Positions 1 to 64,000 of a stretch of DNA of 64,000 nt are shown in pieces. The number at the start of each line of letters is the position of its first letter. The first letter of the stretch is position 1. This DNA comes from Nitrospirota bacterium (GTDB taxonomy: Bacteria; Nitrospirota; Thermodesulfovibrionia; Thermodesulfovibrionales; UBA9159): positions 1 to 64,000 of the forward strand of contig CAVOUE010000009.1 of the NCBI GenBank assembly GCA_963699545.1, written 5' to 3'. The position numbers were made by a program, and so were the translations under genes. Below the pieces are notes generated by a model. The model was not told the origin of the DNA. It worked only from the letters and a program-made list of their open reading frames with translations, and did not search any database.

Positions 1-3000
1 TAGTCGTAGGCGACATTGAACAGGCGGGCAAGCTGGCAAAGCAGAGTCTGGATGAGAAGATCGACCCCATGACCACAACAGAAAAGGGTCTTATCCCGGC
101 TATGGCAATAGTCAGCGAAAAGTATGATAAAAAGGAGTACTATCTGCCCCAGATGCTTCAGCTCCGAGCTTCTACTTCTACCCTGAAGGCGAAGATGAAG
201 GTCGAATCAGTGGGCAGAGGCAAGGTGCTGATCGGCGTTGTCGAAGGCGATGTCCATGACATCGGGAAGAACCTCGTGAGGATAGTGCTGGCATAACCAG
301 TTCGTCTGCATCGACATGGACCATGTGCCCATTGAAGACTATCTCCAGAAGCGAGGAGAAGCCCGATTTTCTCGTTTTCGGACCCTCATGACGCCGACGA
401 TGCTCAGCATGAAACCGACTGTGGAGGGACTGGTTGAAAATAGGCCTCCGGGACAGGTTGTGGGCATTGGGCGGAGGACCTATCTCCTGGGAATTTTGCA
501 AGAAAATAAGCAGATTTCTATGAGAACAATGAAAAAGAAGCCCTGAAAATGACATCAGTAGTTGGCAAATAAGGAGGAGGTGAGAAACTATGTCTTCGAT
601 GACTCCGTTAGAAACGTGTTGTTGCAGCCCTCACATTTAAAAGTCGGACCCGGGTGCCTGTCGCTCTTTATTTCCAGAGTGCCGCCCAGCATGACTTTGT
701 GGACCTGGACTTACGTGGGAGGAGGGGCTAACCATCCGAGAAAGCTCTTTCAGTCAATAGAGAGGCAGTATACCGAGTATGGGGCTCATAACTTCTTCCT
801 GCCCGTCCATTCGGGTCGAGGGCGAGGTCTGGGCTCGAAGTTGAATTACATGCTCAAGGTGCCGGCGGCCAGTGCATGGGTGTCGTCAGCGAATGGGTTG
901 TCAAGACCCCTGCGGATCTTGCCAAACTTTCAGTCCCGACCCCACCAAGGCCGAAGGATGCCGGTCATCCTGGAGGTGATCAGGAGAACGAAGAAGAAAT
1001 ATCCCGATGACGTGTTCGTGAACGGACCTCCGGATACGGTCACCGATGTTCTCGAGGTCGTACGCGGCTCTATGTGGATATGATGAACAGTACCTTTTTA
1101 TCCATGGAACTGCTTGAGCTCTGCAACCGAGACGTCCATCGCTTTTGCCAAGGCCATGCTCGAAGCGGGGGCCGTTGCGATAGCAACTGTTGAGGGCGGG
1201 ATGGTTGATGAGGCGGTCAGCGGTTGATCAGTATGCCAAGTTTGTTGTCCCGTACCACAGAAAGATCTGTGACGCCTATAGGGGCCCCGTAGTATTACCA
1301 CCAGTGTGAAAACGCTACTCCATTCCTATTTCTCATTGTCAATGAAATCCAGCCGATAGCGGTGGCGTTTCATGACTCGTTTCTGACCTGAAATGGGCAA
1401 AGGAGAAGTACGGGAAAAAGGTGGCTATTGCAGGGAACGTCTCGCCGTGTCAAAGTCTGATGCCGTCCTCATGTTCGAACACCTGATGACGTAATGGCGG
1501 CAGCAAAGAAATGTCTGGATTATGGCGGGGTCTCCGCCATCAGCTGGATGCGAGATTCACCACGGCGTTCCGCCGTGAGCATAAAGGCCCTTGTGAAGGC
1601 GGCTGCCCTGTACGGAGTTTACATGGCCTTTAGTAATCGGGGTATTTGAAAGAAAAAGGGAGGAAAACGGGGAGTAACAAGTAAACCGGAGCTCAAGGCA
1701 TAGTCGCCTCATCTGAGGCGACTATACCACATTTTCAGAAAAATTAGGCCTTCTACTAATATGCTGCAAAAAAGATGGCAAAGGTTTCAGAAGAGGTAAG
1801 ATGTTTTGTTATCAGTGTGAAAGGGCAGAAAATGGACACGATAATGACTGGGGGCCGCGGAAAAACTCCTGAGGTATCGGACCTTCATGTCCTGCTTGTA
1901 TTCGCGGCAAGGGCTTTCGGTGCTTGCCCTTGAGGGGACAGGAAAACCCATGCGGACAACGTTAATTTGACCCGACTTTTTTCCGTTTCATGTATAAAAA
2001 GGGGCGTAGAGCTCAGGACCGGTCAAGCGGTGAAAGAACTTCAGGCTGCAGGCATAAAAAAACAGGGCCTGGGTCCGGGGCGAATTTCCGGCCCGAAAAA
2101 AGCCGTGAGGGGAGTCAAGCAGGCGCAAAAACTGGCACTTTTTCGAGTGATTCTTTGGACCCTGGCGTCCTGCCCTGGCAGGGTCAATTCCATCGGCCCG
2201 GCATTTTGGACCCTGACGTCCTGTCCCCTCCGCAGTATGACGCTGTTCGGCTTAAAGGGCGTGGCAGCGTACACCGGCCATGCCCGGGACCTGGGACAGA
2301 CCGATGACGCCATATACTCTTTTTTCCACGAAATGCTGGCGTCCATGACCAGGAAAGACCTCTCCCTCTATGCCTGGGTGGGGTTGGCCCTGAAATGCGG
2401 AGAGATAGACGCGCCATGGAGCTGCTCGACAAGGGCAACACTGGCACCTACGGTGACCCCGTCCTTACCACGGGCACCCCTTGGGCACAAGAAAGGAAGG
2501 CTATTCTCGTTTCCGGACATGACCTCAAGGAACTTGAAGAGATACTCAAGCAGAGCGAGGCAAAGGTATATATGCTCACACGCATGGAGAGATGCTCCCC
2601 ACCCACGGCTATGGCTTCTGCAAGAAATACGCTCACTTTTACGGCCATTACGGGGATGCCCAGAACAGGGAGTTTGAGCAGTTTCCCGGGGCTATCCCTC
2701 CGTCCACCAACTGCTTCCAGAAGCCCCTCGATTCCTACAGAGACAAAGTATTCACGACTGGCGTTGTGGGCAGCCCGACTTCCAGTATATCACAAGAGTG
2801 ATTTTGCCCCCCTCAGGGCCTTTTCCCTCCCCGGCTTTTCGAAAGACGAGGACCTGGGCTCGGGCGCTGACCGGCGCGGCAAGGAATGCGGTCCTCAGCG
2901 TTGCGGGCACGGTAATAGAGGCGGTAAAGAGCAAGAAGATACGGCATTTCTTTCTTGTTGCCGGCTGCGATAGTGAGACGGAAGGAGTTACTGACGCCGA

Positions 3001-3834
3001 TTTTGTCGAAAAAGTGCCCAAGGATGTGTTGCGCTGAATTCTCCATGCGGAAGTTCCGTTTCTTCGACAAGAAAATGGGCGATATCGGCGGTATCCCGAT
3101 GGTCCTGGAGCGCAACGACGCTTATTCTATCGAGATAGCGGTCTTGCAAAGGCCTTCAACGTGGGGGTAAACGATCTCCCCCTTTCCATGGTCCTCTCGT
3201 GGAACGAGCAGAAGGCCGTGGCCATCCTGCTTTCGCTTTTCCACTGGGGATCAAGGCATTCGCATGGCCTGTCATTGCCGGCCTTCATAAGTCCTGGGTG
3301 CTGGGAGTGCTTATGAAAAACTTCAACGTAATGGCCATTACCACACCGGAAGCATGAGACCTTAAGGCTATCCTGGGAGCCGGTGCATAGGGAACTCAGA
3401 ATGATTTGCGTGGTTGAAGCTCTTGCATGGAGGTGAGGCAGTGAACCGGAAAGAGATTGTCTTATCAGCTTTTGATTTTAAGGAAAACGAAAGACTTCCC
3501 GCAGCCATTTTCGGAGGTGGAGTATGGACTATCCGACCGGATATGGCGAGGAACCGGAAAAGCTTGTAAAAAACCCGAAAAGGATGAGCGAAATTGTAAT
3601 AGAAGTGGCAGAGAAAATCCGATCTACATAGTCTATGAGCTCCGGTCTGAACAATGTTCGCCCGGGAGCGCTCGGAGGCAGGGTCGTCTATCGGAAAGTA
3701 GGGGCACCTCGTTGCCAACCGCTTGTCAGCTCCGCTGATGACCTTCAAAAAACTTGATCTGGCGAGAATAGACAGCGATCCCGTCCTTAACAATATCAGG
3801 GAAGCCACGAGGATTGTTTTCGAGCGCATAGGCG
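1..3834. repeat. Degraded inverted copy (fold-back arm) of 3869-7863; probable long-read hairpin artefact
   Basis: Base 1 onward is the reverse complement of 7863 downward. The arms meet at a ~34 nt centre (3835-3868). The left arm holds indel-riddled fragments of the corrinoid protein, methyltransferase and hcp genes. Confidence 0.93.
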
Positions 3835-3849
3835 CGTCGAGATGCTGTT

Positions 3850-4262
3850 ACGCAATGCACATATCGTTCGCCTATGCGCTCCGAAACAATCCTCGTAGCT
3901 TCCCTGATATTGTTAAGGACGGGATCGCTGTCTATTCTCGCCAGATCAAGTTTTTTAAGGTCATCAGCGGAGCTGACAAGCGGTTCGAAATCAGGTGCCC
4001 CTACTTTCCGATAGACGACCCTGCCTCCGAGCGCTCCGGGCAAACAGTTGTTCAGACCGGAGCCTGCATAGACTATGTCCGATCGGATTTTCTCTGCCAC
4101 TTCTATTACAATTTCGCTCATCCTTTTCGGGTTTTTTACAAGCTTTTCCGGTTCCTCGCCATATCGGTGGTAAGTCCATACTCCACCTCCGAAAATGGCT
4201 GCGGGAAGTCTTTCGGTTTCCTTAAAATCAAAAGCTGATAAGACAATCTCTTTCCCGTTCAC
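3850..4262 (-). CDS. MtaA/CmuA (uroporphyrinogen decarboxylase-like) methyltransferase, N-terminal part, truncated at the fold-back centre
   Basis: GGAGGTG RBS before GTG at 4262. The sequence (KEIVLSAFDFKETERLPAAIFGGG...GALGG...LVSSADDLKKLD...IREATRIVSERIG) resembles a URO-D family N-terminal half. ORF-track residues after ~3835 are mirror-image sequence. Confidence 0.7.
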
Positions 4263-4312
4263 TGCCTCACCTCCATGCAAGAGCTTCAACCACGCAAATC
4301 ATTCTGAGTTCC

Positions 4313-6001
4313 CTATGCACCGGCTCCCAGGATAGCCTTAAGGTCTGCTTCCGGTGTGGTAATGGCCATTACGTTGAAGTTTTTCATAAGCACTCCCAGC
4401 ACCCCAGGACTTATGAAGGCCGGCAATGACGGGCCAATGCGGATCCCCTTGATCCCCAGGTGGAAAAGCGAAAGCAGGATGGCCACGGCCTTCTGCTCGT
4501 TCCACGAGAGGACCATGGAAAGGGGGAGATCGTTTACCCCCACGTTGAAGGCCTTTGCAAGAGCTACCGCTATCTCGATAGCAGAATAAGCGTCGTTGCA
4601 CTGGCCCACGTCCAGGAGCCTCGGGATACCGCCGATATCGCCCATTTTCTTGTCGAAGAAACGGAACTTGCCGCATGCGAGAGTCAGCACAACACAGTCC
4701 TTGGGCACTTTTTCGACAAAATCGGCGTAGTAACTCCTTCCCGTTGTTCCACTATCGCAGCCGGCAACAAGAAAGAAATGCCGTATCTTCTTGCTCTTTA
4801 CCGCCTCTATTACCGTGCCCGCAACGCTGAGGACCGCATTCCTTGCCGCGCCGGTCAGCACCGAGCCCAGGTCCTCGTCTTTCGAAAAGCCGGGGAGGGA
4901 AAGGGCCTTCTTTATGAGGGGGGCAAAATCACTCTTTGTGATATACTGCATGCCGGGGCTGCCCACAACGCCAGTCGTGAATACTTTGTCTCTGTAGGAA
5001 TCGAGGGGCTTCTGGAAGCAGTTGGTGGACAGGAGGATAGCCCCGGGAAACTGCTCAAACTCCCTGTTCTGGTTATGCCAGGCGGTCCCGTAATGGCCGT
5101 AAAAGTGAGCGTATTTCTTCAAGGCCGGATAGCCGTGGGTGGGGAGCATCTCTCCATGCGTGTAGACATATATACCCTTTCCCTCGCTCTGCTTGAGTAT
5201 CTCTTCAAGTTCCTTGAGGTCATGTCCGGAAACGAGAATAGCCTTTCCTTTCTTGTGCCCAAGGGGTACCGTGGTAAGGACGGGGTCACCGTAGGTGCCA
5301 GTGTTGCCCTTGTCGAGCAGCTCCATGGCGCGTATGTTTATCTCTCCGCATTTCAGGGCCAACCCCACCCAGGCATCAAGGGAGAGGTCTTTCCTGGTCA
5401 TGGACGCCAGCATTTCGTGGAAAAAAGAGTATATGGCGTCATCGGTCTGTCCCAGGGTCCGGGCATGGCCGGTGTACGCTGCCACGCCCTTTAAGCCGAA
5501 CAGCGTAGTACTCCGGAGGGACAGGACGTCAGGGTCCAAAATGCCGGGCCGATGGAATTGACCTTGCCAGGGCAGGACGCCAGGGTCCAAAGAATCACTC
5601 GAAAAGAGTCCCAGTTTTTGCGCCTGCTTGAGCATTCCCTCACGGCTTTTTTCGGGCCGGAAATTCGCCGGACCCTCCGCAGGGCCTGTTTTTATGCCTG
5701 CAGCCTGAAGTTCTTTCACCAGACCGTCCCTGAGCTCTACGCCCCTTTTTATACATGAAACAAAAAAGTCAGGGTCGAAATTGACGTTTGTCGCGGTCGA
5801 GAAAAGCGCATCCACCGTGTACTCATCGACTTTCCTGTCTATTACCCCGGCTTTCCTGCCCTCAAGGGCAAGCACCGAAAGCCCTTGCAGCAAATATACA
5901 AGCAGGTCCTGAAGGTCCGATACCTCAGGAGTTTTTCCGCAGGCCCCGGTCGTTGTGCATCCTGTTCCATTTTCTGCCCTTTCACACTGATAACAAAACA
6001 T
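4313..6001 (-). CDS. hcp: Hybrid cluster protein (hydroxylamine/NO reductase)
   Basis: MFCYQCE...GCTTTGACGK N-terminal cluster motif; SGHDL, THGEMLP, GQCNDAYS and SWNEQKAV motifs; RBS before ATG 6001. Confidence 0.96.
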   Translation of the reverse strand: MFCYQCERAENGTGCTTTGACGKTPEVSDLQDLLVYLLQGLSVLALEGRKAGVIDRKVDEYTVDALFSTATNVNFDPDFFVSCIKRGVELRDGLVKELQAAGIKTGPAEGPANFRPEKSREGMLKQAQKLGLFSSDSLDPGVLPWQGQFHRPGILDPDVLSLRSTTLFGLKGVAAYTGHARTLGQTDDAIYSFFHEMLASMTRKDLSLDAWVGLALKCGEINIRAMELLDKGNTGTYGDPVLTTVPLGHKKGKAILVSGHDLKELEEILKQSEGKGIYVYTHGEMLPTHGYPALKKYAHFYGHYGTAWHNQNREFEQFPGAILLSTNCFQKPLDSYRDKVFTTGVVGSPGMQYITKSDFAPLIKKALSLPGFSKDEDLGSVLTGAARNAVLSVAGTVIEAVKSKKIRHFFLVAGCDSGTTGRSYYADFVEKVPKDCVVLTLACGKFRFFDKKMGDIGGIPRLLDVGQCNDAYSAIEIAVALAKAFNVGVNDLPLSMVLSWNEQKAVAILLSLFHLGIKGIRIGPSLPAFISPGVLGVLMKNFNVMAITTPEADLKAILGAGA

Positions 6002-6077
6002 CTTACACCTCCTTCTCAAAACCTTTGCCATCTTTTTTGCAGCATATTAGTAGAAGGCCTAATTTTTCTGAAAATGT

Positions 6078-6109
6078 GGTATAGTCGCCTCAGATGAGGC
6101 GACTATACC
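6078..6109. terminator. Perfect 15-bp inverted repeat between the methyltransferase gene and hcp (terminator or stabilising hairpin)
   Basis: GGTATAGTCGCCTCA-GA-TGAGGCGACTATACC, followed on the minus strand by only a short T run (ACATTTT). Confidence 0.55.
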
Positions 6110-6179
6110 TTGAGCTCCGGTTTACTTGTTACTCCCCGTTTTCCTCCCTTTTTCTTTCAATGCCCCAATTACTAAAGGC

Positions 6180-7245
6180 TTACTTGTAAACTCCGTACAG
6201 GGCAGCCGCCTTCACAAGGGCCTTTATGTTCGCGGGCGGAACGCCGTGGTGAATCTCACATCCGGCTGATAACAGAAACCCCCCTCCCGGCATGCCGATA
6301 TCCAGACATTTCTTTGCTGCCGCCATTACGTCATCAGGTGTTCCGAACATGAGGACGGCATCAGACTTTGACACGGCGACGTTCCCTGCAATAGCCACCT
6401 TTTTCCCGTACTTCTCCTTTGCCCATTTCAGGTCAACCGAGTCATGAAACGCCACCGCTATCGGCTGGATTTCATTGACAATCAAATCCAGGAATGGAGT
6501 AGCGTTTTCACACTGGTGGTAAATGTACGGGGCCCCTATGGCGTCACGGATCTTTCTGTGGTACGGGACAACAAACTTGGCATACTGATCAACGCTGACC
6601 GCCTCATCAACCATCCCGCCCTCAACAGTTGCTATCGCAACGGCCCCCGCTTCGAGCATGGCCTTGGCAAAAGCGATGGACGTCTGGGTGCAGAGCTCAA
6701 GCAGTTCATGGATAAAAGAAGGATCTCTCATCATATCCACATAGAGCCGCGTATAGCGACCCTCGAGAACATCGGTGACCGTATCCGGAGGTCCGTTCAC
6801 GAACCCTACGATTGGCACATCGGGATATTTCTTCTTCAGTTCTCCTGATCACCTCCAGGATGACCGGCATCCTTCCGGCCTTGGTGGGGTCGGGGACTGA
6901 AAGTTTGGCAAGATCCGCAGGGGTCTTGACAACCCATTCGCTGACGACACCCATGCGCATACCGCCGCCGCACTTGAGCATGTAATTCAACTTCGAGCCC
7001 AGAGCCTCGCCCTCGACCCGAAAATCGACGGGCAGGAAGAAGTTATCAGCCCCATACTCGGTATACTGCCTCTCTATTGACTGAAAGAGCTTTCTCGGAT
7101 GGTTAAGCCCCTCCTCCCACGTATAGTCCAGGTCCACAAAGTCATGCTGGGCGGCACTCTGGAAATAAAGAGCGACAGGCACCCGGTCCGACTTTTTAAA
7201 TGTGAGGGCTGCAACAACACGTTCTAACGGAGTCATCGAAGACAT
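6180..7245 (-). CDS. MtaA/CmuA-family (URO-D fold) corrinoid methyltransferase; one frameshift near 6840, probably a sequencing error
   Basis: ORFs 6706-7272 and 6180-6818 join into one URO-D family protein (MTPLERVVAAL...VEGEALG...GRMPVILE...YHQCEN...LSAGCEI). The fold-back copy reads through the junction in frame (RRTKKKYPD). Confidence 0.88.
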
Positions 7246-7261
7246 AGTTCTCACCTCCTCC

Positions 7262-7900
7262 TTATTTGCCAACTACTGATGTTGCCCATTTCAGGGCTTC
7301 TTTTTCATTGTCTCCATAGAAATCTGCCTTTATTTTCTTGCAAAATTCCCAGGAGATAGGTCCTCCACCGATGCCCACCTTGACCTTGTCCCGGAGGCCT
7401 TCCTCAACCAGTCCCTCCACAGTCCGTTTCATGCTGAGCATCGTCGGCGTCATGAGGGTCGAAAGCATCAGAAAATCGGGCTTCTCCTCAGCTACCTTCT
7501 GGAGATAGTCTTCGATGGGCACATCGCGTCCCATGTCGATGCAGACAAAACCATTTGCCTCCAGCACTATCCTCACGAGGTTCTTCCCGATGTCATGGAC
7601 ATCGCCTTCGACAACGCCGATCAGCACCTTGCCTCTGCCCTTTGATTCGACCTTCATCTTCGCCTTCAGGATATTAAAGGCCTCATAAAAGGCTTCGGAG
7701 CTGAGAAGCATCTGGGGCAGATAGTACTCCTTTTTATCATACTTTTCGCTGACTATTGCCATAGCCGGGATAAGACCCTTTTCTGTTGTGGTCATGGGGT
7801 CGATCTTCTCATCCAGACTCTGCTTTGCCAGCTTGCCCGCCTGTTCAATGTCGCCTACGACTACGGCGTGGTTAAGTTCTTGGAAGATCTTTTCACTCAT
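7262..7900 (-). CDS. Corrinoid (cobalamin-binding) protein, MtaC/MtbC-like
   Basis: GDVHDIGKNLV B12-binding motif, N-terminal cap domain, SxL and GGG motifs. Confidence 0.95.
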   Translation of the reverse strand: MSEKIFQELNHAVVVGDIEQAGKLAKQSLDEKIDPMTTTEKGLIPAMAIVSEKYDKKEYYLPQMLLSSEAFYEAFNILKAKMKVESKGRGKVLIGVVEGDVHDIGKNLVRIVLEANGFVCIDMGRDVPIEDYLQKVAEEKPDFLMLSTLMTPTMLSMKRTVEGLVEEGLRDKVKVGIGGGPISWEFCKKIKADFYGDNEKEALKWATSVVGK

Positions 7901-7977
7901 TGTGTTCCACCTCCTTAGATATTATGTTTACCATTTACCAACTGCTCATGCTTAGTCTTTCTCTACGTTGTTACCTC

Positions 7978-8748
7978 CTATCTCTTTTCATTCATTAGGC
8001 TCTTGGCTCGGTCAAATGCCCGCTCCAGAATATCGAGCGTCCCCTTCGCCTCCTCTATATAAAAGTCGAAAGACGCGGCGAACTTCTCTGTTTCAGTGCG
8101 CAGCGCTTCACGATTCCCGATGCCTGTGTCTACCATAAGAGCCCTCTTATAATCTGCCTTCTTAAATATCCATTTGACGGTGGAGATATCCGGGCAGTGG
8201 AGTTCCTTAACCAGCAGTGTTTCCCAGTGCTTGAGCCAGCCAGGGGTCACAAACCATGTGCCCGCCTCTTGACGAACCTGATCCAGATACTTCTCGGTCC
8301 CTCCCAGCACCAGGCAAACGCAATCATCGATCGTACTCCCGTCCTGATTTTGGGGCATCACAACAGGACAATTTAAGCCGGCCAATTGTTCTTCGATATT
8401 GAGGAGCACATTGCCGCAAAGTCCATAACCCAGCACAAGGACGTCACTCTTCTCACTCAGAATCCTTGCCTGCTCTGTAACCCCCTCTCTCAGCAAGGAC
8501 TTGTCCATGTGAAGACCGACGCGGAGCGTCATGGCCAGGACTTCGAAAGAGACCTTCGGGTCCGGCAGAAAGTCAGTTACGTTCTTAACTGTTGTGAACC
8601 TGTCACCCATCAACTGGTGAAGGGCCGCAATTATGTCTGTCGCAGGATCGCTCTCAATGAAAGCGACTTTTTCGATATCTGGGTCATGGGAAAGGATATG
8701 TGCCATCTCATCTTCAAGGACTTCGCATATCAAAAGCCCAATCACCAT
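7978..8748 (-). CDS. DUF1638-like protein (corrinoid methyltransferase accessory)
   Basis: C-x-V-L-E-D-E N-terminus; GLH, GYGLCG, DDCV..LGG and WFVTPGW motifs; lies next to the activase. Confidence 0.75.
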   Translation of the reverse strand: MVIGLLICEVLEDEMAHILSHDPDIEKVAFIESDPATDIIAALHQLMGDRFTTVKNVTDFLPDPKVSFEVLAMTLRVGLHMDKSLLREGVTEQARILSEKSDVLVLGYGLCGNVLLNIEEQLAGLNCPVVMPQNQDGSTIDDCVCLVLGGTEKYLDQVRQEAGTWFVTPGWLKHWETLLVKELHCPDISTVKWIFKKADYKRALMVDTGIGNREALRTETEKFAASFDFYIEEAKGTLDILERAFDRAKSLMNEKR

Positions 8749-8749
8749 A

Positions 8750-10384
8750 TCAATCCTCGGTAATCCTCATGGATTCGAGTAGGAAACCGTTAGAGCACTC
8801 TGCTTCACAACGCCGGCAGGCGGTGCCGTTACAGAGGTCGGAACGGATCAGTATCCTCTCTTTCCCATCCACTGTTTCGATATGTGCAGCGGTCTCCGGA
8901 CATTCATTGAGACATTTTCGACAGGCATCACCCAGGCACCCGGCGGGGAAATCAAGAGAGAGCTCGGTGCCCACGCTGTCCACGACAGTCAGGCCCATAG
9001 GACCGATTTCGATAATATCTCTCTTTGCGATGCGAATCAACTCCGGCGACGGGTGCGGCTGAGGAAAACCCTGAATGCCGTAGAGGGCAAGCATGCCGTT
9101 CATCATATGCGCCGGCATTCCCTCATCCCAGTAAGCCAGTTCACAGACATAGGCATTCTTAAAAACCTTCGAGTCGGCAAACATAATGTGCTTGGCGGTG
9201 ATCGTATCGGCCACTTTCTGGAGCATGTCCAGGAGCTCAGGACGTCTGACAATTTCAGTGGCGAGACACAGGCTTGTGTTCCCGGCCTGTATAATCCTGC
9301 CGGCTGAATTGGGAATAAGACCGACTTTCCGGGCCTTTAACGGGTCTACGTAAGTGCCTGATGCTCCTGTCATGTAAACAGCTTCCAGTTTCGGCAGCTT
9401 TATGCCGACCTCTTCGACGAGTGTCATATGCCCGGCTCGAATGGCGCCGATGGCCTTCCCCGCCTCTCTTACATCCTTTTCCGTCAGGAAGATTCCTTCG
9501 GTCATGTGCAGTTTTCCGTCGGCGGTGCTGATCTTTGGCGGGCCTACCAATCCTGCATCAATCCCTTCGGCGATCGCGGCAACAACACCCGTACCGGTAA
9601 TGCCTTTCGGCAGGTAGTTCGGGTCTCCCTCCAGAACGATCACCCCGTCTTTTGCACGGATGCTCGAACTGGAACGTGAGATGAGATCTGAATCGAGCAC
9701 ACGAATGTCCCAGACTCCGTCGGCAGAGATTATATCTGCAATGGCGCCCGGCTGAGCCAACATGCCGCAGGACACATGCTGTCCCTCCATGGCAGGTCCT
9801 GCCGCGGCCGAGCCTGTCAATATCTCGCCGCCTACCTTGATGGCCATTTCCGCGTTGGTACCATAATCCGTGACAATGGCCACCTCATCCTTATCAAGGA
9901 GGCCGGTAATATACATCATCGCTAAAGCATCTGCCCCTATCTCATGCCTGACTGCCGGCGGCACAAACAGCTCCGCTTTGTCGGATAGTTCTAACCCCAC
10001 ATCTGCGGCTCGAATGACACGCGCCGGCCGTTGGACAGGCTCAGTGATTCCCATCTTCTTGAGTCCCCGTTTACCGGCAAAGGCCAAATCTCTAATTTCC
10101 ATCCTTTGAAAGAGGGAAAGCTGGATAGGATTTCCGCAAATCGATACACGTCCCACTTCTTTCAGATCGATTGGAAGTGCGCGGATGACTTTGTGCACCG
10201 CATTGAGAATCAACTTGTGAGTAAGGTCATATCCCAGTTCAAGACAGAAGTGGAGATGGTCCATGACATTTGCACCCGGCAAAGGATGGCGGGTCGATAT
10301 AGCAGTCGCGATAACCCTGCCGTCTTCTCCAATGGCTTGTGCTCTAAAGCCGCTCGTCCCTAAATCTAAAGATAAGCCCTTCAT
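8750..10384 (-). CDS. ATP-dependent corrinoid reductive activase, RamA type (ASKHA fold plus C-terminal ferredoxin)
   Basis: DLGTSGFRAQ, HPLPGANVMDHLHF, HEIGADALAM, DYGTNAEM and GSAAAGPA motifs; C-terminal Cys clusters CLGDACRKC..ECPE and CNGTACRRCE. Confidence 0.92.
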   Translation of the reverse strand: MKGLSLDLGTSGFRAQAIGEDGRVIATAISTRHPLPGANVMDHLHFCLELGYDLTHKLILNAVHKVIRALPIDLKEVGRVSICGNPIQLSLFQRMEIRDLAFAGKRGLKKMGITEPVQRPARVIRAADVGLELSDKAELFVPPAVRHEIGADALAMMYITGLLDKDEVAIVTDYGTNAEMAIKVGGEILTGSAAAGPAMEGQHVSCGMLAQPGAIADIISADGVWDIRVLDSDLISRSSSSIRAKDGVIVLEGDPNYLPKGITGTGVVAAIAEGIDAGLVGPPKISTADGKLHMTEGIFLTEKDVREAGKAIGAIRAGHMTLVEEVGIKLPKLEAVYMTGASGTYVDPLKARKVGLIPNSAGRIIQAGNTSLCLATEIVRRPELLDMLQKVADTITAKHIMFADSKVFKNAYVCELAYWDEGMPAHMMNGMLALYGIQGFPQPHPSPELIRIAKRDIIEIGPMGLTVVDSVGTELSLDFPAGCLGDACRKCLNECPETAAHIETVDGKERILIRSDLCNGTACRRCEAECSNGFLLESMRITED

Positions 10385-10387
10385 TTC

Positions 10388-11437
10388 TTAAACCCACACC
10401 TTCTTAAATCCATATTTCTTACCGGTTTCAACCATAGCCTGCAGGTTAATTGTAGGTGTCTGGGGGGGAATGCCACAGCATGTGGTGAGGAGGTCGGTTC
10501 CCTTATTGATAATCTCCATAACAGCTTTTTCAACATCTTCAGGCCCGTCAAACAGTAAGACCCCATTCACATTAACGTTTCCGCAGACGGCGGTTTTTTC
10601 TCCAACAGCGGCTTTGGCATCAGCCATATCTACCAGAGAATCAATGGAGATGCCCGGCGCCACCTCCGCCATCCTCGTCAGAATCAGATCATTTTTCCCG
10701 CATATATGAAGAATTGTCGGCACTGAAATGTTTTCGGTGATGCTCCGGGAGAATGGCTTGGCAAACTCGTCAAATTGTTTCGGGCTGATCAAATCGCAGC
10801 TGGCCGTGGCATCGACGATCACGACAACATCTGCCCCTGCCTCGACCTGGGCTTGAGCATACTTAACGCAGACCTTTTGAGCTTTCTTAATAAGCTCTAT
10901 GGCAGCTGCCGGCTTCCTCATCAATTCGCGCATAAAAGGATCCACACCCCTGACCTGACCCGCCACCATGAAAGGGCCCACTACCATCGAGATGACCGGT
11001 ATGGTATCAGGAACTCTCTTTTTGAGGAGCTTAATCGCCTTGAGGACCACCGGCATTCTGCCGTCTTTATAAGGGTCCGGATCCTTCACCCTGCTGAAGT
11101 CGCCCGTTTCCGATATGGCAGGCTCCTTTACAGGGGGTTGAATATCCAATCCCTTGTTGCGGCCTGAGTGATACTCGAGCACACATCCCATAGCTTCGGC
11201 CTCTATATTGATATCAAAGGGAACGCGGACGCTCTCAAAGCCAATAACCCGATGAGCCTCATAAGACAGGGTAGCCATAAGTTCAGAGTCGGAGTGTACT
11301 TCCGGCCAATAAGCACCACATGATTTCATCAATTCTATCGTCCCCGTATGTAAAGGCTGGGCTACAGGTATCCGGTCTACTGGCTGACGGGCCAAGGTGG
11401 CAAGAAGTCTTTCTTTTGGTGACATGGTCTCTTTCAT
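10388..11437 (-). CDS. MtaA/MtbA/MtsA-like methylcobamide methyltransferase (MT2, URO-D fold)
   Basis: VRVPFD..EAEAMG, GRMPVV, Zn-binding LHICG and a C-terminal Cys (TCCGI). Confidence 0.92.
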   Translation of the reverse strand: MKETMSPKERLLATLARQPVDRIPVAQPLHTGTIELMKSCGAYWPEVHSDSELMATLSYEAHRVIGFESVRVPFDINIEAEAMGCVLEYHSGRNKGLDIQPPVKEPAISETGDFSRVKDPDPYKDGRMPVVLKAIKLLKKRVPDTIPVISMVVGPFMVAGQVRGVDPFMRELMRKPAAAIELIKKAQKVCVKYAQAQVEAGADVVVIVDATASCDLISPKQFDEFAKPFSRSITENISVPTILHICGKNDLILTRMAEVAPGISIDSLVDMADAKAAVGEKTAVCGNVNVNGVLLFDGPEDVEKAVMEIINKGTDLLTTCCGIPPQTPTINLQAMVETGKKYGFKKVWV

Positions 11438-11547
11438 GATTCCTCCCTTTCAGGGTTCCGGCTCCTCCCCATCAGAAGATCGAAGTCGCGTTATGGAACC
11501 CCCTTATGTTTTTGTCTAGGATTCTTGATTGATCAGCAAAAAGATGA

Positions 11548-13206
11548 TCATCCTTTTTCCTCTGTCCTCCTTTTGTTGAAATTAGGCTCAACCGCTTCTG
11601 AAGGCATACCCGGCATGAGATTGCTATTTTTGGTCAGGGCACAAAGATAGCCTGCACCCGTAAAAGGAACGCAATCAACTATCGGGAGAGTGTATTTCCC
11701 GGGGACATTTTTTATCCGGGAATCGTGGGAAAGGGAAAGATGGGTTTTTGCGATACAGAGTCCATAATTTTGACGCTTTGAACTGAGAGCTTCCCGTCTT
11801 TCTATCCCTGTCAAGGTTTCAGATGCTTGAGAAGATATTGTTATCCCCTCTGCACCGTATATTTTATCGGCAACTTTAGAAATCTTTTCCTCCGCAGAAA
11901 AGGTATCATCATAAAGCTTACTGAAGTTAAAAGGCCTTTGGGCGGCTTCCGTTACCGCTTCAGCCAGTTCAATCGCCCCCTTGCTACCCTTCTGCCAACC
12001 CTCGTGGGCAACGGCGAAATCGGCGCCCAGGTCAAGTGCAGTTTTTTTAATCGTCCTTATCTCTTCATCGTGATCAAAGGAAAACCTATTGACGGCAACG
12101 ACCAGCGGAAAACCGAAGATCTTGACGTTGTGGATATGGCTTTCAAGGTTTTTCATTCCTGACATCAGGGCGGCATCATTCCTTCTTGCCCACTCGCTTT
12201 CTTCAGACACACGACCGGTGGCCAAAGTGCTGAGGCCATGCATCTTGAGGGCCCTGGCCGTTACTACGAGGACAACGGCATCGGGCAGCCTCTGGAGGAC
12301 GGGGGCCTTGATGGCCAGGAATTTCTCAAAACCCGTATCCGTACCCCCCCCGCCTTCGGTGACAACATAGTCGGCCATCCTCATCGCGACTTCGTCCGCC
12401 AGGACGGAACAGTTCCCGTGGCTGATGTTGGAAAAAGGACCGCAGTGGAGGATGACAGGGGTGTTTTCCGAAGAAATGACAAGATTCGGCAGAAGGGCCT
12501 TCCTGAGAATCTTTATCAGATCCGGTTCTATTTTGATATCCGCCATCAAGACAGGATTGTCATATTCGTCAATGCCTATTGTTATTTTTGAAATCCTATC
12601 CCGTAACTCTTCATGATTTCTGGAAAGTGAGAGTATTGCCATTAGCTCTGATGCCTGGGTCATGATGAAGCCGCTTCTTCGCTTCGTCTCTTCCTTGTCA
12701 GTCCCTATGAGAACACTCCTCAGGGACCTGTCACAGAGGTCGATAGCCCTGTTCCAGAAAACCCTTTCTCTATTGAGCCCAAGCGGATTCCCCCAAAAGA
12801 AGAGGTTATCTACATGGGCTGCGACGAGATTGTGGGCCAGGGTGACCGCGTGAGTGTCCCCGGTGCAGTGAAAATCGATCTCCTCTTGAGGAATAAGACT
12901 CGCCTTTCCTCCTCCCGAGCCGCCTCCCTTGCGGGCGAAGTAGAGACCGCTCGAGGGCTGCCTCAGGGAGGCTATCGAGCTTTTCCCTCCCCGGTTAAGT
13001 GCCATGCTCAGCGATATTGCGGTAACCGTCTTCCCTTCTCCCCTGCAAGTCGGAGTCATTGCGGTGACAAAGATGTATTTGCCGCCGGGCCTTCTCGGCA
13101 GTCTTTCAGATACTTCCAGTGAAATCTTGGCTACGGACTTCCCGTAGGGCTCTATCTCCTTTTTCTGAAAACCAAATCTCGCAGAGATGGGAAGAATAGA
13201 TCTCAT
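11548..13206 (-). CDS. fhs: Formate-tetrahydrofolate ligase, divergent copy
   Basis: TPT..GEGKT P-loop; LRQPS, GPFSNI, RALKMHG and [10 protein letters not shown] motifs. Confidence 0.88.
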   Translation of the reverse strand: MRSILPISARFGFQKKEIEPYGKSVAKISLEVSERLPRRPGGKYIFVTAMTPTCRGEGKTVTAISLSMALNRGGKSSIASLRQPSSGLYFARKGGGSGGGKASLIPQEEIDFHCTGDTHAVTLAHNLVAAHVDNLFFWGNPLGLNRERVFWNRAIDLCDRSLRSVLIGTDKEETKRRSGFIMTQASELMAILSLSRNHEELRDRISKITIGIDEYDNPVLMADIKIEPDLIKILRKALLPNLVISSENTPVILHCGPFSNISHGNCSVLADEVAMRMADYVVTEGGGGTDTGFEKFLAIKAPVLQRLPDAVVLVVTARALKMHGLSTLATGRVSEESEWARRNDAALMSGMKNLESHIHNVKIFGFPLVVAVNRFSFDHDEEIRTIKKTALDLGADFAVAHEGWQKGSKGAIELAEAVTEAAQRPFNFSKLYDDTFSAEEKISKVADKIYGAEGITISSQASETLTGIERREALSSKRQNYGLCIAKTHLSLSHDSRIKNVPGKYTLPIVDCVPFTGAGYLCALTKNSNLMPGMPSEAVEPNFNKRRTEEKG

Positions 13207-14243
13207 CAGTCCGTGATACTCCCGTTCGCCTTTACTGTTTCGACCATGACCCGCAGGTTTTCCGCCGGAATTTCAGGCCACAAGTCACAGCCGGGCCATA
13301 CCGCGCTTACCCCGTCTTTGATGGATCTCATAACCTCTTTCTCGACATCTTCCGGACTTCCCAGGCAGAGTATCTGGTAGGTATCCAGATTTCCAAAAAT
13401 GAGCGCTTCCTTTCCGAGAAGCTGCCTCGCCCTGGCCACGTCGGTCTTCTTCTCTATACTTATTGCGTCGACTTTTGTATTCGCCATATCTTCCACGATC
13501 GGGTTTGTATTACCACAGATGTGGAGGACCCTAGGCATGCTTATTCCCGCCATAACCTTGTCCAGATGGGGTTTCACCAGGGACCGAAACATCTTTGGAC
13601 TCACGACATCGGCACCGGCCCCCATCTCCCTTATGGTCATGTAGTCGGCCCCCGCACTTTTGTAAATGTTGGCTACAGCAATGATGAGCTCGGCAAATAA
13701 GTCAAGGACCTTATTCACGGCCTCAGGATTCTTAAAGGACTGTTTCAAAAGCCCTTCCAGGTCCATCACCTGGCCTGCCAAAAGAAAAGGTCCCAGGACA
13801 TAGGTCCCCACCGCTACTTCGCCTCCGATTTCTTTCTTAAGTATCCTTATCGCCTCGGTGACAACGGGGATCCTTCCTTTTTCTGCAAGGTTCTCAGGCA
13901 GCTTTATGTCCGCGGGCCCATTGATAACCTTGTCCTTTACCGTTGGATAAAGGATTCCTTCCCTGTGGGAGTAAGTGTTCATCGTGCAGCCCAGGACTTC
14001 CGCCTCTACGGCGATATCGTAAGGGACAACGGCACATTCAAGGCCGAAGAGCCGGTAAGTAGAGGAAGAAGTGGACGCCATCAGCTTCGGGTCCGCATGG
14101 ACTTCTGAAAAAGGGGTATTGCTTTCTTTCAGCCCGTGAACCGTAACATTTCCCATACCGCTGAAGACCGGAATCCTGTCTATCTTTTCCTTCCTGAATA
14201 GTCTCAGCACCCTTTCCCTGGGACTGTATTTCTCTCCTGTCAT
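13206..14243 (-). CDS. MtaA/CmuA-family methyltransferase (URO-D fold)
   Basis: SPRERVL, VEAEVLG, GRIPVV, LHICG and PGCD motifs; AGGAGG RBS before ATG 14243. Confidence 0.92.
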   Translation of the reverse strand: MTGEKYSPRERVLRLFRKEKIDRIPVFSGMGNVTVHGLKESNTPFSEVHADPKLMASTSSSTYRLFGLECAVVPYDIAVEAEVLGCTMNTYSHREGILYPTVKDKVINGPADIKLPENLAEKGRIPVVTEAIRILKKEIGGEVAVGTYVLGPFLLAGQVMDLEGLLKQSFKNPEAVNKVLDLFAELIIAVANIYKSAGADYMTIREMGAGADVVSPKMFRSLVKPHLDKVMAGISMPRVLHICGNTNPIVEDMANTKVDAISIEKKTDVARARQLLGKEALIFGNLDTYQILCLGSPEDVEKEVMRSIKDGVSAVWPGCDLWPEIPAENLRVMVETVKANGSITD

Positions 14244-14293
14244 TTGTTCCTCCTTTGTATAGAGGATCCTCTTATTAATTGCCATCGTCTTTC

Positions 14294-15100
14294 CTAAATT
14301 CTTCCTTCTTTGTGCGCTTTCAAAAAGGTAGCGCAGTCCTGATCTTTTCCAAGCATTGTTTCCGCCGCTATGATGGTGGCCATGAGTTCCTTGTCCAAGG
14401 GATTAAGGAGAACCGCGTCGAGGCATGAGGCCATCAGCATAGCCTGGAAGGTCCTCGTCGCGAGAGAACGCTTCGGGAGATTCCAGGTGCTGGCGCTGAC
14501 ATTCACCATAGCCTTAACCTGCGGGAGTTCCTTTTTTATAAGCCTGAGCGACTCGAGGGAGATCAGAGACTGCGTATGCCAGTTCGGCACACTTACCGGC
14601 AGGCACATGAAATCAATATAGACCAGGGAGAGGTCTATTCCATAGCTGTCTATTGCATCGACAAGTTTCTTGGCTATCTCAAGCCTCCCTTCCGCGTGAT
14701 CGGGCATCCCCCCCTTCTCGTCGATTGTCACACCGATGACTTTGCAGCCCATCTCTTTTACAAAGGGCAGTATGCCGGCAATCCTTGGTTTCTGAAGAGT
14801 GATAGAGTTGGCAATGCAATTCTTCACATTCCTACATCTTTTGAGACCGGCTTCTATTGCCTTTGGATGTATGCTATCCACAGCAAGCGGAACATCTGTC
14901 ACTTCCTGGACGATATCAACGGCCCATTCAAGCCTCCGGAGATTGTTTTCAGGCTTCAGGCCGGCATTAATGTCGATTATGTGAGCTCCCGCAGCGACCT
15001 GCTTCGCAGCCTCCTCCTGGATTACCTTGGCATCCTTCTCCTCATATGCCTTCTCGATATACTTGATCGATGTGTTGATCCTTTCGCCTATTACTTCCAT
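14294..15100 (-). CDS. Methyltetrahydrofolate:corrinoid methyltransferase (AcsE-like pterin-binding domain)
   Basis: VIGERIN, GAHIIDINAG, PLAVDS and ANSIT motifs of the pterin-binding/DHPS-fold methyltransferases. Confidence 0.88.
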   Translation of the reverse strand: MEVIGERINTSIKYIEKAYEEKDAKVIQEEAAKQVAAGAHIIDINAGLKPENNLRRLEWAVDIVQEVTDVPLAVDSIHPKAIEAGLKRCRNVKNCIANSITLQKPRIAGILPFVKEMGCKVIGVTIDEKGGMPDHAEGRLEIAKKLVDAIDSYGIDLSLVYIDFMCLPVSVPNWHTQSLISLESLRLIKKELPQVKAMVNVSASTWNLPKRSLATRTFQAMLMASCLDAVLLNPLDKELMATIIAAETMLGKDQDCATFLKAHKEGRI

Positions 15101-15126
15101 CTTTCCTCCCACTTCAAAATTGATTA

Positions 15127-15993
15127 TTAAAACCCCGCCTTGTCCAGAACCAACGGAACTTTGTCCTCCCAGTGAATGGTATAAATGTGAACCCCCTGGG
15201 AGAGGTTCCGCAAATCCTTGATCAGACGAGCCGCTACCTCGATACTTGTATTCACGGGGTTGGTGCTTTTTTCAAATTCATCAATGATGAACTTCGGAAT
15301 ATTAATCCCGGGAACATTTTTGTTCATAAAATGGGCCATCTTTGCAGATTTTAATAGAAAGACACCGGCAAGAACCGGAACATGTAAATGCCTTGTTTTT
15401 TCCACAAAGGATGTAAAGTCCTCGATGTCGAAAACAGGTTGAGTCTGGAAAAAATCCGCTCCTGCCGCAACCTTTTTTTCCATCTTGATGAGTTGAGGTT
15501 CCAGTGGAGTAGAGGAAGGGTTCACGGCTGCCCCCAGGCAAAATGACGGAGAGCCTTTGAGCCGCTTGCCGGACATGTCAGCGCCGCACTCCAGCCCTCT
15601 GGCCACTTTCAAGAGCTGAACCGATTCAATATCGAAGACTCCTTTTGCACCGGGGTGGTCCCCGAGGGATTGATGGTCTCCGGAAAGGACAAGAACATTT
15701 TCTATCCCGAGTGCTGAGGCGCCTAACAGGTCGGATTGCAGGGCCAGCCGGTTCCTGTCTCGGCATACCATCTGGAGTATCGGTTCAAGTCCCTCCTCTT
15801 TTATCAAGTAGGATGCGGCAAGCGAACTGAGGCTCATTACCGCACTCTGATTATCTGCCGCATTCACACCGTCCACCCTCCCCCGCAAGGGGTGCAATAT
15901 TTTCAACTCTGCCCTTATATCCGTTCCCTTCGGCGGGAGAAAATCCGTCGTAATGACAAATCTTCCTGATTTCAAAACGTCCTTCAGTGCCAT
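15127..15993 (-). CDS. metF: Methylenetetrahydrofolate reductase (second copy)
   Basis: PPKG, CRDRNRLALQS, GD and FFQTQPVFD motifs. Confidence 0.9.
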   Translation of the reverse strand: MALKDVLKSGRFVITTDFLPPKGTDIRAELKILHPLRGRVDGVNAADNQSAVMSLSSLAASYLIKEEGLEPILQMVCRDRNRLALQSDLLGASALGIENVLVLSGDHQSLGDHPGAKGVFDIESVQLLKVARGLECGADMSGKRLKGSPSFCLGAAVNPSSTPLEPQLIKMEKKVAAGADFFQTQPVFDIEDFTSFVEKTRHLHVPVLAGVFLLKSAKMAHFMNKNVPGINIPKFIIDEFEKSTNPVNTSIEVAARLIKDLRNLSQGVHIYTIHWEDKVPLVLDKAGF

Positions 15994-15994
15994 A

Positions 15995-16897
15995 CTACAC
16001 TCTGGCTCCTGCTGTCCGGCTTTCTCTTCCGGCAATTTCTGCTTCGTCCAGGATGTAGGGAATCCGGTCGTGCCACGGCGTGGTCATCATAATATGGACC
16101 CCCGAACAGATATGTGAGAGTGCCCTTACGATCCTGACGGTTATTTCAATGCTTCTCCTCTCGGCGTCTCCTTTTTCGAGCTCCTGTATGATCGGTTCGG
16201 GAACGAGAACGCCTGGGATGTTCTTATTCATGAAGCGCGCAGAGGCCGCGGATTTCAGGATGAACACCCCGGCCAGAACCGGGATATCAAGGAAGGCCAC
16301 ACTTTCCAGGAACCTGGCATAACTATCGACGTCGAAGATGGGCTGAGTCTGCAGAAATTCCGCTCCTGCCTCAGCCTTTAGACGTGCCTTTTTGATCTCT
16401 TCCAGCGGTTTTACCGCACCAGGGTCAAGGGCGGCTCCGAGACAAAAGTTCGGTACGCCATCAAGTCGTTTTCCGCCCATGTCAAAACCCTTTTCAAGAT
16501 TCCTCGCTACCGCCAGGAGTTGAACAGTATCAAGGTCAAAGACGGATTTGGTGTCTGGATTGTCCGAGCCTGTCGCCTCGTCGCCTCTCAGACACAGTAT
16601 GTTCCTTACTCCTAAGGCATAGGCGCTCAGCATCTCTGATTGAAGGCTGATCCTGTTTCTGTCACGGCAGGTGATCTGCATGATGGGCTCTATCCCCATT
16701 TCTTTGACCTTCACGGACACCGCGAGGGAGCCCATCCTCATATTCGCTCCGGGCATATCGGTGACATTTATCGCATCAACCCTTCCCTTCAAAAGTTCAA
16801 TACCCTTCAGACTCTTGTAGACGGCCGTGCCTTTAGGCGGAATTACGTCCGATGTTACAACAAACTCTCCTGATCTCAGCTTTTCTCTGAATGTCAT
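15995..16897 (-). CDS. metF: Methylenetetrahydrofolate reductase (first copy)
   Basis: PPKG, TCRDRNRISLQS, LRGD and LQTQPIFD motifs. Confidence 0.9.
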   Translation of the reverse strand: MTFREKLRSGEFVVTSDVIPPKGTAVYKSLKGIELLKGRVDAINVTDMPGANMRMGSLAVSVKVKEMGIEPIMQITCRDRNRISLQSEMLSAYALGVRNILCLRGDEATGSDNPDTKSVFDLDTVQLLAVARNLEKGFDMGGKRLDGVPNFCLGAALDPGAVKPLEEIKKARLKAEAGAEFLQTQPIFDVDSYARFLESVAFLDIPVLAGVFILKSAASARFMNKNIPGVLVPEPIIQELEKGDAERRSIEITVRIVRALSHICSGVHIMMTTPWHDRIPYILDEAEIAGRESRTAGARV

Positions 16898-16908
16898 CTT
16901 TCAACCTC

Positions 16909-17781
16909 TCATCTTTCCGGAATAACCCACTTCTTGCTTCTCTGTATGTTCTTAAGTCTCATTAACTGGTCCTCGGCGATCGTGAAGGTATGTTCGGGTG
17001 CCGGGAATTTGAACGTTTCTACCTCATCCTTGAAGGCCTTGACGGCTTTCGTAGTCTCCTCCCAAAGGTTCACATATTTTTTCACAAATTTCGGTACGAA
17101 GTGTTCAAAGAGTCCAATCATATCCTGGGTCACCAAGGCCTGACCGTCACAGTGAAGACCGGCCCCTATTCCTATCACCGGGATCTTCAGCGTTTCGGTG
17201 ATGATACCGGCGACGCTAGGAGGCAAACATTCTATAGAAAGGGCAAAAGCACCGGCATTCTCACATTCCATAGCCAGATCAATGAGCTCTGCCGCCTCTT
17301 CCGCTGTTTTTCCCATCACGGCAAACTTTCCATACCTGGACACAAACTGGCGCGTAAGGCCGATATGAACCATGGTGGGGATTCCGGACTCCACTATAGC
17401 CCTGGCGATCTTTACCACTTCCGGCCCTCCTTCGATCTCAACGCCATCGGCACCTCCCTCCTTGACAAATCGCCGGGCATTTCTCCTGGCATCGTCTTCA
17501 GTGTTGTAATCCATGAAAGGCATGCACGACAGGAGGAATGCCCTTTCCACGGCATTGGAGACAGCCTTGGTATGGTGAAGCATCTCCTCCATCGTGACCG
17601 GGAGAGTATTCTTGTACCCCAAGCCGGTCATGCCCAGAGCATCGCTCACGAAGATGATGTCGATGCCAGCCTGGTCGATAATCCTGGCAAAGGGATAATC
17701 GTAAGCGGTCAACATGCTTATCTGTTCACCCTTTTTCTTTTTGGCACTGAGGGAAGAAACACTCACTTTATTTTTTTCCAT
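16909..17781 (-). CDS. panB: 3-methyl-2-oxobutanoate hydroxymethyltransferase family (PanB-like)
   Basis: MLTAYDY, HIGLT, IGIGAG..CDGQ.LV..D and PKFVKKY motifs. The usual VGDS is VSDA and the usual VKLEGG is VEIEGG. Confidence 0.88.
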   Translation of the reverse strand: MEKNKVSVSSLSAKKKKGEQISMLTAYDYPFARIIDQAGIDIIFVSDALGMTGLGYKNTLPVTMEEMLHHTKAVSNAVERAFLLSCMPFMDYNTEDDARRNARRFVKEGGADGVEIEGGPEVVKIARAIVESGIPTMVHIGLTRQFVSRYGKFAVMGKTAEEAAELIDLAMECENAGAFALSIECLPPSVAGIITETLKIPVIGIGAGLHCDGQALVTQDMIGLFEHFVPKFVKKYVNLWEETTKAVKAFKDEVETFKFPAPEHTFTIAEDQLMRLKNIQRSKKWVIPER

Positions 17782-17797
17782 TTTCTTTCTCCGTCTC

Positions 17798-18355
17798 CTA
17801 TAGAAGTACGCTGCTCAAGCTTTCATGGGGCGCAGGTATTATGGTTGTCATAGTCAGCATGCCGGACTCTTCGATGGCAGCCGTTGCAGCACCAAGTGCC
17901 GCTTCGACTGAATACAGTTCGCCGGTCAGAGTAACGAAGGCCTTCCCGCCCAGGCCTCTCGCCAGACGTATATCTATCAAGGTTATGTTTGCCGCCTTTG
18001 CAGCCGCATCCGCTGCGATAATGGTCGAGGCTATCGAAAAGGTCTCGATGACGCCGAGAGACACAACTTCCTTCACCTCGGTAGTTCCGCGGATGGCAGA
18101 AAAGATGCTTTCATGGATATTGGGAATAAGGAGATGATCGATAACCTGATCTCCCCCGATCTGAAGACCTACCTCCATCGAGGATTCGACCGGGGCGACC
18201 AAGCCTCCGATGACAACGCTGTATTTCCCGGGACAGGTAGGCGTCGCCTCAAGTAACTCTATCGGTGCCTTCTTCATCATAAAATCACACGTCATGATTC
18301 CGCGTGCAATGCTTCTGAATTCGATGAGGCCCAGGGCCGGCCGCATTTCTACCAT
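17798..18355 (-). CDS. pduT: BMC tandem-domain shell protein, PduT-like (pore Cys, Fe-S binding)
   Basis: Two BMC domains; TCPGKY motif; RLARGLGGK; IPAPH. Confidence 0.9.
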   Translation of the reverse strand: MVEMRPALGLIEFRSIARGIMTCDFMMKKAPIELLEATPTCPGKYSVVIGGLVAPVESSMEVGLQIGGDQVIDHLLIPNIHESIFSAIRGTTEVKEVVSLGVIETFSIASTIIAADAAAKAANITLIDIRLARGLGGKAFVTLTGELYSVEAALGAATAAIEESGMLTMTTIIPAPHESLSSVLL

Positions 18356-18376
18356 CCGACTCTACCATCTCGTCCA

Positions 18377-19710
18377 TTACGCTGCTTCGATAACAATCGC
18401 ATCTCCGTCAATCCTCCGCACCCTGCCCGAAACCGATGCGTGGTATTTCGCCCCAAGATTTCCGTCAGGGATATCGGCGATCAGATCGCCCTGCCGCATG
18501 ATGTCCCCCGTTTCAACTACGGGAACAGCCGGAGCGCCAATGTGTTGCCGCAAGCCTATTTTTACCTGTTTAACGGCATAAGACGTTCTCCTTAAGCGGT
18601 GCAACCTCTTTATACTTTTCGAGCCCCAGCCGTTTCAGCAGCCGTTCTGCCGGCACTTTGCGGTGGTCCATCTCCTGTCTCGCTTTCGCTTTGTCTTTGG
18701 ATGGTTCATGCCTGTATCTTTTTCTGGAGAGCTCAGCCCTGATTTCCATGTTTACCTGCCGGGGGGAGAGACCCTGGACACAGGCATAGGTCTCGCACAG
18801 GCCGCAGCCGGAGCAAAGTGCTGCCGAAGTGATGACATTCGGAGGAGCGACATTACCAAAATCGAGGGATCTCATTATCTTGTGAGGTTGAAGATTATGG
18901 CCCAGGAGATATCGGGGACAGAGTTCGGTACAATAACTACACTGGGTACAGGCGGATTTGATCAGGCGGATATTTCGGTTTAATGGTCTGGTCTTTAAGG
19001 CGATCAGGGGATGGTGCTTCGGAAGCACGAGAAGCATCCCCAGGGTTTTATTGACCGTACTTGAAACATCGAACGTGACCCTGCCCATCATGGGGCCTCC
19101 GGTAATCATCGCATATTCATCGACCGTTGCACCACCGGCCATTGCAATCACGTCACCCAAGGCCGTCCCGATCGGAACCCTGAAAGTCGCCGGATATCTT
19201 ACCTCACCCAAAACTGAAATATGCCGATGAGTGACAGGAATCCCTTTCTCGGCTTCGCAGATATTAAAAAGAGTTCCGACATTCTGTACAACCACACCTT
19301 CGGAAAGAGGGATATTCCCCTCGGGAATCACCCTTCCCGTCACCTCATGGACCAATACGAACTCGTCTCCCGGCAGGATAAAAATCCCGGAGCAAAAACA
19401 GCTCGATCTTCTCCTTATTACCCGAGATTGCCCTCGAAAGACTCTCGATGGAGGTTTTATATTTTTTCTTCAGGGCCACTATCCCTTTTGAAGCGCCGGT
19501 GGAGGCCATGAGGAGCAAAAGACCGGCGACGATCTTATCGGCGTATTTCATCATGAGCTGCTGGTCGGCCTGCGCCAGGGGTTCACATTCCGCCCCGTTG
19601 GCAATCACCATCTCCGCTTTTGATCCGGACTTGATGTGACTCGGGAATCCTGCGCCTCCCGCACCGATTATCCCGGCGTCTCTGACTCTTCTCACAAGTT
19701 CCTTCGTCAT
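18377..19710 (-). CDS. pduS: PduS-like cobalamin reductase (RnfC/SLBB flavoprotein with 2x[4Fe-4S]); two frameshifts near 19370 and 18580
   Basis: Three consecutive ORFs: GAGGAGFP..ANGAECEP; GGPMMG..CTQCSYCTELCP..CSGCGLC; and LRQHIGAPA..YHAS. Removing one G near 19370 restores YPAGDEFVL. Confidence 0.88.
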
Positions 19711-19746
19711 GACAAAACCTGCCTGTCAGCTCCTTCAGTAGTCAAA

Positions 19747-21336
19747 TTAGAATATCCGCAGATAACCCGAGAGCACGCAGCGCCGCTCCCTGGTGAAATG
19801 GCGTGCAGAGGTCATCCCCTCTCCGGAAAAACTCGCAATAGTTAAGGACGCACACCCTTCACCTTCGATCCCGAGTCCGTCATAACAGGGCCCGTTCTTT
19901 ACCAGCAGCGTACAGTCCGCTGCCTTAGCCATCTTTGTAAGGGTGTCCACGCTCAGGGAGTGAATTATGGCAGTATGCTTGAAACCATGCTCAGCCCTGA
20001 CCGCCATCCCAATGGCCTGATCTACGTCCCTGGCCCTTACCATTGGCAGCACAGGCATCATCAACTCGCTCCAGACAAAGGGATGCTCATAGTCCGTTTC
20101 GGCCATTACGAGTTTTATATCGTCGCCGACCTGAACGCCTATCTCGGCTAAAATTACCCTGGCATCCCTTCCTATGAAATGTATGTTCGGAACTCCGGCT
20201 TTGCCTGGGCCCCGGTTTTCACTGAGAAGAACTTTCTCCAACCGCTTAAGCTGCCATTGGCTGAGCTCATAAGCACCGAGCTCTTTCATATGAAATTTGA
20301 GCTCATCAGCCACCGCCTCGACGACGATAAGTTCCTTTTCGGTGATGCACGGTATGTTGTTGTCAAAACTCGCACCGTCCACGACGTCCTGCGCCGCTTT
20401 CCTGATATCCACTGTCTCGTCAACGACCACGGGTGGATTTCCCGGGCCTGCTGCTATCACCTTCTTGCCATGCTTCATCGCTTCCCGTACTACCCTCATC
20501 CCACCCGTGACAACAAGGAGCCTCACATCGGGATGGTCCATAAGTGTCTGGGCATTGGCAATTGAGGCCTCGCTGATCGACGTGAGAAGGTTGAATGGGC
20601 CTCCGGCCGACCGTATCGCTTTATTCAGCAATCTCATGGTGGCCAGAGAGACTTCCCGGGCCGAGGGATGGGGGCTGAAAACCACGCTGTTGCCAGCAGC
20701 CACCATCCCGATTGCGTTACAGGCAACAGTAGCAGAGGGATTCGTAACTGGCGTTACCGCTGCGATCACGCCCCAGGGCGCACGCTCGCCTAGGGTGAGG
20801 CCGTAATCGCCGGTATAAGCAACCGTAGATACGTCTTCAACGCCGGGAGTCTTTTCCGCTATCAACTGGTGCTTGATGCTCTTGCTGTCGAGCCTGCCCA
20901 TCTTGGTCTCGTTTACGGCCATGACAGACAGGACGTCGCCGTTCTTCATGAGCGCCTCCCTCATGGCGGCGATTATCTTTTTCCTCGTACTCAAAGAAAC
21001 GTCTTTCAGTTCCAACTGGGCCTTTTTTGCCGCGGCTACAGCTCCGTCGATGGTAGCAAATACTCCCCCTTCCTCCCCGTCGGGAGCGGAAAGAACATGG
21101 ACATCGCCAGACTGCTGAACCAAAGGCGCGGCTGCCCCTCCGGCTGGCAGCACAGAGTCCTTTTCCTTGCCGGCATTCAGAGGCGCATCATCGGAGGTTA
21201 AGTTCTTCCGCTTCTTCCATACGAAATCTCCCGATCTGGTTACGTGAGAGGTGCTGTGCACGTTGGACTTAAAGGTAATTCTGTCCAGCGCCTTTTCCAC
21301 AAGAGACTCTACGGGACTACCCACATCATCAGCCAT
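19747..21336 (-). CDS. CoA-acylating aldehyde dehydrogenase (EutE/PduP family) with N-terminal extension
   Basis: TPVTNP, FSPHP, TGG, AGPGNPP, catalytic NNIPCITEK, ELMMP and FTRERRC motifs. Confidence 0.93.
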   Translation of the reverse strand: MADDVGSPVESLVEKALDRITFKSNVHSTSHVTRSGDFVWKKRKNLTSDDAPLNAGKEKDSVLPAGGAAAPLVQQSGDVHVLSAPDGEEGGVFATIDGAVAAAKKAQLELKDVSLSTRKKIIAAMREALMKNGDVLSVMAVNETKMGRLDSKSIKHQLIAEKTPGVEDVSTVAYTGDYGLTLGERAPWGVIAAVTPVTNPSATVACNAIGMVAAGNSVVFSPHPSAREVSLATMRLLNKAIRSAGGPFNLLTSISEASIANAQTLMDHPDVRLLVVTGGMRVVREAMKHGKKVIAAGPGNPPVVVDETVDIRKAAQDVVDGASFDNNIPCITEKELIVVEAVADELKFHMKELGAYELSQWQLKRLEKVLLSENRGPGKAGVPNIHFIGRDARVILAEIGVQVGDDIKLVMAETDYEHPFVWSELMMPVLPMVRARDVDQAIGMAVRAEHGFKHTAIIHSLSVDTLTKMAKAADCTLLVKNGPCYDGLGIEGEGCASLTIASFSGEGMTSARHFTRERRCVLSGYLRIF

Positions 21337-21350
21337 TTTTCACCTCCCTC

Positions 21351-21671
21351 TCACAATGTGACAGGCGGAGCCTGCCAGATGGGAACTTTCTGGAATTTCG
21401 CCTCGCCCGAGAGTTCCACAGTGTCCACAATACCCACGATAACCGCGTCCACCGGCCTGTCCTTGGTGATTCCGGTCTGCCGGGCAGAACTCTCCACAGT
21501 GTAAAGGACCACATCATTCGTTCCCGCTCCCACGGCATCCACGGCTATTTCGTATCCTCCGCACGGCTCCCCTTTGTAGTCCACCTTCTCGACTATCAGA
21601 AACTTGGATCCCACCATGGTATGGACCCTCTGGTCACACACGACCGTTCCTACAACCTTTCCTAAGAGCAT
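21351..21671 (-). CDS. BMC pentameric vertex protein (EutN/CcmL)
   Basis: GKVVGTVV, AVDAVGAG and PVDAVIVGIVD motifs. Confidence 0.95.
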   Translation of the reverse strand: MLLGKVVGTVVCDQRVHTMVGSKFLIVEKVDYKGEPCGGYEIAVDAVGAGTNDVVLYTVESSARQTGITKDRPVDAVIVGIVDTVELSGEAKFQKVPIWQAPPVTL

Positions 21672-21701
21672 CGGTTCGCTCCTTTCATTCTCATGTTCAG
21701 T

Positions 21702-22064
21702 CTATTTTATTTTCTTTGATTCATTGAGCTCAATGGACTTTTGCTCGGCCTGATCGATCATCGCCCAGTAGTCCCTGCCCCTCCCCAGCGGCAGTGTGAT
21801 GTCCACATTATCGTGCGGCCGCGGGATCAAATGAACACTCACCACATCGCCTACCTTTTCGGCCGCAATGCCTCCTGCCTCAAGAGCGGCCCTTACCGCT
21901 GCCACGTCACCCCTGACAATCGTGGTCACATAACCGCCGCCAATCTTTTCATAATTCACCAGTTCGACCTTGGCAGCCTTCACCATCGCATCAGCAGCCT
22001 CCACCATTGCGGCAAATCCCCTTGTTTCGATCATTCCCAAAGCTTCCGTCGTACGCATTCTCAT
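21702..22064 (-). CDS. BMC hexameric shell protein (PduA/EutM/CcmK-like) with C-terminal extension
   Basis: [25 protein letters not shown] and IPRPH motifs. Confidence 0.96.
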
Positions 22065-22092
22065 TCTCCTTTTCTTACCTGTTCCAGGTTAT

Positions 22093-22182
22093 TTATGCCC
22101 GCTCTCCAGAACGGGGTACATTGTCTCTGCCTGTCACCGACTCAAGAGCACGCCAAACCGTTTCCATCCCTGCCTCTATCAC
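22093..22182 (-). pseudogene. Duplicated C-terminal segment of the BMC-T(dp) gene in a shifted frame
   Basis: Translates VIEAGMETVWRALESVTGRDNVPRSGERA*, against the BMC-T C-terminus DVEVGMDAVHRALESVTGRDNSPAKKE*. Confidence 0.7.
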
Positions 22183-22937
22183 TCTTTTTTCGCCGGTGAA
22201 TTGTCCCTGCCCGTCACCGACTCAAGAGCTCGGTGAACTGCATCCATACCAACCTCTACGTCCCTCTCTTCGCCGCAGAAATAGAGCCTGCCGAAGGCGC
22301 CGAAATTCCTGACCTCTATCAATTTGATATTAGTCGCTTTTTCAGCTTCATTGGCTGCGAAGTTGGCATACCCGGCCGGATGTACCTCAAGAATGTAGAG
22401 CGTCTCTCCAGGCAAGATGTAGTTTGCACTCCTGCTAGTGCGGTTTATCAGCTGACACTGATAGTCGTGGACTCTCCTTATCAATTGGCTTGTCAATATT
22501 CTCGGCTTAAGCCTGTCCATCTCTGTTTTCCCCAGGGCCTCAAGAATCGCATGTCCGGATTGCAGCACCGAGCCCTGATCGCCATGATGGAACTCAAGCA
22601 TTCCAAACGCCCTCTCAACCACCTGTGCGCCAGGCATCACGTCTGTCGCTTTGACAGCGATATCCGTCAGTCTGTTAATCTCGATCCCCGGTGCTATCTC
22701 AACAACTATCGATGCCTGCCCCACTATAGGAAGATATCCTCGTGCAGTTGCTGCAACTTGCGATGCCAGCTGCGGCTGCATCTGGTCGAGAAAGATATAT
22801 ACCCTTAACTCTATGGCACCTCCTCCTGCCTTCGCGGTACCTATGGCGGACTGATATTTCGGTATCTCCGCAGCACCCTTCGTACTTGATTCAGTGATCT
22901 TTATGCCGGACGTGGGATGTGACTTCGTAATTGCCAT
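22179..22937 (-). CDS. BMC tandem-domain permuted shell protein BMC-T(dp), CcmP/CsoS1D-like
   Basis: LRVYIFLDQMQPQLA, EIAPG, VVERAFG, ANEAEKA and GAFGRL motifs of gated double-stacking trimers. Confidence 0.92.
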   Translation of the reverse strand: MAITKSHPTSGIKITESSTKGAAEIPKYQSAIGTAKAGGGAIELRVYIFLDQMQPQLASQVAATARGYLPIVGQASIVVEIAPGIEINRLTDIAVKATDVMPGAQVVERAFGMLEFHHGDQGSVLQSGHAILEALGKTEMDRLKPRILTSQLIRRVHDYQCQLINRTSRSANYILPGETLYILEVHPAGYANFAANEAEKATNIKLIEVRNFGAFGRLYFCGEERDVEVGMDAVHRALESVTGRDNSPAKKE

Positions 22938-23386
22938 ACTCTGCTCTGCCTCCTTCTTACTGATTTAATGTCGTCTGCCTGGCGACATGCAGACGTTTGC
23001 TGACTTTGTGAGTTGTAAATGCTCTCATTTGCTCTTTCAGATTCTGGGGATCTTAGATCTTCTGGGATTGAGCGCTGGCTCCAGAAATAAATTCCGTATT
23101 CAGAGCAAAAGCCGTTCGAGCCGCCGGCTGCCACTTCAGACCACACTCTTGCAAGCCTTGCCGCTGTCTGAACCTTATCCATCACGTACGTCCAAGCCCC
23201 CTGCGTTTCGTCTCGCTCGTCTTCAAACTCGTATGCGTTCTGGGCGCACCTAGGGGAGATAAGATTGGTTGTCATGCAACCTGTTGGTTCGCGGTCGCAT
23301 AAATAAGAAAACTGCCTTACTAAGAAATGTGAACTTATCATCTCGTCACCTACCCTGTAGAAACTTTTTTAACTATCCTTGCTTTT

Positions 23387-23415
23387 ATGTTACTCACCTG
23401 GTGTGACTTTGTCAA
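23387..23415 (-). promoter_or_regulatory. Putative sigma70 promoter of the BMC/C1 locus
   Basis: Minus strand TTGACA-N17-TAACAT in an AT-rich intergenic region, about 450 nt upstream of the BMC-T start. Confidence 0.55.
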
Positions 23416-24198
23416 TACCTTTGCTTATTTTATTTCTGGTGCTAAACAACGCTTCTTATCAGCACATTACAGGATTATCCTGCTGGTACCGAATGTTAGC
23501 TATATTTTGAGGTTTAATTATTAGTATGTTATATTGTTTTATTGCAATAATTATAGCTATCTCATATTATTCTGCCCGGCAGTTTGTCCCAAATCTTTCA
23601 CTTCTTGAATCGCTGCACCGTGCCGTTGTTGGGAGTTGCTTTCTCCATGCATCCCTCCCCGTCACCAGGATAGGCCAATGGAGCCCGGAGCAATACATCG
23701 GCACTAGCCCGATTTATTTGCAGGGATTGGAGAGATAAGCGTGTAAGGGATGCCTTGCAGAGGAGGGTCCAAAAGCTTTGCATCAAGCGCGAAAGCATGT
23801 GAAGGGCTACTCTTTATTTCTCGGCCCCTTGTCGCTTTTGCCTTATTTGTCGAAAAGCCACTGGGGCTTTCCGAATTGAAACTCAGCATTGATGCCGGCA
23901 ATGAGATTTTGTACAGAGCCGGAATGGAGTATGGCCTCAGGAAATGTCAGAAGATGGATGGAACTGAGCAAAAGCAATCGTGCAGCCGTGGGTGAAACTA
24001 ATACGGCCTGATCAGAAATATCACCAAGCTGCGAGAAATATATTGATACTACTGTGAACACTCCTCAGCTGATGGCTGGTACTTATCCTTCAGAATCTCG
24101 GGGGGGGCTGGCGTTTCAGGAAAACTGCAGTCCCCTACTCCTTGCATCATGTGTTCATATCAGGTAAGGACCCGCGTAAAGGCTCATCGCGAAAGACA

Positions 24199-26457
24199 TC
24201 AAATCTTTATACCTATAGTCTTCTTGTAGAATTGTCTGAATCGCTCTATTTTTTTCTTTTCTTCATAGTTGCCCTTGTAATTCTCCGAACAGACGTTCAG
24301 ATGAACAGCGATTCTCGTAACCTGAGGCTTTGCTAAAGTAAGCTTGGCTTTTTCGAAAACAAGCAGAGCGACGTTCCGTGATATATCGTGCCTTGAATAG
24401 GCATCCTGAACTGCGTCAAAAAAAGAAGCCTTCTGATTCCTGAGCATCAGATAAATATAATTAGCAACATCATTGTCGGCTTTTTCGAGATATTCCTCAA
24501 GATTTATACGTTCCAAGCTGCTGTCAAGATATGTCGTCTTGATATCTTTTAGCGTTATATGATTTTCCTTATCTTTCCTGTCCCTGCGCCTGGACCTGTA
24601 ATTTTTCAAGATGTCGTCGAGAAACTTGCTTAAATCTATGAAATAGGAATGATACAGTTCGGCCAGATAATGTAATGCGTCATTCTTTATATACGGGTAT
24701 CTGCCGCCATAAAGCTTAAGGACTTCAACGCTCACTTCATATTTCATTATGAGTTTATGAACATTCGCACCTACCATTTCGGAAATCATCTCAAGAAGCT
24801 TCTGCATTTTTTCCGAGAAAAAATACTTTTTCCTTGATCCAAGGTTAATCACCGCTATCGTTTCCTGCCGTACCACTATGGGAACCGCAATGGCCGATTT
24901 CATGCCAGGGCAAGGCATGAACCCGTCATTGTCGACTCCTTCTATCCCAAGAGCTACCTTGGTTTTGCCCTGCGCGGCAGCCATCCCTGATAAAGACAGT
25001 TCTTTCGTGAGGAGGTCGGCCGGAGTTCCAACCCTTACAGGCCATATATAGCTGTTATGGATATCCCCCGCCTTTGCGCCTACCACTACCCCTCCTTCTC
25101 TCTCAACAATAACGTATTTCTTGTCATTAATATTTCCAACGACGCCGATGGTCCCGCAGTCGGCGCCACTCACCACCGCAACGTTATAGAGAATCGTATG
25201 AAGAAACTCGGTAAGTCCCTTCCTAATGTCCTTCATCTTGTTGAAATCTTCATAGCTCTTATTAACCTGGAATATCTTTATGAGGTGGTCTGTGACGAGG
25301 GTGCTCGCAGAAAGACCATAGAGGACTGAATTTATCCTGGACTCGAGAACTTTCATTTGGCTCTTCAAGGGAGACTTTCCTTCCACCTTTGGAAGCATTG
25401 TTTTGACTTTCCTGACAGCATCCTGTTTCAGGTAGAAGATAAGAGCGTAAAGCAGATCTTTTTGTCTGTCTACAACAGGGTAACATATGGCAGCGGCGAA
25501 TCCCGCCTTTTTCTCCAGTTCTATTTCGAAGGAGCATGCAAAATCCCTCAAGCGAAAAAAGGACGGCGTGTGTGAAGTTTCCGGCGTAAACTTCACCTTA
25601 TCATACCCTTTTCCCATTAATTCAGACGTGAGAATGAAGGAATGAGAGCCAAATATCATCCTGCCAGTATATCTATTGTCCCTCAAAGTCTCTTCAAACA
25701 GCCTTCTGTCATTCTCATCTCGAGATGCCAAAGAAAATGGAACAAGACATCTTATTTTTTCACCGCAAACAGTATCTACGGAAGACACCATTAATACGGC
25801 CAAATCTGCTATCCCTTCCTGGATGGGCAATTCCAAAATCAATGAAGTCTTGTATGCTTTCATGACTTCTTCAGCCCATCTCTCTTGAATGACTGGTGCC
25901 CAATAATCTATGACATCCGACAGCTTCTGTCCTATTGCTCCTAAGAATTCGGCAATAACTCCTTTCAAAGATGAAAAAGCCCCCTGCTCACTGTGCTCTG
26001 AACTATCTATCGCGATTAATCCAAGAACCCTGCCTTTGATCATCACGGGAAATATCAAAGACGACTTGATATCAAGCGCTTTTCCCAGGAGGGCAGAGCC
26101 TCTCATATCCGATTCTGCATAATCCATTGCCATAATGGGCTTCGAAGATCTGTATGCTTTCGCTTCATAGGTTTTCTGCAGTGGTTCAGACAAAGAAGTA
26201 TTTTCACTCATTACGTCATCTATAGCGATGACGGTAGTTCTTGCCGGATATTGCGAGTACCCTCTCATATGAAAAGGCTCGAGAATCTGTTTCTTAGGCC
26301 CATAACATGAAGTAAGTGATAAGTATATGCGGTTCTTGGGAAGCCCGGAAATTATTTCAAGACCATCAGAAATGTCATGAAGAATAGCATTTATGTATGT
26401 CTCATCCATGCTACTTATATGGTTAACGAGCTTGTTTACTTCTTCGTTATGCAACAT
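24199..26457 (-). CDS. Large GAF-domain protein, putative sensor/transcriptional regulator
   Basis: Two GAF-like segments (SSLIFPVMIKGRVLGLIAIDS; SAIAVPIVVRQETIAVINLGS..FFSE) and a basic helical C-terminus. Confidence 0.7.
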   Translation of the reverse strand: MLHNEEVNKLVNHISSMDETYINAILHDISDGLEIISGLPKNRIYLSLTSCYGPKKQILEPFHMRGYSQYPARTTVIAIDDVMSENTSLSEPLQKTYEAKAYRSSKPIMAMDYAESDMRGSALLGKALDIKSSLIFPVMIKGRVLGLIAIDSSEHSEQGAFSSLKGVIAEFLGAIGQKLSDVIDYWAPVIQERWAEEVMKAYKTSLILELPIQEGIADLAVLMVSSVDTVCGEKIRCLVPFSLASRDENDRRLFEETLRDNRYTGRMIFGSHSFILTSELMGKGYDKVKFTPETSHTPSFFRLRDFACSFEIELEKKAGFAAAICYPVVDRQKDLLYALIFYLKQDAVRKVKTMLPKVEGKSPLKSQMKVLESRINSVLYGLSASTLVTDHLIKIFQVNKSYEDFNKMKDIRKGLTEFLHTILYNVAVVSGADCGTIGVVGNINDKKYVIVEREGGVVVGAKAGDIHNSYIWPVRVGTPADLLTKELSLSGMAAAQGKTKVALGIEGVDNDGFMPCPGMKSAIAVPIVVRQETIAVINLGSRKKYFFSEKMQKLLEMISEMVGANVHKLIMKYEVSVEVLKLYGGRYPYIKNDALHYLAELYHSYFIDLSKFLDDILKNYRSRRRDRKDKENHITLKDIKTTYLDSSLERINLEEYLEKADNDVANYIYLMLRNQKASFFDAVQDAYSRHDISRNVALLVFEKAKLTLAKPQVTRIAVHLNVCSENYKGNYEEKKKIERFRQFYKKTIGIKI

Positions 26458-26496
26458 CTCATCTCTTAGATCAATACTCTATACAAATTTATTTTT

Positions 26497-26526
26497 ATTA
26501 TATTGTGGCACGAATGTCTAAGTCAA
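26497..26526 (-). promoter_or_regulatory. Putative sigma70 promoter of the GAF gene
   Basis: Minus strand TTGACT-N18-TATAAT. Confidence 0.45.
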
Positions 26527-26810
26527 TGCAGCCCCACGAACTGAGGGGCTCTTTAAAGAAAGAGACACGTTCTCGGACGACGTCTCGCCTGAGGTTCGTT
26601 TCTTCGCTAGAACGGATGCTTGAGGTATTTTCTTTGTAAGCACCGCCGCTGACTTCATTACCGCGCTTTCGTTCATAATTACTTCCCGACTTTAAAACTG
26701 ACTAGTGGGTCATGATCGGGACAGCCCTGCTTAATGTCACGACTTTTCTAGCTCCTCACTTATTTTCGACATCCCTTCAATAATATTATATGAGGCGGTT
26801 CGACAGAGGT

Positions 26811-26851
26811 GATTTCCAGTCGTGCACCTTCGGCCACTCGGTCATCTCTCC
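26811..26851 (-). tRNA. 5' half of tRNA-Ser(GGA), truncated just after the anticodon loop
   Basis: GGAGAGATGACCGAGTGGCCGAAGGTGCACGACTGGAAATC gives acceptor 5' strand, D-arm and anticodon arm (CACGA-CTGGAAA-TC). The expected GTG, variable arm and T-arm are replaced by unrelated sequence. Confidence 0.82.
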
Positions 26852-26872
26852 ACGGTGGTTTGAAAGCGGTGT

Positions 26873-26902
26873 ATGTTAAATCATCCAAAAGAAGTTTGTC
26901 AA
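26873..26902 (-). promoter_or_regulatory. Sigma70 promoter upstream of the tRNA-Ser fragment
   Basis: Minus strand TTGACA-N18-TAACAT, about 21 nt before the tRNA start. Confidence 0.55.
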
Positions 26903-26974
26903 AATAGCGGGACATGCAGTTCCGGAAGGGATATTACTCTCGTCCGGGGCTACGGCACATTGCACAGCACAGTT

Positions 26975-28159
26975 TCAATCACCACCGCTCCTCAGCCACT
27001 TCATGGCGTCCTTCTTACTTTTTATCTTTCCGAGGAACTGCAGTTTTTTCATACCCCGCAAGACGCGGCCCAGTTCCGGTCCTGATTCCAGGCCCGTTAC
27101 CCTCATGACCTCTTCTGCAGCCAGCACAGGGGAAATCTGCAGAAATCTCTCGGCCTTTCTGAGGAAGCTCATCTTTCTCGTGAGCAATGCAATATCCCTG
27201 AGCGCATCCCCGGCCTCCGCAAACAGGTCAAAGATTCTTGAATCGCTCAAGACCGCCTCCTTCATATACGCATCCAGCAGCTTCATCGTCACAACAAGTC
27301 GCTTCTGTATCGGTCTGCTCAAACGCAGATTACACCGATGAATATCTGATCCGTAAAGAAGCTGTCCGGCCCTGAGAAGGCCGACGAAGGATAACCCCTG
27401 GGAGAACACTTGATCGAGATCGGACCTCATTGCTTCAGGTATCTTATTAAGAAATGAATTTAATCTCGAAAGAGCTTTAACATTCTCTCTTAACTGACTA
27501 GAATTTAAGGCTATAATTTCCACTAATAAACCATCCTTCAATGCCTGTTGCAGAGCGTTGAGACAGCCCTCCTGGTTTAACAATTTGTGAAATTCTAAAG
27601 TAATCCTTTCAGTGGCCGGCACCTTGATTAACTGCTTTAGCTTCCTTATTATTCCCCTTGTTCGCCTATCAATGGTCCATCCGAGTTCAGCTGTGAAGCG
27701 ATATGCTCGGAGAAGGCGTACGGGATCAGCCGCAAAATTCTTCTCCGAAATGCACCTGAGCCTGCCCCTCCCGATATCGCCTATCCCCCCCAGCGGATCG
27801 ATGAGCCCCCTTTCCGGAGACCATGCAATGGCGTTAACGGCAAAATCCCTGCGGGAGAGATCGTCCTCAATCTCTCCTTTCAGTTCTGTAAAGTCCACGG
27901 TGGTATCGCCCACAACCACCCGCACAAGGAGAGTGTCTCTGAACGCAATGACGCTTCCCTCCCCGTCCGGAAAGATCGTCGGCACAATGTCGGCAGGGTC
28001 ACCGTTCACCACAAAATCAATATCCCTGGACGCCACCCCCCGCAGCAGGTCCCTGAGATATCCGCCAACGAGGAAGACCTCCTTCTTCACACCCACTATG
28101 CGTGATACGAGGGGATGACTGAGAAGCACTTCCCGTATATCATCGGTCTTCACTTCCAT
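26975..28159 (-). CDS. CCA tRNA nucleotidyltransferase / poly(A) polymerase family
   Basis: VGGYLRD, DIDF, RRDF..NA and DPVRLLRAYRF motifs. Confidence 0.92.
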   Translation of the reverse strand: MEVKTDDIREVLLSHPLVSRIVGVKKEVFLVGGYLRDLLRGVASRDIDFVVNGDPADIVPTIFPDGEGSVIAFRDTLLVRVVVGDTTVDFTELKGEIEDDLSRRDFAVNAIAWSPERGLIDPLGGIGDIGRGRLRCISEKNFAADPVRLLRAYRFTAELGWTIDRRTRGIIRKLKQLIKVPATERITLEFHKLLNQEGCLNALQQALKDGLLVEIIALNSSQLRENVKALSRLNSFLNKIPEAMRSDLDQVFSQGLSFVGLLRAGQLLYGSDIHRCNLRLSRPIQKRLVVTMKLLDAYMKEAVLSDSRIFDLFAEAGDALRDIALLTRKMSFLRKAERFLQISPVLAAEEVMRVTGLESGPELGRVLRGMKKLQFLGKIKSKKDAMKWLRSGGD

Positions 28160-28432
28160 GCTTTTATTATGTGCCTGAGCCCTCCCATTATCAACTTATT
28201 TCTTCCCCTTCCCGGGGATGAACGGTTGACCTTTCAATAATATAATGCAATAATGATGCACGCCGTCCCCGGCAAGCACATATGACGCAATGACGACAGA
28301 CAGGCCATACAGAAAAAGGTTCAGCACGGAGGTTGCGCCGGAAGAGCGGAGGAACTGCGCCTGCTCCTGGTCTGCGCCTGATGCAGTCGGTACACTCATC
28401 ACGTCGTGTCAGGAAGGAATCCGGGGCGGGGA

Positions 28433-29200
28433 ATGAAGATCAAGGTCCTTGGCTGTTCAGGCGCTGAGTTCCCCGGCCATAATCCTCCAGGGTTTCTCCT
28501 TGACGATGAGATCCTCTTTGATGCGGGGAGCCTGACCAATGTGCTGGGCGGAAGAGGCCAGCAAAAGATACGGAATATTTTTATCACTCATGCTCACCTT
28601 GACCATATCAGGGGCATTCCCTTCCTTGCCGACAACCTCCTTATCGACAACAGGGGATGCAACGTGAACATCATCAGCATCCACCAGGTGATCAAAACGA
28701 TCAGGGAAAACCTTCTCAATGGACATGTCTGGCCCGATTTTACTATCATTCCGGATCCGAAAAACGGGGTGTTGCAGTTCGTGGAGTTGCGCGAAGGCAG
28801 GCCCATAAAGGTCAACGGCTATTCCATCACTCCTTACAGGGTCAACCATTCCGTACCCGCGGTGGGATATCTTGTTGAAGCCCGGGGCGGGAAACGCATG
28901 TTCTATACCGGGGATACGGGGCCTACAGGGGGGACGTGGAAGAAGATCGGGAAGAGGCAGATACACTGTTTGATCATTGAGGTATCCTTCCCCAACAAGA
29001 TGAAAGATATCGCTCTCATGACGGGCCATCTTACTTCATCTCTGCTGAAGGAAGAACTTTCAGGAATGCAGCTCATGCCTGAGAGAGTATATATCACCCA
29101 TACAAAACCCCAGTATTCGCAGGTCATCAGGCACGAGATCAAGAACCTCAAGCTGAAGAACCTGAAACTGTTAAGGGATGGGGAGATCATCAGGATATGA
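28433..29200 (+). CDS. Metallo-beta-lactamase-fold 3',5'-cyclic nucleotide phosphodiesterase (class II-like)
   Basis: VLGCSG, THAHLDH, WPDF, HSVP, YTGDT, EVSFPN and GHLT motifs. Confidence 0.85.
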   Translation: MKIKVLGCSGAEFPGHNPPGFLLDDEILFDAGSLTNVLGGRGQQKIRNIFITHAHLDHIRGIPFLADNLLIDNRGCNVNIISIHQVIKTIRENLLNGHVWPDFTIIPDPKNGVLQFVELREGRPIKVNGYSITPYRVNHSVPAVGYLVEARGGKRMFYTGDTGPTGGTWKKIGKRQIHCLIIEVSFPNKMKDIALMTGHLTSSLLKEELSGMQLMPERVYITHTKPQYSQVIRHEIKNLKLKNLKLLRDGEIIRI

Positions 29201-29262
29201 GAACGCCTTGTCACATCTCTCCCCTCGTGCCTTGATGGCAGAGACGTCGACAAGGAATCTCC

Positions 29263-29290
29263 TTGACAAATGCGTGCGCTTTCATATAAT
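29263..29290 (+). promoter_or_regulatory. Sigma70 promoter
   Basis: TTGACA-N16-TATAAT directly upstream of the TPR/beta-barrel gene. Confidence 0.65.
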
Positions 29291-29299
29291 TATTAATCT

Positions 29300-30610
29300 A
29301 TGAGGAAGGGGAGCATGCGTTTCATCGTACTTATAGCGCTAGCCATTTTTTTCCTGTCCACTGTCTCGCATGCAACCGTTGCGACATATGAGCAACATAT
29401 AGCCAAAGGCGTCGCAGGCGTAGAGGCAGCGGATTACAGGGTCGCAGCCGAAGAATTCAGAGCTGCCCTCAGAGAAAAACCCCTCGATCCTACCGCCACG
29501 CTTTATCTCGGCATAGCCCTCAACCGTTCAGGGGATAGAGAAGCGGAGACGATTCTCAAGCAGGCGCTTGCGATGGAGCCTTCAGATCCCAGGACCAACA
29601 TTGAACTTGGTATTTACTATTTCAGATACTCCATGTACGGTGAGGCAAGGGATTATTTCGAAAACACCATACGGCTTTCACCGGGAACAGAGTTTTCGGC
29701 AAGGGCAGGTGAATATCTCACACTCATAAGAGAGGGTGGCCTTGCAAAGCGCTGGGCATTGAATTTCTCGGTGGGAGGCCAGTACGACAGCAATGTTGTG
29801 CTCAACCCTTCAGGCAACCCTCTTCCTCAGGGTATATCGCAAAAATCCGACTGGAGCGCAGTATTTGTCATGAATGGGAGGTACCATCTCATCAAGGAAG
29901 AGAAGGGAGAGGTCTCTGTGGGGTTCAATTTTTACCAGAACGTCCATGCGGTACTCTCTGATTTTAATATCACCCAACCCGTGTTCGATGTCACCGCGGC
30001 ATACACCATTTTACCGTGGCTGCAGCTGAGAGGGCTCTTTAACTTCGAATACGTGTGGGTGGGGGGGAAGAACAGATACGGGTATGATTATATGGTGGCG
30101 CCATCGGTCGTCATCTCTGAAGGAAAAGGGTTTTCTACCGTCATCGAATACCGGTACCGTCATTACACGTTCAATGACTCTGAACTCTTTTTTGACAATT
30201 CACAGAGGTCGGGTCCTGACAATTACATAGGGATAACCCAGAATATCTCCCTGTAATCCTTCTATGCAGGCCCGGGTGATTTATTCCCATGACGTAGACT
30301 CAACGAAGGAGAGTTTCTGGCACTACAGCGGTGACAGAGGGGCATTGGGACTGTCCTTCATTTTGCCCGACAAAATATTCCTGAACCTTGACGCGGAATA
30401 CTACGTGCAAAGATTACGACGGGACAGATCCGGAGACAGGCGCGAACAGGAAGGACAAGATATTCACCGGTTCGATCTCGGCCACAAAGGTGTTATCGGA
30501 TATGTTCAGCGTCACTCTGGCCCAGCTCTATACCAAGGATAATTCAAACCTAGCGGCGTTTGACTTATAAACGTGCAGTAACCAGCCTCTTTCTGACTGC
30601 GAGGTTTTAG
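29300..30610 (+). CDS. TPR plus outer-membrane beta-barrel protein (DUF560/Slam-like), with several frameshifts
   Basis: Signal peptide, TPR helices, then YDSNV and alternating beta-strands. Fragments 29300-30256, 30264- and 30388- join to end in YKRAVTSLFLTARF* (terminal Phe) at 30610. Confidence 0.75.
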
Positions 30611-31390
30611 ATGAAAAGGTCTCGTACTGAGAGCAACCGTTATCATTGTCGTATCTCTTCTGGGACAGTCAGGCCTCGCTATAGCCAAGGATGATGTGGC
30701 TACGGTGGTTGCGGTTCGGGGCAGAACGATCATCGACAGGGACGAAGCTCGTGCTAGAGGCAAAGGTCAAGGATCCGATACTCTTGAAAGATACGCTCGT
30801 GACAGGGGAAGCAGCCAGGGCAAAGATGCTCTTCTGTGGACGACAGCGTCTTGACCATGGGAGAGAAATCAAGGGTAGTAATAGAGGAATTCATCTACAG
30901 CAGGGAAAAGGGTGGCAAATCGATCTTTAACCTCCTGGACGGAAAGATGAAATCAGTCGTGGGAAAAGCGGGTTTCGAAGTTCATACACCCACTGCAGTT
31001 GCTGCAGCAAGGGGAACGGTGATATTCTTTGATGTGGGGGTAAGGGACGGGAAACTGTGCACCACCATCCTCTGTACCGAAGGAGAAGTAGTTGCGGGAA
31101 GTGCAGATGAGACTGTTAAAGACGTTGTGTCGTTAACGAGCGACACGATAGTCACGATATGTGAGGGAATGCCGTTTCCCACAACCCCTTTAAGGGCGCA
31201 GAACTCCGAGAAAGAAAAGATGATACGGGCGACACGAACATTGTCGGGTATGAGATATCTATGCCCATACCGGCACAGGGGGAAACCGGGGTGCGCAGTT
31301 TTGACCTGGTGCTTCCGCTACGTTCCCCAGATCCCTAACCAGCAGCCGGTGAGCAAAACTCCGGTGACTATCGATCTTATATTCAAATGA
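30611..31390 (+). CDS. FecR-domain periplasmic protein, frameshifted
   Basis: Signal peptide in a shifted frame after ATG 30611; DTLVTG, DDSVLTMGEKS and FEVHTPTAVAAARGT FecR motifs. Confidence 0.8.
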
Positions 31391-33846
31391 AACGGTCAGG
31401 CACAATAAAGATCATAATGACGTTCATACTGCTTGCACTGGCCGCAGTGAACCTCAACAATTGTGGTGGAGGAAGCGGCGGCGGTTCGACGACATCCCTG
31501 TCCTCCAGGACAAATGTGGCGATCAATATCGGACAGACGAGATCGACTGTCGGCTCATTCAAAGGGGAGGTTCGTGAGCCAGACATCTGAAATACCCCCT
31601 GCGGTGACGAGCATAAGACTCACCGTCTCCGCTCCGGACATGAACCCCCTTCAGCAGGTCATCGATGTTGCGGGAAGGAGTTCTGTGTCTCTTTCATTTG
31701 AGCTCCAGAACGGGCAGAACAGGGAATTTGTGGCGGAGGCGCTGGATGCATCAAATAATGTCCTCTACAGGGGTGATATCTTTGCTAACCTGACTGGAAC
31801 ACCGCTCCATCTCACTATCGTCATGGTCTCGGTAGACCCTCTGCCGCCGGTCTTCGCTGGTCTCTCGGGCATCACCGACATTACCGAGACGTCGATGAAA
31901 CTTTCATGGTCTCCGGCTTCGGATGAGGTCACCCCTCAGGAACAGATTGTATACCTGATCTTCCTGTCAACGACCCCTCAGGTAGTTGCAGCGCAGGGAG
32001 CATCCATTTCGCCCAGCTTTGTCACAGACCCCGGGGCGACAACGTTCACCGTGACGGACCTCATCCCGGATACGGAGTATTTTGTGCAGGTTCTGGCGAT
32101 GGACCAAAAGGGGAACAGGGATAACAATAGCGTCGTAAAAAACGCCAGGACCAAGCCTACTCCTGACACCACTCCCCCCACATTTGGAGGGTTGGTATCC
32201 GCGACTGCGCTGTCAGAGAGCCAGATAGAGCTCACATGGACTGCTGCTTCCGATAACAAGACGCTTGCATCCGAGATCGAATATCTCATTTACATGTCGG
32301 TCACCCCGGGGATCACGCCCGGAGAGGGAGCGTTCGCGACCCCGAAGAGCATTGTGACCGGTGTCACCTCCGCGACCATCGCAGGGCTTGACCCCAATAC
32401 CACATACTATTTCAGGGCGTGGGCGAGGGACAAGGCCGGAAATGTGAGCAAGAACGATGTGGAGAAGTCGGCGAAGACTCCACTGCCGCCGGACACCACA
32501 CCGCCCTCGTTCCCCAATGGGCTTGCTTTATTAGCGCAAGCCACTTCGCCTAGCACGGTACTCATCACATGGAACCCTGCCGCCGATGACCAGACAGATC
32601 CGTCGAACTTGACCTATATCATCTACAAAGCGTCAACTTCAGAAGGGGTGTACTCATCGCCTTTCATAACCCTGCTCCCCGGGACTGGAAGACATCATCC
32701 AGGATATTGGACCTTCTGCGGGCAAAAGCAAGCACGGTAAGTTTTACTGTAGAGGGTTTGACCCCCAACACCCATAATTGTTTCGGTGTCAATGCAAAGG
32801 ATCAGGCGGGCAATATGACCAACAGTTCCGAGGTGAGCTGTGTAGACACTCCTCCTACTCCTGATACCATTCCGCCGTCCGTGCCGACCGGGCTGACGGC
32901 AACCGCCATTTCTTCAAGCCAGATAACCCTCGCGTGGAATGCCTCCACTGATGACGTGGGAGGAACAGGAGTGGCAGGGTACAAGGTGTATCGTAACGGT
33001 CTGTTAGTTGCGGCGTCCAAGAAGAGTGCAGTGATTCCCATTGCTACCGTCACCACTACGAATTACTCCGATACAGGGCTTATCCCAAACACTCAGTATT
33101 GCTATCAGGTCTCGGCATTCGATGGGGCCACTCCCCCTAATGACTCAGCGCAGAGTGATCAGGTTTGTGCAAGGACGCAGGATACAACCCCTCCTCCTTC
33201 TCCTGACACCACGCCGCCGTCCGTGCCGGCCGGGCTGACCGCAGCCGCCATTTCTTCAGGCCAGATAGACCTCACATGGAATACCTCTACCGATGATGTG
33301 GGCGTAACGGGATATAAAGTTTACAGGGATGGTATATTCCTTAAGTCGGTTACTACACCCTCAACGTCTGACACGGGGCTTGCCCCCTCAACCAACCACT
33401 GTTACACCGTGTCAGCATTTGATGCTGCCAATAATGAGTCGGCACAGAGCAATCCGGCTTGCGCGACTACACAACCCACGCAACCTCCACCATCTCCGTT
33501 CATAGACCTCTCTGTACCCCTCGTATATGATGGGTGCAGTGGTGATGGCTGTTTGTCCTTTATTGTCTATAATAGTGGTACCATGGACGCGACGAACGTT
33601 TCGATCTATGGTCTTAACGGATATTTCGGTTTTCCGACCAGTTGTCAACCTTTCTTTAACATCACGGTTCCGGCGGGCGGTTTTGTTTTTCTCGACACGG
33701 GCCTCTTTCTCTTAGACGATTACTACATACTCATAGACCCGACGAATGCCATACTGGAAAGCGATGAAGGCAACAACGCCTTATGCAGCGGACTATTCTG
33801 CACTACCCCGCCAATATGGCCCAGTGATTTTAGCGGCTGCTCTTAG
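31387..33846 (+). CDS. Fibronectin type III repeat lipoprotein with CARDB-like C-terminus; frameshifts near 31560 and 32690
   Basis: Lipoprotein-like signal (..NLNNC-GGGSGGG); about five DTTPP..GL.A....I.LTW....D..Y..Y Fn3 repeats; IDPTNAILESDEGNN. Confidence 0.8.
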
Positions 33847-35480
33847 TCGTACACGTATGCGTCAGGGAGGCTGAAAGGAAAAGGCAATCTGCCCTTTGCC
33901 TGTCGTATCCCCGAGATTATCTCCAGGGCCACGTCTAAATGTACCTTGGTATTTTCAGCTGTCAGGACAATTCGCCTCGGTTGAAGCTCCCCGATGATTT
34001 TCTGAAATCTCCCCGGCTGCCCTAAGACTACGATGCATTCTTTGTTTAACGTATTGCAGGCAGAAATGATCTCCGCCGCATCCGTATACTCTGCATCCAT
34101 GATGACAGCATCAAATTTGGCCAGAAACTTATCGATGGGCGTTTCAGGGTGTATCTTCCGATAGTTCAGCAAAGTCGTATCCAGAGTTTCGGCATGCCTG
34201 AAAAAATTCTTTACGCCGCTGAGCAGGATTGAGTTATTCCCTATATAGAGCGCGGAAGACTCCTTTCGTATCGGGAGAGGAGGGACATCCCTCCCTCTCA
34301 CATACGCGATAGAGGCCTCTGCTACTGATCTCGCAACATGGCCAAGATCGTTTCGCGACATCCTCACGGGAGCTTTCATGATCCTCGTCTTTGCCTTCAT
34401 TATTCTTGTCAGGGACTCATCAAGTTTCCTGTGGCTGATGTGCCCCTTCTTCACCGCGTCCACGAGCGCATTGAAAACCTTCTCCTGATTTTTCATCTCA
34501 TGGCTTACCATAATAATATCGGCGCCCGACCGGAATGACCGAACCGCGGCCTCCGCTACCGTCATCATCCCCCTTATCGCCCTCATCTCGATATTGTCCA
34601 CAATAATGAGTCCTTCAAATCCCATACCTTTTCTCAGCACGTCCACCATCCAGTAAGCTGAAAGTGAAATAGGATTCTTCGAGTCTCCCGGCTCCGCAAT
34701 AAAATGCCCAACCATAACGATGTCCACTCCTGCCCTTACAGCGTTCTCGAAAGGCATCGTATCCTCATCCCTCTCCTCCCGGTCCTTCCACACGATATGC
34801 GGAATCACGAAATGGGAATCCTCCTTCGCCCTTCCTATGCCGGGAAAATGCTTGGCGGTTGCCAGCAATCCGGCTTCCCTGAGTCCGCGGATATAGGCGC
34901 TCCCCAATTGTGCAACCGTCCGGGAATCACTGCTAAAGCTCCTCCTTGCCATCGGCGACGACAGCATGTCTGCCGGCACATCAAGCACAGGAGACAGATT
35001 GACGTTTATTCCCAGGTCCTTCAGGGCGCTGCCAACGGACAGACCGGCCTCCCTCGAAAGCTCCTCAGAATTCGCCGCACCGATCGCAGGCTCCGAAGGG
35101 GGCCTATACAATTCTCCCTCGATGCGATGGACCAACCCTCCCTCCTGATCCACAGCAAAAAAAATCGGGAGTTCACGGTCTCCGGAGATGGACCGTATCT
35201 TTGAGATGAGAGGAGCAATGTCCGTTGCTTCCTTCACATTTCTTCCATAAATGACGATGCCGCCGGGATTGATCTTCCTGATATGCTCGATCTCCCGTGA
35301 GCTGAGGTCCTGACCCTGGATCCCGAGCATGAGAAGCTGCCCTACCTTCTCCTCCAAAGTCATCCTCTTGACATGCTCGGCCAGTTCTTCACTGGCGTGA
35401 AGACCGTCCGCTGCCCAGAAAAGGCAACCAAGAGCTGCAAGTATTACCAGGGGTCTCTTCATCGGTAGATGGTCAGGCAA
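33843..35480 (-). CDS. Glycoside hydrolase family 3, beta-N-acetylhexosaminidase (NagZ-like), secreted
   Basis: MTLEEKVGQL, DQEGG and KHFPGIG....DSH motifs. Confidence 0.88.
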   Translation of the reverse strand: MPDHLPMKRPLVILAALGCLFWAADGLHASEELAEHVKRMTLEEKVGQLLMLGIQGQDLSSREIEHIRKINPGGIVIYGRNVKEATDIAPLISKIRSISGDRELPIFFAVDQEGGLVHRIEGELYRPPSEPAIGAANSEELSREAGLSVGSALKDLGINVNLSPVLDVPADMLSSPMARRSFSSDSRTVAQLGSAYIRGLREAGLLATAKHFPGIGRAKEDSHFVIPHIVWKDREERDEDTMPFENAVRAGVDIVMVGHFIAEPGDSKNPISLSAYWMVDVLRKGMGFEGLIIVDNIEMRAIRGMMTVAEAAVRSFRSGADIIMVSHEMKNQEKVFNALVDAVKKGHISHRKLDESLTRIMKAKTRIMKAPVRMSRNDLGHVARSVAEASIAYVRGRDVPPLPIRKESSALYIGNNSILLSGVKNFFRHAETLDTTLLNYRKIHPETPIDKFLAKFDAVIMDAEYTDAAEIISACNTLNKECIVVLGQPGRFQKIIGELQPRRIVLTAENTKVHLDVALEIISGIRQAKGRLPFPFSLPDAYVYD

Positions 35481-35501
35481 TCTATCATAGAAGCCTCCTT
35501 G

Positions 35502-35530
35502 TTGTCCATTTTACCCTAAATTTGTATAAT
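35502..35530 (+). promoter_or_regulatory. Sigma70 promoter of the cyclase gene
   Basis: TTGTCC-N17-TATAAT, 10 nt before the ATG. Confidence 0.5.
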
Positions 35531-35540
35531 CTCTTTAGTC

Positions 35541-37475
35541 ATGAAAAAGAGGACCCTCTTGTTCTACCTTATTACGCTCACCTCCACATCGCTCTTTGTC
35601 CTCCTGCAGCTCTTTGATCCCGTCATAATCCGTGAGCAACTTGAGAGCAAGACGTACGACCTGAGACTTCGTCTGAAAAACCTTGTGAGACAGCAACCTC
35701 CGGCAAAAGACATCGTCATCGTCGCCATCAACGACAATAGCATCGAGGAAATCGGCAGGTGGCCCTGGGGAAGGGATGTTATGGCAGGTCTGATCAATAA
35801 GATCTCCGCTTCAAGACCGAAGGTCATTGGGATCGATGTTATGTTCACCGAAAGAGAGAGTCCCGAGAAGGACGAAAGACTTGCAGAAGCAATAAAAAAG
35901 GCGGGAAACGTAGTGCTGGCCACGGCCTTTGAGGTCCCTCAGGGAAGAAAGGTTCTCACACCTCCAAAGGATGTTCCCGATTTTCTCTGGGACTCCGCGT
36001 TCATGGAGGTAAAAAGCCAAAGGGGAATTAAATGGAAGGACTTTGCAGTGAAGGCGGAAAAGGTTAAGGCTTCCTTGCCCGAATTCTCCACTGTTGCAGC
36101 GCTCGGCCATGTCTACGCCCTGCCTGATATGGATGGATCTCAGCGATGGGAGATTCTCTCTCTTATGTACGGTGATGACTGTTACCCGCAGTTCGCTCTC
36201 CAGATCGCCCGTATCGCCCTCGGCATCCCCATGAAAGATATGGTCCTCTACGGCGGATCCGGCATAGGTCTCGGCACCGGGTTCATTCCGACCGATCTCT
36301 GGGGACGTGCGGGGATCAATTACCGAGGGAAGGAGCACAGTTTTCCTTATATATCAGCTTCCGACATTATCAGGGGCAGGATCGCTGCCGAAACGCTGAA
36401 GGACAAAATAGTCCTCGTCGGAACTTCTGCCCTTGCCACCTATGATCAGAAGGTGACACCCTTTTCAGCCAATATGCCGGGCGTCGAGAAAAACGCCAGT
36501 GTTGTCGAGAATATCCTCGTCAATAATTTTATCAGGAAGAGTCCAGGGGTGATGGAACTCGTGGTGATAATCCTCACCGGGATTTTCCTGGGACTGACCC
36601 TTCCGAAGTTGAAGGCTGTTGCCAGCGCATTCCTTGCCGCAGGTTTCATACTGCTCTACATCGTCGCCTGCTGCTATCTCCTCATGTACCAGAACTTGTC
36701 GGCAAATCTGCTCTATCCCGTCACGAACATGTTCGCGATCTTTACCACTCTCACGGTCACAAAGTTTTTCCTCGAGGAAAGAAAATCGAAGGAGATACGG
36801 CAGATGTTTTCAAGCTATGTATCGCCCAAGATCGTGAAAGAGCTCATCGATAATCCCGACAAGGCGAGACTTGGGGGAGAACGAAGGGTCGTCACTGTCC
36901 TTTTCTCTGATATCATCGGCTTCACCTCGCTCTCTGAAAGGAGACAGCCGGAGGAGGTCGTTTCTCTTCTCAACGAGTATTTCAAGGAGATGGCGGATAT
37001 TATATTCAGATGGGATGGGACCCTCGACAAGTTTGTCGGTGACGAGATAATGGCGCTCTGGGGCGCTCCCGTAGATCAACCAAACCACGCAGAACTCGCA
37101 CTAAGATGCGCCCTCAATATGTCGGCAAAGCTGGACGAGCTGCACGACATGTGGAAGGGTAAGGGATCCGAAGTTCTCGACGTGGGTATCGGAATCAACA
37201 CAGGTGAGGTCATCATAGGCAATATCGGCGCGGCCGGGAAAAAGATGGATTACACCGCAATAGGTGACCACGTCAATCTCGCAGCGAGAGTAGAAAAATT
37301 AACGAGGCAGTACAACACAAGGATCCTCATTGCTGAAAACACGTTCGAACAGATTGAGCCGCTTATTAAGAAAGGAGCGTTCGGACATCTGGAGCTAATA
37401 GCGCTTGCGTCGGTGAAAGTGAAAGGGAAGGAAAAAGAGGTGACGATCTTTGAGGTGAAAGGGTTCAAGCAGTAG
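35541..37475 (+). CDS. CHASE2-domain adenylate cyclase (class III)
   Basis: GRWPW CHASE2 motif, three TM helices, FSDIIGFT, DKFVGD and YTAIGDHVNLAARVE. The Lys in DKF is consistent with ATP specificity. Confidence 0.93.
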   Translation: MKKRTLLFYLITLTSTSLFVLLQLFDPVIIREQLESKTYDLRLRLKNLVRQQPPAKDIVIVAINDNSIEEIGRWPWGRDVMAGLINKISASRPKVIGIDVMFTERESPEKDERLAEAIKKAGNVVLATAFEVPQGRKVLTPPKDVPDFLWDSAFMEVKSQRGIKWKDFAVKAEKVKASLPEFSTVAALGHVYALPDMDGSQRWEILSLMYGDDCYPQFALQIARIALGIPMKDMVLYGGSGIGLGTGFIPTDLWGRAGINYRGKEHSFPYISASDIIRGRIAAETLKDKIVLVGTSALATYDQKVTPFSANMPGVEKNASVVENILVNNFIRKSPGVMELVVIILTGIFLGLTLPKLKAVASAFLAAGFILLYIVACCYLLMYQNLSANLLYPVTNMFAIFTTLTVTKFFLEERKSKEIRQMFSSYVSPKIVKELIDNPDKARLGGERRVVTVLFSDIIGFTSLSERRQPEEVVSLLNEYFKEMADIIFRWDGTLDKFVGDEIMALWGAPVDQPNHAELALRCALNMSAKLDELHDMWKGKGSEVLDVGIGINTGEVIIGNIGAAGKKMDYTAIGDHVNLAARVEKLTRQYNTRILIAENTFEQIEPLIKKGAFGHLELIALASVKVKGKEKEVTIFEVKGFKQ

Positions 37476-37628
37476 ACTTCCTGTCTCTCCCTTGTTCTGT
37501 CTGTGAAATTGACTTTTCAAAATATATTTAGATATATTAAGGTATATAAATTATTTATAAGTAAATCTTTATTGCCTATTTAATCTGCTTATGGTATTTT
37601 ATGTGTCGTCCATCGCGGAGGAGTTCTC

Positions 37629-38093
37629 GTGGAAGAGAAACTTGTAAGCATTCTTCAGGAATACAGGTCGGGCGAAGGGAACCTAATAACCCTTCTTCAG
37701 GATATCCAGTCGGAGTTCGGCTACGTCCCTGAACAGGCAGTAACCTGGTTTTCGAAAGAACTTGACATACCGGCAAGCCGCTTTTACGGTGTGTCCACCT
37801 TCTATTCCCAGTTTCATCTCAAGCCGCGGGGCAAGAATATCATTACCGCGTGCTGCGGAACCGCATGCCATGTGCGGGGTGCGGACAGACTGATCAGCGC
37901 CGCCCTTCGGGAGCTTAAACTCAATGAAGACCAGGACACTACAGAGGACGGGGAGATCACCCTTGAAAAAGTGGCCTGCCTCGGTACCTGCAGCATGGCG
38001 CCTGTAATGATCATCGACCATAAGATGCATGCAAAAATAACCCCCGAGAAGATGAAAAAAGAGATCAAGTCACTGAAGAAGGACAAGAAATGA
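37629..38093 (+). CDS. NuoE/HydC-like [2Fe-2S] subunit of a formate dehydrogenase complex
   Basis: TFYSQF, CCGTACH and CLGTC motifs. Confidence 0.9.
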   Translation: MEEKLVSILQEYRSGEGNLITLLQDIQSEFGYVPEQAVTWFSKELDIPASRFYGVSTFYSQFHLKPRGKNIITACCGTACHVRGADRLISAALRELKLNEDQDTTEDGEITLEKVACLGTCSMAPVMIIDHKMHAKITPEKMKKEIKSLKKDKK

Positions 38094-39865
38094 GCACGGT
38101 ACAGATAAAGGTCTGCATGGGGCCCGGTGGCATCGCCTCGGGCGGTCCAGACGTCATCGCTGCCTTTCAGTCGGAACTGAAGCAGGCAAGTATTTCTGCG
38201 CAGATACAGGAAGGCTGCTCGTTGCATCACGTCGGCTGTTTCGGTCTCTGTTCCAAGGACGTCCTTGTCGATCTCTTCATCGACGGGAACAAAACGACCT
38301 ATGAGTACGTGAAGCCTGACATGGTGAAGCGTATCGTGAACGAACACATCGTGGGAAAGAAACCGGTACCGGAATGGATGGCTGGGGAGGATTATGAGAA
38401 CTTCTATAAGAAACAGGTGAAGGTCGTCCTTTCCGACTGCGGGAAGATAGACTATGAGAGCATCGAATCCTACATCGCTGCAGGAGGTTACAAGGCTGCA
38501 GAGAAGATCTTCACCTCCATGAGCCCTGACGGGGTGATCACCGAGATGAAGAAGTCCGGGCTAAGAGGACGGGGCGGCGCCGGCTTCCCCACGGGAGTGA
38601 AATGGGAGGCTTGCCGGAAGACTGCCTCTGACCAAAAGTATTTCATCTGCAACGCAGACGAAGGTGATCCCGGTGCATTCATGGACAGGGCGGTGATAGA
38701 AGGAAATCCCCATGTGGTCATCGAGGGAATGCTCATTGGTGCCTATGCCACCGGTGCGACCAAGGGGTACGTATATATCAGGGCAGAATATCCCCTGGCT
38801 GTTGAGCGGCTCAAGAAAGCGATAAAAGATGCCACGGCAAGAGGTTTTCTGGGGAAAAACCTCTTCAACAAGGCCTTCGACTTTACCATACGATTAAAAC
38901 TCGGCGCAGGCGCCTTTGTGTGTGGAGAAGAAACTGCGCTCATCGCATCCATTGAAGGCCAAAGGGGTATGCCGAGACCAAAGCCGCCCTTCCCTGTATA
39001 TCAGGGGCTATGGGGAAAGCCGACGGTGATCAATAATGTGGAAACCCTTGCGAACATCCCGTATATCATCAGCAAGGGGGCTGACTGGTATGCATCCTAC
39101 GGTACCGAGAAGTCAAAAGGCACGAAGGTCTTTGCCCTCACCGGGAAGGTGAAGAATACCGGACTCATCGAGATCCCCATGGGTATCACGCTGAAGGAGA
39201 TCATTTACGATATAGGAGGCGGCATCGAGAACAACAAGGCGTTGAAGGCGGTCCAGACAGGAGGACCTTCCGGCGGGTGCATCCCTGCCGGCATGGTGGA
39301 TATCAATGTCGATTATGAGTCCCTTGCCCAGGTCGGCTCCATTGTAGGCTCGGGCGGAATGATCGTTCTTGATGAGGATGACTGCATGGTGAATGTTGCA
39401 AAGTACTTCCTTCAGTTCACTCAGTCAGAATCCTGCGGTAAGTGTGTCCCCTGCCGCATAGGAACGAAAAGGCTTCTCGAAATACTGGACAGGATCACGA
39501 AAGGAAAGGGAAAAGAGGAGGATATAGAGCTTCTCCAGAAGCTGAGCAGCGATGTGAAGGCCGCCTCTCTCTGCGGCCTCGGACAGACCGCTCCCAACCC
39601 GGTGATGAGCACTCTTAAGTATTTCAGGGACGAATACGAAGCCCACATCAAGCAGAAGAAGTGTCCTTCCAAGGTCTGCAGGGATCTCCTCCTCTATTCC
39701 GTTATCGAAAAGACATGCACGGGCTGCGGAGCCTGCCTCAGGGCATGTCCCTCAGGTGCGATCACCGGCGAGAAGAAGAAGCCCCACAGGATAGATCCCG
39801 ATAAATGCATCAAGTGCGGTGCGTGCTTTGATGTGTGTAAATTCGCGTCGGTAAACAGGGAGTAA
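38090..39865 (+). CDS. NuoF/HydB-like FMN/NADH-binding subunit
   Basis: GRGGAGFPTG, NADEGDPGAFMD, GAFVCGEET, SCGKCVPCR; N-terminal 2Fe-2S domain and C-terminal 2x[4Fe-4S]. Confidence 0.93.
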   Translation: MSTVQIKVCMGPGGIASGGPDVIAAFQSELKQASISAQIQEGCSLHHVGCFGLCSKDVLVDLFIDGNKTTYEYVKPDMVKRIVNEHIVGKKPVPEWMAGEDYENFYKKQVKVVLSDCGKIDYESIESYIAAGGYKAAEKIFTSMSPDGVITEMKKSGLRGRGGAGFPTGVKWEACRKTASDQKYFICNADEGDPGAFMDRAVIEGNPHVVIEGMLIGAYATGATKGYVYIRAEYPLAVERLKKAIKDATARGFLGKNLFNKAFDFTIRLKLGAGAFVCGEETALIASIEGQRGMPRPKPPFPVYQGLWGKPTVINNVETLANIPYIISKGADWYASYGTEKSKGTKVFALTGKVKNTGLIEIPMGITLKEIIYDIGGGIENNKALKAVQTGGPSGGCIPAGMVDINVDYESLAQVGSIVGSGGMIVLDEDDCMVNVAKYFLQFTQSESCGKCVPCRIGTKRLLEILDRITKGKGKEEDIELLQKLSSDVKAASLCGLGQTAPNPVMSTLKYFRDEYEAHIKQKKCPSKVCRDLLLYSVIEKTCTGCGACLRACPSGAITGEKKKPHRIDPDKCIKCGACFDVCKFASVNRE

Positions 39866-39867
39866 CC

Positions 39868-42539
39868 ATGCCAAAGGTAACGATAGACGGAAAGACAGCA
39901 ACCGTTCCCGATGGGATAACGGTCCTTGATGCTGCGAGGAGAACTGCATATCTCTATTCCGACCCTCTGCCACCATCCCAAACTCACCCCCTTCGGGGGT
40001 TGCAGGCTCTGTCTGGTAGAGATTAAGGGAATTCCCCGACCGGTGACTTCCTGCACCACTCCTGTGAGCGAGGGGATGGAAGTGACCACGAGCAGCCCGA
40101 CCCTGCAAGGCCTGAGGAAGACGGTTCTTGAACTTATTCTCTCTGACCACCCGAACGATTGCATGGTATGCGAGAAGGCCGGGAGACTGCACCCTTCAGG
40201 AACTCGCGTATTCCTACGGCATCAGGGAAAACAGGTTTGAGGGTGAAAGAAGAACCTATGCAAAACGGGACGGAAATCCCTTCGTCGAACGGGATATGGA
40301 AAAGTGCATCATGTGCGGCAGATGTGTTAAGGTCTGCGACGAGGTTGAAGGTGTTGGAGCCATCGATTTTGCCTACCGCGGATTTAAGTCAAAGATATGC
40401 CCCCCCTATGAGAGAGACCTTGACTGCGAATTCTGCGGACAGTGCATCGCCGTTTGCCCCACAGGCGCCCTCACCGGCAAGTCCTGGAAACAGAAGGGAC
40501 GTCAGAAAGATGTTAAGGAAGTTGAGACCACCTGCGGGTATTGCGGTTGCGGTTGCAGTCTCACCCTCCACGTTCATGGGAACGAGGTCATCAGGGTCGA
40601 TTCGAAGGCTGACACCATCAATGAAGGATGGTTATGCGTGAAAGGCAGGTTCGGCTATAGCTTCATCGCCAGTCCGGAGCGCCTGACCAAGCCCCTCATA
40701 AAAAAGAACGGGACGTTCGCGGAAGCATCGTGGGACGAAGCGCTGGATTATATCGCGGAACGGCTAAAGGGCATCAAGGAAAGACACGGCGCTGACTCCA
40801 TCGCAGGACTGTCTTCAGCCAGAGCTACCAACGAGGAAAACTATCTCTTCCAGAAATTCATCAGGGGAGCAATCGGCACCAATAACGTTGACCATTGCGC
40901 CCGGTATTGACACAGCGCAACGGTGGCCGGTCTGGCCACGGTTTTCGGCTCGGGAGCGATGACGAACTCTATCAATGAGATAGTGAACAATGACGTCCTT
41001 TTCGTGATCGGTTCGAACACGACAGAGACCCATCCCATCATCGGCCTGAAGATGAAAAAGGCCTTCAGACGAGGAGCGAAACTGATCGTGGCGGATCCGA
41101 GAAGGATACCCCTGGTGAGCTTTGCCGACATCTGGCTCCGGCAGAGACCGGGTACGGACGTCGCACTCCTCAACTCCATCATGCATGTGATACTGAAAGA
41201 GAGTCTTGAGGACAGCGAATTCATTAAGAACCATACGGAAGGGTTCGAGGCATTCAGGTCCTCCCTGGCCGAGTTCACACCGGATATGGGCGAGAAGATC
41301 ACGGGAGTTCCGAAGGAAAAAATAAGAGAGGCCGCGCTGCTTTATGCAAATGCGGAACGGGCGGGCATCTATTACACGATGGGGATGACCCAGCACACCC
41401 ACGGAACGGATAATGTCTACTCGATAGCAAATCTTGCATTGATGACCGGCAACCTCGGGAGGGAAAGCGTCGGAGTGAATCCGCTGAGAGGGCAAAATAA
41501 TGTCCAGGGCGCGAGCGATATGGCGTGCGCTCCGAACTTCCTCCCCGGATACCAGAAGGTCGACCTGCCCCAGTCGAGGGAGAAATTCGAAAGGGAATGG
41601 GGTGTTTCCCTCTCCGGCAAGGCCGGACTCACTGCCACGGAAATGACGGATGCTGCGATCAATGGGACTCTCAAGGCGATGTATATCATGGGAGAAAATC
41701 CCGTCCTCAGCGACCCTGACATGAAGCACACAAAGAAAGCCCTCGATAGCCTTGAATTCCTGGTCGTGCAGGACATCTTCCTTACGGAAACCGCAGAGCA
41801 TGCAGATGTGGTCCTGCCTGCCGCCTGCTTTGTAGAAAAAGACGGCACCTTTACCAATACCGAACGGCGGGTCCAGCGCGTCAGAATGGCAGTGAACCCG
41901 CCCGGCGAAGCGAGAACGGACTCCTGGATAATTGCAGAGTTGAGCAGGAGATTCGGGTATGAGATGAACTATAACTCTGTGGAAGAGATCATGCAGGAAA
42001 TCGGCCGCCTCTGGCCGGCAGTAGCGGGCATCACCTATGGTCACATAGAGAAACGGGGGGTGCAGTGGCCGTGTCCCACGCCAGACCATCCCGGCACGCC
42101 GTATCTTTTCAAGGGAGGGTTCCCCAGAGGAAAAGGAAGGTTTACCGCTGTAAGCTACAGACCTTCTGCGGAACTCCCCGACAATGACTATCCCCTCGTG
42201 CTTTCCACAGGAAGGCAGTTGTTCCAGTACCATACGGGCACGATGACCAGGAAGACCTCGGCCATAGAGGCAATTTCCGCGGGCCGGCCATATGTCGAGA
42301 TACATCCCGAAGATGCCCGGAAGCTCAATATTACCGACGGCCAGAAGGTCACGGTCTCCTCAAGACGGGGAAGCATCGAAATCGCCGCAAAGATCACGGA
42401 AAGGCCGTTGCAGGGCATGGTATTCATCCCCTTCCATTTCAAAGAGGCTGCCGCGAATGTCCTTACGAACACCGCTCTGGACCCTGTCTGCAAGATCCCT
42501 GAGCTCAAGGTCTGCGCGGTGAATATAAAGGTTTCATAG
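39868..42539 (+). CDS. fdhA: Selenocysteine-containing formate dehydrogenase alpha subunit (Sec TGA at 40908-40910); frameshifts near 39940 and 40180
   Basis: NuoG-like N-terminal Fe-S domains; CGYCGCGC; DHCARY-U-HSATVAGL in frame with ORF 40923-42539; PLRGQNNVQG. Confidence 0.93.
40911..40940 (+). promoter_or_regulatory. Bacterial SECIS hairpin
   Basis: GTGGCC-GGTCT-GGCCAC stem-loop starting 12 nt after the in-frame TGA. Confidence 0.8.
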
Positions 42540-42595
42540 AGCCGGCTGAAAGCCTGCGACTACATACTTAACGATTCTAAAGGAGGGTTCAAGAG

Positions 42596-44359
42596 ATGCC
42601 ATTTGATGCAACGAAGTTAGCTGACTGGCAGATTTCCGAAGAAGCTGAAAAAAATATGCCTACCCCGGAAAAGTGGCGCGAGCGGCTGGGACTGCAAAAG
42701 GACGAGATGTTACCCATGGGGCGCCTGTCCAAGATCGACTTTCTCAAGGTCATCAACCGACTCAAGAAGAATCCTGACGGAAAGTACATCGAGGTGACGG
42801 CTGTCACCCCTACCCCTCTGGGCGAAGGCAAGAGCACCACCTCATGTGGTTTGATGGAAGGTCTCGGCAAGCGGGGTGTGAATGTGGGCGGGGCACTGCG
42901 TCAGCCGTCCGGAGGCCCCACCATGAACGTCAAGGGTACCGCCGCAGGCGGTGGCAACTCTTTGCTCATTCCCATGACCGAATTCTCCCTTGGGCTCACC
43001 GGTGATATCAACGACATAATGAATGCGCACAACCTTGCGATGGTTGCGTTGACCTCCCGGATGCAGCACGAGCGCAATTACAACGACGAGCAGTTGCAGC
43101 GGCTCACGAAGATGAGGCGCCTCGACATCGACCCCACCCGCGTTGAGATGGGGTGGATCATGGACTTCTGTGCCCAGAGCCTCCGTAATATCATCATAGG
43201 CATGGGCGGACGGACCGACGGCTTTATGATGCAGTCGAAGTTCGGTATCGCCGTTGGGTCTGAGTGCATGGCAATCCTTTCGGTAGCCAATGACCTCGCT
43301 GACCTGAAACAGCGCCTGAACAACATCACCGTTGCCTTTGACAAGAGCGGCAATCCCGTTACCACAGGCGATCTCGAGGTGGGCAATGCAATGGCCGCCT
43401 TCATGCGTAATACCATTAACCCTACACTGATGTGCACGGCCGAATACAACCCCTGCTTTGTCCATGCAGGGCCTTTTGCCAACATCGCAGTGGGCCAGTC
43501 CTCCATTATCGCCGACCGTGTCGGCTTGAAGCTGTTTGACTACCATGTCACAGAGTCCGGCTTTGCTGCGGACATCGGTTTCGAAAAATTCTGGAACGTC
43601 AAGAGCCGCTTCAGCGGTTTGAAACCCCATGTATCGGTGCTGACGACTACCGTCCGCGCGCTGAAGATGCACGGAGGAGGGCCAAAGGTTGTGGCCGGCA
43701 AGGCCCTGCCCGAGGAATACACGAAGGAGAACATTGCACTTGTCGAAAAAGGCTGCGCCAACATGGTGCACATGATCAACGTCATCCGCAAGTCCGGCAT
43801 AAACCCGGTGGTCTGTGTCAATCGTTTTTACACCGATACGGATGCCGAAGTCGCTGTTGTCAAGAAGGCTGCGGAAGCAGCAGGTGCCCGTTGCGCCGAA
43901 TCCCAGCACTGGCTCAAGGGCGGTGACGGTGCGCTTGAACTGGCAGATGCGGTCATCGACGCCTGCAAGGAGAAGAATGACTTCAAGTTCCTCTATCCGC
44001 TTGAGATGAAACTGCGCGACCGTGTAGCGATCATCGCCAAGGAAGTGTACGGAGCAGACGGCGTCTCCTGGCTGCCGGAGGCCGAGGTTAAGGCCAAGAT
44101 GCTGGAAGACGACCCCAAGTATGCCGACTACGCTACCATGATGGTCAAGACGCACTTGAGCCTTTCGCATGACCCGACCCTCAAGGGAGTACCCAAGGGC
44201 TGGATGCTGCCGATCAGGGACGTTCTGATATACTCCGGCGCCAAGTTCCTGTGTCCATGTGCAGGGACCATCAGCCTCATGCCGGGAACGAGTTCCAATC
44301 CGGCGTTCAGAAGGGTTGACGTCGATGTCAATACCGGCAAGGTAAGTGGATTGTTCTAA
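42596..44359 (+). CDS. fhs: Formate-tetrahydrofolate ligase
   Basis: [34 protein letters not shown] and KTHLSLSHD motifs. Confidence 0.96.
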
Positions 44360-44377
44360 CAGTCCTCTCGTTGAAAT

Positions 44378-44416
44378 ATGGAAGGCCTCCGGGCTAATTC
44401 CCCGGAGGCCTTCCAT
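44378..44416 (+). terminator. Hairpin after fhs (probable terminator)
   Basis: ATGGAAGGCCTCCGGG-N7-CCCGGAGGCCTTCCAT, a perfect 16-bp stem with no clear U tract. Confidence 0.65.
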
Positions 44417-44490
44417 TAGGTTCTCTGACAGCCTTTGTATCGGACCGGACTGGAGACTTAACAAAAACAGGCCTGTACGAAAGACCATTC

Positions 44491-45588
44491 ATGGACAAGA
44501 GACATTTCGGACATATTGAGATCCCTCTTCAAAGGGTTCACATTGAGCTCACCAACATCTGCGATTTCAACTGCCTCTTCTGCCCGAAATCTCTTATGAA
44601 AAGACCCCCGGGCTATATGGACTTTGATCTTGCCGGACGCATTATCGATGAGATAGCGGAGAACGGGATAGCTGAGAAGATCACTTTTCATGTGATGGGA
44701 GAACCCACGCTGCATCCACGCTTCTTTGATATCCTCTCCCATGCCCTGGACAGAGGGGTGAAGGTCGGCCTCACGACAAACGGGGCAGGCCTCGGCGGTG
44801 AAGTGGGAAGACGTCTTCTGGAATACAACCTTCACCAGGTCGATATTTCCCTGCAGACGCCGGATGCCCGGTCCTTCACCCTCCGAAAATCGAGGACCCT
44901 TAGCTTTGATGCGTACCTTCGGGGCATCCTCAGGTTCTTTCATTCCTACAGGACCAAATGGCCGGAAACGACATTCAAGTTTCGCTTTCTCAACACACGG
45001 TTCCGTAAAAAAGACATGGAAGAAAAGGTGGGTCCGTTGAAGGTTATCTCTTCCACTGAAGAATTGCACACCACCTTTCATTACTGGGCCGGACACATCT
45101 ATGACATCCTCGGTGTTGAACAGGAAACGAGAGAGAAGGCAATAAGGCGCATAGAGGCTCTTGTATCATATAAATGGAACGTGGTGGAGATCTATCCCGG
45201 ACTCTTTTTCGAGACCTATGTCCTGGAGGACTGGGGAAATGCCTTCGGTGATAAGAAGATTCTCAATGCGTGGGGAGGATACTGTTTCGGCATGAGGGAC
45301 CACTTCGGTATCCTCTATAACGGAGATGTTACGCTCTGTTGCATAGACTTCGATGGCCGGACAGCCGTAGGCAGTCTTGCCAATTCATCCCTGAAGGAAG
45401 TGCTTTCCTCTGAAGAACTGGGGGCGATCATCAGAGGGTTCAGAAAGTTTCAGCTCGTCCATCCCCACTGCCGGCGTTGTCTTGGAAGCAAGTCCTTCAT
45501 CCCGTGGCTGTTCAAGCCCGTGCTTTCCGTAGGGGCCCTGAAGGTGCTGAAACCATTCTTCTACAAACATACAACGCTTTATCGGTAG
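44491..45588 (+). CDS. Radical SAM protein with SPASM/Twitch domain
   Basis: ELTNICDFNCLFCP (CxxxCxxC), GEP and C-terminal YC....GDVTLCC...CRRC motifs. Confidence 0.9.
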   Translation: MDKRHFGHIEIPLQRVHIELTNICDFNCLFCPKSLMKRPPGYMDFDLAGRIIDEIAENGIAEKITFHVMGEPTLHPRFFDILSHALDRGVKVGLTTNGAGLGGEVGRRLLEYNLHQVDISLQTPDARSFTLRKSRTLSFDAYLRGILRFFHSYRTKWPETTFKFRFLNTRFRKKDMEEKVGPLKVISSTEELHTTFHYWAGHIYDILGVEQETREKAIRRIEALVSYKWNVVEIYPGLFFETYVLEDWGNAFGDKKILNAWGGYCFGMRDHFGILYNGDVTLCCIDFDGRTAVGSLANSSLKEVLSSEELGAIIRGFRKFQLVHPHCRRCLGSKSFIPWLFKPVLSVGALKVLKPFFYKHTTLYR

Positions 45589-45748
45589 AACCCCTTTTTC
45601 CAGCGGCTCGCCTCTTCCCGGGGTCAATAGAACATCTTTGCCGCTCAAATAGTGAGAAATTCCGATGGAACTAAGAACTTCTTCCCATTCTATTCCGTTC
45701 AATTCTCTGCTATAGTGCAATCAAGAAAAAGAAAAGGAGGAAAGACAA

Positions 45749-45994
45749 ATGCTTACCTACCGGGAAGAATACAGCATTGGACAAAGGGTAAGTGCCCTGG
45801 TCCTGGGACCCGTGATCGGGCTGGTCTATGTGATATGCATGCCCTTCATGGCCATTGCAACAATCATCACCCTTTTGGCAGGACAGGTTATGGGAGGCGT
45901 CCTTGGTCTGTTGAGGGATCTCGTGTCCTTCGGATGGAGGCCTTCAGAAGCCTACCTCTCAGGAAAAAAGAGAAAGAAAAGGAACACCCGCTGA
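45749..45994 (+). CDS. Small membrane protein, hypothetical
   Basis: AAGGAGG RBS, two hydrophobic segments and a basic tail. Confidence 0.7.
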   Translation: MLTYREEYSIGQRVSALVLGPVIGLVYVICMPFMAIATIITLLAGQVMGGVLGLLRDLVSFGWRPSEAYLSGKKRKKRNTR

Positions 45995-46037
45995 TCCCAT
46001 GGGCAACCGGAATTCACCGTCAATTGAGGAGAAAAGG

Positions 46038-46193
46038 ATGAACCCGCTGAACATTGCGGACGTCGTAGAGATTCTCATGGAGAGTGCCTTTTACTTCGAC
46101 CTGAAGCTGAAAGAAAGGCACTCTCTTGCGAAGCACGTCCTCGAAATCTCTTCATGCAAACTGGGGCTCGATAGAAATTCGTATGCCGGATAG
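46038..46193 (+). CDS. Small hypothetical protein
   Basis: GAGGAG/AAGG RBS before MNPLNIADVVEILMESAFYF. Confidence 0.5.
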   Translation: MNPLNIADVVEILMESAFYFDLKLKERHSLAKHVLEISSCKLGLDRNSYAG

Positions 46194-46195
46194 AG

Positions 46196-47761
46196 TCAGT
46201 AATATATTTCCGTCCCCTTGTCTATGCTGTAGATGGAATACATCCGGTAACCCTTGATCCACGGCTGCCGCAGCGTATAGTCGTTCTTGTGCCAGAAAAA
46301 CACCCACGGGGCTTCCTCTACAATGATCTTCTCCGCCTTTTCGTAAGCGGTCATTCTCTCCTTTTCATTCCCGACGGTGTGCCCCTCTTCGATGAGCCGG
46401 TCAACCACAGAATTCTTGTATCGTGTCCTGTTCCCAGCGGGCCCCGTGTTTGATGAGTGGAAAAGGGGGAAAAGGAAGTCCTCAGGATCCGGGTAATCGG
46501 CCCACCAGCTCAGCCAGAACATGTCAGCTTCGCCTTTGTTCAGCGCCGCTTTATATGCGCTCCATTCCAGCTGCGTTATTCTTACCTTCAAACCTGTTTT
46601 TCCGATGTAGGACTGAATAAACTCCGCCATATCCACCACCTCCTGATCAGAGGTTATGTAGAAATTGATGGTCTGGCCCGCCACTCCCTCCCTTGCCACA
46701 ATCTCCCGCGCTCTGCCGGGATCATATTCATAGGGTTCAGGACTGCCCCATGCTCTCAAAAGGTCAGGCACCGGCCCTCCGGCAAGGCGACCCCTGTCTT
46801 CGAAGAATGTCGCCAGCAGTTTTTTCCGGTCAATCGCAAGGTTCATGGCCTTTCTCAGCTTCGTGTTACTGAAAGGAGGCCTCGAACAGTTCATTCCAAT
46901 ATAATATGTATTTATCCCCTTCACTGAGGCCATGAGTCCTTTCCACTTCGGGTCATTCCTGTATTTTGAATACTCCGGCGCCGGGACAGAGATCACATCG
47001 AGATTGCCAAGCTCGAACTCGGATGCCACGGTGAGGTCCTCCGGAATAACGCGGTAGACGATCCCGCCTGCCTTTGCCGGCTTGTCGAAATACCCATCCC
47101 TGCGGTCGAGCCTCAGCTCCCTGTTTGGCAGCCACTGGGCAAGGACAAAGGGGCCCGTGCCAACAGGGTGGGTGGAGAAGTCAGGTCCCCACCTCAGTAC
47201 CTCCTCTTCCGGAACAACATAGGCAGGAGGGGTCGTAAGCAGGTAGAGGAATGGGGAAAAGGGTTTTTCAAGACTGATTTCAAGGGTATGATCGTCAACG
47301 ACCTTTATCCCCCTGACATCAACTGCCCGTCCGTTCATATAATCCTTTGCCCCGACAATCTTTTCGAAGACCCAAGTGTTGGGAGAACGGGTTCTGGGGT
47401 CGAGGACCCTCTTAAAGCTATACTTAAAGTCATGAGCATTAACACTTTGATTATTAGAATATTTAGCTCTATTTATAAGGTGAAATGTATAGGTAATTCC
47501 ATCGCGAGAAATGGTCCACCGCTCAGCAATATCGGGTATAACGATCAGTCCTTCATCCAGCTTCACGAGGCCATTAAAGAGCTTCGCGGAAATGGTGCCT
47601 CCGGTCACATCCACAATTAAGGCCGGGTCAAGGGTAGTCGGGTTTGAGCTGAGCCGGTAATAGACATATCCGCTGAGCCTGTTCCGCTGCGAACAGGAAA
47701 GACAAACGAGAAGAGCCATAAGACTGAAAAGTAAGAAGGAGCGGGATGTGCGCGTCAATTC
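46196..47761 (-). CDS. ABC transporter peptide/nickel substrate-binding lipoprotein (family 5); start uncertain
   Basis: TLDPA, GLV, PDIAERW, YTFHL, GTGPF and WWADYPDP motifs; lipobox-like LSCS. Confidence 0.88.
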   Translation of the reverse strand, partial: ELTRTSRSFLLFSLMALLVCLSCSQRNRLSGYVYYRLSSNPTTLDPALIVDVTGGTISAKLFNGLVKLDEGLIVIPDIAERWTISRDGITYTFHLINRAKYSNNQSVNAHDFKYSFKRVLDPRTRSPNTWVFEKIVGAKDYMNGRAVDVRGIKVVDDHTLEISLEKPFSPFLYLLTTPPAYVVPEEEVLRWGPDFSTHPVGTGPFVLAQWLPNRELRLDRRDGYFDKPAKAGGIVYRVIPEDLTVASEFELGNLDVISVPAPEYSKYRNDPKWKGLMASVKGINTYYIGMNCSRPPFSNTKLRKAMNLAIDRKKLLATFFEDRGRLAGGPVPDLLRAWGSPEPYEYDPGRAREIVAREGVAGQTINFYITSDQEVVDMAEFIQSYIGKTGLKVRITQLEWSAYKAALNKGEADMFWLSWWADYPDPEDFLFPLFHSSNTGPAGNRTRYKNSVVDRLIEEGHTVGNEKERMTAYEKAEKIIVEEAPWVFFWHKNDYTLRQPWIKGYRMYSIYSIDKGTEIYY

Positions 47762-48821
47762 ATTGGCCCTGGGACTGTTTTGACTCGCCTTCCATTGTCC
47801 TGAAAATCTCGACCACCGACAGGAAGAGAGCAAACACGAGGGGTCCCATCACCAGACCCAGGAGTCCAAACACTTTGATGCCACCGAGCACTGTGAAGAA
47901 TATGATAATGGTCGGCATTTTGGTCCTGCCACCTATGATAAGCGGCTTCAGGATGTTATCCACCATGCTGATCACGCATACTCCGATAAGAATCAGGGCG
48001 ATGCCCTTTATGTACGCTCCCTGCAACAGGAGAATGACGCTCGCCGGCAACCAGATAATGGCGGTCCCCAGCAACGGGACAAAGGACATGAGGGCTATGG
48101 AACTCCCCCAGAAAATGGGTGATCTCATCCCCAGCACTCCAAAGGCGATGCCGCCCAGGACCCCCTGCACAATAGCCACAATGACACCGCCGTAGATGGT
48201 GGAGACGATCATATCCTTAACCTGTGACGTCAGTCTGTCCCTGTGCTGCTCTGAAAAGGGAAGGTAATCCCTGCTCCTCTGGAGGAATCGCGGCCCGTCT
48301 TTGAGGAAAAAAAAGACCGTAAAGGTCATAATCACAAAATTCGCAGCCGCGCTCATCACGTTCCCGAAACCCGCCGAGAGCCCCTCCACGATTTTCTGTC
48401 CCACCTTCTTGATATTTTCGATGAGAACCTCCTCTGAAGGAGCTTCCAGTCCGGTGTACGGCTCGATCTTCCGAACGATCTTCATCACCCTCTCATTGGA
48501 CAGCAGCGCACCCAGTGTCCTCGTGTCCGTATCAGTATTGGCCACTATGTCACTTACCTCATTGATCAGGGAATAGGAAATGTAGGAAAAAGGCCCGATA
48601 ATAACCACCAGTATCAGGAGCAGCGTTACCAGAGATGCCACCGCCTTTACCCTGATAAACCGCAGGGCAAAAACGTATACGGGATAGAAGATCACGCACA
48701 ATACCATGGCCCATGCGATGGGGGTCAAAAAGGGCTGGAATATCTGATAGGAGAGATAGCCCAGGACAGCCAGTATGGAAAAGAACATCAGGGGGTAAAA
48801 CCTGTTACTAGGAGGAGCCAC
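47760..48821 (-). CDS. AI-2E family transporter
   Basis: Multi-TM protein with FFFLKDG, DNILKP and FGLLGLVMGP motifs. Confidence 0.88.
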   Translation of the reverse strand: MAPPSNRFYPLMFFSILAVLGYLSYQIFQPFLTPIAWAMVLCVIFYPVYVFALRFIRVKAVASLVTLLLILVVIIGPFSYISYSLINEVSDIVANTDTDTRTLGALLSNERVMKIVRKIEPYTGLEAPSEEVLIENIKKVGQKIVEGLSAGFGNVMSAAANFVIMTFTVFFFLKDGPRFLQRSRDYLPFSEQHRDRLTSQVKDMIVSTIYGGVIVAIVQGVLGGIAFGVLGMRSPIFWGSSIALMSFVPLLGTAIIWLPASVILLLQGAYIKGIALILIGVCVISMVDNILKPLIIGGRTKMPTIIIFFTVLGGIKVFGLLGLVMGPLVFALFLSVVEIFRTMEGESKQSQGQ

Positions 48822-49482
48822 GGGCAGCCTCCACAAAAGAACTGAAGAGGATACGGGATAATTCGTCATCCGAACGCTCAGGATGCCACTGAACTCCAAG
48901 GAGGAACGGGTAACCGGTCAAACGTATCGCCTCCACGAGGCGATCCTCGGAAACTGCGATAACTTCGAGGCCCTGCCCCAGTTTCCTCACCGCCTGGTGA
49001 TGAGACGTGTTCACCGCACATTCCCCCTTCAGCCACTCGCCATTACCGATCACCAAGTGGTTTCCCATCGTGTGATCAACAGACGTCTTCATCTCGGACT
49101 TTATATCCTGATAGAGACTGCCTCCAAAAACAACGTTTATCAGTTGCATCCCGTAACAGACACCGAAGACCGGTTTCCTCAGTTCCATTATAGCCTTTAA
49201 CAACGCTATCTCAAAGTCAGTTCTCTGCCTCGGCACACTGCCGGCGCCGGGACGGGGTTTCTCCGAATAATAGGAAGGATCCATGTCCCCTCCCCCCGGA
49301 ATAAGCAGGCCGTCAAGAAAAGGTACATACCTGAGCGGTTCACCGCCGGGAGGAATAAGTACCGGAATCCCCCCTGCTGACAGTATGGCCGAGGAATAAT
49401 GGTGTTTCAGTCTCAGATATTCACCATCCCGGTCCATGGAAATGCCGATAATGGGCCGGCTCCCCTGCACCCTACCGTCCAT
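48808..49482 (-). CDS. Peptidase C26 / gamma-glutamyl-GABA hydrolase family glutamine amidotransferase
   Basis: PGGGD, GVCYGMQ, SHHQA and VQWHPE motifs. Confidence 0.9.
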   Translation of the reverse strand: MDGRVQGSRPIIGISMDRDGEYLRLKHHYSSAILSAGGIPVLIPPGGEPLRYVPFLDGLLIPGGGDMDPSYYSEKPRPGAGSVPRQRTDFEIALLKAIMELRKPVFGVCYGMQLINVVFGGSLYQDIKSEMKTSVDHTMGNHLVIGNGEWLKGECAVNTSHHQAVRKLGQGLEVIAVSEDRLVEAIRLTGYPFLLGVQWHPERSDDELSRILFSSFVEAARGSS

Positions 49483-51094
49483 TTCTCAATACCTTTCCAG
49501 GCCTGTCACCGGTAAAGGTCCCTTCCCATACGACCGGCGTTCCGTTCACCAGGACCGAATGTATCCCCTCAGGCTTAAGAAAAGGTTCTTCAAAGGTCGC
49601 CCTGTCGATAATGCGCTCTTCAGCAAACACCACCACATCCGCATGAAACCCTTCTTTCAGACAACCCCTCCCTGCGAGACCAAACGTTATCGAAGGGAGC
49701 AGAGTAATTTTGCGGATCGCCTCACCCATGTTCATCAGCTTGAGATCCCTGGCATATCGTCCGACGAATCTCGGGAACGTCCCGAAGCCCCGGGGATGGG
49801 GTTTACCCCTGTGGGTCGGTCCGTCCGTGGACCGCACTGAACTATCCGAACCTATCATCAAGTAGGGCCGCGCCAGAAATCTCCTGAGGTTATCCTCATT
49901 CATTGAATGAAAGATCGCACCAATCCTCAGTTTTTCCTCAATGAGAATGTCCATAAGAAATTCGACAGGCCTCTTTTTCGCCCTCTGAGAGAGAAACGAA
50001 AGCGTTTTCCCTTCCATCCACTTGTTCGACTCCGAATTCATTGATGATATGGCGATGCTGCTCCAGTCGTCCTCACCGGGGCGCTGTGACAGCACTTCAA
50101 CCTTTATCGCAGACCGTATTTCCGGGTTCCTTAACCTCTTCAGCTCTTCTTCACTCCCACCCGCATAGGTCCATGAGGGGAGCACTGCGTCAAGGTCCGT
50201 GGAAGCTGCAGTGTAAGGATACCGGTCGCATGTTACTGGCAATCCCTCCGTACGTGCACGTTCGATAACGGAAAGGGCCTCATCTATCTTTGCCCAGTTA
50301 TGGCTTCCGGCGGTCTTGAGGTGGGAGATATGCACTGCAATCCCCGACTCCCTCCCTATCTGTATGGCCTCCTCAATCGCCTCAATCAACCGGTCCGACT
50401 CGCTTCTCATGTGAGACGTATAGATGAGGTCTTTTATACACCGGGCAAGCCCGATGATCTCCCCGGTCTTCCCGTATACCCCCGGAGGGTAGATCAATCC
50501 CGTAGAAAGCCCTATGGCACCTTCACGAACAGCGTCCCTCAGGAGAGTTTGCATCTGTTCCATCTCTTCCGTGTCAGGGTCCCGGTCAGCATACCCGATT
50601 ACAGACGCCCGTATGTTCCCGTGTCCGGTCAGGGCGGCGAAGTTTATGGCAGGTCCGCTCTTTTCGAGAAGATGAAAATACTCTTCAAAGGTGGACCACC
50701 GCTCCCTGATCCCCAGTTCCCTCATATCATCTTCCCGGTGTTCACGCGCTTCACCATACAGCGGTGCCGCAGATAACCCGCAGTTACCATTGATCTCCGT
50801 CGTCACTCCCTGCGAGACTTTCCCTTCGGCCCGGCCGTCGGCCAGGAGCGTGAACTCAGAATGTGCATGGGTATCAATGAAGCCGGGAGACACCGAGAGA
50901 TCTTTCGCATCGATGATTTTCCCCGCCTTCCCCATGAAGCGGTCTCCGCCTCGTGTAATGGCTACTATCCTGTCGCCGCCTATGGCGACGTCGCCGATGA
51001 ACGGTTCATCCCCGGCGCCGTCATAGACCCAGCCTCCCCTGATCAAAATATCAATATCCACAGCCGTCCTCAATCCAGGCACGTGCAATAGCAC
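49472..51094 (-). CDS. N-acyl-D-amino-acid deacylase (D-aminoacylase)
   Basis: PGFIDTHAHS, GNCG, GLSTGLIY, SHMRSE and HPRGFGTFPR motifs. Confidence 0.9.
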   Translation of the reverse strand: MLLHVPGLRTAVDIDILIRGGWVYDGAGDEPFIGDVAIGGDRIVAITRGGDRFMGKAGKIIDAKDLSVSPGFIDTHAHSEFTLLADGRAEGKVSQGVTTEINGNCGLSAAPLYGEAREHREDDMRELGIRERWSTFEEYFHLLEKSGPAINFAALTGHGNIRASVIGYADRDPDTEEMEQMQTLLRDAVREGAIGLSTGLIYPPGVYGKTGEIIGLARCIKDLIYTSHMRSESDRLIEAIEEAIQIGRESGIAVHISHLKTAGSHNWAKIDEALSVIERARTEGLPVTCDRYPYTAASTDLDAVLPSWTYAGGSEEELKRLRNPEIRSAIKVEVLSQRPGEDDWSSIAISSMNSESNKWMEGKTLSFLSQRAKKRPVEFLMDILIEEKLRIGAIFHSMNEDNLRRFLARPYLMIGSDSSVRSTDGPTHRGKPHPRGFGTFPRFVGRYARDLKLMNMGEAIRKITLLPSITFGLAGRGCLKEGFHADVVVFAEERIIDRATFEEPFLKPEGIHSVLVNGTPVVWEGTFTGDRPGKVLRNGR

Positions 51095-51109
51095 TACGGG
51101 AGGACATCG

Positions 51110-51751
51110 CTAGAGGTCCTCTTTGATTTTCAAAGCGGCAGCATCAGAAGCGAAAAAACTCTCAGGTGATCGAATGCTCTTCACAAACACCGGCCTCAGG
51201 AATGATACCATATGTCTCACGCGCTGACGAAAGCCCTTTCCCTCGTCAGACTTCATATGTTCCCTGTACTCTTTCAGAAGGTAGGTCATAAAGGACGGGA
51301 AGAGTTTCAGCGTCAATCCCGTGACCGAGAAGAAATCTCTTACCGGTATGCCGATCCTCTCGAGAGGCCGCAGGATGCTTTCCAGCGACCGGAGCATCTC
51401 CTCCAGGGAAAGCACAGCTGTCAACAGCTTTGCAGCCAGGATCATCGAAAAAACCCTCAGAGTCCTGACGCCTGCCATGAGAAGTCCCTCGTCGGTAACG
51501 GACAGAAAACCGCTGCGGTATATGATCTTGCCCGAATGGAAGAAGAGATTCCCGGTGAAGGTAAAGAGGAGGAAGAGGGTTATAGGGAAGAGTCCGCTTC
51601 GCATCTTCCCGGCCGGCAGCGCCACGAGGACAAGAATGAAGATAGCAGCAGCAGCGAATGCGTGGAGGTATATGCCCTGAACAAAAAAAAGGCTTACCAC
51701 AAACACAACGTAGAGCGAGATCATGAGCCGGGGGAACAAGCGGTCTTTCAC
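51110..51751 (-). CDS. Energy-coupling factor transporter transmembrane component (EcfT/CbiQ-like)
   Basis: TM helices, then EGL...LR and L..L..PL...G motifs. Confidence 0.7.
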   Translation of the reverse strand: MKDRLFPRLMISLYVVFVVSLFFVQGIYLHAFAAAAIFILVLVALPAGKMRSGLFPITLFLLFTFTGNLFFHSGKIIYRSGFLSVTDEGLLMAGVRTLRVFSMILAAKLLTAVLSLEEMLRSLESILRPLERIGIPVRDFFSVTGLTLKLFPSFMTYLLKEYREHMKSDEGKGFRQRVRHMVSFLRPVFVKSIRSPESFFASDAAALKIKEDL

Positions 51752-53034
51752 CGCCCTGCAAAAGAAGCCGGGGACGGTCTCGCCTGAACATCTGCGCTGC
51801 GCCGGAGAGCATCACGGCCCCTTCTGTCCTCGTTCTTCACACCAGCCACTTTCTGGACAGGAGCAGATGATGAGAAATATGTCTTTATCCCCGAAGCAAT
51901 CGACTTCGCGATGACAGCCCGGTATGAATCGCTGGCCAGCAGTTTCTCTTCCTCGGGGTTGCTGACAAAGGAGATCTCCGCAAGGATGGAAGGCGGCATC
52001 GAAGCACCCATCAGCACAAAGAACATGGCATGCTTTACCCCCAGGTTAACGGTCTTTGCGTGGACCCTCGCAACGTTGGAATAGAGAGAGCTTTGAACGT
52101 AGTTGGCAAGGGCAACAGACTCATCCCTCTTATGGTCCCTGTTAAGGTCGCTGAGGATCTTGCCGAGATCATCGCTCTTGTACTGGGCCATCTTCTCCTT
52201 CATTCTCTTCAGCGAAACGTAGTTCTCCCGTGCAGCAACTCTTATAGCCTCTTCTTCGTTTGTCCAGTTCTGGAGATAGGTCTCGATCCCTCTCGCCGCT
52301 CTGTTCGGACTTGCATTGGCGTGGATAGAGACAAAGAGGTCCGCCTCTTTCTGAAGTGCGATAAGAGACCTCTCCTCCAGCCGGATAAAGACGTCTCTGT
52401 CTCGTGTGAGAACAACCTCAATATCCGGCTCCGTTGACAGGATCTCTCTGACCTTCAGGGCGACGTCCAGCACAACGTCCTTTTCCTGAAGACCCTTTTT
52501 GCCGACAGCGCCGGGGTCATGGCCGCCGTGGCCGGGGTCAAGGACGACTACTCTCCCGGTAACGACCCGTTTTTCAGGTTTCCTTGCGTTGACGTCGATC
52601 ACCAGCTTGGTGGGGTCATCAAGGATGTACGCATTGAAATCATCCATTGTTTCGAGGTCAAGGACGATCCTCACCGTATCAGGAGCGAACTGCCCTGCTC
52701 TCACCGACTTAAGGATGCCGTCACCGACGGGGAGGTTGTTCTGTATTTTCTTCGAGATGTTTGAATTCTTGAGGTCGAAGTAGAGCCTGTCAGGACCTGA
52801 CAGACGTTTCTTTGTGAATTCCACCGGCTGCGACAGGTCAATAATGACCCTCGTATAGCCGTGAGACGACCAGTAACGGATGTTCTTGATCTCTGCTCGA
52901 TCAGCAGCATCGAGGGGATTTGTGCGGGGAATGAAAACGAGAGAAAAAAAGAGGACGATTCCGAGGCTTCTCCCCAGAGCCGATAAACGGGATGCGTTAC
53001 GCCCTATGATCCCCATGCCCTGTTCTTTGTTCAT
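51748..53034 (-). CDS. N-acetylmuramoyl-L-alanine amidase with AMIN domain (AmiC-like)
   Basis: RLYFDL and RIVLDL AMIN motifs; DPGHGGHDPGA, SIHAN and LAEISFVSN catalytic motifs. Confidence 0.93.
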   Translation of the reverse strand: MNKEQGMGIIGRNASRLSALGRSLGIVLFFSLVFIPRTNPLDAADRAEIKNIRYWSSHGYTRVIIDLSQPVEFTKKRLSGPDRLYFDLKNSNISKKIQNNLPVGDGILKSVRAGQFAPDTVRIVLDLETMDDFNAYILDDPTKLVIDVNARKPEKRVVTGRVVVLDPGHGGHDPGAVGKKGLQEKDVVLDVALKVREILSTEPDIEVVLTRDRDVFIRLEERSLIALQKEADLFVSIHANASPNRAARGIETYLQNWTNEEEAIRVAARENYVSLKRMKEKMAQYKSDDLGKILSDLNRDHKRDESVALANYVQSSLYSNVARVHAKTVNLGVKHAMFFVLMGASMPPSILAEISFVSNPEEEKLLASDSYRAVIAKSIASGIKTYFSSSAPVQKVAGVKNEDRRGRDALRRSADVQARPSPASFAGR

Positions 53035-53252
53035 ACCGAATGAACAGCAGTTATCTCCGGAATCTCTTTCTTAAGATTTGCCTCCACCCAGCTCTTCATG
53101 GTGAGAGAAGACATGGAGCATGTGCCGCAGGCGCCTTTCAGTCGGACGTAGACGACATTGTCTCTTATGTCCACGAGCTCAATGTCGCCCCCCTCGGCCT
53201 TGAGGCCAACCCTAATTTTCTCAAGGACATCTTCAACTTTTTCCCTTAACAT
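53031..53252 (-). CDS. NifU C-terminal domain (NfuA-like) protein
   Basis: EGGDIELV..GACGTC motif. Confidence 0.9.
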   Translation of the reverse strand: MLREKVEDVLEKIRVGLKAEGGDIELVDIRDNVVYVRLKGACGTCSMSSLTMKSWVEANLKKEIPEITAVHSV

Positions 53253-53321
53253 ATTAAACCTGATGTATAATTATATAAAATGCTCTCTGATTATTCAAGT
53301 AATTTCTTTGCTTGCCCTTTT

Positions 53322-54515
53322 TCACTTCCCAAAGGGACAGACCGGATAATTACATGCCTCGCATTTCATGCACAATCCGCCGTGGCCGAGTTCCGCTAGC
53401 TGTCTTCTGCCGATGATTTCCCCGGCAAGGATCCTGGGAAGTACCAGGTCAAAGATCGTTGTCCTGGCATACATGCCGCAGGCCGGAATCCCGAGAATGG
53501 GGATCACTGACGAGTGATGAGTGGTGAGTGGTGAGTTTCCCATACTTTCTTTTGGCTTGTTACTTGTTACTTTCAACTCGTTACTGACGTAAAGGTACGC
53601 CACAAGAAACATGGCCCCCGGCAAGACTGCCGAGCCGTAGGTGACATCGATTGCACCGAGGTTTCCTATCGCGAACCTTGTGACGTCATCAGGGTCAACG
53701 GACATCCCGCCTGTTGTGATGAGCAGGTCCGCACCGGCATTGATCAGCTCTCTCAGCCTTGTCTCAATAAATGATTCGTCGTCAGGCGCGTAGTATGTTC
53801 CGACAATCTCTCCGCCGAATGCCTTTATCTTGTTTGTTATGACCGGTGAAAAGGCGTCCTTCACCCTCCCGTAATATACTTCGTTCCCTGTGATGACCAC
53901 TCCTGCCCGCGGCTTCCTGATCTCTTTCACATGAATAACTTTACCGGCCTTCTCACCAATGCTGACAGCCGCCTGGACAATGTCCTTTCTTACGGTCAGG
54001 GGAACCGCCCTCGTGCCGGCAATGGTCTGTCCTTTCTTCACTACAGTATTGTTATGGAGTGTTGCGCACATGACTTCGCCCAGCATGTTGAACGCGAGGA
54101 GCGCATCTTTATCTATTCTAAGAAGCCCGTCTGCCTCAGCGATGATGTTTATCTTGCCTTCCTTCGGTTCCCCTCTTATACCCACACCCTCTCCCATGAG
54201 GGCATTCGCAAGAGCATAGGCTGCATCGTCTTCGTGCATCTCATCATCTGCGATATTCAGGACAAAGAGATTTTCCTTACCGAGCCTCTGGAGATGGCAT
54301 ACATCCTCCTCCCTGATCACATGCCCTTTCTTAAAGGCCCGTCCCTTGAACTCTCCCGGCCGTATCTCGGTTATGTCATGGGCCAGGACTGTGCCCACCG
54401 CCTCGGTCACCGGAATACGCCCGGAAGTCTGGAAGGTTGGAAGTTCAGAAGTCTTTGGGTCCATTGCTTCCGTGCTTCCGCTCCTTTGCCCTTCTGCCCT
54501 TTCGCTCTCACACAT
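53322..54515 (-). CDS. Molybdopterin-binding (MoeA/MogA-like) protein
   Basis: HDITEI..FKKGH, TGNEV, TGGMSVDPDD, LPGAMF and C-terminal GGLC..C..C.YP.CPFGK. Confidence 0.88.
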   Translation of the reverse strand: MCESERAEGQRSGSTEAMDPKTSELPTFQTSGRIPVTEAVGTVLAHDITEIRPGEFKGRAFKKGHVIREEDVCHLQRLGKENLFVLNIADDEMHEDDAAYALANALMGEGVGIRGEPKEGKINIIAEADGLLRIDKDALLAFNMLGEVMCATLHNNTVVKKGQTIAGTRAVPLTVRKDIVQAAVSIGEKAGKVIHVKEIRKPRAGVVITGNEVYYGRVKDAFSPVITNKIKAFGGEIVGTYYAPDDESFIETRLRELINAGADLLITTGGMSVDPDDVTRFAIGNLGAIDVTYGSAVLPGAMFLVAYLYVSNELKVTSNKPKESMGNSPLTTHHSSVIPILGIPACGMYARTTIFDLVLPRILAGEIIGRRQLAELGHGGLCMKCEACNYPVCPFGK

Positions 54516-54526
54516 AAAAACCTCCT

Positions 54527-55501
54527 CTATGATCCTTTTGCCATGAATATTTTGTCGAATCGCTCATCGACCAGCTCCTGCATCCCTTTCTCCAGGGCTT
54601 CGTAATTCTTCAGGAATTTTCGCGCATCTTCGGTCAGGACCGCTCCGCCACCGTTTTTTCCGCCTGTCTGCCGCTCGACCAGCTTCATGCCGAGCCTTTC
54701 TTCCATAGCCTTTATATATCCCCAGGCCTTCCTGTAAGAGATATTTATCTCCTTTGCGGCCCGGTTTATGGAACCATGCTTGTCGATCGCCCTGAGCAAA
54801 TACCTTCTGCCCTTCCCGAAGACGGGCTCGCCGTTCATTTCTATCCAGAGCTTGGATCTGATCTCCATACCGCTATGACTACCTTGCATAACGGGCGGCG
54901 AAAAAAAAGTCTTCCGGGTCGCGTAATAACTTCCCTCGTCGCATGACTTGCAGAGCACCTTGCCGCTCCTATGGACTTCTCTCTTATCCTGAACATGTTC
55001 TCCACATGCATCACATTTGATGCGTCGCATCGGTCTTCCCGGCATATCCTCAGGTTTAAGCTCTACGCACACTTCCATCATGTCAAAGAGCTCGCCGTCA
55101 GGCATTATCTTGTATGCTTCGATCTGGGCGGCGTATTTGTCTTCCGTCTTATTCTGACAGGCCTTTGCCTTTTCCCTGGCCTCTTCCCTTCCGATGATCC
55201 TGACCGCTTTCCCTGTCTTCAGGTCCACAAAGGTCGCAGCCATCTTTCCGTAATCCAGGAACTTCATTGTCCTGTGTCCAAGACTGCAACCCGTGACGGA
55301 CTGAATGGCGTCGGTTGCACACCGGTCCATCTCGACGAACACGATGAGGCTCTTTTTGTCCTTCCCCTTCGGATCCGTGATCCCGATCTCCCGCAGCCCG
55401 AGGATGGACATCCTTACCCCGAGCACCTGGCCCGGACACAGATGGCCGTGAATCTTGGTCGATTCTTTCAGCAGCAGCTCAAAATCCATAACTCCAAACA
55501 C
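54527..55501 (-). CDS. FmdE/FwdE-family protein with Zn finger, fused to a C-terminal ModE-type winged HTH
   Basis: HGHLCPG, CATDA, CDACGE..CKSC, then SKLWIE....FGKGR..LL.AI...GSI..AA....SYRKAW....ME. Confidence 0.85.
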   Translation of the reverse strand: MFGVMDFELLLKESTKIHGHLCPGQVLGVRMSILGLREIGITDPKGKDKKSLIVFVEMDRCATDAIQSVTGCSLGHRTMKFLDYGKMAATFVDLKTGKAVRIIGREEAREKAKACQNKTEDKYAAQIEAYKIMPDGELFDMMEVCVELKPEDMPGRPMRRIKCDACGEHVQDKREVHRSGKVLCKSCDEGSYYATRKTFFSPPVMQGSHSGMEIRSKLWIEMNGEPVFGKGRRYLLRAIDKHGSINRAAKEINISYRKAWGYIKAMEERLGMKLVERQTGGKNGGGAVLTEDARKFLKNYEALEKGMQELVDERFDKIFMAKGS

Positions 55502-55566
55502 TCTCTTGCCTTATTGATATTTAATACTACCATACCACCTGGAAATGTAAATGTTCCGTTCATCGG

Positions 55567-56178
55567 CTATTTCAAGAACGAAAGGAAAGAAGCCGTCGCC
55601 CTTGACAATTCCCGGTAAAGCAGTAAAACGGCTGCATCTTCCATATCGCGTGCAAAATTAGGAAGCCACTCCATCAGGTGCTCCCTGATGAATTTGTCAG
55701 CTATCTTAACGTAATGATCTCTGTTCCCTGTCTCGTCACTTATCCTTTGGAACAGTATGGCCAGAAAATTCAGTTCGGCCCCAATGTGGTCGGGCATTAC
55801 GTCGGCCGAATTGACCGTTAAGCCAGTTTCGCGGTAAAGGTCCAGAACCTCATCGGCCGCTGTCTGCATCATCAGTCCTTTCGGAGATGTATAAACGGAT
55901 TCCCAAGGCGGACACGGCAATTTGTAGGGCCCTATAAAAAGCCGCGTATATTCCCACAGGAGGTCCTCCATCTCCTGCTCGGATGCTGGGTCTATCTCGT
56001 CGACCGCCTTTTTCAGGTCATGCATGAAGATCGCGGCATCATCAGCGAGCAGCCTTTTCCAGTTTTCTACAGCTTCTTTCGAAGGTTTGCACAAGTACAT
56101 GTTGCTCATCAGGTTAAGCGCCATTGCCGGACTCATCATCGTAATAACCATAATAACCTCTGCATGGGAGAGCGGCAC
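55567..56178 (-). CDS. TorD/DmsD-family molybdoenzyme chaperone
   Basis: YTRLFIGP, PPWESVY and PDHIGAEL motifs. Confidence 0.9.
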   Translation of the reverse strand: MPLSHAEVIMVITMMSPAMALNLMSNMYLCKPSKEAVENWKRLLADDAAIFMHDLKKAVDEIDPASEQEMEDLLWEYTRLFIGPYKLPCPPWESVYTSPKGLMMQTAADEVLDLYRETGLTVNSADVMPDHIGAELNFLAILFQRISDETGNRDHYVKIADKFIREHLMEWLPNFARDMEDAAVLLLYRELSRATASFLSFLK

Positions 56179-56203
56179 AAGGCCGCTCTCCCATGGACTC
56201 TTT

Positions 56204-56779
56204 TCATTTGTTCTCGGAGAATCTCACCGACGGGATCGTCATCTTTGGATCTGAAAACGCCGGCAACCTGTCCTTGAGAGGTCTTCTGTATATCTCAGGG
56301 GGTGTCTTCTGAGCCTCGATGTCCGACATTTTCCCATGCCACAAGGCATACCCCGGGCAGGTTCTCACACAAGCCGGTGGTAAACCTTCCTTCAGTCTGT
56401 GAATGCAAAGCGTGCATTTGTCCATTTTCTTCTTTTTCTCATCAAAGGTCGGCGCTCCGTAAGGACATGCAGCAGCACAGCGCTTGCAGCCTATGCACTT
56501 GTCCTGGTTGATCAGGACAACGCCGAACTCCGGCTCCTTTGTTATTGCCTGAGACGGACAGGCTTTCATGCACGCAGGCTCAGTGCAATGATTGCAGGCT
56601 GTGGAGAGATACCTGACCTTGGTATTGGGATACTTACCATCTTCTTTTATGATGACTCTCCTGCGCCTCACTCCTATAGGCAAATCAAATTCCTGCTTGC
56701 ATCCCGCTTCACAGGCCCTGCATGCGATGCAATTATTCTCGTTGTAATACCAACCTACCTGTTTTGGATTCTTTGCCAT
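56204..56779 (-). CDS. 4x[4Fe-4S] electron-transfer subunit (DmsB/PsrB-like)
   Basis: CIACRAC, CNHCTEPAC, CIGCKRCAAACPY and KCTLC..PACV..C motifs. Confidence 0.93.
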   Translation of the reverse strand: MAKNPKQVGWYYNENNCIACRACEAGCKQEFDLPIGVRRRRVIIKEDGKYPNTKVRYLSTACNHCTEPACMKACPSQAITKEPEFGVVLINQDKCIGCKRCAAACPYGAPTFDEKKKKMDKCTLCIHRLKEGLPPACVRTCPGYALWHGKMSDIEAQKTPPEIYRRPLKDRLPAFSDPKMTIPSVRFSENK

Positions 56780-56792
56780 GTTTATAACCTCC

Positions 56793-59288
56793 CTATACCT
56801 TCACCAGCTTGACGCCGATCTCTTTGTGGACCGCCATGCCGGAGAACTTCTCCGCCTTGCCGGGCAAGAACTGTCCGTCATTGGTCCCCGCAGGAGACCA
56901 TGCATTGATTTTATTTAAGGATCCCTTCGCCACCTTGCCGAAGCCCCAGTGTCCATAGCCGTGCTGGAGTGCGACCACCTCGGGATGTATCCTTTCCGTC
57001 ACCTGAACGGTGCCCTTGGCCTTCGCAAAGGGAGATTCAATCCAGACGGCGTCCCCATCCTTGAGCCCGAGTTTGGCCGCCGTTGCCGAATTGATGAGCA
57101 GCGGATTGTCAGGTTTCATCTCCATCAGATAATCGTTATTGAAGGTCCTCGAATGGGTATGCTCGTTCTGCTTGAAATTGACGAGATACAGCGGGAATTC
57201 GGAAGTCGGCTTGTCTTCGGGGTCGCTATACTCGGGAAGGCCGCTGTATTTATGCTTCTTCAGAAAGGCAGAAGTAACTTCGAGCTTTCTCGTCGGAGTA
57301 TCAAAGCCCTTCATGATTTTGTCGCCGATCTTTACGCCGACTGCCTTGCCGTCCTTGTCCTTGACAACACCCGTCTTTTCATCGACAATGCCGCCTTCGG
57401 GCATCTTCACTTCCTTTCTGAACTTCTCATACTCGGTCTTGCCGCTCATGGCGAGGGTCGATTTCTTGTACGCCTCCCAGTCCTGCTCTTTGGCATATGC
57501 GGTCGGTTTATACTCATCTGCATAATAGGCGTCATAGGAATGCTCGGTAGGGGCATACCCTTTCTTGTCCTTCATGCCAAGTTTCTTCATTACTGCCATC
57601 CAGAACTCTACCTCGGTGAGGCCGTTAATGACCGACTTCACAACTGGCTTTCTCAGGCCAAGCACAGGCCATGTGACCCAGTATCCGGTAAAGTCGTACC
57701 TCTCAAGATACACTGAGCCCGGGATAACTATGTCCGCAAGTTCTGCCGTCTCGCTCATATGTGTGTCGTTTACGACCACATATTCGAGCTTCTTTATGAA
57801 GTCCACATTCTTCTTCGTGTTCGGAACTGACATGACAAAATTCTGATATACGAAAACACCTGCCTTCGGTACTCCCGAGCCCTGGGATGATTCCTTACCG
57901 TTCAGGACTACGTCTCTGGTCTCGACATAAATGCCTGAGCCGTGACCGAGGATGTATTTGGTTCCTTTGCCGTCAACCCTCGGTTTCTTAAGGGAAGGCG
58001 CATCGTAGTCGAGACTATGATGTTTGTTGCCTATCTTACTTGGCTCCATCATAGTACCCGGTTTGTCGATCATTCCGAGCAAAGCTGGAAGAACCGTAAT
58101 GGCATATCCCCCCAGGGTCGCGTTCGTGTGATGCCCTGGCCCGCTCCATGTATCGATACAAACTGGTTTTCCGGTCTTTGCCAACTCTCCCATCTCGGTG
58201 GCTATTTGTTCAATAGTCCTGGCCGAGACAGATGTGATCTTCTCTGCCCATTCAGGCGTCTTATCTGCAACAAATTTCGCATATTCATCAAAACCGACGC
58301 ACCATTCATCGATGAAGGCCTTGTTGACAAGGTTCTTCTTGATCAGGACATGACCAATGGCGAGAGCCATTGCACCGTCTGTCCCGGGTCTCAGCGGCAC
58401 CCACTGGTCTGCCTTTGCCGCCGTTTGGCTGCAGAAGGGATCAACATAAACCATCCTTGCACCCTTCGCCCTGCCCCTGTTCCATATGCCCGGCAGGAGG
58501 ATCCACTTTGTTGCTCCCAGGAGGTTCCAGCCGAATACTAGGGCATACGAGGTGTCTTCAAAATCCGCAAGGGGACGTTCATTTCCCATGACCAGTTTAA
58601 ATGAAGCCTTTCTCGCAACGTCACAGAGGTTGGCATGATTATGGTAATTGGGAGTGCCGTACATCTTGCAGAAGTCCTGCTGGATATGAGTAAAGCAGTG
58701 GTCTTCGCTGAACCATGCAAGACTCTCCGCACCGTGCTTATCCTTTATCTTCTGAAGATTGTCTGCAACCTGGTTGATTGCCTCTTCCCATGAGATTGCC
58801 TTCCATTTGCCGCTGCCTCTCTCACCGACTCTGACCATAGGGGTTTTCAGCCTGTCAGGATCATAGAGGGATCTCAGCCCTGAGTTGCCTTTCGAACAGA
58901 GCCTGCCTGCGGCGTCGTTATCCTTATACATGGCGCCCAGCTTTTTAACTACCTTGTCGAAATTTGTCGAAATATTGGCAATGTTGTTAGGGTTGGCAAT
59001 ACCCTCGATCTTTACCGCCCTACCGTTGACAACCTTGACTTTGATGCCGGACTGACCACCGCACATATTGCAGTTACTGTAAATCCATTCACCCTCTTTA
59101 AGGCTTTTCTCCTGTGCGCTCGCTTCTCTGAAAAGACCGAGTTTCTCGTCCCAGAGAATGCCGCTGGCTATCGCAGCACCTGCTAGCGCCGACGACCATT
59201 TCAGGAAAGTCCGCCGCGTGAACTGCTTTCCTGTAGCACCTTCAAACAGACTCTTTTCTTCTTCGGTTATATCTCTTCTTTCGCTCAT
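56793..59288 (-). CDS. Tat-exported Mo/W-bisPGD oxidoreductase catalytic subunit (PsrA/PhsA/SrrA/ArrA-related)
   Basis: TRRTFLK Tat motif; CNMCGGQS..LCSKG; GTPNYHNHANLCD (Cys ligand); HTHSRT; HGYGH. Confidence 0.9.
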   Translation of the reverse strand: MSERRDITEEEKSLFEGATGKQFTRRTFLKWSSALAGAAIASGILWDEKLGLFREASAQEKSLKEGEWIYSNCNMCGGQSGIKVKVVNGRAVKIEGIANPNNIANISTNFDKVVKKLGAMYKDNDAAGRLCSKGNSGLRSLYDPDRLKTPMVRVGERGSGKWKAISWEEAINQVADNLQKIKDKHGAESLAWFSEDHCFTHIQQDFCKMYGTPNYHNHANLCDVARKASFKLVMGNERPLADFEDTSYALVFGWNLLGATKWILLPGIWNRGRAKGARMVYVDPFCSQTAAKADQWVPLRPGTDGAMALAIGHVLIKKNLVNKAFIDEWCVGFDEYAKFVADKTPEWAEKITSVSARTIEQIATEMGELAKTGKPVCIDTWSGPGHHTNATLGGYAITVLPALLGMIDKPGTMMEPSKIGNKHHSLDYDAPSLKKPRVDGKGTKYILGHGSGIYVETRDVVLNGKESSQGSGVPKAGVFVYQNFVMSVPNTKKNVDFIKKLEYVVVNDTHMSETAELADIVIPGSVYLERYDFTGYWVTWPVLGLRKPVVKSVINGLTEVEFWMAVMKKLGMKDKKGYAPTEHSYDAYYADEYKPTAYAKEQDWEAYKKSTLAMSGKTEYEKFRKEVKMPEGGIVDEKTGVVKDKDGKAVGVKIGDKIMKGFDTPTRKLEVTSAFLKKHKYSGLPEYSDPEDKPTSEFPLYLVNFKQNEHTHSRTFNNDYLMEMKPDNPLLINSATAAKLGLKDGDAVWIESPFAKAKGTVQVTERIHPEVVALQHGYGHWGFGKVAKGSLNKINAWSPAGTNDGQFLPGKAEKFSGMAVHKEIGVKLVKV

Positions 59289-59302
59289 TCTGTTTCCTCC
59301 TC

Positions 59303-59656
59303 TTATTGTGCAAATAAGACTTTGGCGCCTTTTACCCCGCCACTGTGGCATCCGGCACAAAGCTGCGAGTCGACCTGTTTCCTCAATGCAGCTGCGGAAC
59401 CGTCTCTCAAATCAATTGACTTGTGACAGTCCGAGCACTGCTTCGGCGTTGCAAGCTTGGATTCAAGGTGTACCCTGTGAAAGGTCTTGAACTTCTTGTT
59501 CGCGGACACGTCTTTCTTGATGTTGCCGTGGCAGGCCAGACACTCCTTCGTGCTCACCTTGCCGGCATTCTTATGTAGGTCAATGAGATTCTTCTCGTCC
59601 GCTCCGGCAGCTGAAGCAAACAATAAAACCAGGCAGACAATCAAAGCCTTCTTCAT
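59303..59656 (-). CDS. Periplasmic triheme cytochrome c
   Basis: Signal peptide and three CxxCH motifs (CLACH, CSDCH, CAGCH). Confidence 0.9.
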   Translation of the reverse strand: MKKALIVCLVLLFASAAGADEKNLIDLHKNAGKVSTKECLACHGNIKKDVSANKKFKTFHRVHLESKLATPKQCSDCHKSIDLRDGSAAALRKQVDSQLCAGCHSGGVKGAKVLFAQ

Positions 59657-59738
59657 ATTCCTCCTCCTTTCGTTCTTTTTCACGTCCTATTTTTCTCACC
59701 TCATCAATTTTTTTGCATGATAGAACCCTTCTATTAGT

Positions 59739-59754
59739 TACAACTTTCTTGCCA
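59739..59754 (-). promoter_or_regulatory. Putative sigma54 (-24/-12) promoter
   Basis: Minus strand TGGCAAGAAAGTTGTA (TGGC-N7-TTGT), directly downstream of an NtrC-family gene. Confidence 0.6.
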
Positions 59755-59793
59755 GTTGTAACGTATTGATTTGTTGGAATTATTTCTCGGGGA

Positions 59794-59898
59794 GTGTTAC
59801 GAAAAGGAAACACCCAAAAGGTGTTACCGCTAACTAATTGACTTGATTATGTTTTTTCGTGAAGGGCAAAAAGGAGTGCCGTTACTTTTCTGTAACAC
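59794..59898. promoter_or_regulatory. Putative enhancer (UAS) palindromes
   Basis: GTGTTAC-N6-GAAACAC (59794-59813), GTTAC-N6-GTAACAC (59881-59898) and a half site GTGTTAC at 59821. Confidence 0.55.
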
Positions 59899-59914
59899 TT
59901 ACCAATAGCAGATG

Positions 59915-61252
59915 CTATTCAATTCCATATGCCTTCATCTTTTCCCACAGAGTCTTTCTGCTTATACCGAGCATCTCTGCTGCCTTTGTTTTGTTACCTT
60001 GTGTGGTTTGCAGTACCATGATGATGTGGCCTTTCTCAGCATCAGCAGCGATATCGGAAAGGAAAAGGCTTTTTGCTTCTGGCGTATCAGTCCTGATATA
60101 AGAGGGCAGTGCATCCTTGCTGATCACATCAGACATAGAAAGGATTATGCACCGTTCTATGATATTCTCAAGTTCCCTCACATTTCCCGGGTAGTCATAG
60201 GCAAGAAGCATTTCAACAGCTTCGTTGGAAAAGCGGACATTCTTTGAGGTCCTCTTCCTGTATCTGTCCATGAACAACTCGACGAGAAGGGGGATATCCG
60301 CTCTCCTATCCCTTAATGGCGGAAGGGTCATTGGTATGACATTAAGACGGTAATACAGGTCTTCCCTGAAGCGTCCCGCTTTGACTTCTTCTTCCAGGTT
60401 TTTATTTGTCGCAGCGATAATCCTCACATCAACATTCAATGTTACGGTACCACCGATCCTTTCAAACTGCCTTTCCTGTATGACCCTTAAAATCTTAGCC
60501 TGAGTCGCAGGAGGAAGATCTCCAACCTCATCGAGAAAAATAGTGCCTCCGTTGGCGAGTTCAAATCTGCCGGGCTTTCTCCTCACTGCACCCGTAAATG
60601 CTCCGCGCTCATGTCCGAACAGCTCGCTCTCTATAAGTCCTTCAGGCAGGGCAGCACAATTGACCTTTAAAAGAGGCCGGTCTTTCCTTTTGCTCTGATA
60701 ATGGATCGTCGTGGCAACGAGCTCTTTGCCTGTTCCGCTCTCACCGAGGATGAGGACCGTCGCATCCGACACAGAGACCTTTTCAATCAGGGAAAATACC
60801 TTCTTCATCTCAGCGCTTTCACCGATAATGTTGGGAGCGCAGTAACACTTGTTTAGGTCTTTTTTAAGCCTTATGTTCTCCTCTTTCAGCCGTTTTATTT
60901 CGAGCGCACGCTCAACGAGCAAAAGGAATTCATCGAGCGCAAAAGGCTTGGTTATGTAATCGAAGGCCCCAAGTTTCATGGCTTCAACAGCGTCCTTTAT
61001 CGTACCGTAGGCGGTCATAACAATCACCGGAGCATCTTTTGTCCTGGTAATCTCCCGTACAATAGCGAATCCGTCCATATCAGGGAGTCTGACATCGGTC
61101 ACAGCGACATCAAAGAAATCACTCTTCATAGCCTGTAAGGCAGGGCCACCTGCCTCAAAAGACATAACTTCATATCCTGCACCTTTGAGGGCGTCTTCAA
61201 GGGTGACGCGCATAATCTTTTCATCTTCGATGAGCAGGACCGTTTCTTTCAT
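59915..61252 (-). CDS. Sigma54-dependent response regulator (NtrC family)
   Basis: Receiver domain, [14 protein letters not shown] and Fis-type HTH. Confidence 0.96.
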
Positions 61253-62718
61253 ACCACCTGAGCCGAGGGGAAACGCAGAATGAATCTGCTGCCTTTCCCA
61301 ATGTCGCTTTCCACCGAAATTTCACCATTGTAGTTCCTGACTATCTCATAGGTCAACCAGAGCCCCAGCCCGGTGCCCTCACCGGTAGACTTTGTCGTGA
61401 AAAAAGGATCGAATATCTTGCTGATATTTTCCGCCTCGATGCCGCAACCGCTATCCACCACCTCGATTATCACCTTCGAATCTTCCTTGTATCCCCTGAC
61501 CTGAAGTAAACCGCCGTCCTTCATGGCATGAATGGCATTGATGAAGAGGTTCAGCAGCAACTGCTGGAAATCATGCACATCAAAGATGAAGCGCACATCC
61601 TCAGGAACCTCATTCCTGAAAGCAATCCTGCCCTTTTTCATCTTGTACTCAAGAAAGGAGTAGACACTGTCCACAGAGTTTCTGATGTTCATGTCAACAG
61701 GTGCATGCTCGGCCTTCCGTGACATCCATAACAGCTTGCTGACGGTATTTTCTATCTTGTCCAGTCCTTCGTTTACGAGTTCCAGATACTTCTCCCTGAG
61801 TTCAGGGTTGTCGCTGTTCTGCTTGAGCATCTGGAGACAGTTAAAGATGCCGCCGAGAGGATTGTTGATCTCATGCGCAACGCCGGCAGCAAGAATGCCG
61901 ACAGAGGCGAGTTTTTCGGATTGGACGAGCTTCTCATGTGTCTTCTTCAGTTCCTCATTTGCCTGCTTGATCCTCTCGATCATGCTGTTGAATCGCTCTC
62001 CCAGAACAGCAAGCTCATCATGCCCTTTTACGTCAACCCTGAGATCAAGATAGTCTCCCCTTGCCTGTTCCATCGTATTTGCAAGCTGTGTTATTGGACT
62101 GATGAACCGGCGACTTAACAGCAGAATGATTGCAAAGCCCGCTGCGAGGAGGGCAACAGTCAAGATCATGATTCTTTTGACGGTTGCCAGAATTTCATGC
62201 TCGGCCCTTTCGAGGGATATGCCGAATTTCAGCGTTCCCCAGCGTTTCTTGCCGATGGATAAAGGCACGCCGAAATCGAGGGCGTTATGGTCCTTACCCG
62301 CGAAATGCTGTATGACCGTGGTATCCGCCTTAAGGGCCTTTTGCGTCAATGGGTCAGAGTACAGTTTTCCATATTCGGTAATGTTGTTGTGGGATATCAC
62401 CTTGCCTTCTTCATCCAGGATTGCGATATAGAGAAGGTCGGCATCCTGTCTGTTATATATCTCGAGGATATAGTTATCAAGAAGCCCCCCCTCTTCCACA
62501 AGACCAAGCCTCTCGTAAATAAGGTCGTTGATGATCGGGATGGCAAGCGTTTCTCCAAGCAATTTCCCCTGCTTTTCAACTTCAGCATAAAGTATCTTCT
62601 TTTCACGTTCGACTGCAAGATATCCGACAATGCTCATGACCATGATTATTGCACAGGTTGTGATGAGAATAAACTTATACTGGAGCCCCAGCCTTGAAAC
62701 CAGTTTTACTCTACTCAT
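61249..62718 (-). CDS. HAMP-domain sensor histidine kinase
   Basis: Two TMs, HAMP domain, AHEINNPL and N/G boxes (DPFFTTK, GTGLGL). Confidence 0.95.
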   Translation of the reverse strand: MSRVKLVSRLGLQYKFILITTCAIIMVMSIVGYLAVEREKKILYAEVEKQGKLLGETLAIPIINDLIYERLGLVEEGGLLDNYILEIYNRQDADLLYIAILDEEGKVISHNNITEYGKLYSDPLTQKALKADTTVIQHFAGKDHNALDFGVPLSIGKKRWGTLKFGISLERAEHEILATVKRIMILTVALLAAGFAIILLLSRRFISPITQLANTMEQARGDYLDLRVDVKGHDELAVLGERFNSMIERIKQANEELKKTHEKLVQSEKLASVGILAAGVAHEINNPLGGIFNCLQMLKQNSDNPELREKYLELVNEGLDKIENTVSKLLWMSRKAEHAPVDMNIRNSVDSVYSFLEYKMKKGRIAFRNEVPEDVRFIFDVHDFQQLLLNLFINAIHAMKDGGLLQVRGYKEDSKVIIEVVDSGCGIEAENISKIFDPFFTTKSTGEGTGLGLWLTYEIVRNYNGEISVESDIGKGSRFILRFPSAQVV

Positions 62719-64000
62719 AGCTTTATCTTCGGGTGACAGCCCTTGCCGCAGGTCTGAGGTACTGCATTGATCTTCGAACGGATCTCACCGTAATCTTTGT
62801 CAGAGGCTTCAATAAAACCGTTCCTATATTCTTCATCAAGACGCTTTAATACGTTCTGTCTGTCTCTATTCTGAGAATTCAAGTCAAGAAGTGCCTTTTT
62901 AATATTCTCTATAACCGCATAGGGTGTCCCGGGTCCCGCAACGAGCGGCCCCGTGGGAATGGAAGCAGATTCGGCAATGGCCTCAATGCCTAACTTGGCA
63001 TATTTCTTTGCAACTGAGTCTCTTACAGCGCCGACAGTATACTGACCTTTCAGAATCGCCTTCACAACAGAATCGTGATAATCAAAATTGGCATACTCGG
63101 TCAGGTCGCTGAGATGTATCCCTGAGTTGGCAAGAAGATACCGTGGCATGAGATTGCCGGACGTGGACTTAGAGGAAGCAAAGGCAACACTTCTCCCTTT
63201 TAGATCGGAGATATCCCTCACAGGCGAATCCTTCTTTCTTATCATCACACTTTTGTAGGTCGCACTACCGTCTGCGCCTTTTGGCTTTAAGATGCTGATT
63301 GCGCCGAACTTTGCGTGAGCTTCCAGATACGTCAATGGGCCAAGAAGCGCCAGGTCCATCTCCCCATTGCCGAGGGCGTTTACCGTCTCCTCATAGTTCT
63401 TCTTCAGGACAAGCTCATAGGTGTATGGCGTCTCTGATGCGAGATAATCAAGGAGGGGCTGGTACTTTTCATACATGATTCTCGGATTATCCCTCGGGAT
63501 CACCCCGAAAGAGACGGTCTTCTTGTCCTTGATCTTCCCTGTACCTTTTGAGCTTTCAACGATGGCACGCTCCATCTCCCTTATCGTGTCATAGTTTTTG
63601 TCAGGCACCTCAACGAACCCATCGATCATCATGGCGGCAAGAATCTTCTTTCCTTTCGATGTTTTCTGCATGGAGAGAAAGGCATCCTTTACCTTTTTCC
63701 TGAGTTCCGGGTCAATGTCCCGCGTGACAACCACAGGAGGGATGCCATAGGGGGGAGAGCGTTTGATGATTTTTGTCTGTTTGGCATAAGGAGAACCTGT
63801 CTTCAGCATATGATCATAGACAATGCTTTCAACCGCTGCGCCGTCAACAATTTTCTTGGCGACCATCTCCACTGATTTGTTGTGGCTGTAGCTAAAAAGG
63901 AATCGGTTGAAAAATCTCTCTGGAGTGAATCCCATAGTCTTTAACAGGTAGGTCGGATAGAGTTTGCCGGTGTTGGATTTAGGGTCAGTGAATGCAAAGA
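62715..64000 (-). CDS. PhnD/AioX-like periplasmic oxyanion-binding protein with tandem domains; 5' end beyond the window
   Basis: The frame stays open to the window end (FAFTDPKSNTG). A second domain carries AFASSKSTSG. The C-terminus is CGKGCH. Confidence 0.85.
   Translation of the reverse strand, partial: FAFTDPKSNTGKLYPTYLLKTMGFTPERFFNRFLFSYSHNKSVEMVAKKIVDGAAVESIVYDHMLKTGSPYAKQTKIIKRSPPYGIPPVVVTRDIDPELRKKVKDAFLSMQKTSKGKKILAAMMIDGFVEVPDKNYDTIREMERAIVESSKGTGKIKDKKTVSFGVIPRDNPRIMYEKYQPLLDYLASETPYTYELVLKKNYEETVNALGNGEMDLALLGPLTYLEAHAKFGAISILKPKGADGSATYKSVMIRKKDSPVRDISDLKGRSVAFASSKSTSGNLMPRYLLANSGIHLSDLTEYANFDYHDSVVKAILKGQYTVGAVRDSVAKKYAKLGIEAIAESASIPTGPLVAGPGTPYAVIENIKKALLDLNSQNRDRQNVLKRLDEEYRNGFIEASDKDYGEIRSKINAVPQTCGKGCHPKIKL

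Follow-up and report, generated by a model that had tools for sequence, protein, structure and literature searches.

Why should an uncultured, anaerobic Nitrospirota bacterium encode the shell of a bacterial microcompartment (BMC) together with a corrinoid/folate C1 pathway, and what would such a compartment enclose? The question is raised by the window analysed here, which spans positions 1-64000 of contig C9. Our main reading, to which we give a probability of about 45 per cent, is that of a horizontally spread metabolosome-type BMC locus with a THF/corrinoid C1 module as its conserved cargo. We are highly confident that the BMC and C1 genes form a real, conserved unit. The original prediction of a metabolosome-type locus co-encoded with the C1 pathway is supported by the shell set, the aldehyde dehydrogenase (ALDH) and the conserved linkage.

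The locus is one co-directional, tightly packed gene run (3851-22937, minus strand; table 1), as had been predicted; the gaps measure 16 nt between PduT and the PanB-like gene and 11 nt between the latter and MetF. Open reading frames, Pfam, NCBIfam and a PDB search located every predicted gene at its expected place and strand. The predicted list stood as to presence and failed as to intactness for PduS (three pieces), the third URO-D methyltransferase (frameshift) and the last (which the fold-back truncates at about 3851). The fold-back itself is real: 45 inverted-repeat pairs (79-100% identical; one of them pairs 1-159 with 7705-7863) link 1-3850 to 3851-7863 around an axis near 3851, and Pfam detects Prismane fragments on the plus strand inside this region. 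In the relative L099, the orthologue of methyltransferase c is unbroken (356 aa), and that of d (347 aa) matches residues 1-146 at 4280-3843.

Table 1. Features of the locus and its surroundings in the window.
Feature	Position	Strand	Evidence or remark
Fold-back assembly artefact	1-3850		Inverted, error-rich copy of 3851-7863; outside the locus
URO-D-family methyltransferase d	3851-4289	-	About 146 real residues, remainder lost at fold-back
Hcp, hybrid-cluster protein, Prismane family	4313-6031	-	Pfam
URO-D-family methyltransferase c, frameshifted	6180-7272	-	Two ORFs, profile positions 1-133 and 137-343
Corrinoid (B12-binding) protein	7262-7900	-	B12-binding, B12-binding_2
DUF1638 protein	7978-8748	-	Pfam
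RACo/RamA-type corrinoid reductive activator	8750-10384	-	RACo_C_ter 212.8 bits, Raco_middle
MtaA/CmuA-family methyltransferase b	10388-11437	-	308 bits; 4ay7, 2e-58
Fhs, formate-THF ligase, divergent second copy	11548-13206	-	Pfam, 584 bits
MtaA/CmuA-family methyltransferase a	13206-14285	-	TIGR01463, 264.6 bits (cut-off 235.4)
Pterin-binding methyl-THF:corrinoid methyltransferase, MeTr/AcsE-like	14294-15112	-	Pterin_bind, 60.7 bits
MetF paralogue b	15127-16035	-	Pfam, NCBIfam; true start likely near 15993
MetF paralogue a, methylene-THF reductase domain	15995-16897	-	Pfam, NCBIfam
PanB-like enzyme, remodelled active site	16909-17781	-	PanB models above cut-off (Pfam, NCBIfam)
PduT-like tandem-domain BMC-T shell protein	17798-18355	-	Two BMC domains, 141.4 bits
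PduS-like flavin/Fe-S oxidoreductase	18377-19710	-	Complex1_51K, SLBB, Fer4_17, RnfC_N
CoA-acylating ALDH, PduP/EutE type	19747-21336	-	NF011927, 629.7 bits (cut-off 403)
BMC-P pentamer (vertex) protein	21351-21671	-	PF03319, 91.4 bits
BMC-H hexamer shell protein	21702-22064	-	PF00936, 101.9 bits
BMC-T(dp), double-stacking trimer type	22179-22937	-	phmmer vs PDB: HO-5816, 6.3e-71
Best sigma-70-like promoter match, 5' of first shell gene	23387-23415	-	TTGACA-17-TAACAT, 10/12; weak
GAF-domain protein, 752 aa, probable regulator	24199-26457	-	GAF_2, GAF (Pfam)

The run contains a complete shell set: BMC-T(dp), BMC-H, BMC-P and PduT. BMC-T(dp) scores just 24.6 bits with the Pfam BMC model and also matches CcmP and CsoS1D (phmmer against PDB); it has a conserved 41-residue N-terminal extension, and its residues 1-252 are 92-95% identical in relatives. 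PduT contains the stretch TPTCPGKY, which we take to be its Fe-S ligand site. The domains of PduS are split among three pieces by two frameshifts, which are probably assembly errors; the orthologue in the relative L005 is one uninterrupted ORF of 442 aa. Upstream of the shell genes, sigma-70-like sites are no commoner than in shuffled sequences, and a 146-aa ORF (22901-23341) has no Pfam match and no counterpart in relatives L004-L006 (tblastn, matches of at least 60 bits). The GAF-domain protein partially matches a transcriptional regulator model (NCBIfam), and a copy 69-83% identical to it adjoins the locus in L004-L006, L016 and L108.

The ALDH matches the BMC ALDH structures 5jfl, 4c3s and 6gvs in a PDB sequence search, and its Cys330 is invariant in the alignment. 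Its N-terminus, VESLVEKALDRI, is an encapsulation-peptide-like helix that aligns with the PduP N-terminus of L007 and is followed by a linker of about 75 residues. Among the cargo candidates of the operon, a recognisable targeting peptide is found in the ALDH only, and no terminal extension was seen in MetF or Fhs; the C1 enzymes may be cargo inside the shell and are treated here as candidates. Our trees are quick searches that place L018 on a long branch; in the ALDH tree, the ALDHs of the nine C1-type loci lie within one starred set (11 of 90 rows, SH-aLRT 96), separate from the PDU ALDHs, and the nearest outgroup ALDHs (L201) come from a class II aldolase BMC.

Judged by sequence comparison, the PanB, MetF and Fhs genes of the operon have diverged and are additional to the housekeeping copies. 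MetF a is 39% identical to the MetF of contig C6, which adjoins MetV; the operon Fhs is 36% identical to the canonical Fhs (42596-44359, 696 bits), which adjoins formate dehydrogenase; and a second, better-scoring PanB lies on contig C5. Methyltransferase a matches the MtaA structure 4ay7 (4e-54), and the pterin methyltransferase scores 256.4 bits with PRK07535 (cut-off 259). DUF1638 proteins are frequent partners of corrinoid methyltransferase systems, and one is also encoded in L018, L020 and L017. Hcp appears peripheral, since it is found solely in the window and L099 and is absent from L100.

Linked shell and C1 genes are also found in MAGs of Nitrospirota, Thermoleophilia and Bacillota, where their order is rearranged. 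A search with the PanB-like protein yielded 80 genome loci. Nine fall into a variant clade, and seven of these have shell genes in the flank: Nitrospirota L013-L016, Thermoleophilia L018 and Bacillota L019/L020, most Nitrospirota copies being close kin that we count as one lineage. The remaining 71 are canonical PanBs, at most 56% identical to the query and accompanied by none of the window's genes. On metagenome contigs, PduT, shell or ALDH genes lie beside 9 of 10 clade members; the tenth contig ends where shell genes would lie. As a negative control, we used 80 other BMC loci with ALDHs 47-58% identical to that of the window. PanB, MetF, corrinoid protein, pterin methyltransferase and DUF1638 are absent from all 80, and URO-D, RACo, Fhs and AOR occur once each. 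The linkage is not due to chance, and the expectation of conserved synteny was borne out across three phyla.

Gene order varies by lineage (L106, L018, L020). PduS, Fhs and Hcp are lineage-specific: PduS and Fhs accompany the Nitrospirota version, and Fhs is found in that version only. L018 and L020 include an AOR gene, which belongs with the broad-spectrum AOR type and not with FOR. L017 and L021 carry PanB-like, MetF and methyltransferase genes with no shell genes within 10 kb, and their PanB-like copies are nested within the shell-linked clade; L016 retains BMC-T alone among shell genes. The C1 module can thus function in the absence of a shell. All five other locus-bearing genomes encode FolD, which means that the locus is no substitute for the usual route of methylene-THF oxidation.

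The PanB-like enzyme was listed in the original prediction without being singled out. The residues corresponding to D84 and K112 of E. coli PanB, which we take to be the Mg2+ ligand and the 2-oxoacid-binding residue, are Cys and Glu in all 10 clade members and Asp and Lys in 70 of the 70 canonical PanBs compared. Given these presumed roles, we propose that the enzyme no longer forms ketopantoate. Equivalents of D45, E114, H136 and E181 are kept, Arg/Lys are gained at positions 144 and 152, and the C-terminal helix is shared with some canonical PanBs. In the quick tree the variants form one starred monophyletic clade (SH-aLRT 98). About 50 Chloroflexota genomes carry a second branch of the subfamily, in a shell locus of another kind; the shell-linked copies of this branch have Thr/Ser and His at positions 84 and 112 (49 of 49 scorable), and 18 of the 19 shell-less matches in the same search are canonical. 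The altered-active-site subfamily therefore tracks shell genes. This comparison makes the PanB-like protein the most likely signature enzyme, and on present evidence it is somewhat more probable than otherwise that it is the core or signature enzyme of the compartment. The Chloroflexota locus type is free of methyltransferases.

No classical signature enzyme was found, as predicted. There is no PTAC in the bacterium's own genome and no tblastn match to the diol dehydratase PduCDE; glycyl-radical enzyme and EutB are absent from G000, G416 and G417. For the region past the fold-back, two relatives were consulted and contain no classical signature enzyme: the locus is followed by unrelated genes in L099 and by further methyltransferase genes in L100.

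We infer from the sequences that the locus encodes an uncharacterised metabolosome whose PanB-like enzyme connects methylene-THF with a C1 intermediate of aldehyde level, probably formaldehyde. Methyl groups, possibly from methoxylated aromatics, methylated thiols or halomethanes, would pass through the URO-D/MtaA methyltransferases to the corrinoid protein and, by the pterin methyltransferase, to THF. MetF would oxidize methyl-THF to methylene-THF, which the PanB-like enzyme would interconvert with a free C1 unit at the aldehyde level, most likely formaldehyde. The shell would hold the aldehyde in while the acylating ALDH oxidizes it, with AOR as the oxidizer in the Bacillota and Thermoleophilia versions, and PduS and PduT would pass electrons through the shell or maintain the corrinoid in its reduced state. 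The identity of the confined species as formaldehyde is a tentative part of this scheme, and we consider it doubtful. The formyl-CoA route of the original prediction, in which the ALDH would act on formaldehyde and Fhs would supply an ATP-linked step, is likewise hypothetical.

The contig opens with a fold-back chimera and has several frameshifts, which might suggest that a chimeric long read has joined shell and C1 genes. The PduT-PanB-MetF and other junctions recur in independently assembled short-read MAGs and metagenome contigs, so the arrangement is more than misassembly; a chimeric origin is refuted and its probability negligible. It is rather unlikely, and still the strongest competitor, that the neighbours are co-regulated and not cargo. 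The shell would then hold only the ALDH, with PduS/PduT, and receive an aldehyde made elsewhere, such as a lignin-derived methoxylated aromatic aldehyde (e.g. vanillin) or acetaldehyde; the methyltransferase and folate enzymes would be cytosolic members of the same catabolic regulon, demethylating the same substrates. The restriction of the encapsulation peptide to the ALDH, the C1 modules with no shell genes (L017, L021) or BMC-T only (L016), the AOR type in L018/L020 and several further shell-free corrinoid methyltransferase clusters in the genome all agree with this. However, a ready-made aldehyde offers no obvious need for a shell, and co-regulation leaves unexplained the remodelled PanB paralogue always following the shell genes, the tracking of shells by its subfamily in the second locus type, and the additional copies of MetF and Fhs.

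Canonical PanB is a hydroxymethyl-transferring enzyme of aldolase type, and the variant might transfer hydroxymethyl from methylene-THF to a different enolisable acceptor, or cleave such a compound. The confined intermediate, a hydroxy-aldehyde or hydroxy-oxoacid, would be handled by the ALDH in a C1-assimilating or sugar-acid-cleaving aldolase compartment. The retained residues, the new Arg/Lys, which could bind an acidic substrate, and the outgroup ALDHs from an aldolase BMC point this way. So does the Chloroflexota branch, whose PanB-like gene is accompanied by a sugar ABC transporter, an SDR and a KGPDC-like enzyme that resembles 3-keto-L-gulonate-6-P decarboxylase more than hexulose-phosphate synthase; tblastn with the window's proteins found no homologue of the window's ALDH and no folate gene there, and this neighbourhood is as compatible with a sugar-acid aldolase as with an enzyme of formaldehyde metabolism. 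We consider C-C bond chemistry unlikely, as the C1-type loci have no conserved decarboxylase, transaminase or kinase for such a product and the replaced Asp and Lys are the presumed holders of Mg2+ and 2-oxoacid. Less probable still is a variant that differs in the substrate, a halomethane organelle that confines volatile, toxic chloromethane or dichloromethane, or a chloromethyl/hydroxymethyl intermediate entering THF at the methylene level, with MetF and Fhs as two branches of methylene-THF disproportionation. Two methyltransferases pass the MtaA/CmuA subfamily cut-off, and L017, a sister cluster that lacks shell genes, encodes a ClC chloride channel and a DcmR-type (MEDS) regulator next to PanB-like and MetF. 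However, the annotated operon genes of the window include no chloride channel or antiporter, MEDS regulators also govern ordinary methylotrophic genes according to the domain description, and the available portions of two DCM papers do not contain 'hydroxymethyltransferase', nor one of them 'microcompartment' or 'formaldehyde'.

The original prediction did not recognize the combination as a characterised BMC class, and our literature search, which did not extend to the published catalogue supplement, found no description of a BMC shell with C1 genes; Supplementary Data 2 of Sutter et al. (2021) may already hold the locus type under an uninterpreted 'MIC' label. In the accessible part of PMC8630106, bacterial O-demethylase systems have the same layout of URO-D, corrinoid protein, pterin/MtrH methyltransferase and activase genes as the window, in favour of co-regulation. 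In favour of the halomethane organelle, the methyltransferase module resembles in make-up the mec cassette, which, in the portion of the Murdoch et al. preprint consulted, comprises MtaA/CmuA, pterin/MtrH and further methyltransferases, a corrinoid protein, RACo and a protein with an unknown domain.

The window covers the initial 64 kb of its contig, in a metagenome-assembled genome (MAG) of 3.04 Mb in 13 contigs with 86.94 per cent completeness and 5.08 per cent contamination; the named relatives closest to this genome are Nitrospirota MAGs. ORF calling places the shell and one-carbon (C1) genes in a single co-directional run, whose genes were identified by searches against Pfam, NCBIfam and PDB sequences. 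The original prediction, a run joining a microcompartment (BMC) shell to corrinoid- and folate-dependent C1 enzymes, is borne out by these searches. All three shell classes are present: BMC-H (PF00936), BMC-T (tandem PF00936) and BMC-P (PF03319). The BMC-T(dp) protein matches the HO-5816 sequence in the PDB (6e-71), and the aldehyde dehydrogenase (ALDH) is of the acylating PduP/EutE type (NF011927, 629.7 bits). The two MetF paralogues of the operon are 50 per cent identical to each other. Intergenic gaps are small, for example 16 nt between PduT and the PanB-like gene and 11 nt between the latter and MetF; a seeming gap of 214 nt after PduS is the RnfC_N domain of PduS itself. A scan for promoters and terminators gave counts not above those of shuffled sequences; the one site of note is a 10/12 match upstream of BMC-T. 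The sequencing runs listed are eight of DNA type (shares 0.05–0.19), with no RNA run.

Coordinates and gene content of the window features and of related loci (L, fetched genome or metagenome loci; C, contigs of the window's own genome).
Feature	Location	Strand	Content or remark
Shell/C1 gene run	~22937 to 3851	minus	BMC-T(dp), BMC-H, BMC-P, acylating ALDH, PduS, PduT, PanB-family protein, MetF, MetF, pterin-binding methyl-THF:corrinoid methyltransferase, MtaA/CmuA methyltransferase, Fhs, MtaA/CmuA methyltransferase, RACo/RamA activase, DUF1638, corrinoid protein, URO-D methyltransferase, Hcp, URO-D methyltransferase
PduS	18377-19710	minus	in three pieces
PanB-like gene	16909-17781	minus	
URO-D methyltransferase c	6180-7272	minus	in two pieces
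Fold-back	1-3850		inverted, error-rich copy of 3851-7863
Fold-back pair	1-159 with 7705-7863		
Fold-back pair	3747-3834 with 3869-3956		
NAD-type formate dehydrogenase and canonical Fhs	37629-44359		
NuoF-like subunit	38090-39865		
Molybdopterin subunit	40128-42539		broken; directly upstream of canonical Fhs
Canonical Fhs	42596-44359		696 bits
CdhC	C4:198822-199293		interrupted by one TGA
Other corrinoid methyltransferase clusters	C3 (823-877 kb), C1 (24-31 kb), C10 (71-76 kb)		URO-D, MtrH-like, corrinoid protein, RACo
Nitrospiraceae MAG	L016:1068-8037		BMC-T, then directly PanB-like, MetF, MetF, pterin methyltransferase
Thermoleophilia MAG	L018		BMC-T, H, P, ALDH, PduT, URO-D, RACo, DUF1638, corrinoid protein, URO-D, IS element, PanB-like, pterin methyltransferase, cyclodeaminase-like gene, AOR
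Bacillota MAG contigs (near-identical)	L019/L020		GAF histidine kinase, MtrH-like methyltransferase, BMC-T, H, P, ALDH, PduT, PanB-like, MetF, AOR, second BMC-T and BMC-H, corrinoid protein, URO-D, response regulator, URO-D, RACo, DUF1638
PduT homologue, Bacillota	L020:6095-7084		~140-residue N-terminal extension, no Pfam match; locus without PduS
Shell-less sister cluster, delta-proteobacterial MAG	L017:1531-15290		MEDS (DcmR-type) regulator, two corrinoid proteins, two URO-D methyltransferases, pterin methyltransferase, two DUF1638, Fe-S protein, PanB-like, MetF, RACo with 2Fe-2S domain, ClC chloride channel
Second PanB-like/MetF/URO-D set, palsa_1316 MAG	L021:869-2921		on another contig
Region after shell operon, palsa_1316 MAG	L100:578-5176		URO-D, DUF2284, corrinoid protein, MetV-like DUF5981, URO-D
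Second shell-locus type	L261-L307, L313, L326, L327, L329, L330 (e.g. L261:6823-11621)		KGPDC/HPS-family protein, BMC-H, BMC-T(dp), 123-aa protein without Pfam match, BMC-P, BMC-H, variant PanB-like (Thr/Ser + His), SDR, sugar ABC transporter

The left end of the contig is a fold-back chimera without biological content: 45 inverted-repeat pairs (79–100% identity) tie its first bases to the adjoining stretch, and the ORFs called there, Prismane fragments among them, are artefacts. The fold-back also truncates the fourth URO-D methyltransferase gene of the operon. PduS and URO-D methyltransferase c, fragmented in the window, have unbroken orthologues in relatives, and other genes of this assembly are broken as well, so that the interruptions are probably long-read indel errors; in the molybdopterin subunit of formate dehydrogenase, the break is possibly a selenocysteine codon instead. 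A large duplication at 31–50 kb, suspected from equal ORF lengths, was discarded, as no repeat was found.

The linkage of shell and C1 genes is conserved well beyond this contig. With the ALDH as query, three more Nitrospirota MAG contigs with the same gene order were recovered (ALDH identity 88–91%). The PanB-like query returned 80 genome loci, nine of which hold close relatives (62–95% identity); seven of the nine carry shell genes in their flanks, and they come from four Nitrospirota (L013–L016), one Thermoleophilia MAG and two Bacillota MAG contigs. The other 71 loci contain ordinary PanBs without any other gene of the window. A single metagenome scan added ten members of the clade, including a divergent lineage (L108, ALDH identity 65%) and a rearranged locus (L106); in nine of them PduT, shell or ALDH genes lie beside PanB-like and MetF, and the tenth contig begins where shell genes would lie. 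As a control, 80 BMC loci with ALDHs 47–58 per cent identical to that of the window were inspected: PanB, MetF, corrinoid protein, pterin methyltransferase and DUF1638 are found in none, and URO-D, RACo, Fhs and AOR once each. The predicted synteny therefore recurs in Nitrospirota, Thermoleophilia and Bacillota, and the existence and conservation of the shell/C1 unit are solid. BMC-T is present in only one of 401 sampled Nitrospirota genomes, the window's own, and in one of 18 other genomes of its family; since the shell is so rare within the phylum, the unit looks horizontally acquired as a whole. The Nitrospiraceae locus L016, which has no BMC-H, BMC-P, ALDH, PduS or PduT, looks like a reduced, possibly decaying version.

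The locus has several features of a metabolosome. The CoA-acylating ALDH carries the catalytic cysteine and an encapsulation-like peptide, recognized by its likeness to the N-terminus of PduP from a Clostridium PDU locus (L007); no convincing terminal extension was seen on MetF, Fhs or the PanB-like protein. BMC-type acylating ALDHs are reported in metabolic-engineering work to accept formaldehyde/formyl-CoA. A quick maximum-likelihood tree of 90 ALDHs separates the nine enzymes of C1-type loci (BMC loci with a PanB-like gene and C1 genes) from the PDU clade and groups them within a starred set that has 11 rows (SH-aLRT 96), the other two members of which belong to a PTAC/class II aldolase BMC (L201).

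The original prediction had also noted the lack of a classical signature enzyme, and this holds for the window's own genome as well as for the regions following the locus in two relatives (L099 and L100). Glycyl-radical enzyme and EutB were not found in the three Nitrospirota genomes searched, and tblastn with PduCDE of L007, confirmed as a PDU locus, gave no match in the window's genome. PTAC (PF06130) has no match in this genome, which is 86.94 per cent complete, nor in the C1-type loci by tblastn with the L007 protein, and no alcohol dehydrogenase was found among the annotated genes of the operon. A signature enzyme lost beyond the fold-back can be dismissed for these two relatives: the operon of L099 stops after the fourth URO-D gene, and in L100 further methyltransferase genes (DUF2284, corrinoid protein, MetV-like, URO-D) come next. 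AOR was likewise rejected as a member of the Nitrospirota locus, the sole AOR-family matches of the three genomes being on other contigs.

The best candidate for this role is the PanB-like protein. It passes the family models for ketopantoate hydroxymethyltransferase (PF02548, 325.7 bits; TIGR00222, 294.9 bits against a cut-off of 207.55). It is not the only PanB of the genome, a second copy on contig C5 scoring higher (397.9 bits), and it sits in the C1/shell operon and not in a pantothenate operon. The active sites of ten clade members from four phyla were aligned with those of 70 canonical PanBs, with numbering mapped through the match to the E. coli structure 1m3u. D84 and K112 of E. coli, which we take to be a Mg2+ ligand and the 2-oxoacid contact, respectively, are conserved in every one of the 70 canonical PanBs; all ten clade members have Cys (residue 86 of the window protein) and Glu (residue 115) instead. 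The GDS motif has become SDA in the clade (Gly to Ser, residue 46), and P141 is replaced by Arg (residue 144). These four positions are 100 per cent or at least 96 per cent conserved among the canonical enzymes, and the equivalents of D45, E114, H136 and E181 are retained. Among the best 150 representatives from a library of 1.84 billion proteins, only four have a site altered in this way.

A metagenome match (L112) showed shell genes beside a PanB of 48 per cent identity whose two key residues are Thr and His. The corresponding search of genomes returned 71 loci, 52 of them with a shell locus, mostly from Anaerolineae. Thr/Ser and His occupy the two positions in every scorable shell-linked copy (49/49), and 18 of the 19 shell-less matches are canonical, the exception lying at a contig edge. 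In a quick tree, all variant PanB-like proteins form one starred clade (SH-aLRT 98), inside which the C1-type and Chloroflexota-type proteins are separate branches. One PanB-derived subfamily thus goes together with shell genes in two settings that differ in their cargo, and no other argument is as strong for regarding the PanB-like protein as a compartment enzyme and probably the signature enzyme.

The second shell-locus type is the larger one and may be the 'BUF' type of the published catalogue. Its hosts are mostly Chloroflexota/Anaerolineae; a delta-proteobacterial MAG and an Ahniella MAG carry it too. By tblastn, no homologue of the window's ALDH was found next to its shell genes, apart from one distant match (25%) in L297, a member of this type. 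Its KGPDC/HPS-family protein bears a C-terminal extension of about 140 aa. Hexulose-phosphate synthase was considered as a clue to formaldehyde here; the protein is nearer to KGPDC, which leaves the clue weak.

The window operon brings together the parts of a corrinoid methyltransferase system: a B12-binding corrinoid protein, MtaA/CmuA-related methyltransferases, a pterin-binding MT2 (256.4 bits against an NCBIfam cut-off of 259, above the cut-off in Pfam) and a RACo/RamA activase. The genome also encodes a PanB on contig C5, a MetV–MetF pair on C6 and a canonical Fhs, so the PanB, MetF and Fhs of the operon are extra, divergent copies, as would be expected if a parallel set of enzymes worked in a separate space. 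The canonical Fhs and the NAD-type formate dehydrogenase beside it, 20 kb from the shell operon, are the housekeeping entry to the Wood–Ljungdahl methyl branch; four of five genomes bearing the locus encode ACS (CdhC). At least three other corrinoid methyltransferase clusters in the genome fit a methyl-group-scavenging anaerobe. A FolD bypass was not retained: FolD (PF02882) is missing from this genome (86.94% complete), yet it occurs in all five other locus-bearing genomes.

We propose the chemistry of the compartment as a testable hypothesis, built on the observed parts, their order and conservation, and the altered site. Methyl groups would be passed to THF by the URO-D/MtaA methyltransferases, the corrinoid protein and the pterin methyltransferase; this step is laid out as in bacterial O-demethylase systems and the mec cassette. 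MetF would then yield methylene-THF. The PanB-like enzyme, its 2-oxoacid site lost, may interconvert methylene-THF and a free C1 unit at the aldehyde level, most simply formaldehyde, which the ALDH would oxidize to a CoA thioester; AOR would be the oxidizer instead in the loci from Bacillota and Thermoleophilia. PduS and PduT might move electrons or keep the corrinoid reduced. In its broadest form, the proposal is a natural 'formaldehyde organelle', in which a PanB-derived, THF-dependent formaldehyde lyase/synthase is the signature enzyme of at least two BMC types and the shells of both confine free formaldehyde between methylene-THF and an oxidizing or fixing enzyme. The type found in anaerobic Nitrospirota, Thermoleophilia and Bacillota would burn methyl groups that B12 methyltransferases supply; the other would belong to about 50 Chloroflexota species. 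We give this reading a probability of roughly one in four.

Several observations speak against a formaldehyde mechanism. A targeting peptide is visible on the ALDH only, and PanB-like/MetF/methyltransferase clusters without a shell (L017 and L021) are nested in the clade; of the shell genes, L016 retains BMC-T alone. FolD is encoded by other carriers of the locus, and the neighbouring enzyme in Chloroflexota resembles KGPDC more than hexulose-phosphate synthase. The shell and C1 genes might instead be co-regulated neighbours, the ALDH acting on an aromatic or C2 aldehyde, or the PanB-like enzyme might serve in forming or cleaving C–C bonds. A further rival is a halomethane substrate, to which the MEDS regulator and ClC channel of L017 are a possible link.

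Full-text literature searches that combined microcompartments with corrinoid methyltransferases, with PanB/ketopantoate, with MetF, with O-demethylases or with Nitrospirota demethylases yielded no description of such a locus, and we rate the window locus as a metabolosome whose cargo is new and which has a new candidate signature enzyme. The characterized microcompartments known to us, in line with Sutter et al. 2021, either fix CO2 or degrade C2–C3 or sugar-derived substrates, with acetaldehyde, propionaldehyde or lactaldehyde as the intermediate. One-carbon metabolism based on folate and B12 would, if linked to a shell, be new chemistry for these organelles, and one of the many loci with an 'incomplete core' would gain a function. 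Such a link would also reveal a neofunctionalized PanB subfamily, whose genes pass TIGR00222 and are now named ordinary panB by annotation pipelines. If the intermediate is formaldehyde, the locus would offer a natural template for engineered compartments assimilating methanol, formate or formaldehyde, and would bear on the processing of lignin methoxyl groups and halomethanes by peat and wetland anaerobes. A small set of recombinant proteins would suffice for a direct test of the claim.

Among known systems, PanB itself (E. coli 1m3u, M. tuberculosis 1oy0) matches the PanB-like protein over its full length (9e-55 to 1e-57). The Clostridium PDU locus shares the order ALDH–PduS–PduT (the window proteins are 49, 42 and 45% identical, respectively), the presence of BMC-H and BMC-P, and the N-terminal helix of the ALDH, which aligns with the PduP N-terminus. 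However, it has the PduCDE diol dehydratase, PduGH, PduL (PTAC) and PduO, all missing from the window locus, whose shell includes BMC-T(dp), whose cargo consists of folate/corrinoid C1 enzymes and whose ALDH belongs to a separate clade. The class II aldolase (PF00596) BMC L201, PVM-like/GRM5-like by gene content, resembles the window locus in the order BMC-H, BMC-P, ALDH, PduS, PduT and in its ALDH, placed in the starred set with the C1-type enzymes, but carries PTAC together with a sugar-phosphate aldolase and lacks all of the C1 genes.

The Mtv/Odm/Mto O-demethylases and the mec cassette, as set out in the accessible portions of the literature, share with the locus an MtaA/CmuA-related MT1, a corrinoid protein, a pterin-binding/MtrH MT2, an ATP-dependent activase and a DUF accessory protein; shell genes and a PanB-like enzyme do not figure in these portions, nor do shells and PanB in those of the dichloromethane papers. 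The likeness to the mec dichloromethane cassette is one of parts list; that cassette comprises MecE, MecF and MecB, among others, with the MecJ antiporter and MecA/D regulators, and no antiporter was seen among the annotated operon genes of the window.

A close category is that of metabolosomes whose core is incomplete (MIC). According to the accessible part of Sutter et al. 2021 (PMC8217296), many metabolosomes have no signature enzyme (MIC2–7 and others), and the accessible main text does not contain the terms 'methyltransferase', 'folate', 'corrinoid', 'formate' or 'Nitrospir'. The records of two relatives look old enough to have entered the data of that study, and the window locus type may carry one of the labels MIC2–7 in its catalogue. 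Like the MIC loci as described there, it combines a pfam00171 AldDh with a shell and has neither an obvious signature enzyme nor PTAC; unlike them, it has a candidate signature enzyme, the PanB-like protein, and a proposed pathway.

Follow-up and report, generated by a model that had tools for sequence, protein, structure and literature searches.

Several corrinoid-dependent systems resemble parts of the locus described here. The mec cassette (MecA-J; bioRxiv 10.1101/2021.08.30.458270, PMC9768040), which we compared by gene content and description rather than by sequence, has several URO-D-superfamily methyltransferases for its single corrinoid protein, an activase, a protein of uncharacterised function and an MT2 that binds tetrahydrofolate (THF). 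In Methanosarcina, MtpA/MtpC (MMPA), MtsA/MtsB and MtsD/F/H (methyl sulphides) place an MT2-family fold on the substrate side, together with a cognate corrinoid protein; MtpA is described as an MT2-family enzyme that acts as substrate-specific MT1 and requires a separate MT2. CmuA/CmuB of Methylorubrum extorquens CM4 and CdmBCA of Acetobacterium dehalogenans share the logic of a UroD-superfamily MT1, a corrinoid protein and a THF-linked MT2. CmuA, CdmB, MecE and MecC are all UroD-superfamily MT1s, and the O-demethylase MT1s belong to the same superfamily.

The window, the whole stretch of DNA that we analysed, comprises 64,000 nucleotides from a Nitrospirota bacterium (genome G000, 87% complete). 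The initial annotation had placed four URO-D-family methyltransferases, a corrinoid protein, an AcsE-like enzyme, an activase and a DUF1638 protein at 3850..15100. All are found there, on the minus strand, and the interval additionally carries hcp and a divergent fhs. The operon extends beyond it, to ~22.9 kb; from bmcT through MT-C it runs on a single strand with intergenic gaps of at most 120 nt. We favour, with a probability of roughly 0.55, reading it as a two-layer one-carbon system in which a mobile corrinoid module is combined with a bacterial microcompartment layer. A bacterium of the sulphate-reducer type would then have joined a B12-dependent methyl-stripping module, shared with methanogens, to a shelled compartment with a re-tooled one-carbon enzyme. 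The operon points to an unstudied route for a small methylated compound, with dichloromethane an improbable substrate. The features are as follows.

1..3860, no strand: fold-back copy, non-genomic; inverted, error-rich duplicate of ~3860-7863
3870..4262, minus: MT-D (script label MT4), URO-D-fold methyltransferase (PF01208), 5' part only, accessory
4313..6001, minus: hybrid cluster protein (Hcp), accessory; NF003658 752.6 bits, cut-off 367
6180..7245, minus: MT-C (script label MT3), candidate substrate-specific MT1; motif HQC[EQ]...H...CE[VI]HH
7262..7900, minus: cognate corrinoid protein; PF02607 and PF02310, DVHDIG
7978..8748, minus: DUF1638 protein; PF07796
8750..10384, minus: RamA-type ATP-dependent corrinoid reductive activase; TIGR04270 691.9 bits, cut-off 500
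10388..11437, minus: MT-B (script label MT2), MtaA-like methyl-corrinoid:thiol methyltransferase; PRK06252 346 bits, cut-off 244
11548..13206, minus: divergent formate-THF ligase (Fhs) paralogue, accessory; PF01268, under NCBIfam cut-offs
13206..14243, minus: MT-A (script label MT1), second MT2-type enzyme; PRK06252 284 bits
14294..15100, minus: AcsE-like corrinoid:THF methyltransferase; PF00809, PRK07535 256.4 bits, cut-off 259
15127-15993 and 15995-16897, minus: two MetF-family methylene-THF reductase paralogues; PF02219 twice
16909..17781, minus: PanB paralogue with rebuilt active site; G44S, D84C, K112E, P141R, V179S (E. coli numbering)
17798..18355, minus: PduT-like tandem shell protein; PF00936 twice, TIGR02526 under cut-off
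18377..19710, minus: PduS/RnfC-like flavo-FeS protein, fragmented here; L002 and L003 have whole 442-aa copies
19747..21336, minus: acylating aldehyde dehydrogenase (ALDH; EutE/PduP type); PRK15398 629.7 bits, cut-off 403
21351-21671, minus: shell gene BMC-P; domain matches
21702-22064, minus: shell gene BMC-H; domain matches
22179-22937, minus: shell gene CcmP-like BMC-T; domain matches
24199..26457, minus: GAF-domain putative regulator; PF13185

Positions 1-~3860 match ~3860-7863 in inverted orientation at 91.5-92.5% identity, with many gaps and indels (self-blastn). They are a long-read fold-back artefact at the contig start; such a fold-back was found at 1 of 26 contig ends. MT-D is therefore truncated artefactually, and the sequence past it is unreadable in this contig. 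The MT-C reading frame is broken by a single additional base at 6840, which is missing from a 1265-base contig (9 differences) and from a second-run contig, and MT-C orthologues are uninterrupted. The PduS-like gene is fragmented in this assembly only; the base at 19368 is missing from a related contig. These frameshifts are read errors, and the genes are real.

Zinc motifs of the form H-x-C plus a distal Cys, one of them an HQC variant, had been noted at the outset, and we confirmed them in MT-A (HICG...PGCD), MT-B (HICG...TCCG) and MT-C (HQCE...AGCE). Judged by sequence, the four URO-D enzymes differ in kind: MT-A and MT-B group with MT2 enzymes that methylate thiols. Both score over the cut-offs of PRK06252 and TIGR01463 (methylcobalamin:CoM methyltransferase), as RamA does over TIGR04270, which recalls the MtaA/MtbA systems with RamA. 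Unlike those systems, MT-A and MT-B do not reach the equivalog cut-offs of MtaA and MtbA, their host is a bacterium whose genome contains no mcr, and there is no MtaB, MttB, MtbB or MtmB partner. MT-B is 36-40% identical to MtaA/MtbA and 42% identical to archaeal MT2s whose partners are a corrinoid gene and a URO-D methyltransferase of divergent sequence; its thiol acceptor is probably CoM. MT-A is 54-55% identical to host paralogues on contigs C3 and C1, which adjoin MtrH-like, SsuA-type, cysteate synthase and ComDE genes, and is related to the MT2s of the host's CoM-type operons. The initial annotation had named clustering with ordinary MT2 enzymes and a cognate MT1 further along the operon as evidence that would speak against its reading. 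The former applies to MT-A and MT-B; the latter does not, as intact copies in two Nitrospirota genomes contain no such gene. In one of them (L002) the final gene is MT-D, intact at 341 aa (HMCG...PACD, 70% identical). Queries of the MtaB, MttB, MtmB and MtbB type, run across the 87%-complete genome, likewise bore out that no classical MT1 is visible. There is none in or after the locus, and a URO-D-fold enzyme, as first proposed, most likely acts directly on the substrate.

MT-C is the candidate for this role. Sequence searches place it in an isolated, uncharacterised clade: among 1.84 billion representatives there were five matches at E <= 4e-66 and the next only at 9e-52, and the L002 orthologue scores under the TIGR01463 cut-off (164.5 vs 235.4). 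The top fold match of its predicted structure (pLDDT 92.3) is MtaA (4AY7). Columns invariant in 29/29 sequences include H243, C245, H267, C329, E330, H332 and H333. This residue set is absent from every reference MT2, Mts, Mtp and Cmu sequence; a conserved His occupies the column equivalent to MtaA Glu263, and the His-His pair is terminal. The corrinoid gene lies immediately upstream of MT-C in 39 of the 41 loci with at least 500 nt of upstream sequence. The corrinoid protein forms its own clade (FastTree 0.995), and this clade and that of MT-C each mix bacterial and archaeal sequences. Given the isolated clade and a co-evolving corrinoid gene directly upstream, MT-C is likely a substrate-specific MT1, which, like MtpA, seems to require a separate MT2. 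Neither MT-C nor MT-D shows any sign of reaction direction, so they may instead methylate X, for detoxification or biosynthesis.

The core module of MT-C, corrinoid protein, MT-B, RamA and DUF1638 recurs in Methanomassiliicoccales and beside mcr. The corrinoid-MT-C pair is present in 13/201 genomes of the order of a Methanomassiliicoccus-labelled genome. It is divergent from mcrB/mcrA in L110 and comes after a cdh ACS operon in L091, and SsuA-type sulphonate-binding proteins adjoin the module in L090 and L092. Many of the 46 MT-C loci lie on short contigs, which limits neighbour counts; MT-B-like genes occur in 29 of the loci, RamA in 24, DUF1638 in 22, MT-A in 5 and MT-D in 2. The PanB paralogue occurs in only 5, and only 3 have genes for a shell or ALDH. 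The closest non-cluster relatives of RamA (48-56%) are mainly labelled Methanomassiliicoccales, and RamA is found in 0/60 relatives of the host genome. DUF1638, which in L095 forms a fusion with the corrinoid protein, is a probable activation accessory.

Module, microcompartment, acylating ALDH and PanB paralogue are found together in Nitrospirota and in one Thermoleophilia genome. The cluster's shell genes are the sole BMC-domain genes of G000, G061, G062 and G063. With BMC-H, BMC-P, a CcmP-like BMC-T and a PduS/PduT pair, the shell resembles the EUT/PDU core and MIC types (Sutter et al. 2021). The acylating ALDH with its N-terminal extension is also shared with catabolic microcompartments, the core being incomplete as in MIC types; domain annotation of the locus revealed no phosphotransacylase, kinase or alcohol dehydrogenase. 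The candidate signature enzymes differ: here they are a PanB with an altered active site and the corrinoid methyltransferases. Searches of the 2021 microcompartment catalogue (text and available supplements; terms and Pfam numbers) did not find a shell, PanB and corrinoid methyltransferase combined. The ALDH is 53% identical to the Thermoleophilia copy. Its PRK15398 match begins at residue 84, and the preceding extension, which contains an FDNNIPC motif and is the only clear one among the candidate cargo enzymes, is a possible encapsulation peptide.

The PanB paralogue has the fold of ketopantoate hydroxymethyltransferase (predicted structure, TM-score 0.75-0.80 over the query) and retains D45, E114, H136, E181 and D217. 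It differs from PanB in G44S, D84C and K112E, which are fixed in 35/35 clade members (clade FastTree 0.989), in P141R/K and in an added C-terminal extension. We take D84 and K112 of PanB to be the Mg ligand and the carboxylate anchor, respectively. A canonical PanB is encoded elsewhere in the host genome, on C5.

In the first layer of the proposed system, the mobile five-gene module, RamA would reduce the corrinoid protein to Co(I), probably with the help of DUF1638. MT-C would methylate the cobalt from a CH3-X donor that is small and probably uncharged. MT-B would then transfer the methyl group to a thiol, which in archaea would be coenzyme M, feeding Mcr, and in bacteria CoM or something similar. 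In the bacterial second layer, the methyl group would reach THF through the AcsE-like enzyme (31% identical to the host's other AcsE, on C4), directly or through a methyl-thiol and MT-A; as the operon encodes this enzyme, it is not obvious that the pathway needs a thiol intermediate. The MetF pair (50% identical to one another) would oxidise methyl-THF to methylene-THF. Inside the microcompartment, the PanB paralogue would, at a guess, exchange a one-carbon unit at the formaldehyde level between THF and a carbonyl acceptor other than the canonical one, and the ALDH would convert the aldehyde to acyl-CoA. The chemistry assigned to RamA, MT-B, AcsE, MetF and ALDH follows family knowledge. The host genome has ACS/CODH and DsrA, which would serve oxidation of the C1 unit; FolD was not found in it. 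Cysteate synthase and ComDE are encoded twice, adjoining the MT-A paralogues. The known last step of CoM synthesis (MMP16/ComF and COG1900a) was not found in G000, G002 or G061-G063, nor ComDE in G062 or G063, so CoM is only a candidate for the bacterial thiol.

Our best single guess for the donor, a tentative one at somewhat below even odds, is a methyl thioether (DMS, methanethiol or a small R-S-CH3), with MT-C acting like MtpA and MT-B making methyl-CoM. This is a sub-case of the two-layer explanation; in that case the bacterial shell may process the R-SH left after demethylation instead of the C1 unit. In trees, MT-C lies in a loose group with MtsD/F/H-like corrinoid-methyltransferase fusions (SH-aLRT 91.8; FastTree 0.87), but is itself unfused, has another motif and is only 22-25% identical to its look-alikes (fusions 22-23%, MtsA-like 25%, MtpA-like 23%). 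The corrinoid protein is closest to fusion and MtpC-like domains (47-49% for the nearest two, 38-42% for others), in a weakly supported grouping (0.30-0.71). In one tree MT-B and an MtsA-like protein are sisters (91.4), a pairing missing from the FastTree run. The Mts and Mtp labels of these sequences are presumptive, coming from gene architecture and recall rather than named records. By inspection, the 13 archaeal loci have no conserved permease, which fits a thioether; a search of 251 genomes from the Methanosarcina-containing phylum yielded no MT-C orthologue, which does not. The initial annotation had argued from a URO-D fold without O-demethylase MT1 to a halomethane or methylated thiol. 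That step is weaker than stated, since O-demethylase MT1s share the superfamily; a methylated thiol is still plausible, whereas the dichloromethane assignment is unsupported. Another donor, such as methylated arsenic or selenium or an uncharged O- or N-methyl compound, is about as likely as a thioether or somewhat less so, and the same superfamily membership leaves room for it. The extra MT-C residues (the Glu263-column His and the terminal His-His) would then form a different zinc or substrate site, consistent with an invariant set unmatched among the references, and a preprint treats the methyltransferase genes of methylotrophy as markers of arsenic demethylation under anaerobic conditions. 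However, arsenic-resistance or aromatic-catabolism genes were not noticed beside the module in the inspected loci, and the CdmB/O-demethylase branch is remote.

Halomethane use, with a URO-D enzyme dechlorinating CH3Cl or CH2Cl2 and dichloromethane-derived formaldehyde explaining shell, PanB and ALDH, is unlikely; a methyl halide is an improbable donor and dichloromethane a very improbable one. The architecture is mec-like, CmuA, MecE, MecC and CdmB show that UroD-superfamily MT1s can serve, and CH3Cl, which needs no permease, would be usable by methyl-reducing archaea. However, MT-A to MT-D (L002 orthologues) are unfused and only 23-24% identical to CmuA, and the corrinoid protein 28-30%, so that the CmuA likeness does not support an assignment. 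CdmB is zinc-free and remote (E 5.5e-5 against MT-C), whereas the enzymes here retain the zinc motif. Nor does the mec likeness, by gene content, support one: the locus lacks the MecA/D two-component pair, the MtrH-type MecF, the MecJ transporter and a chloride channel. Its THF enzyme is AcsE-like, its activase RamA-type and its regulator a GAF protein; shell, PanB paralogue, ALDH, MetF and Fhs are extra, and the core is common to methanogens. Homologues of mec above 35% are reported only in a few Dehalobacter strains, MecJ excepted (bioRxiv 10.1101/2021.08.30.458270, PMC9768040). Entry of dichloromethane is also at odds with a core module kept by archaea that have no C1 oxidation branch: Methanomassiliicoccales lack the C1 pathway from CO2 to methyl-CoM, so methylene-level carbon would be catabolically useless to them. 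A better halomethane candidate lies on contig C10, with a CmuA-sister methyltransferase, a CmuB-like methyltransferase, a corrinoid protein, a MEDS regulator and a ClC channel. It is also improbable that the shell/PanB/ALDH and methyltransferase parts are mere neighbours on a mobile island, serving separate pathways. The module does occur without shell genes in all archaeal and cdh-linked loci, and in four runs the matches listed are ~95-99% identical to the window over ~4400-11050 and mostly 86-90% over ~11700-18300, a step which suggests that the core moves separately. Against this stand the tight single-strand arrangement from bmcT to MT-C and the Thermoleophilia genome, where gene order is rearranged (the PanB paralogue comes after MT-C), yet shell, ALDH, module, PanB paralogue and AcsE remain together. 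Three pairs of PanB-paralogue and MT-C proteins with equal longest contigs (24472, 15798 and 3397) are suggestive only.

The GAF regulator adjoins the cluster also in G061 and G062 (82-83%) and in G063 (29%). Hcp is present in 2/46 MT-C loci and missing from L003. The divergent Fhs is 36% identical to a second Fhs at 42596-44359.

The gene inventory given by the initial annotation was confirmed by the ORF list and by family scans, with all genes on the minus strand, and the H-x-C...C zinc motifs are as described there. The cluster extends beyond the interval then assigned to it: from bmcT to MT-D it comprises 19 co-oriented genes with gaps of no more than 178 nt, and a gene for a GAF protein lies upstream. 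Its four URO-D-fold methyltransferases are located as follows.

13206-14243, minus strand: MT-A, URO-D-fold methyltransferase
10388-11437, minus strand: MT-B, URO-D-fold methyltransferase
6180-7245, minus strand: MT-C, URO-D-fold methyltransferase
~3870-4262, minus strand: MT-D, URO-D-fold methyltransferase, cut

Contig C9, whose beginning the window covers, belongs to a genome (G000) of 3.04 Mb that is 87% complete; the assembly is error-prone, and many of its genes contain frameshifts. Bases 1 to ~3860 are an inverted copy of ~3860-7863, with 91.5-92.5% identity and many gaps, as is seen at only one of 26 contig ends. This stretch is a long-read fold-back by which MT-D is truncated. A single extra base interrupts MT-C at 6840, and another the PduS-like gene at 19368. 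We rejected the possibility that the two are true pseudogenes, because their orthologues are intact and near-identical public contigs lack the extra bases. An Rfam scan of the window gave no matches, and a promoter and terminator scan was uninformative (16 and 20 sites, compared with 15.0 and 20.7 in shuffled sequences). No RNA run is among the sequencing runs listed as carrying the sequence. At 38090-44359, 15 kb from the cluster, the window contains a NuoF-like flavoprotein, molybdopterin (formate-dehydrogenase-like) pieces and a housekeeping Fhs.

When 185,579 species genomes were searched with RamA, 80 loci were obtained. Two intact copies labelled Nitrospirota, L002 and L003, have the gene order of the C9 cluster and are 70-95% identical to it. 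In L002 the cluster finishes with MT-D; in L003 it is followed by DUF2284, a second corrinoid gene, a MetV-like gene and another copy of MT-B. A classical MT1 (the substrate-side methyltransferase) beyond the contig end can therefore be rejected, since the L002 cluster stops at MT-D and the L003 continuation lacks one. The absence of a classical MT1 proposed earlier thus stands, and the alternative raised with it, a cognate MT1 further along the operon, has no counterpart in either copy. MtaB, MttB and MtmB profiles and an MtbB-like query also gave no match in G000. A Thermoleophilia copy, L004, has a shuffled order: two BMC-T genes, the GAF protein, a shell gene, ALDH, PduT, MT-B and RamA, continuing with DUF1638, corrinoid, MT-C, PanB and AcsE. 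Two transposase-like ORF copies with the same N-terminus (4139-5308 and 14363-15532, function judged by eye) flank its shell-to-MT-C block. A second MT-B copy, ~86% identical, occurs a few genes downstream in three loci (L003:18258-19307, L087:8861-9910 and L089:12252-13301), and in L003 and L087 it comes after the second corrinoid gene and the MetV-like gene.

The four enzymes fall into different classes. MT-A and MT-B pass the cut-offs of TIGR01463 and PRK06252 (264.6 and 284.2 bits for MT-A, 308 and 346.1 for MT-B) and contain the H-x-C...C motif, while the L002 orthologues of MT-C (164.5 and 178.6) and MT-D (128 and 121.6) score below them. The MtaA/MtbA equivalog cut-offs (at least 400 bits for NF040654 and at least 600 for NF041608, passed by the controls L166 and L165) were not reached, the best scores being those of MT-B, 311.5 and 281.6. 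For the trees, CmuA and CmuC were taken from plasmid pCMU01, and MtaA and MtbA were confirmed by NCBIfam; the MtsA-like, MtpA-like and MtsD/F/H-like references were labelled provisionally, by architecture rather than by named records. MT-A and MT-B group with MtaA/MtbA/MtsA/MtpA in both trees (FastTree 0.887; SH-aLRT 87.3), and MT-C forms a clade of its own in both (FastTree 1.0; SH-aLRT 99.9). The clustering with ordinary MT2 (acceptor-side) enzymes that would have spoken against the initial annotation is thus seen for MT-A and MT-B and not for MT-C. The nearest groups to MT-C are uncharacterised; its tie to Mts-like fusions is loose (SH-aLRT 91.8; FastTree 0.87) at 22-23% identity, and it falls outside the MtsA, MtsD/F/H and MtpA clades as set by the architecture-based references. 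The pairing of MT-B with MtsA-like proteins is unstable between trees. The proteins closest to MT-B, at 42% identity, are archaeal MT2s whose genes, as in the C9 cluster, have a corrinoid gene and a divergent URO-D enzyme for neighbours. The deep branches are weakly supported and the trees unrooted in time, and we claim neither donor nor direction of transfer from them. Repeated cassettes of a corrinoid gene, a divergent URO-D methyltransferase and a 'PLQT'-type MT2 in a Methanosarcina-like genome (G1046; L178, L180, L181, L187-L193) appear to be a family of unassigned MT1 systems.

The predicted structure of MT-C (pLDDT 92.3) has MtaA (4AY7) as its best structural match; a His occupies the position of the Glu in the SVEE motif of MtaA, and the C-terminus reads CE[VI]HH. 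MT-C has 53 relatives at E <= 1e-40, and a profile built from 29 of them showed a sharp gap after five matches in 1.84 billion representatives. Our set of 46 MT-C loci consists of 30 metagenome loci, 13 genome loci and L002-L004. A corrinoid gene lies directly upstream of MT-C in 39 of the 41 loci with at least 500 nt of upstream sequence, the five shorter ones being excluded. The corrinoid proteins encoded at MT-C loci group in a single clade (0.995), and the corrinoid domain of CmuA is 28% identical. Neighbour counts, obtained by tblastn with identity thresholds on contigs that are often short, gave MT-B-like genes in 29 of the 46 loci, RamA in 24 and DUF1638 in 22; PanB*, the cluster's PanB paralogue, AcsE and MT-A were found in five each and MT-D in two. 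Within the order to which a Methanomassiliicoccus-labelled genome belongs, 13 of 201 genomes carry the corrinoid-MT-C pair. At L110 it is divergent from mcrB and mcrA, and at L091 it follows a cdh-type ACS operon. The 251 genomes in the phylum of an Archaeoglobi-labelled genome yielded no MT-C orthologue, the best matches being generic MT2 enzymes. RamA scores 691.9 against TIGR04270 (cut-off 500), and its C-terminal cysteines are invariant in 16 rows. At L095:8515-9969, DUF1638 and a corrinoid protein are one fused gene, hinting that DUF1638 may act on the corrinoid protein. A RamA-DUF1638 complex prediction gave no answer (score 0.00). A plasmid search with MT-B returned remote matches only, mostly HemE, the ESM Atlas generic names only, and protein-cluster look-ups named no characterised protein.

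The initial annotation had compared the cluster to the mec cassette, and the likeness in architecture is real, although the proteins were compared by description only. The mec cassette comprises an activase, MecH, and a protein of unknown function, MecG; the C9 cluster encodes a RamA-type activase and DUF1638. MecG may be a DUF1638 protein; the accessible part of PMC10344839 makes no mention of DUF1638. The assignment to halomethanes was not supported. According to the accessible text of bioRxiv 10.1101/2021.08.30.458270, MecF belongs to the MtrH family and the mec cassette has a two-component pair and a transporter (the comparison also draws on parts of PMC9768040, PMC10344839 and PMC13222342). 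By contrast, the THF methyltransferase of the C9 cluster resembles PRK07535/AcsE and reaches 18.9 bits with the MtrH-family model, and a Pfam scan of 25 ORFs found neither a MecA/MecD-type two-component pair nor a MecJ-type cation transporter, the GAF protein being present instead. CmuA is a methyltransferase-corrinoid fusion, whereas the C9 enzymes are unfused and all four are 23-24% identical to CmuA (L002 orthologues); CmuB had no match on C9. CdmB, a haloalkane MT1 of the CdmB/O-demethylase branch, is zinc-free, whereas the C9 enzymes retain the zinc motifs; CdmB matched MT-C with E 5.5e-5 and was not among the matches listed for MT-A, MT-B and MT-D.

The strongest argument against dichloromethane is distribution: the module is kept in Methanomassiliicoccales, with one locus beside mcr. 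These archaea lack the C1 pathway between CO2 and methyl-CoM, according to the part of the literature available to us, and a methylene donor would therefore be catabolically useless to them. Chloromethane is a possible donor. Elsewhere in the genome, contig C10 (~71.5-78.4 kb, L122) encodes a RACo-type activase, a corrinoid protein, a ClC channel, a CmuB/MtrH-like methyltransferase (31% to CmuB), a frameshifted URO-D methyltransferase that is sister to CmuA (31%, SH-aLRT 89.6) and a divergent HTH+MEDS regulator (DcmR-type sensor). Judged by gene content, this locus would be the better halomethane candidate.

A thiol carrier is suggested by G000 itself, which encodes cysteate synthase and ComDE twice, in operons at 862-878 kb of C3 (L119) and 14-31 kb of C1. 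Both also hold MT-A paralogues (54-55%), MT-D paralogues, an MtrH-like methyltransferase, a corrinoid protein, RACo and an SsuA-type ABC transporter. Cysteate synthase is present in 24 of 41 related genomes. The last step of coenzyme M synthesis is assigned to MMP16 or COG1900a in the sources partly available to us; neither was found in the five genomes tested, nor was ComDE in the cluster-bearing genomes G062 and G063. Coenzyme M is therefore a likely methyl carrier at the archaeal loci, whereas at the bacterial loci it is no more than plausible. Contig C4 (38370-42087) shows a possible methyl-sulphur link: immediately upstream of a divergent DsrA-like gene, whose score of 316.7 bits falls below the cut-off, there is a URO-D methyltransferase with an HNCG motif, sister to MtsD/F/H-like fusions (SH-aLRT 96.3).

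BMC-H, BMC-P, BMC-T and an acylating ALDH occur in one locus, as expected of a catabolic microcompartment, and in four of four genomes no BMC genes were found elsewhere. The ALDH belongs to the acylating EutE/PduP type and carries an extension of ~85 residues; the C9 locus itself lacks a kinase, and also the phosphotransacylase and alcohol dehydrogenase that belong to the full core of such compartments. PanB* keeps the fold and carries G44S, D84C, K112E, P141R and V179S, while the other PanB of the genome is canonical. It passes TIGR00222, yet D84C and K112E break the canonical active-site set (D45, D84, K112, E114, E181). Asp84 of PanB binds Mg and Lys112 the substrate carboxylate, and the substrate or the metal of PanB* would therefore have changed; Glu112 and Arg141 may have been swapped into these roles. 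Cys84 occurs in 35 of 127 aligned PanB sequences, all 35 with Glu112 and Ser44, and these form one clade (0.989). A further 13 of the 127, a second PanB-like set, have Glu112 with Thr, Ser, Asn or Lys at 84; they are P0085-P0087, P0090, P0093, P0094, P0098, P0105, P0134, P0142, P0147, P0148 and P0158, and one of them is labelled Spirochaetota. The main text of the Sutter 2021 microcompartment catalogue mentions no methyltransferases, corrinoid, pantoate or Nitrospirota, and in the accessible parts of its supplements the one methyltransferase mentioned (BUF2) is unrelated, while six relevant Pfam numbers do not occur. A literature search, mostly outside subscription papers, found no description of a C9-type locus.

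We favour, with a probability of about 0.55, a reading in which MT-C would be a new substrate-specific MT1 that takes the methyl group from the donor, MT-B would be the MT2 on the thiol side, and RamA/DUF1638 would see to activation; the bacteria would have added AcsE, MetF, PanB* and the shell, processing the C1 unit at the methylene/formaldehyde level. MtpA, described in the accessible literature as an MT2-family protein serving as a dedicated MT1, is a precedent for such a role. For the donor, a methyl thioether is a reasonable candidate at somewhat short of even odds, a methyl halide is improbable and dichloromethane very much so; other compounds account for the rest. The logic resembles that of Mtp/Mts or mec systems, and by the tests run the C9 system belongs to none of them, the Mec proteins having been compared by description only. 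It adds a variant both to the corrinoid methyltransferase systems and to the catabolic microcompartments, and two of its enzyme clades are uncharacterised and open to direct assay. More speculatively, and we consider this rather doubtful, it could be a novel type of one-carbon organelle. A corrinoid system that methyl-reducing archaea also have would remove methyl groups from an environmental donor not yet recognised as such, and in a non-methanogen these would be carried by coenzyme M or a thiol like it. Within the shell, a Cys-armed PanB-fold enzyme would handle formaldehyde-level carbon, either freeing the C1 unit, to be oxidised to formyl-CoA, or lengthening an aldehyde with it. If so, the MT-C clade would mark an overlooked methanogenic substrate. 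MT-C offers a compact, testable candidate MT1 family, recognisable by a clear motif and common to Thermoleophilia, Methanomassiliicoccales and Nitrospirota of wetlands and sediments; its substrate, once identified, would be a further methyl donor for methanogenesis and reveal how sulphate-reducer-type bacteria compete for that donor. With the bacterial version, the known microcompartments would gain a type that has corrinoid methyl transfer as input, and a PanB-fold enzyme with new formaldehyde-level chemistry would be of interest for C1 biotechnology. As a caution, URO-D-rich cassettes should not be taken for dichloromethane markers.

The distribution of the cluster is patchy. Its RamA was found in none of 60 relatives of G000, MT-C in none of 400 other genomes of the phylum, in one of 201 in the class of G063 and in none of 401 in the phylum of a Desulfomonilaceae-labelled genome (a search without positive control), and PanB* in one of 68 in the family of G061, another cluster-bearing genome. 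The L002 organism is presumably Ca. Nitrobium versatile. The accessible part of PMC8906906 on that organism mentions no methyltransferase, corrinoid or microcompartment. G000 encodes DsrA and ACS/CODH, and a search for mcr gave no match. FolD was not found in the 87%-complete G000 and is present in four other genomes (G061, G062, G063 and G001), and we therefore rejected the shell as a FolD bypass; its absence from G000 is likelier to reflect assembly incompleteness. The host belongs to the Nitrospirota by kinship: FolD of a genus-mate of G000 is 91% and 86% identical to that of G061 and G062, respectively. In listed pieces of four public runs, window positions 4400-11050 (hcp to MT-B) are matched at about 95-99% identity and 11700-18300 (fhs to PduT) mostly at 86-90%, a difference suggesting that the core module may have been exchanged recently.
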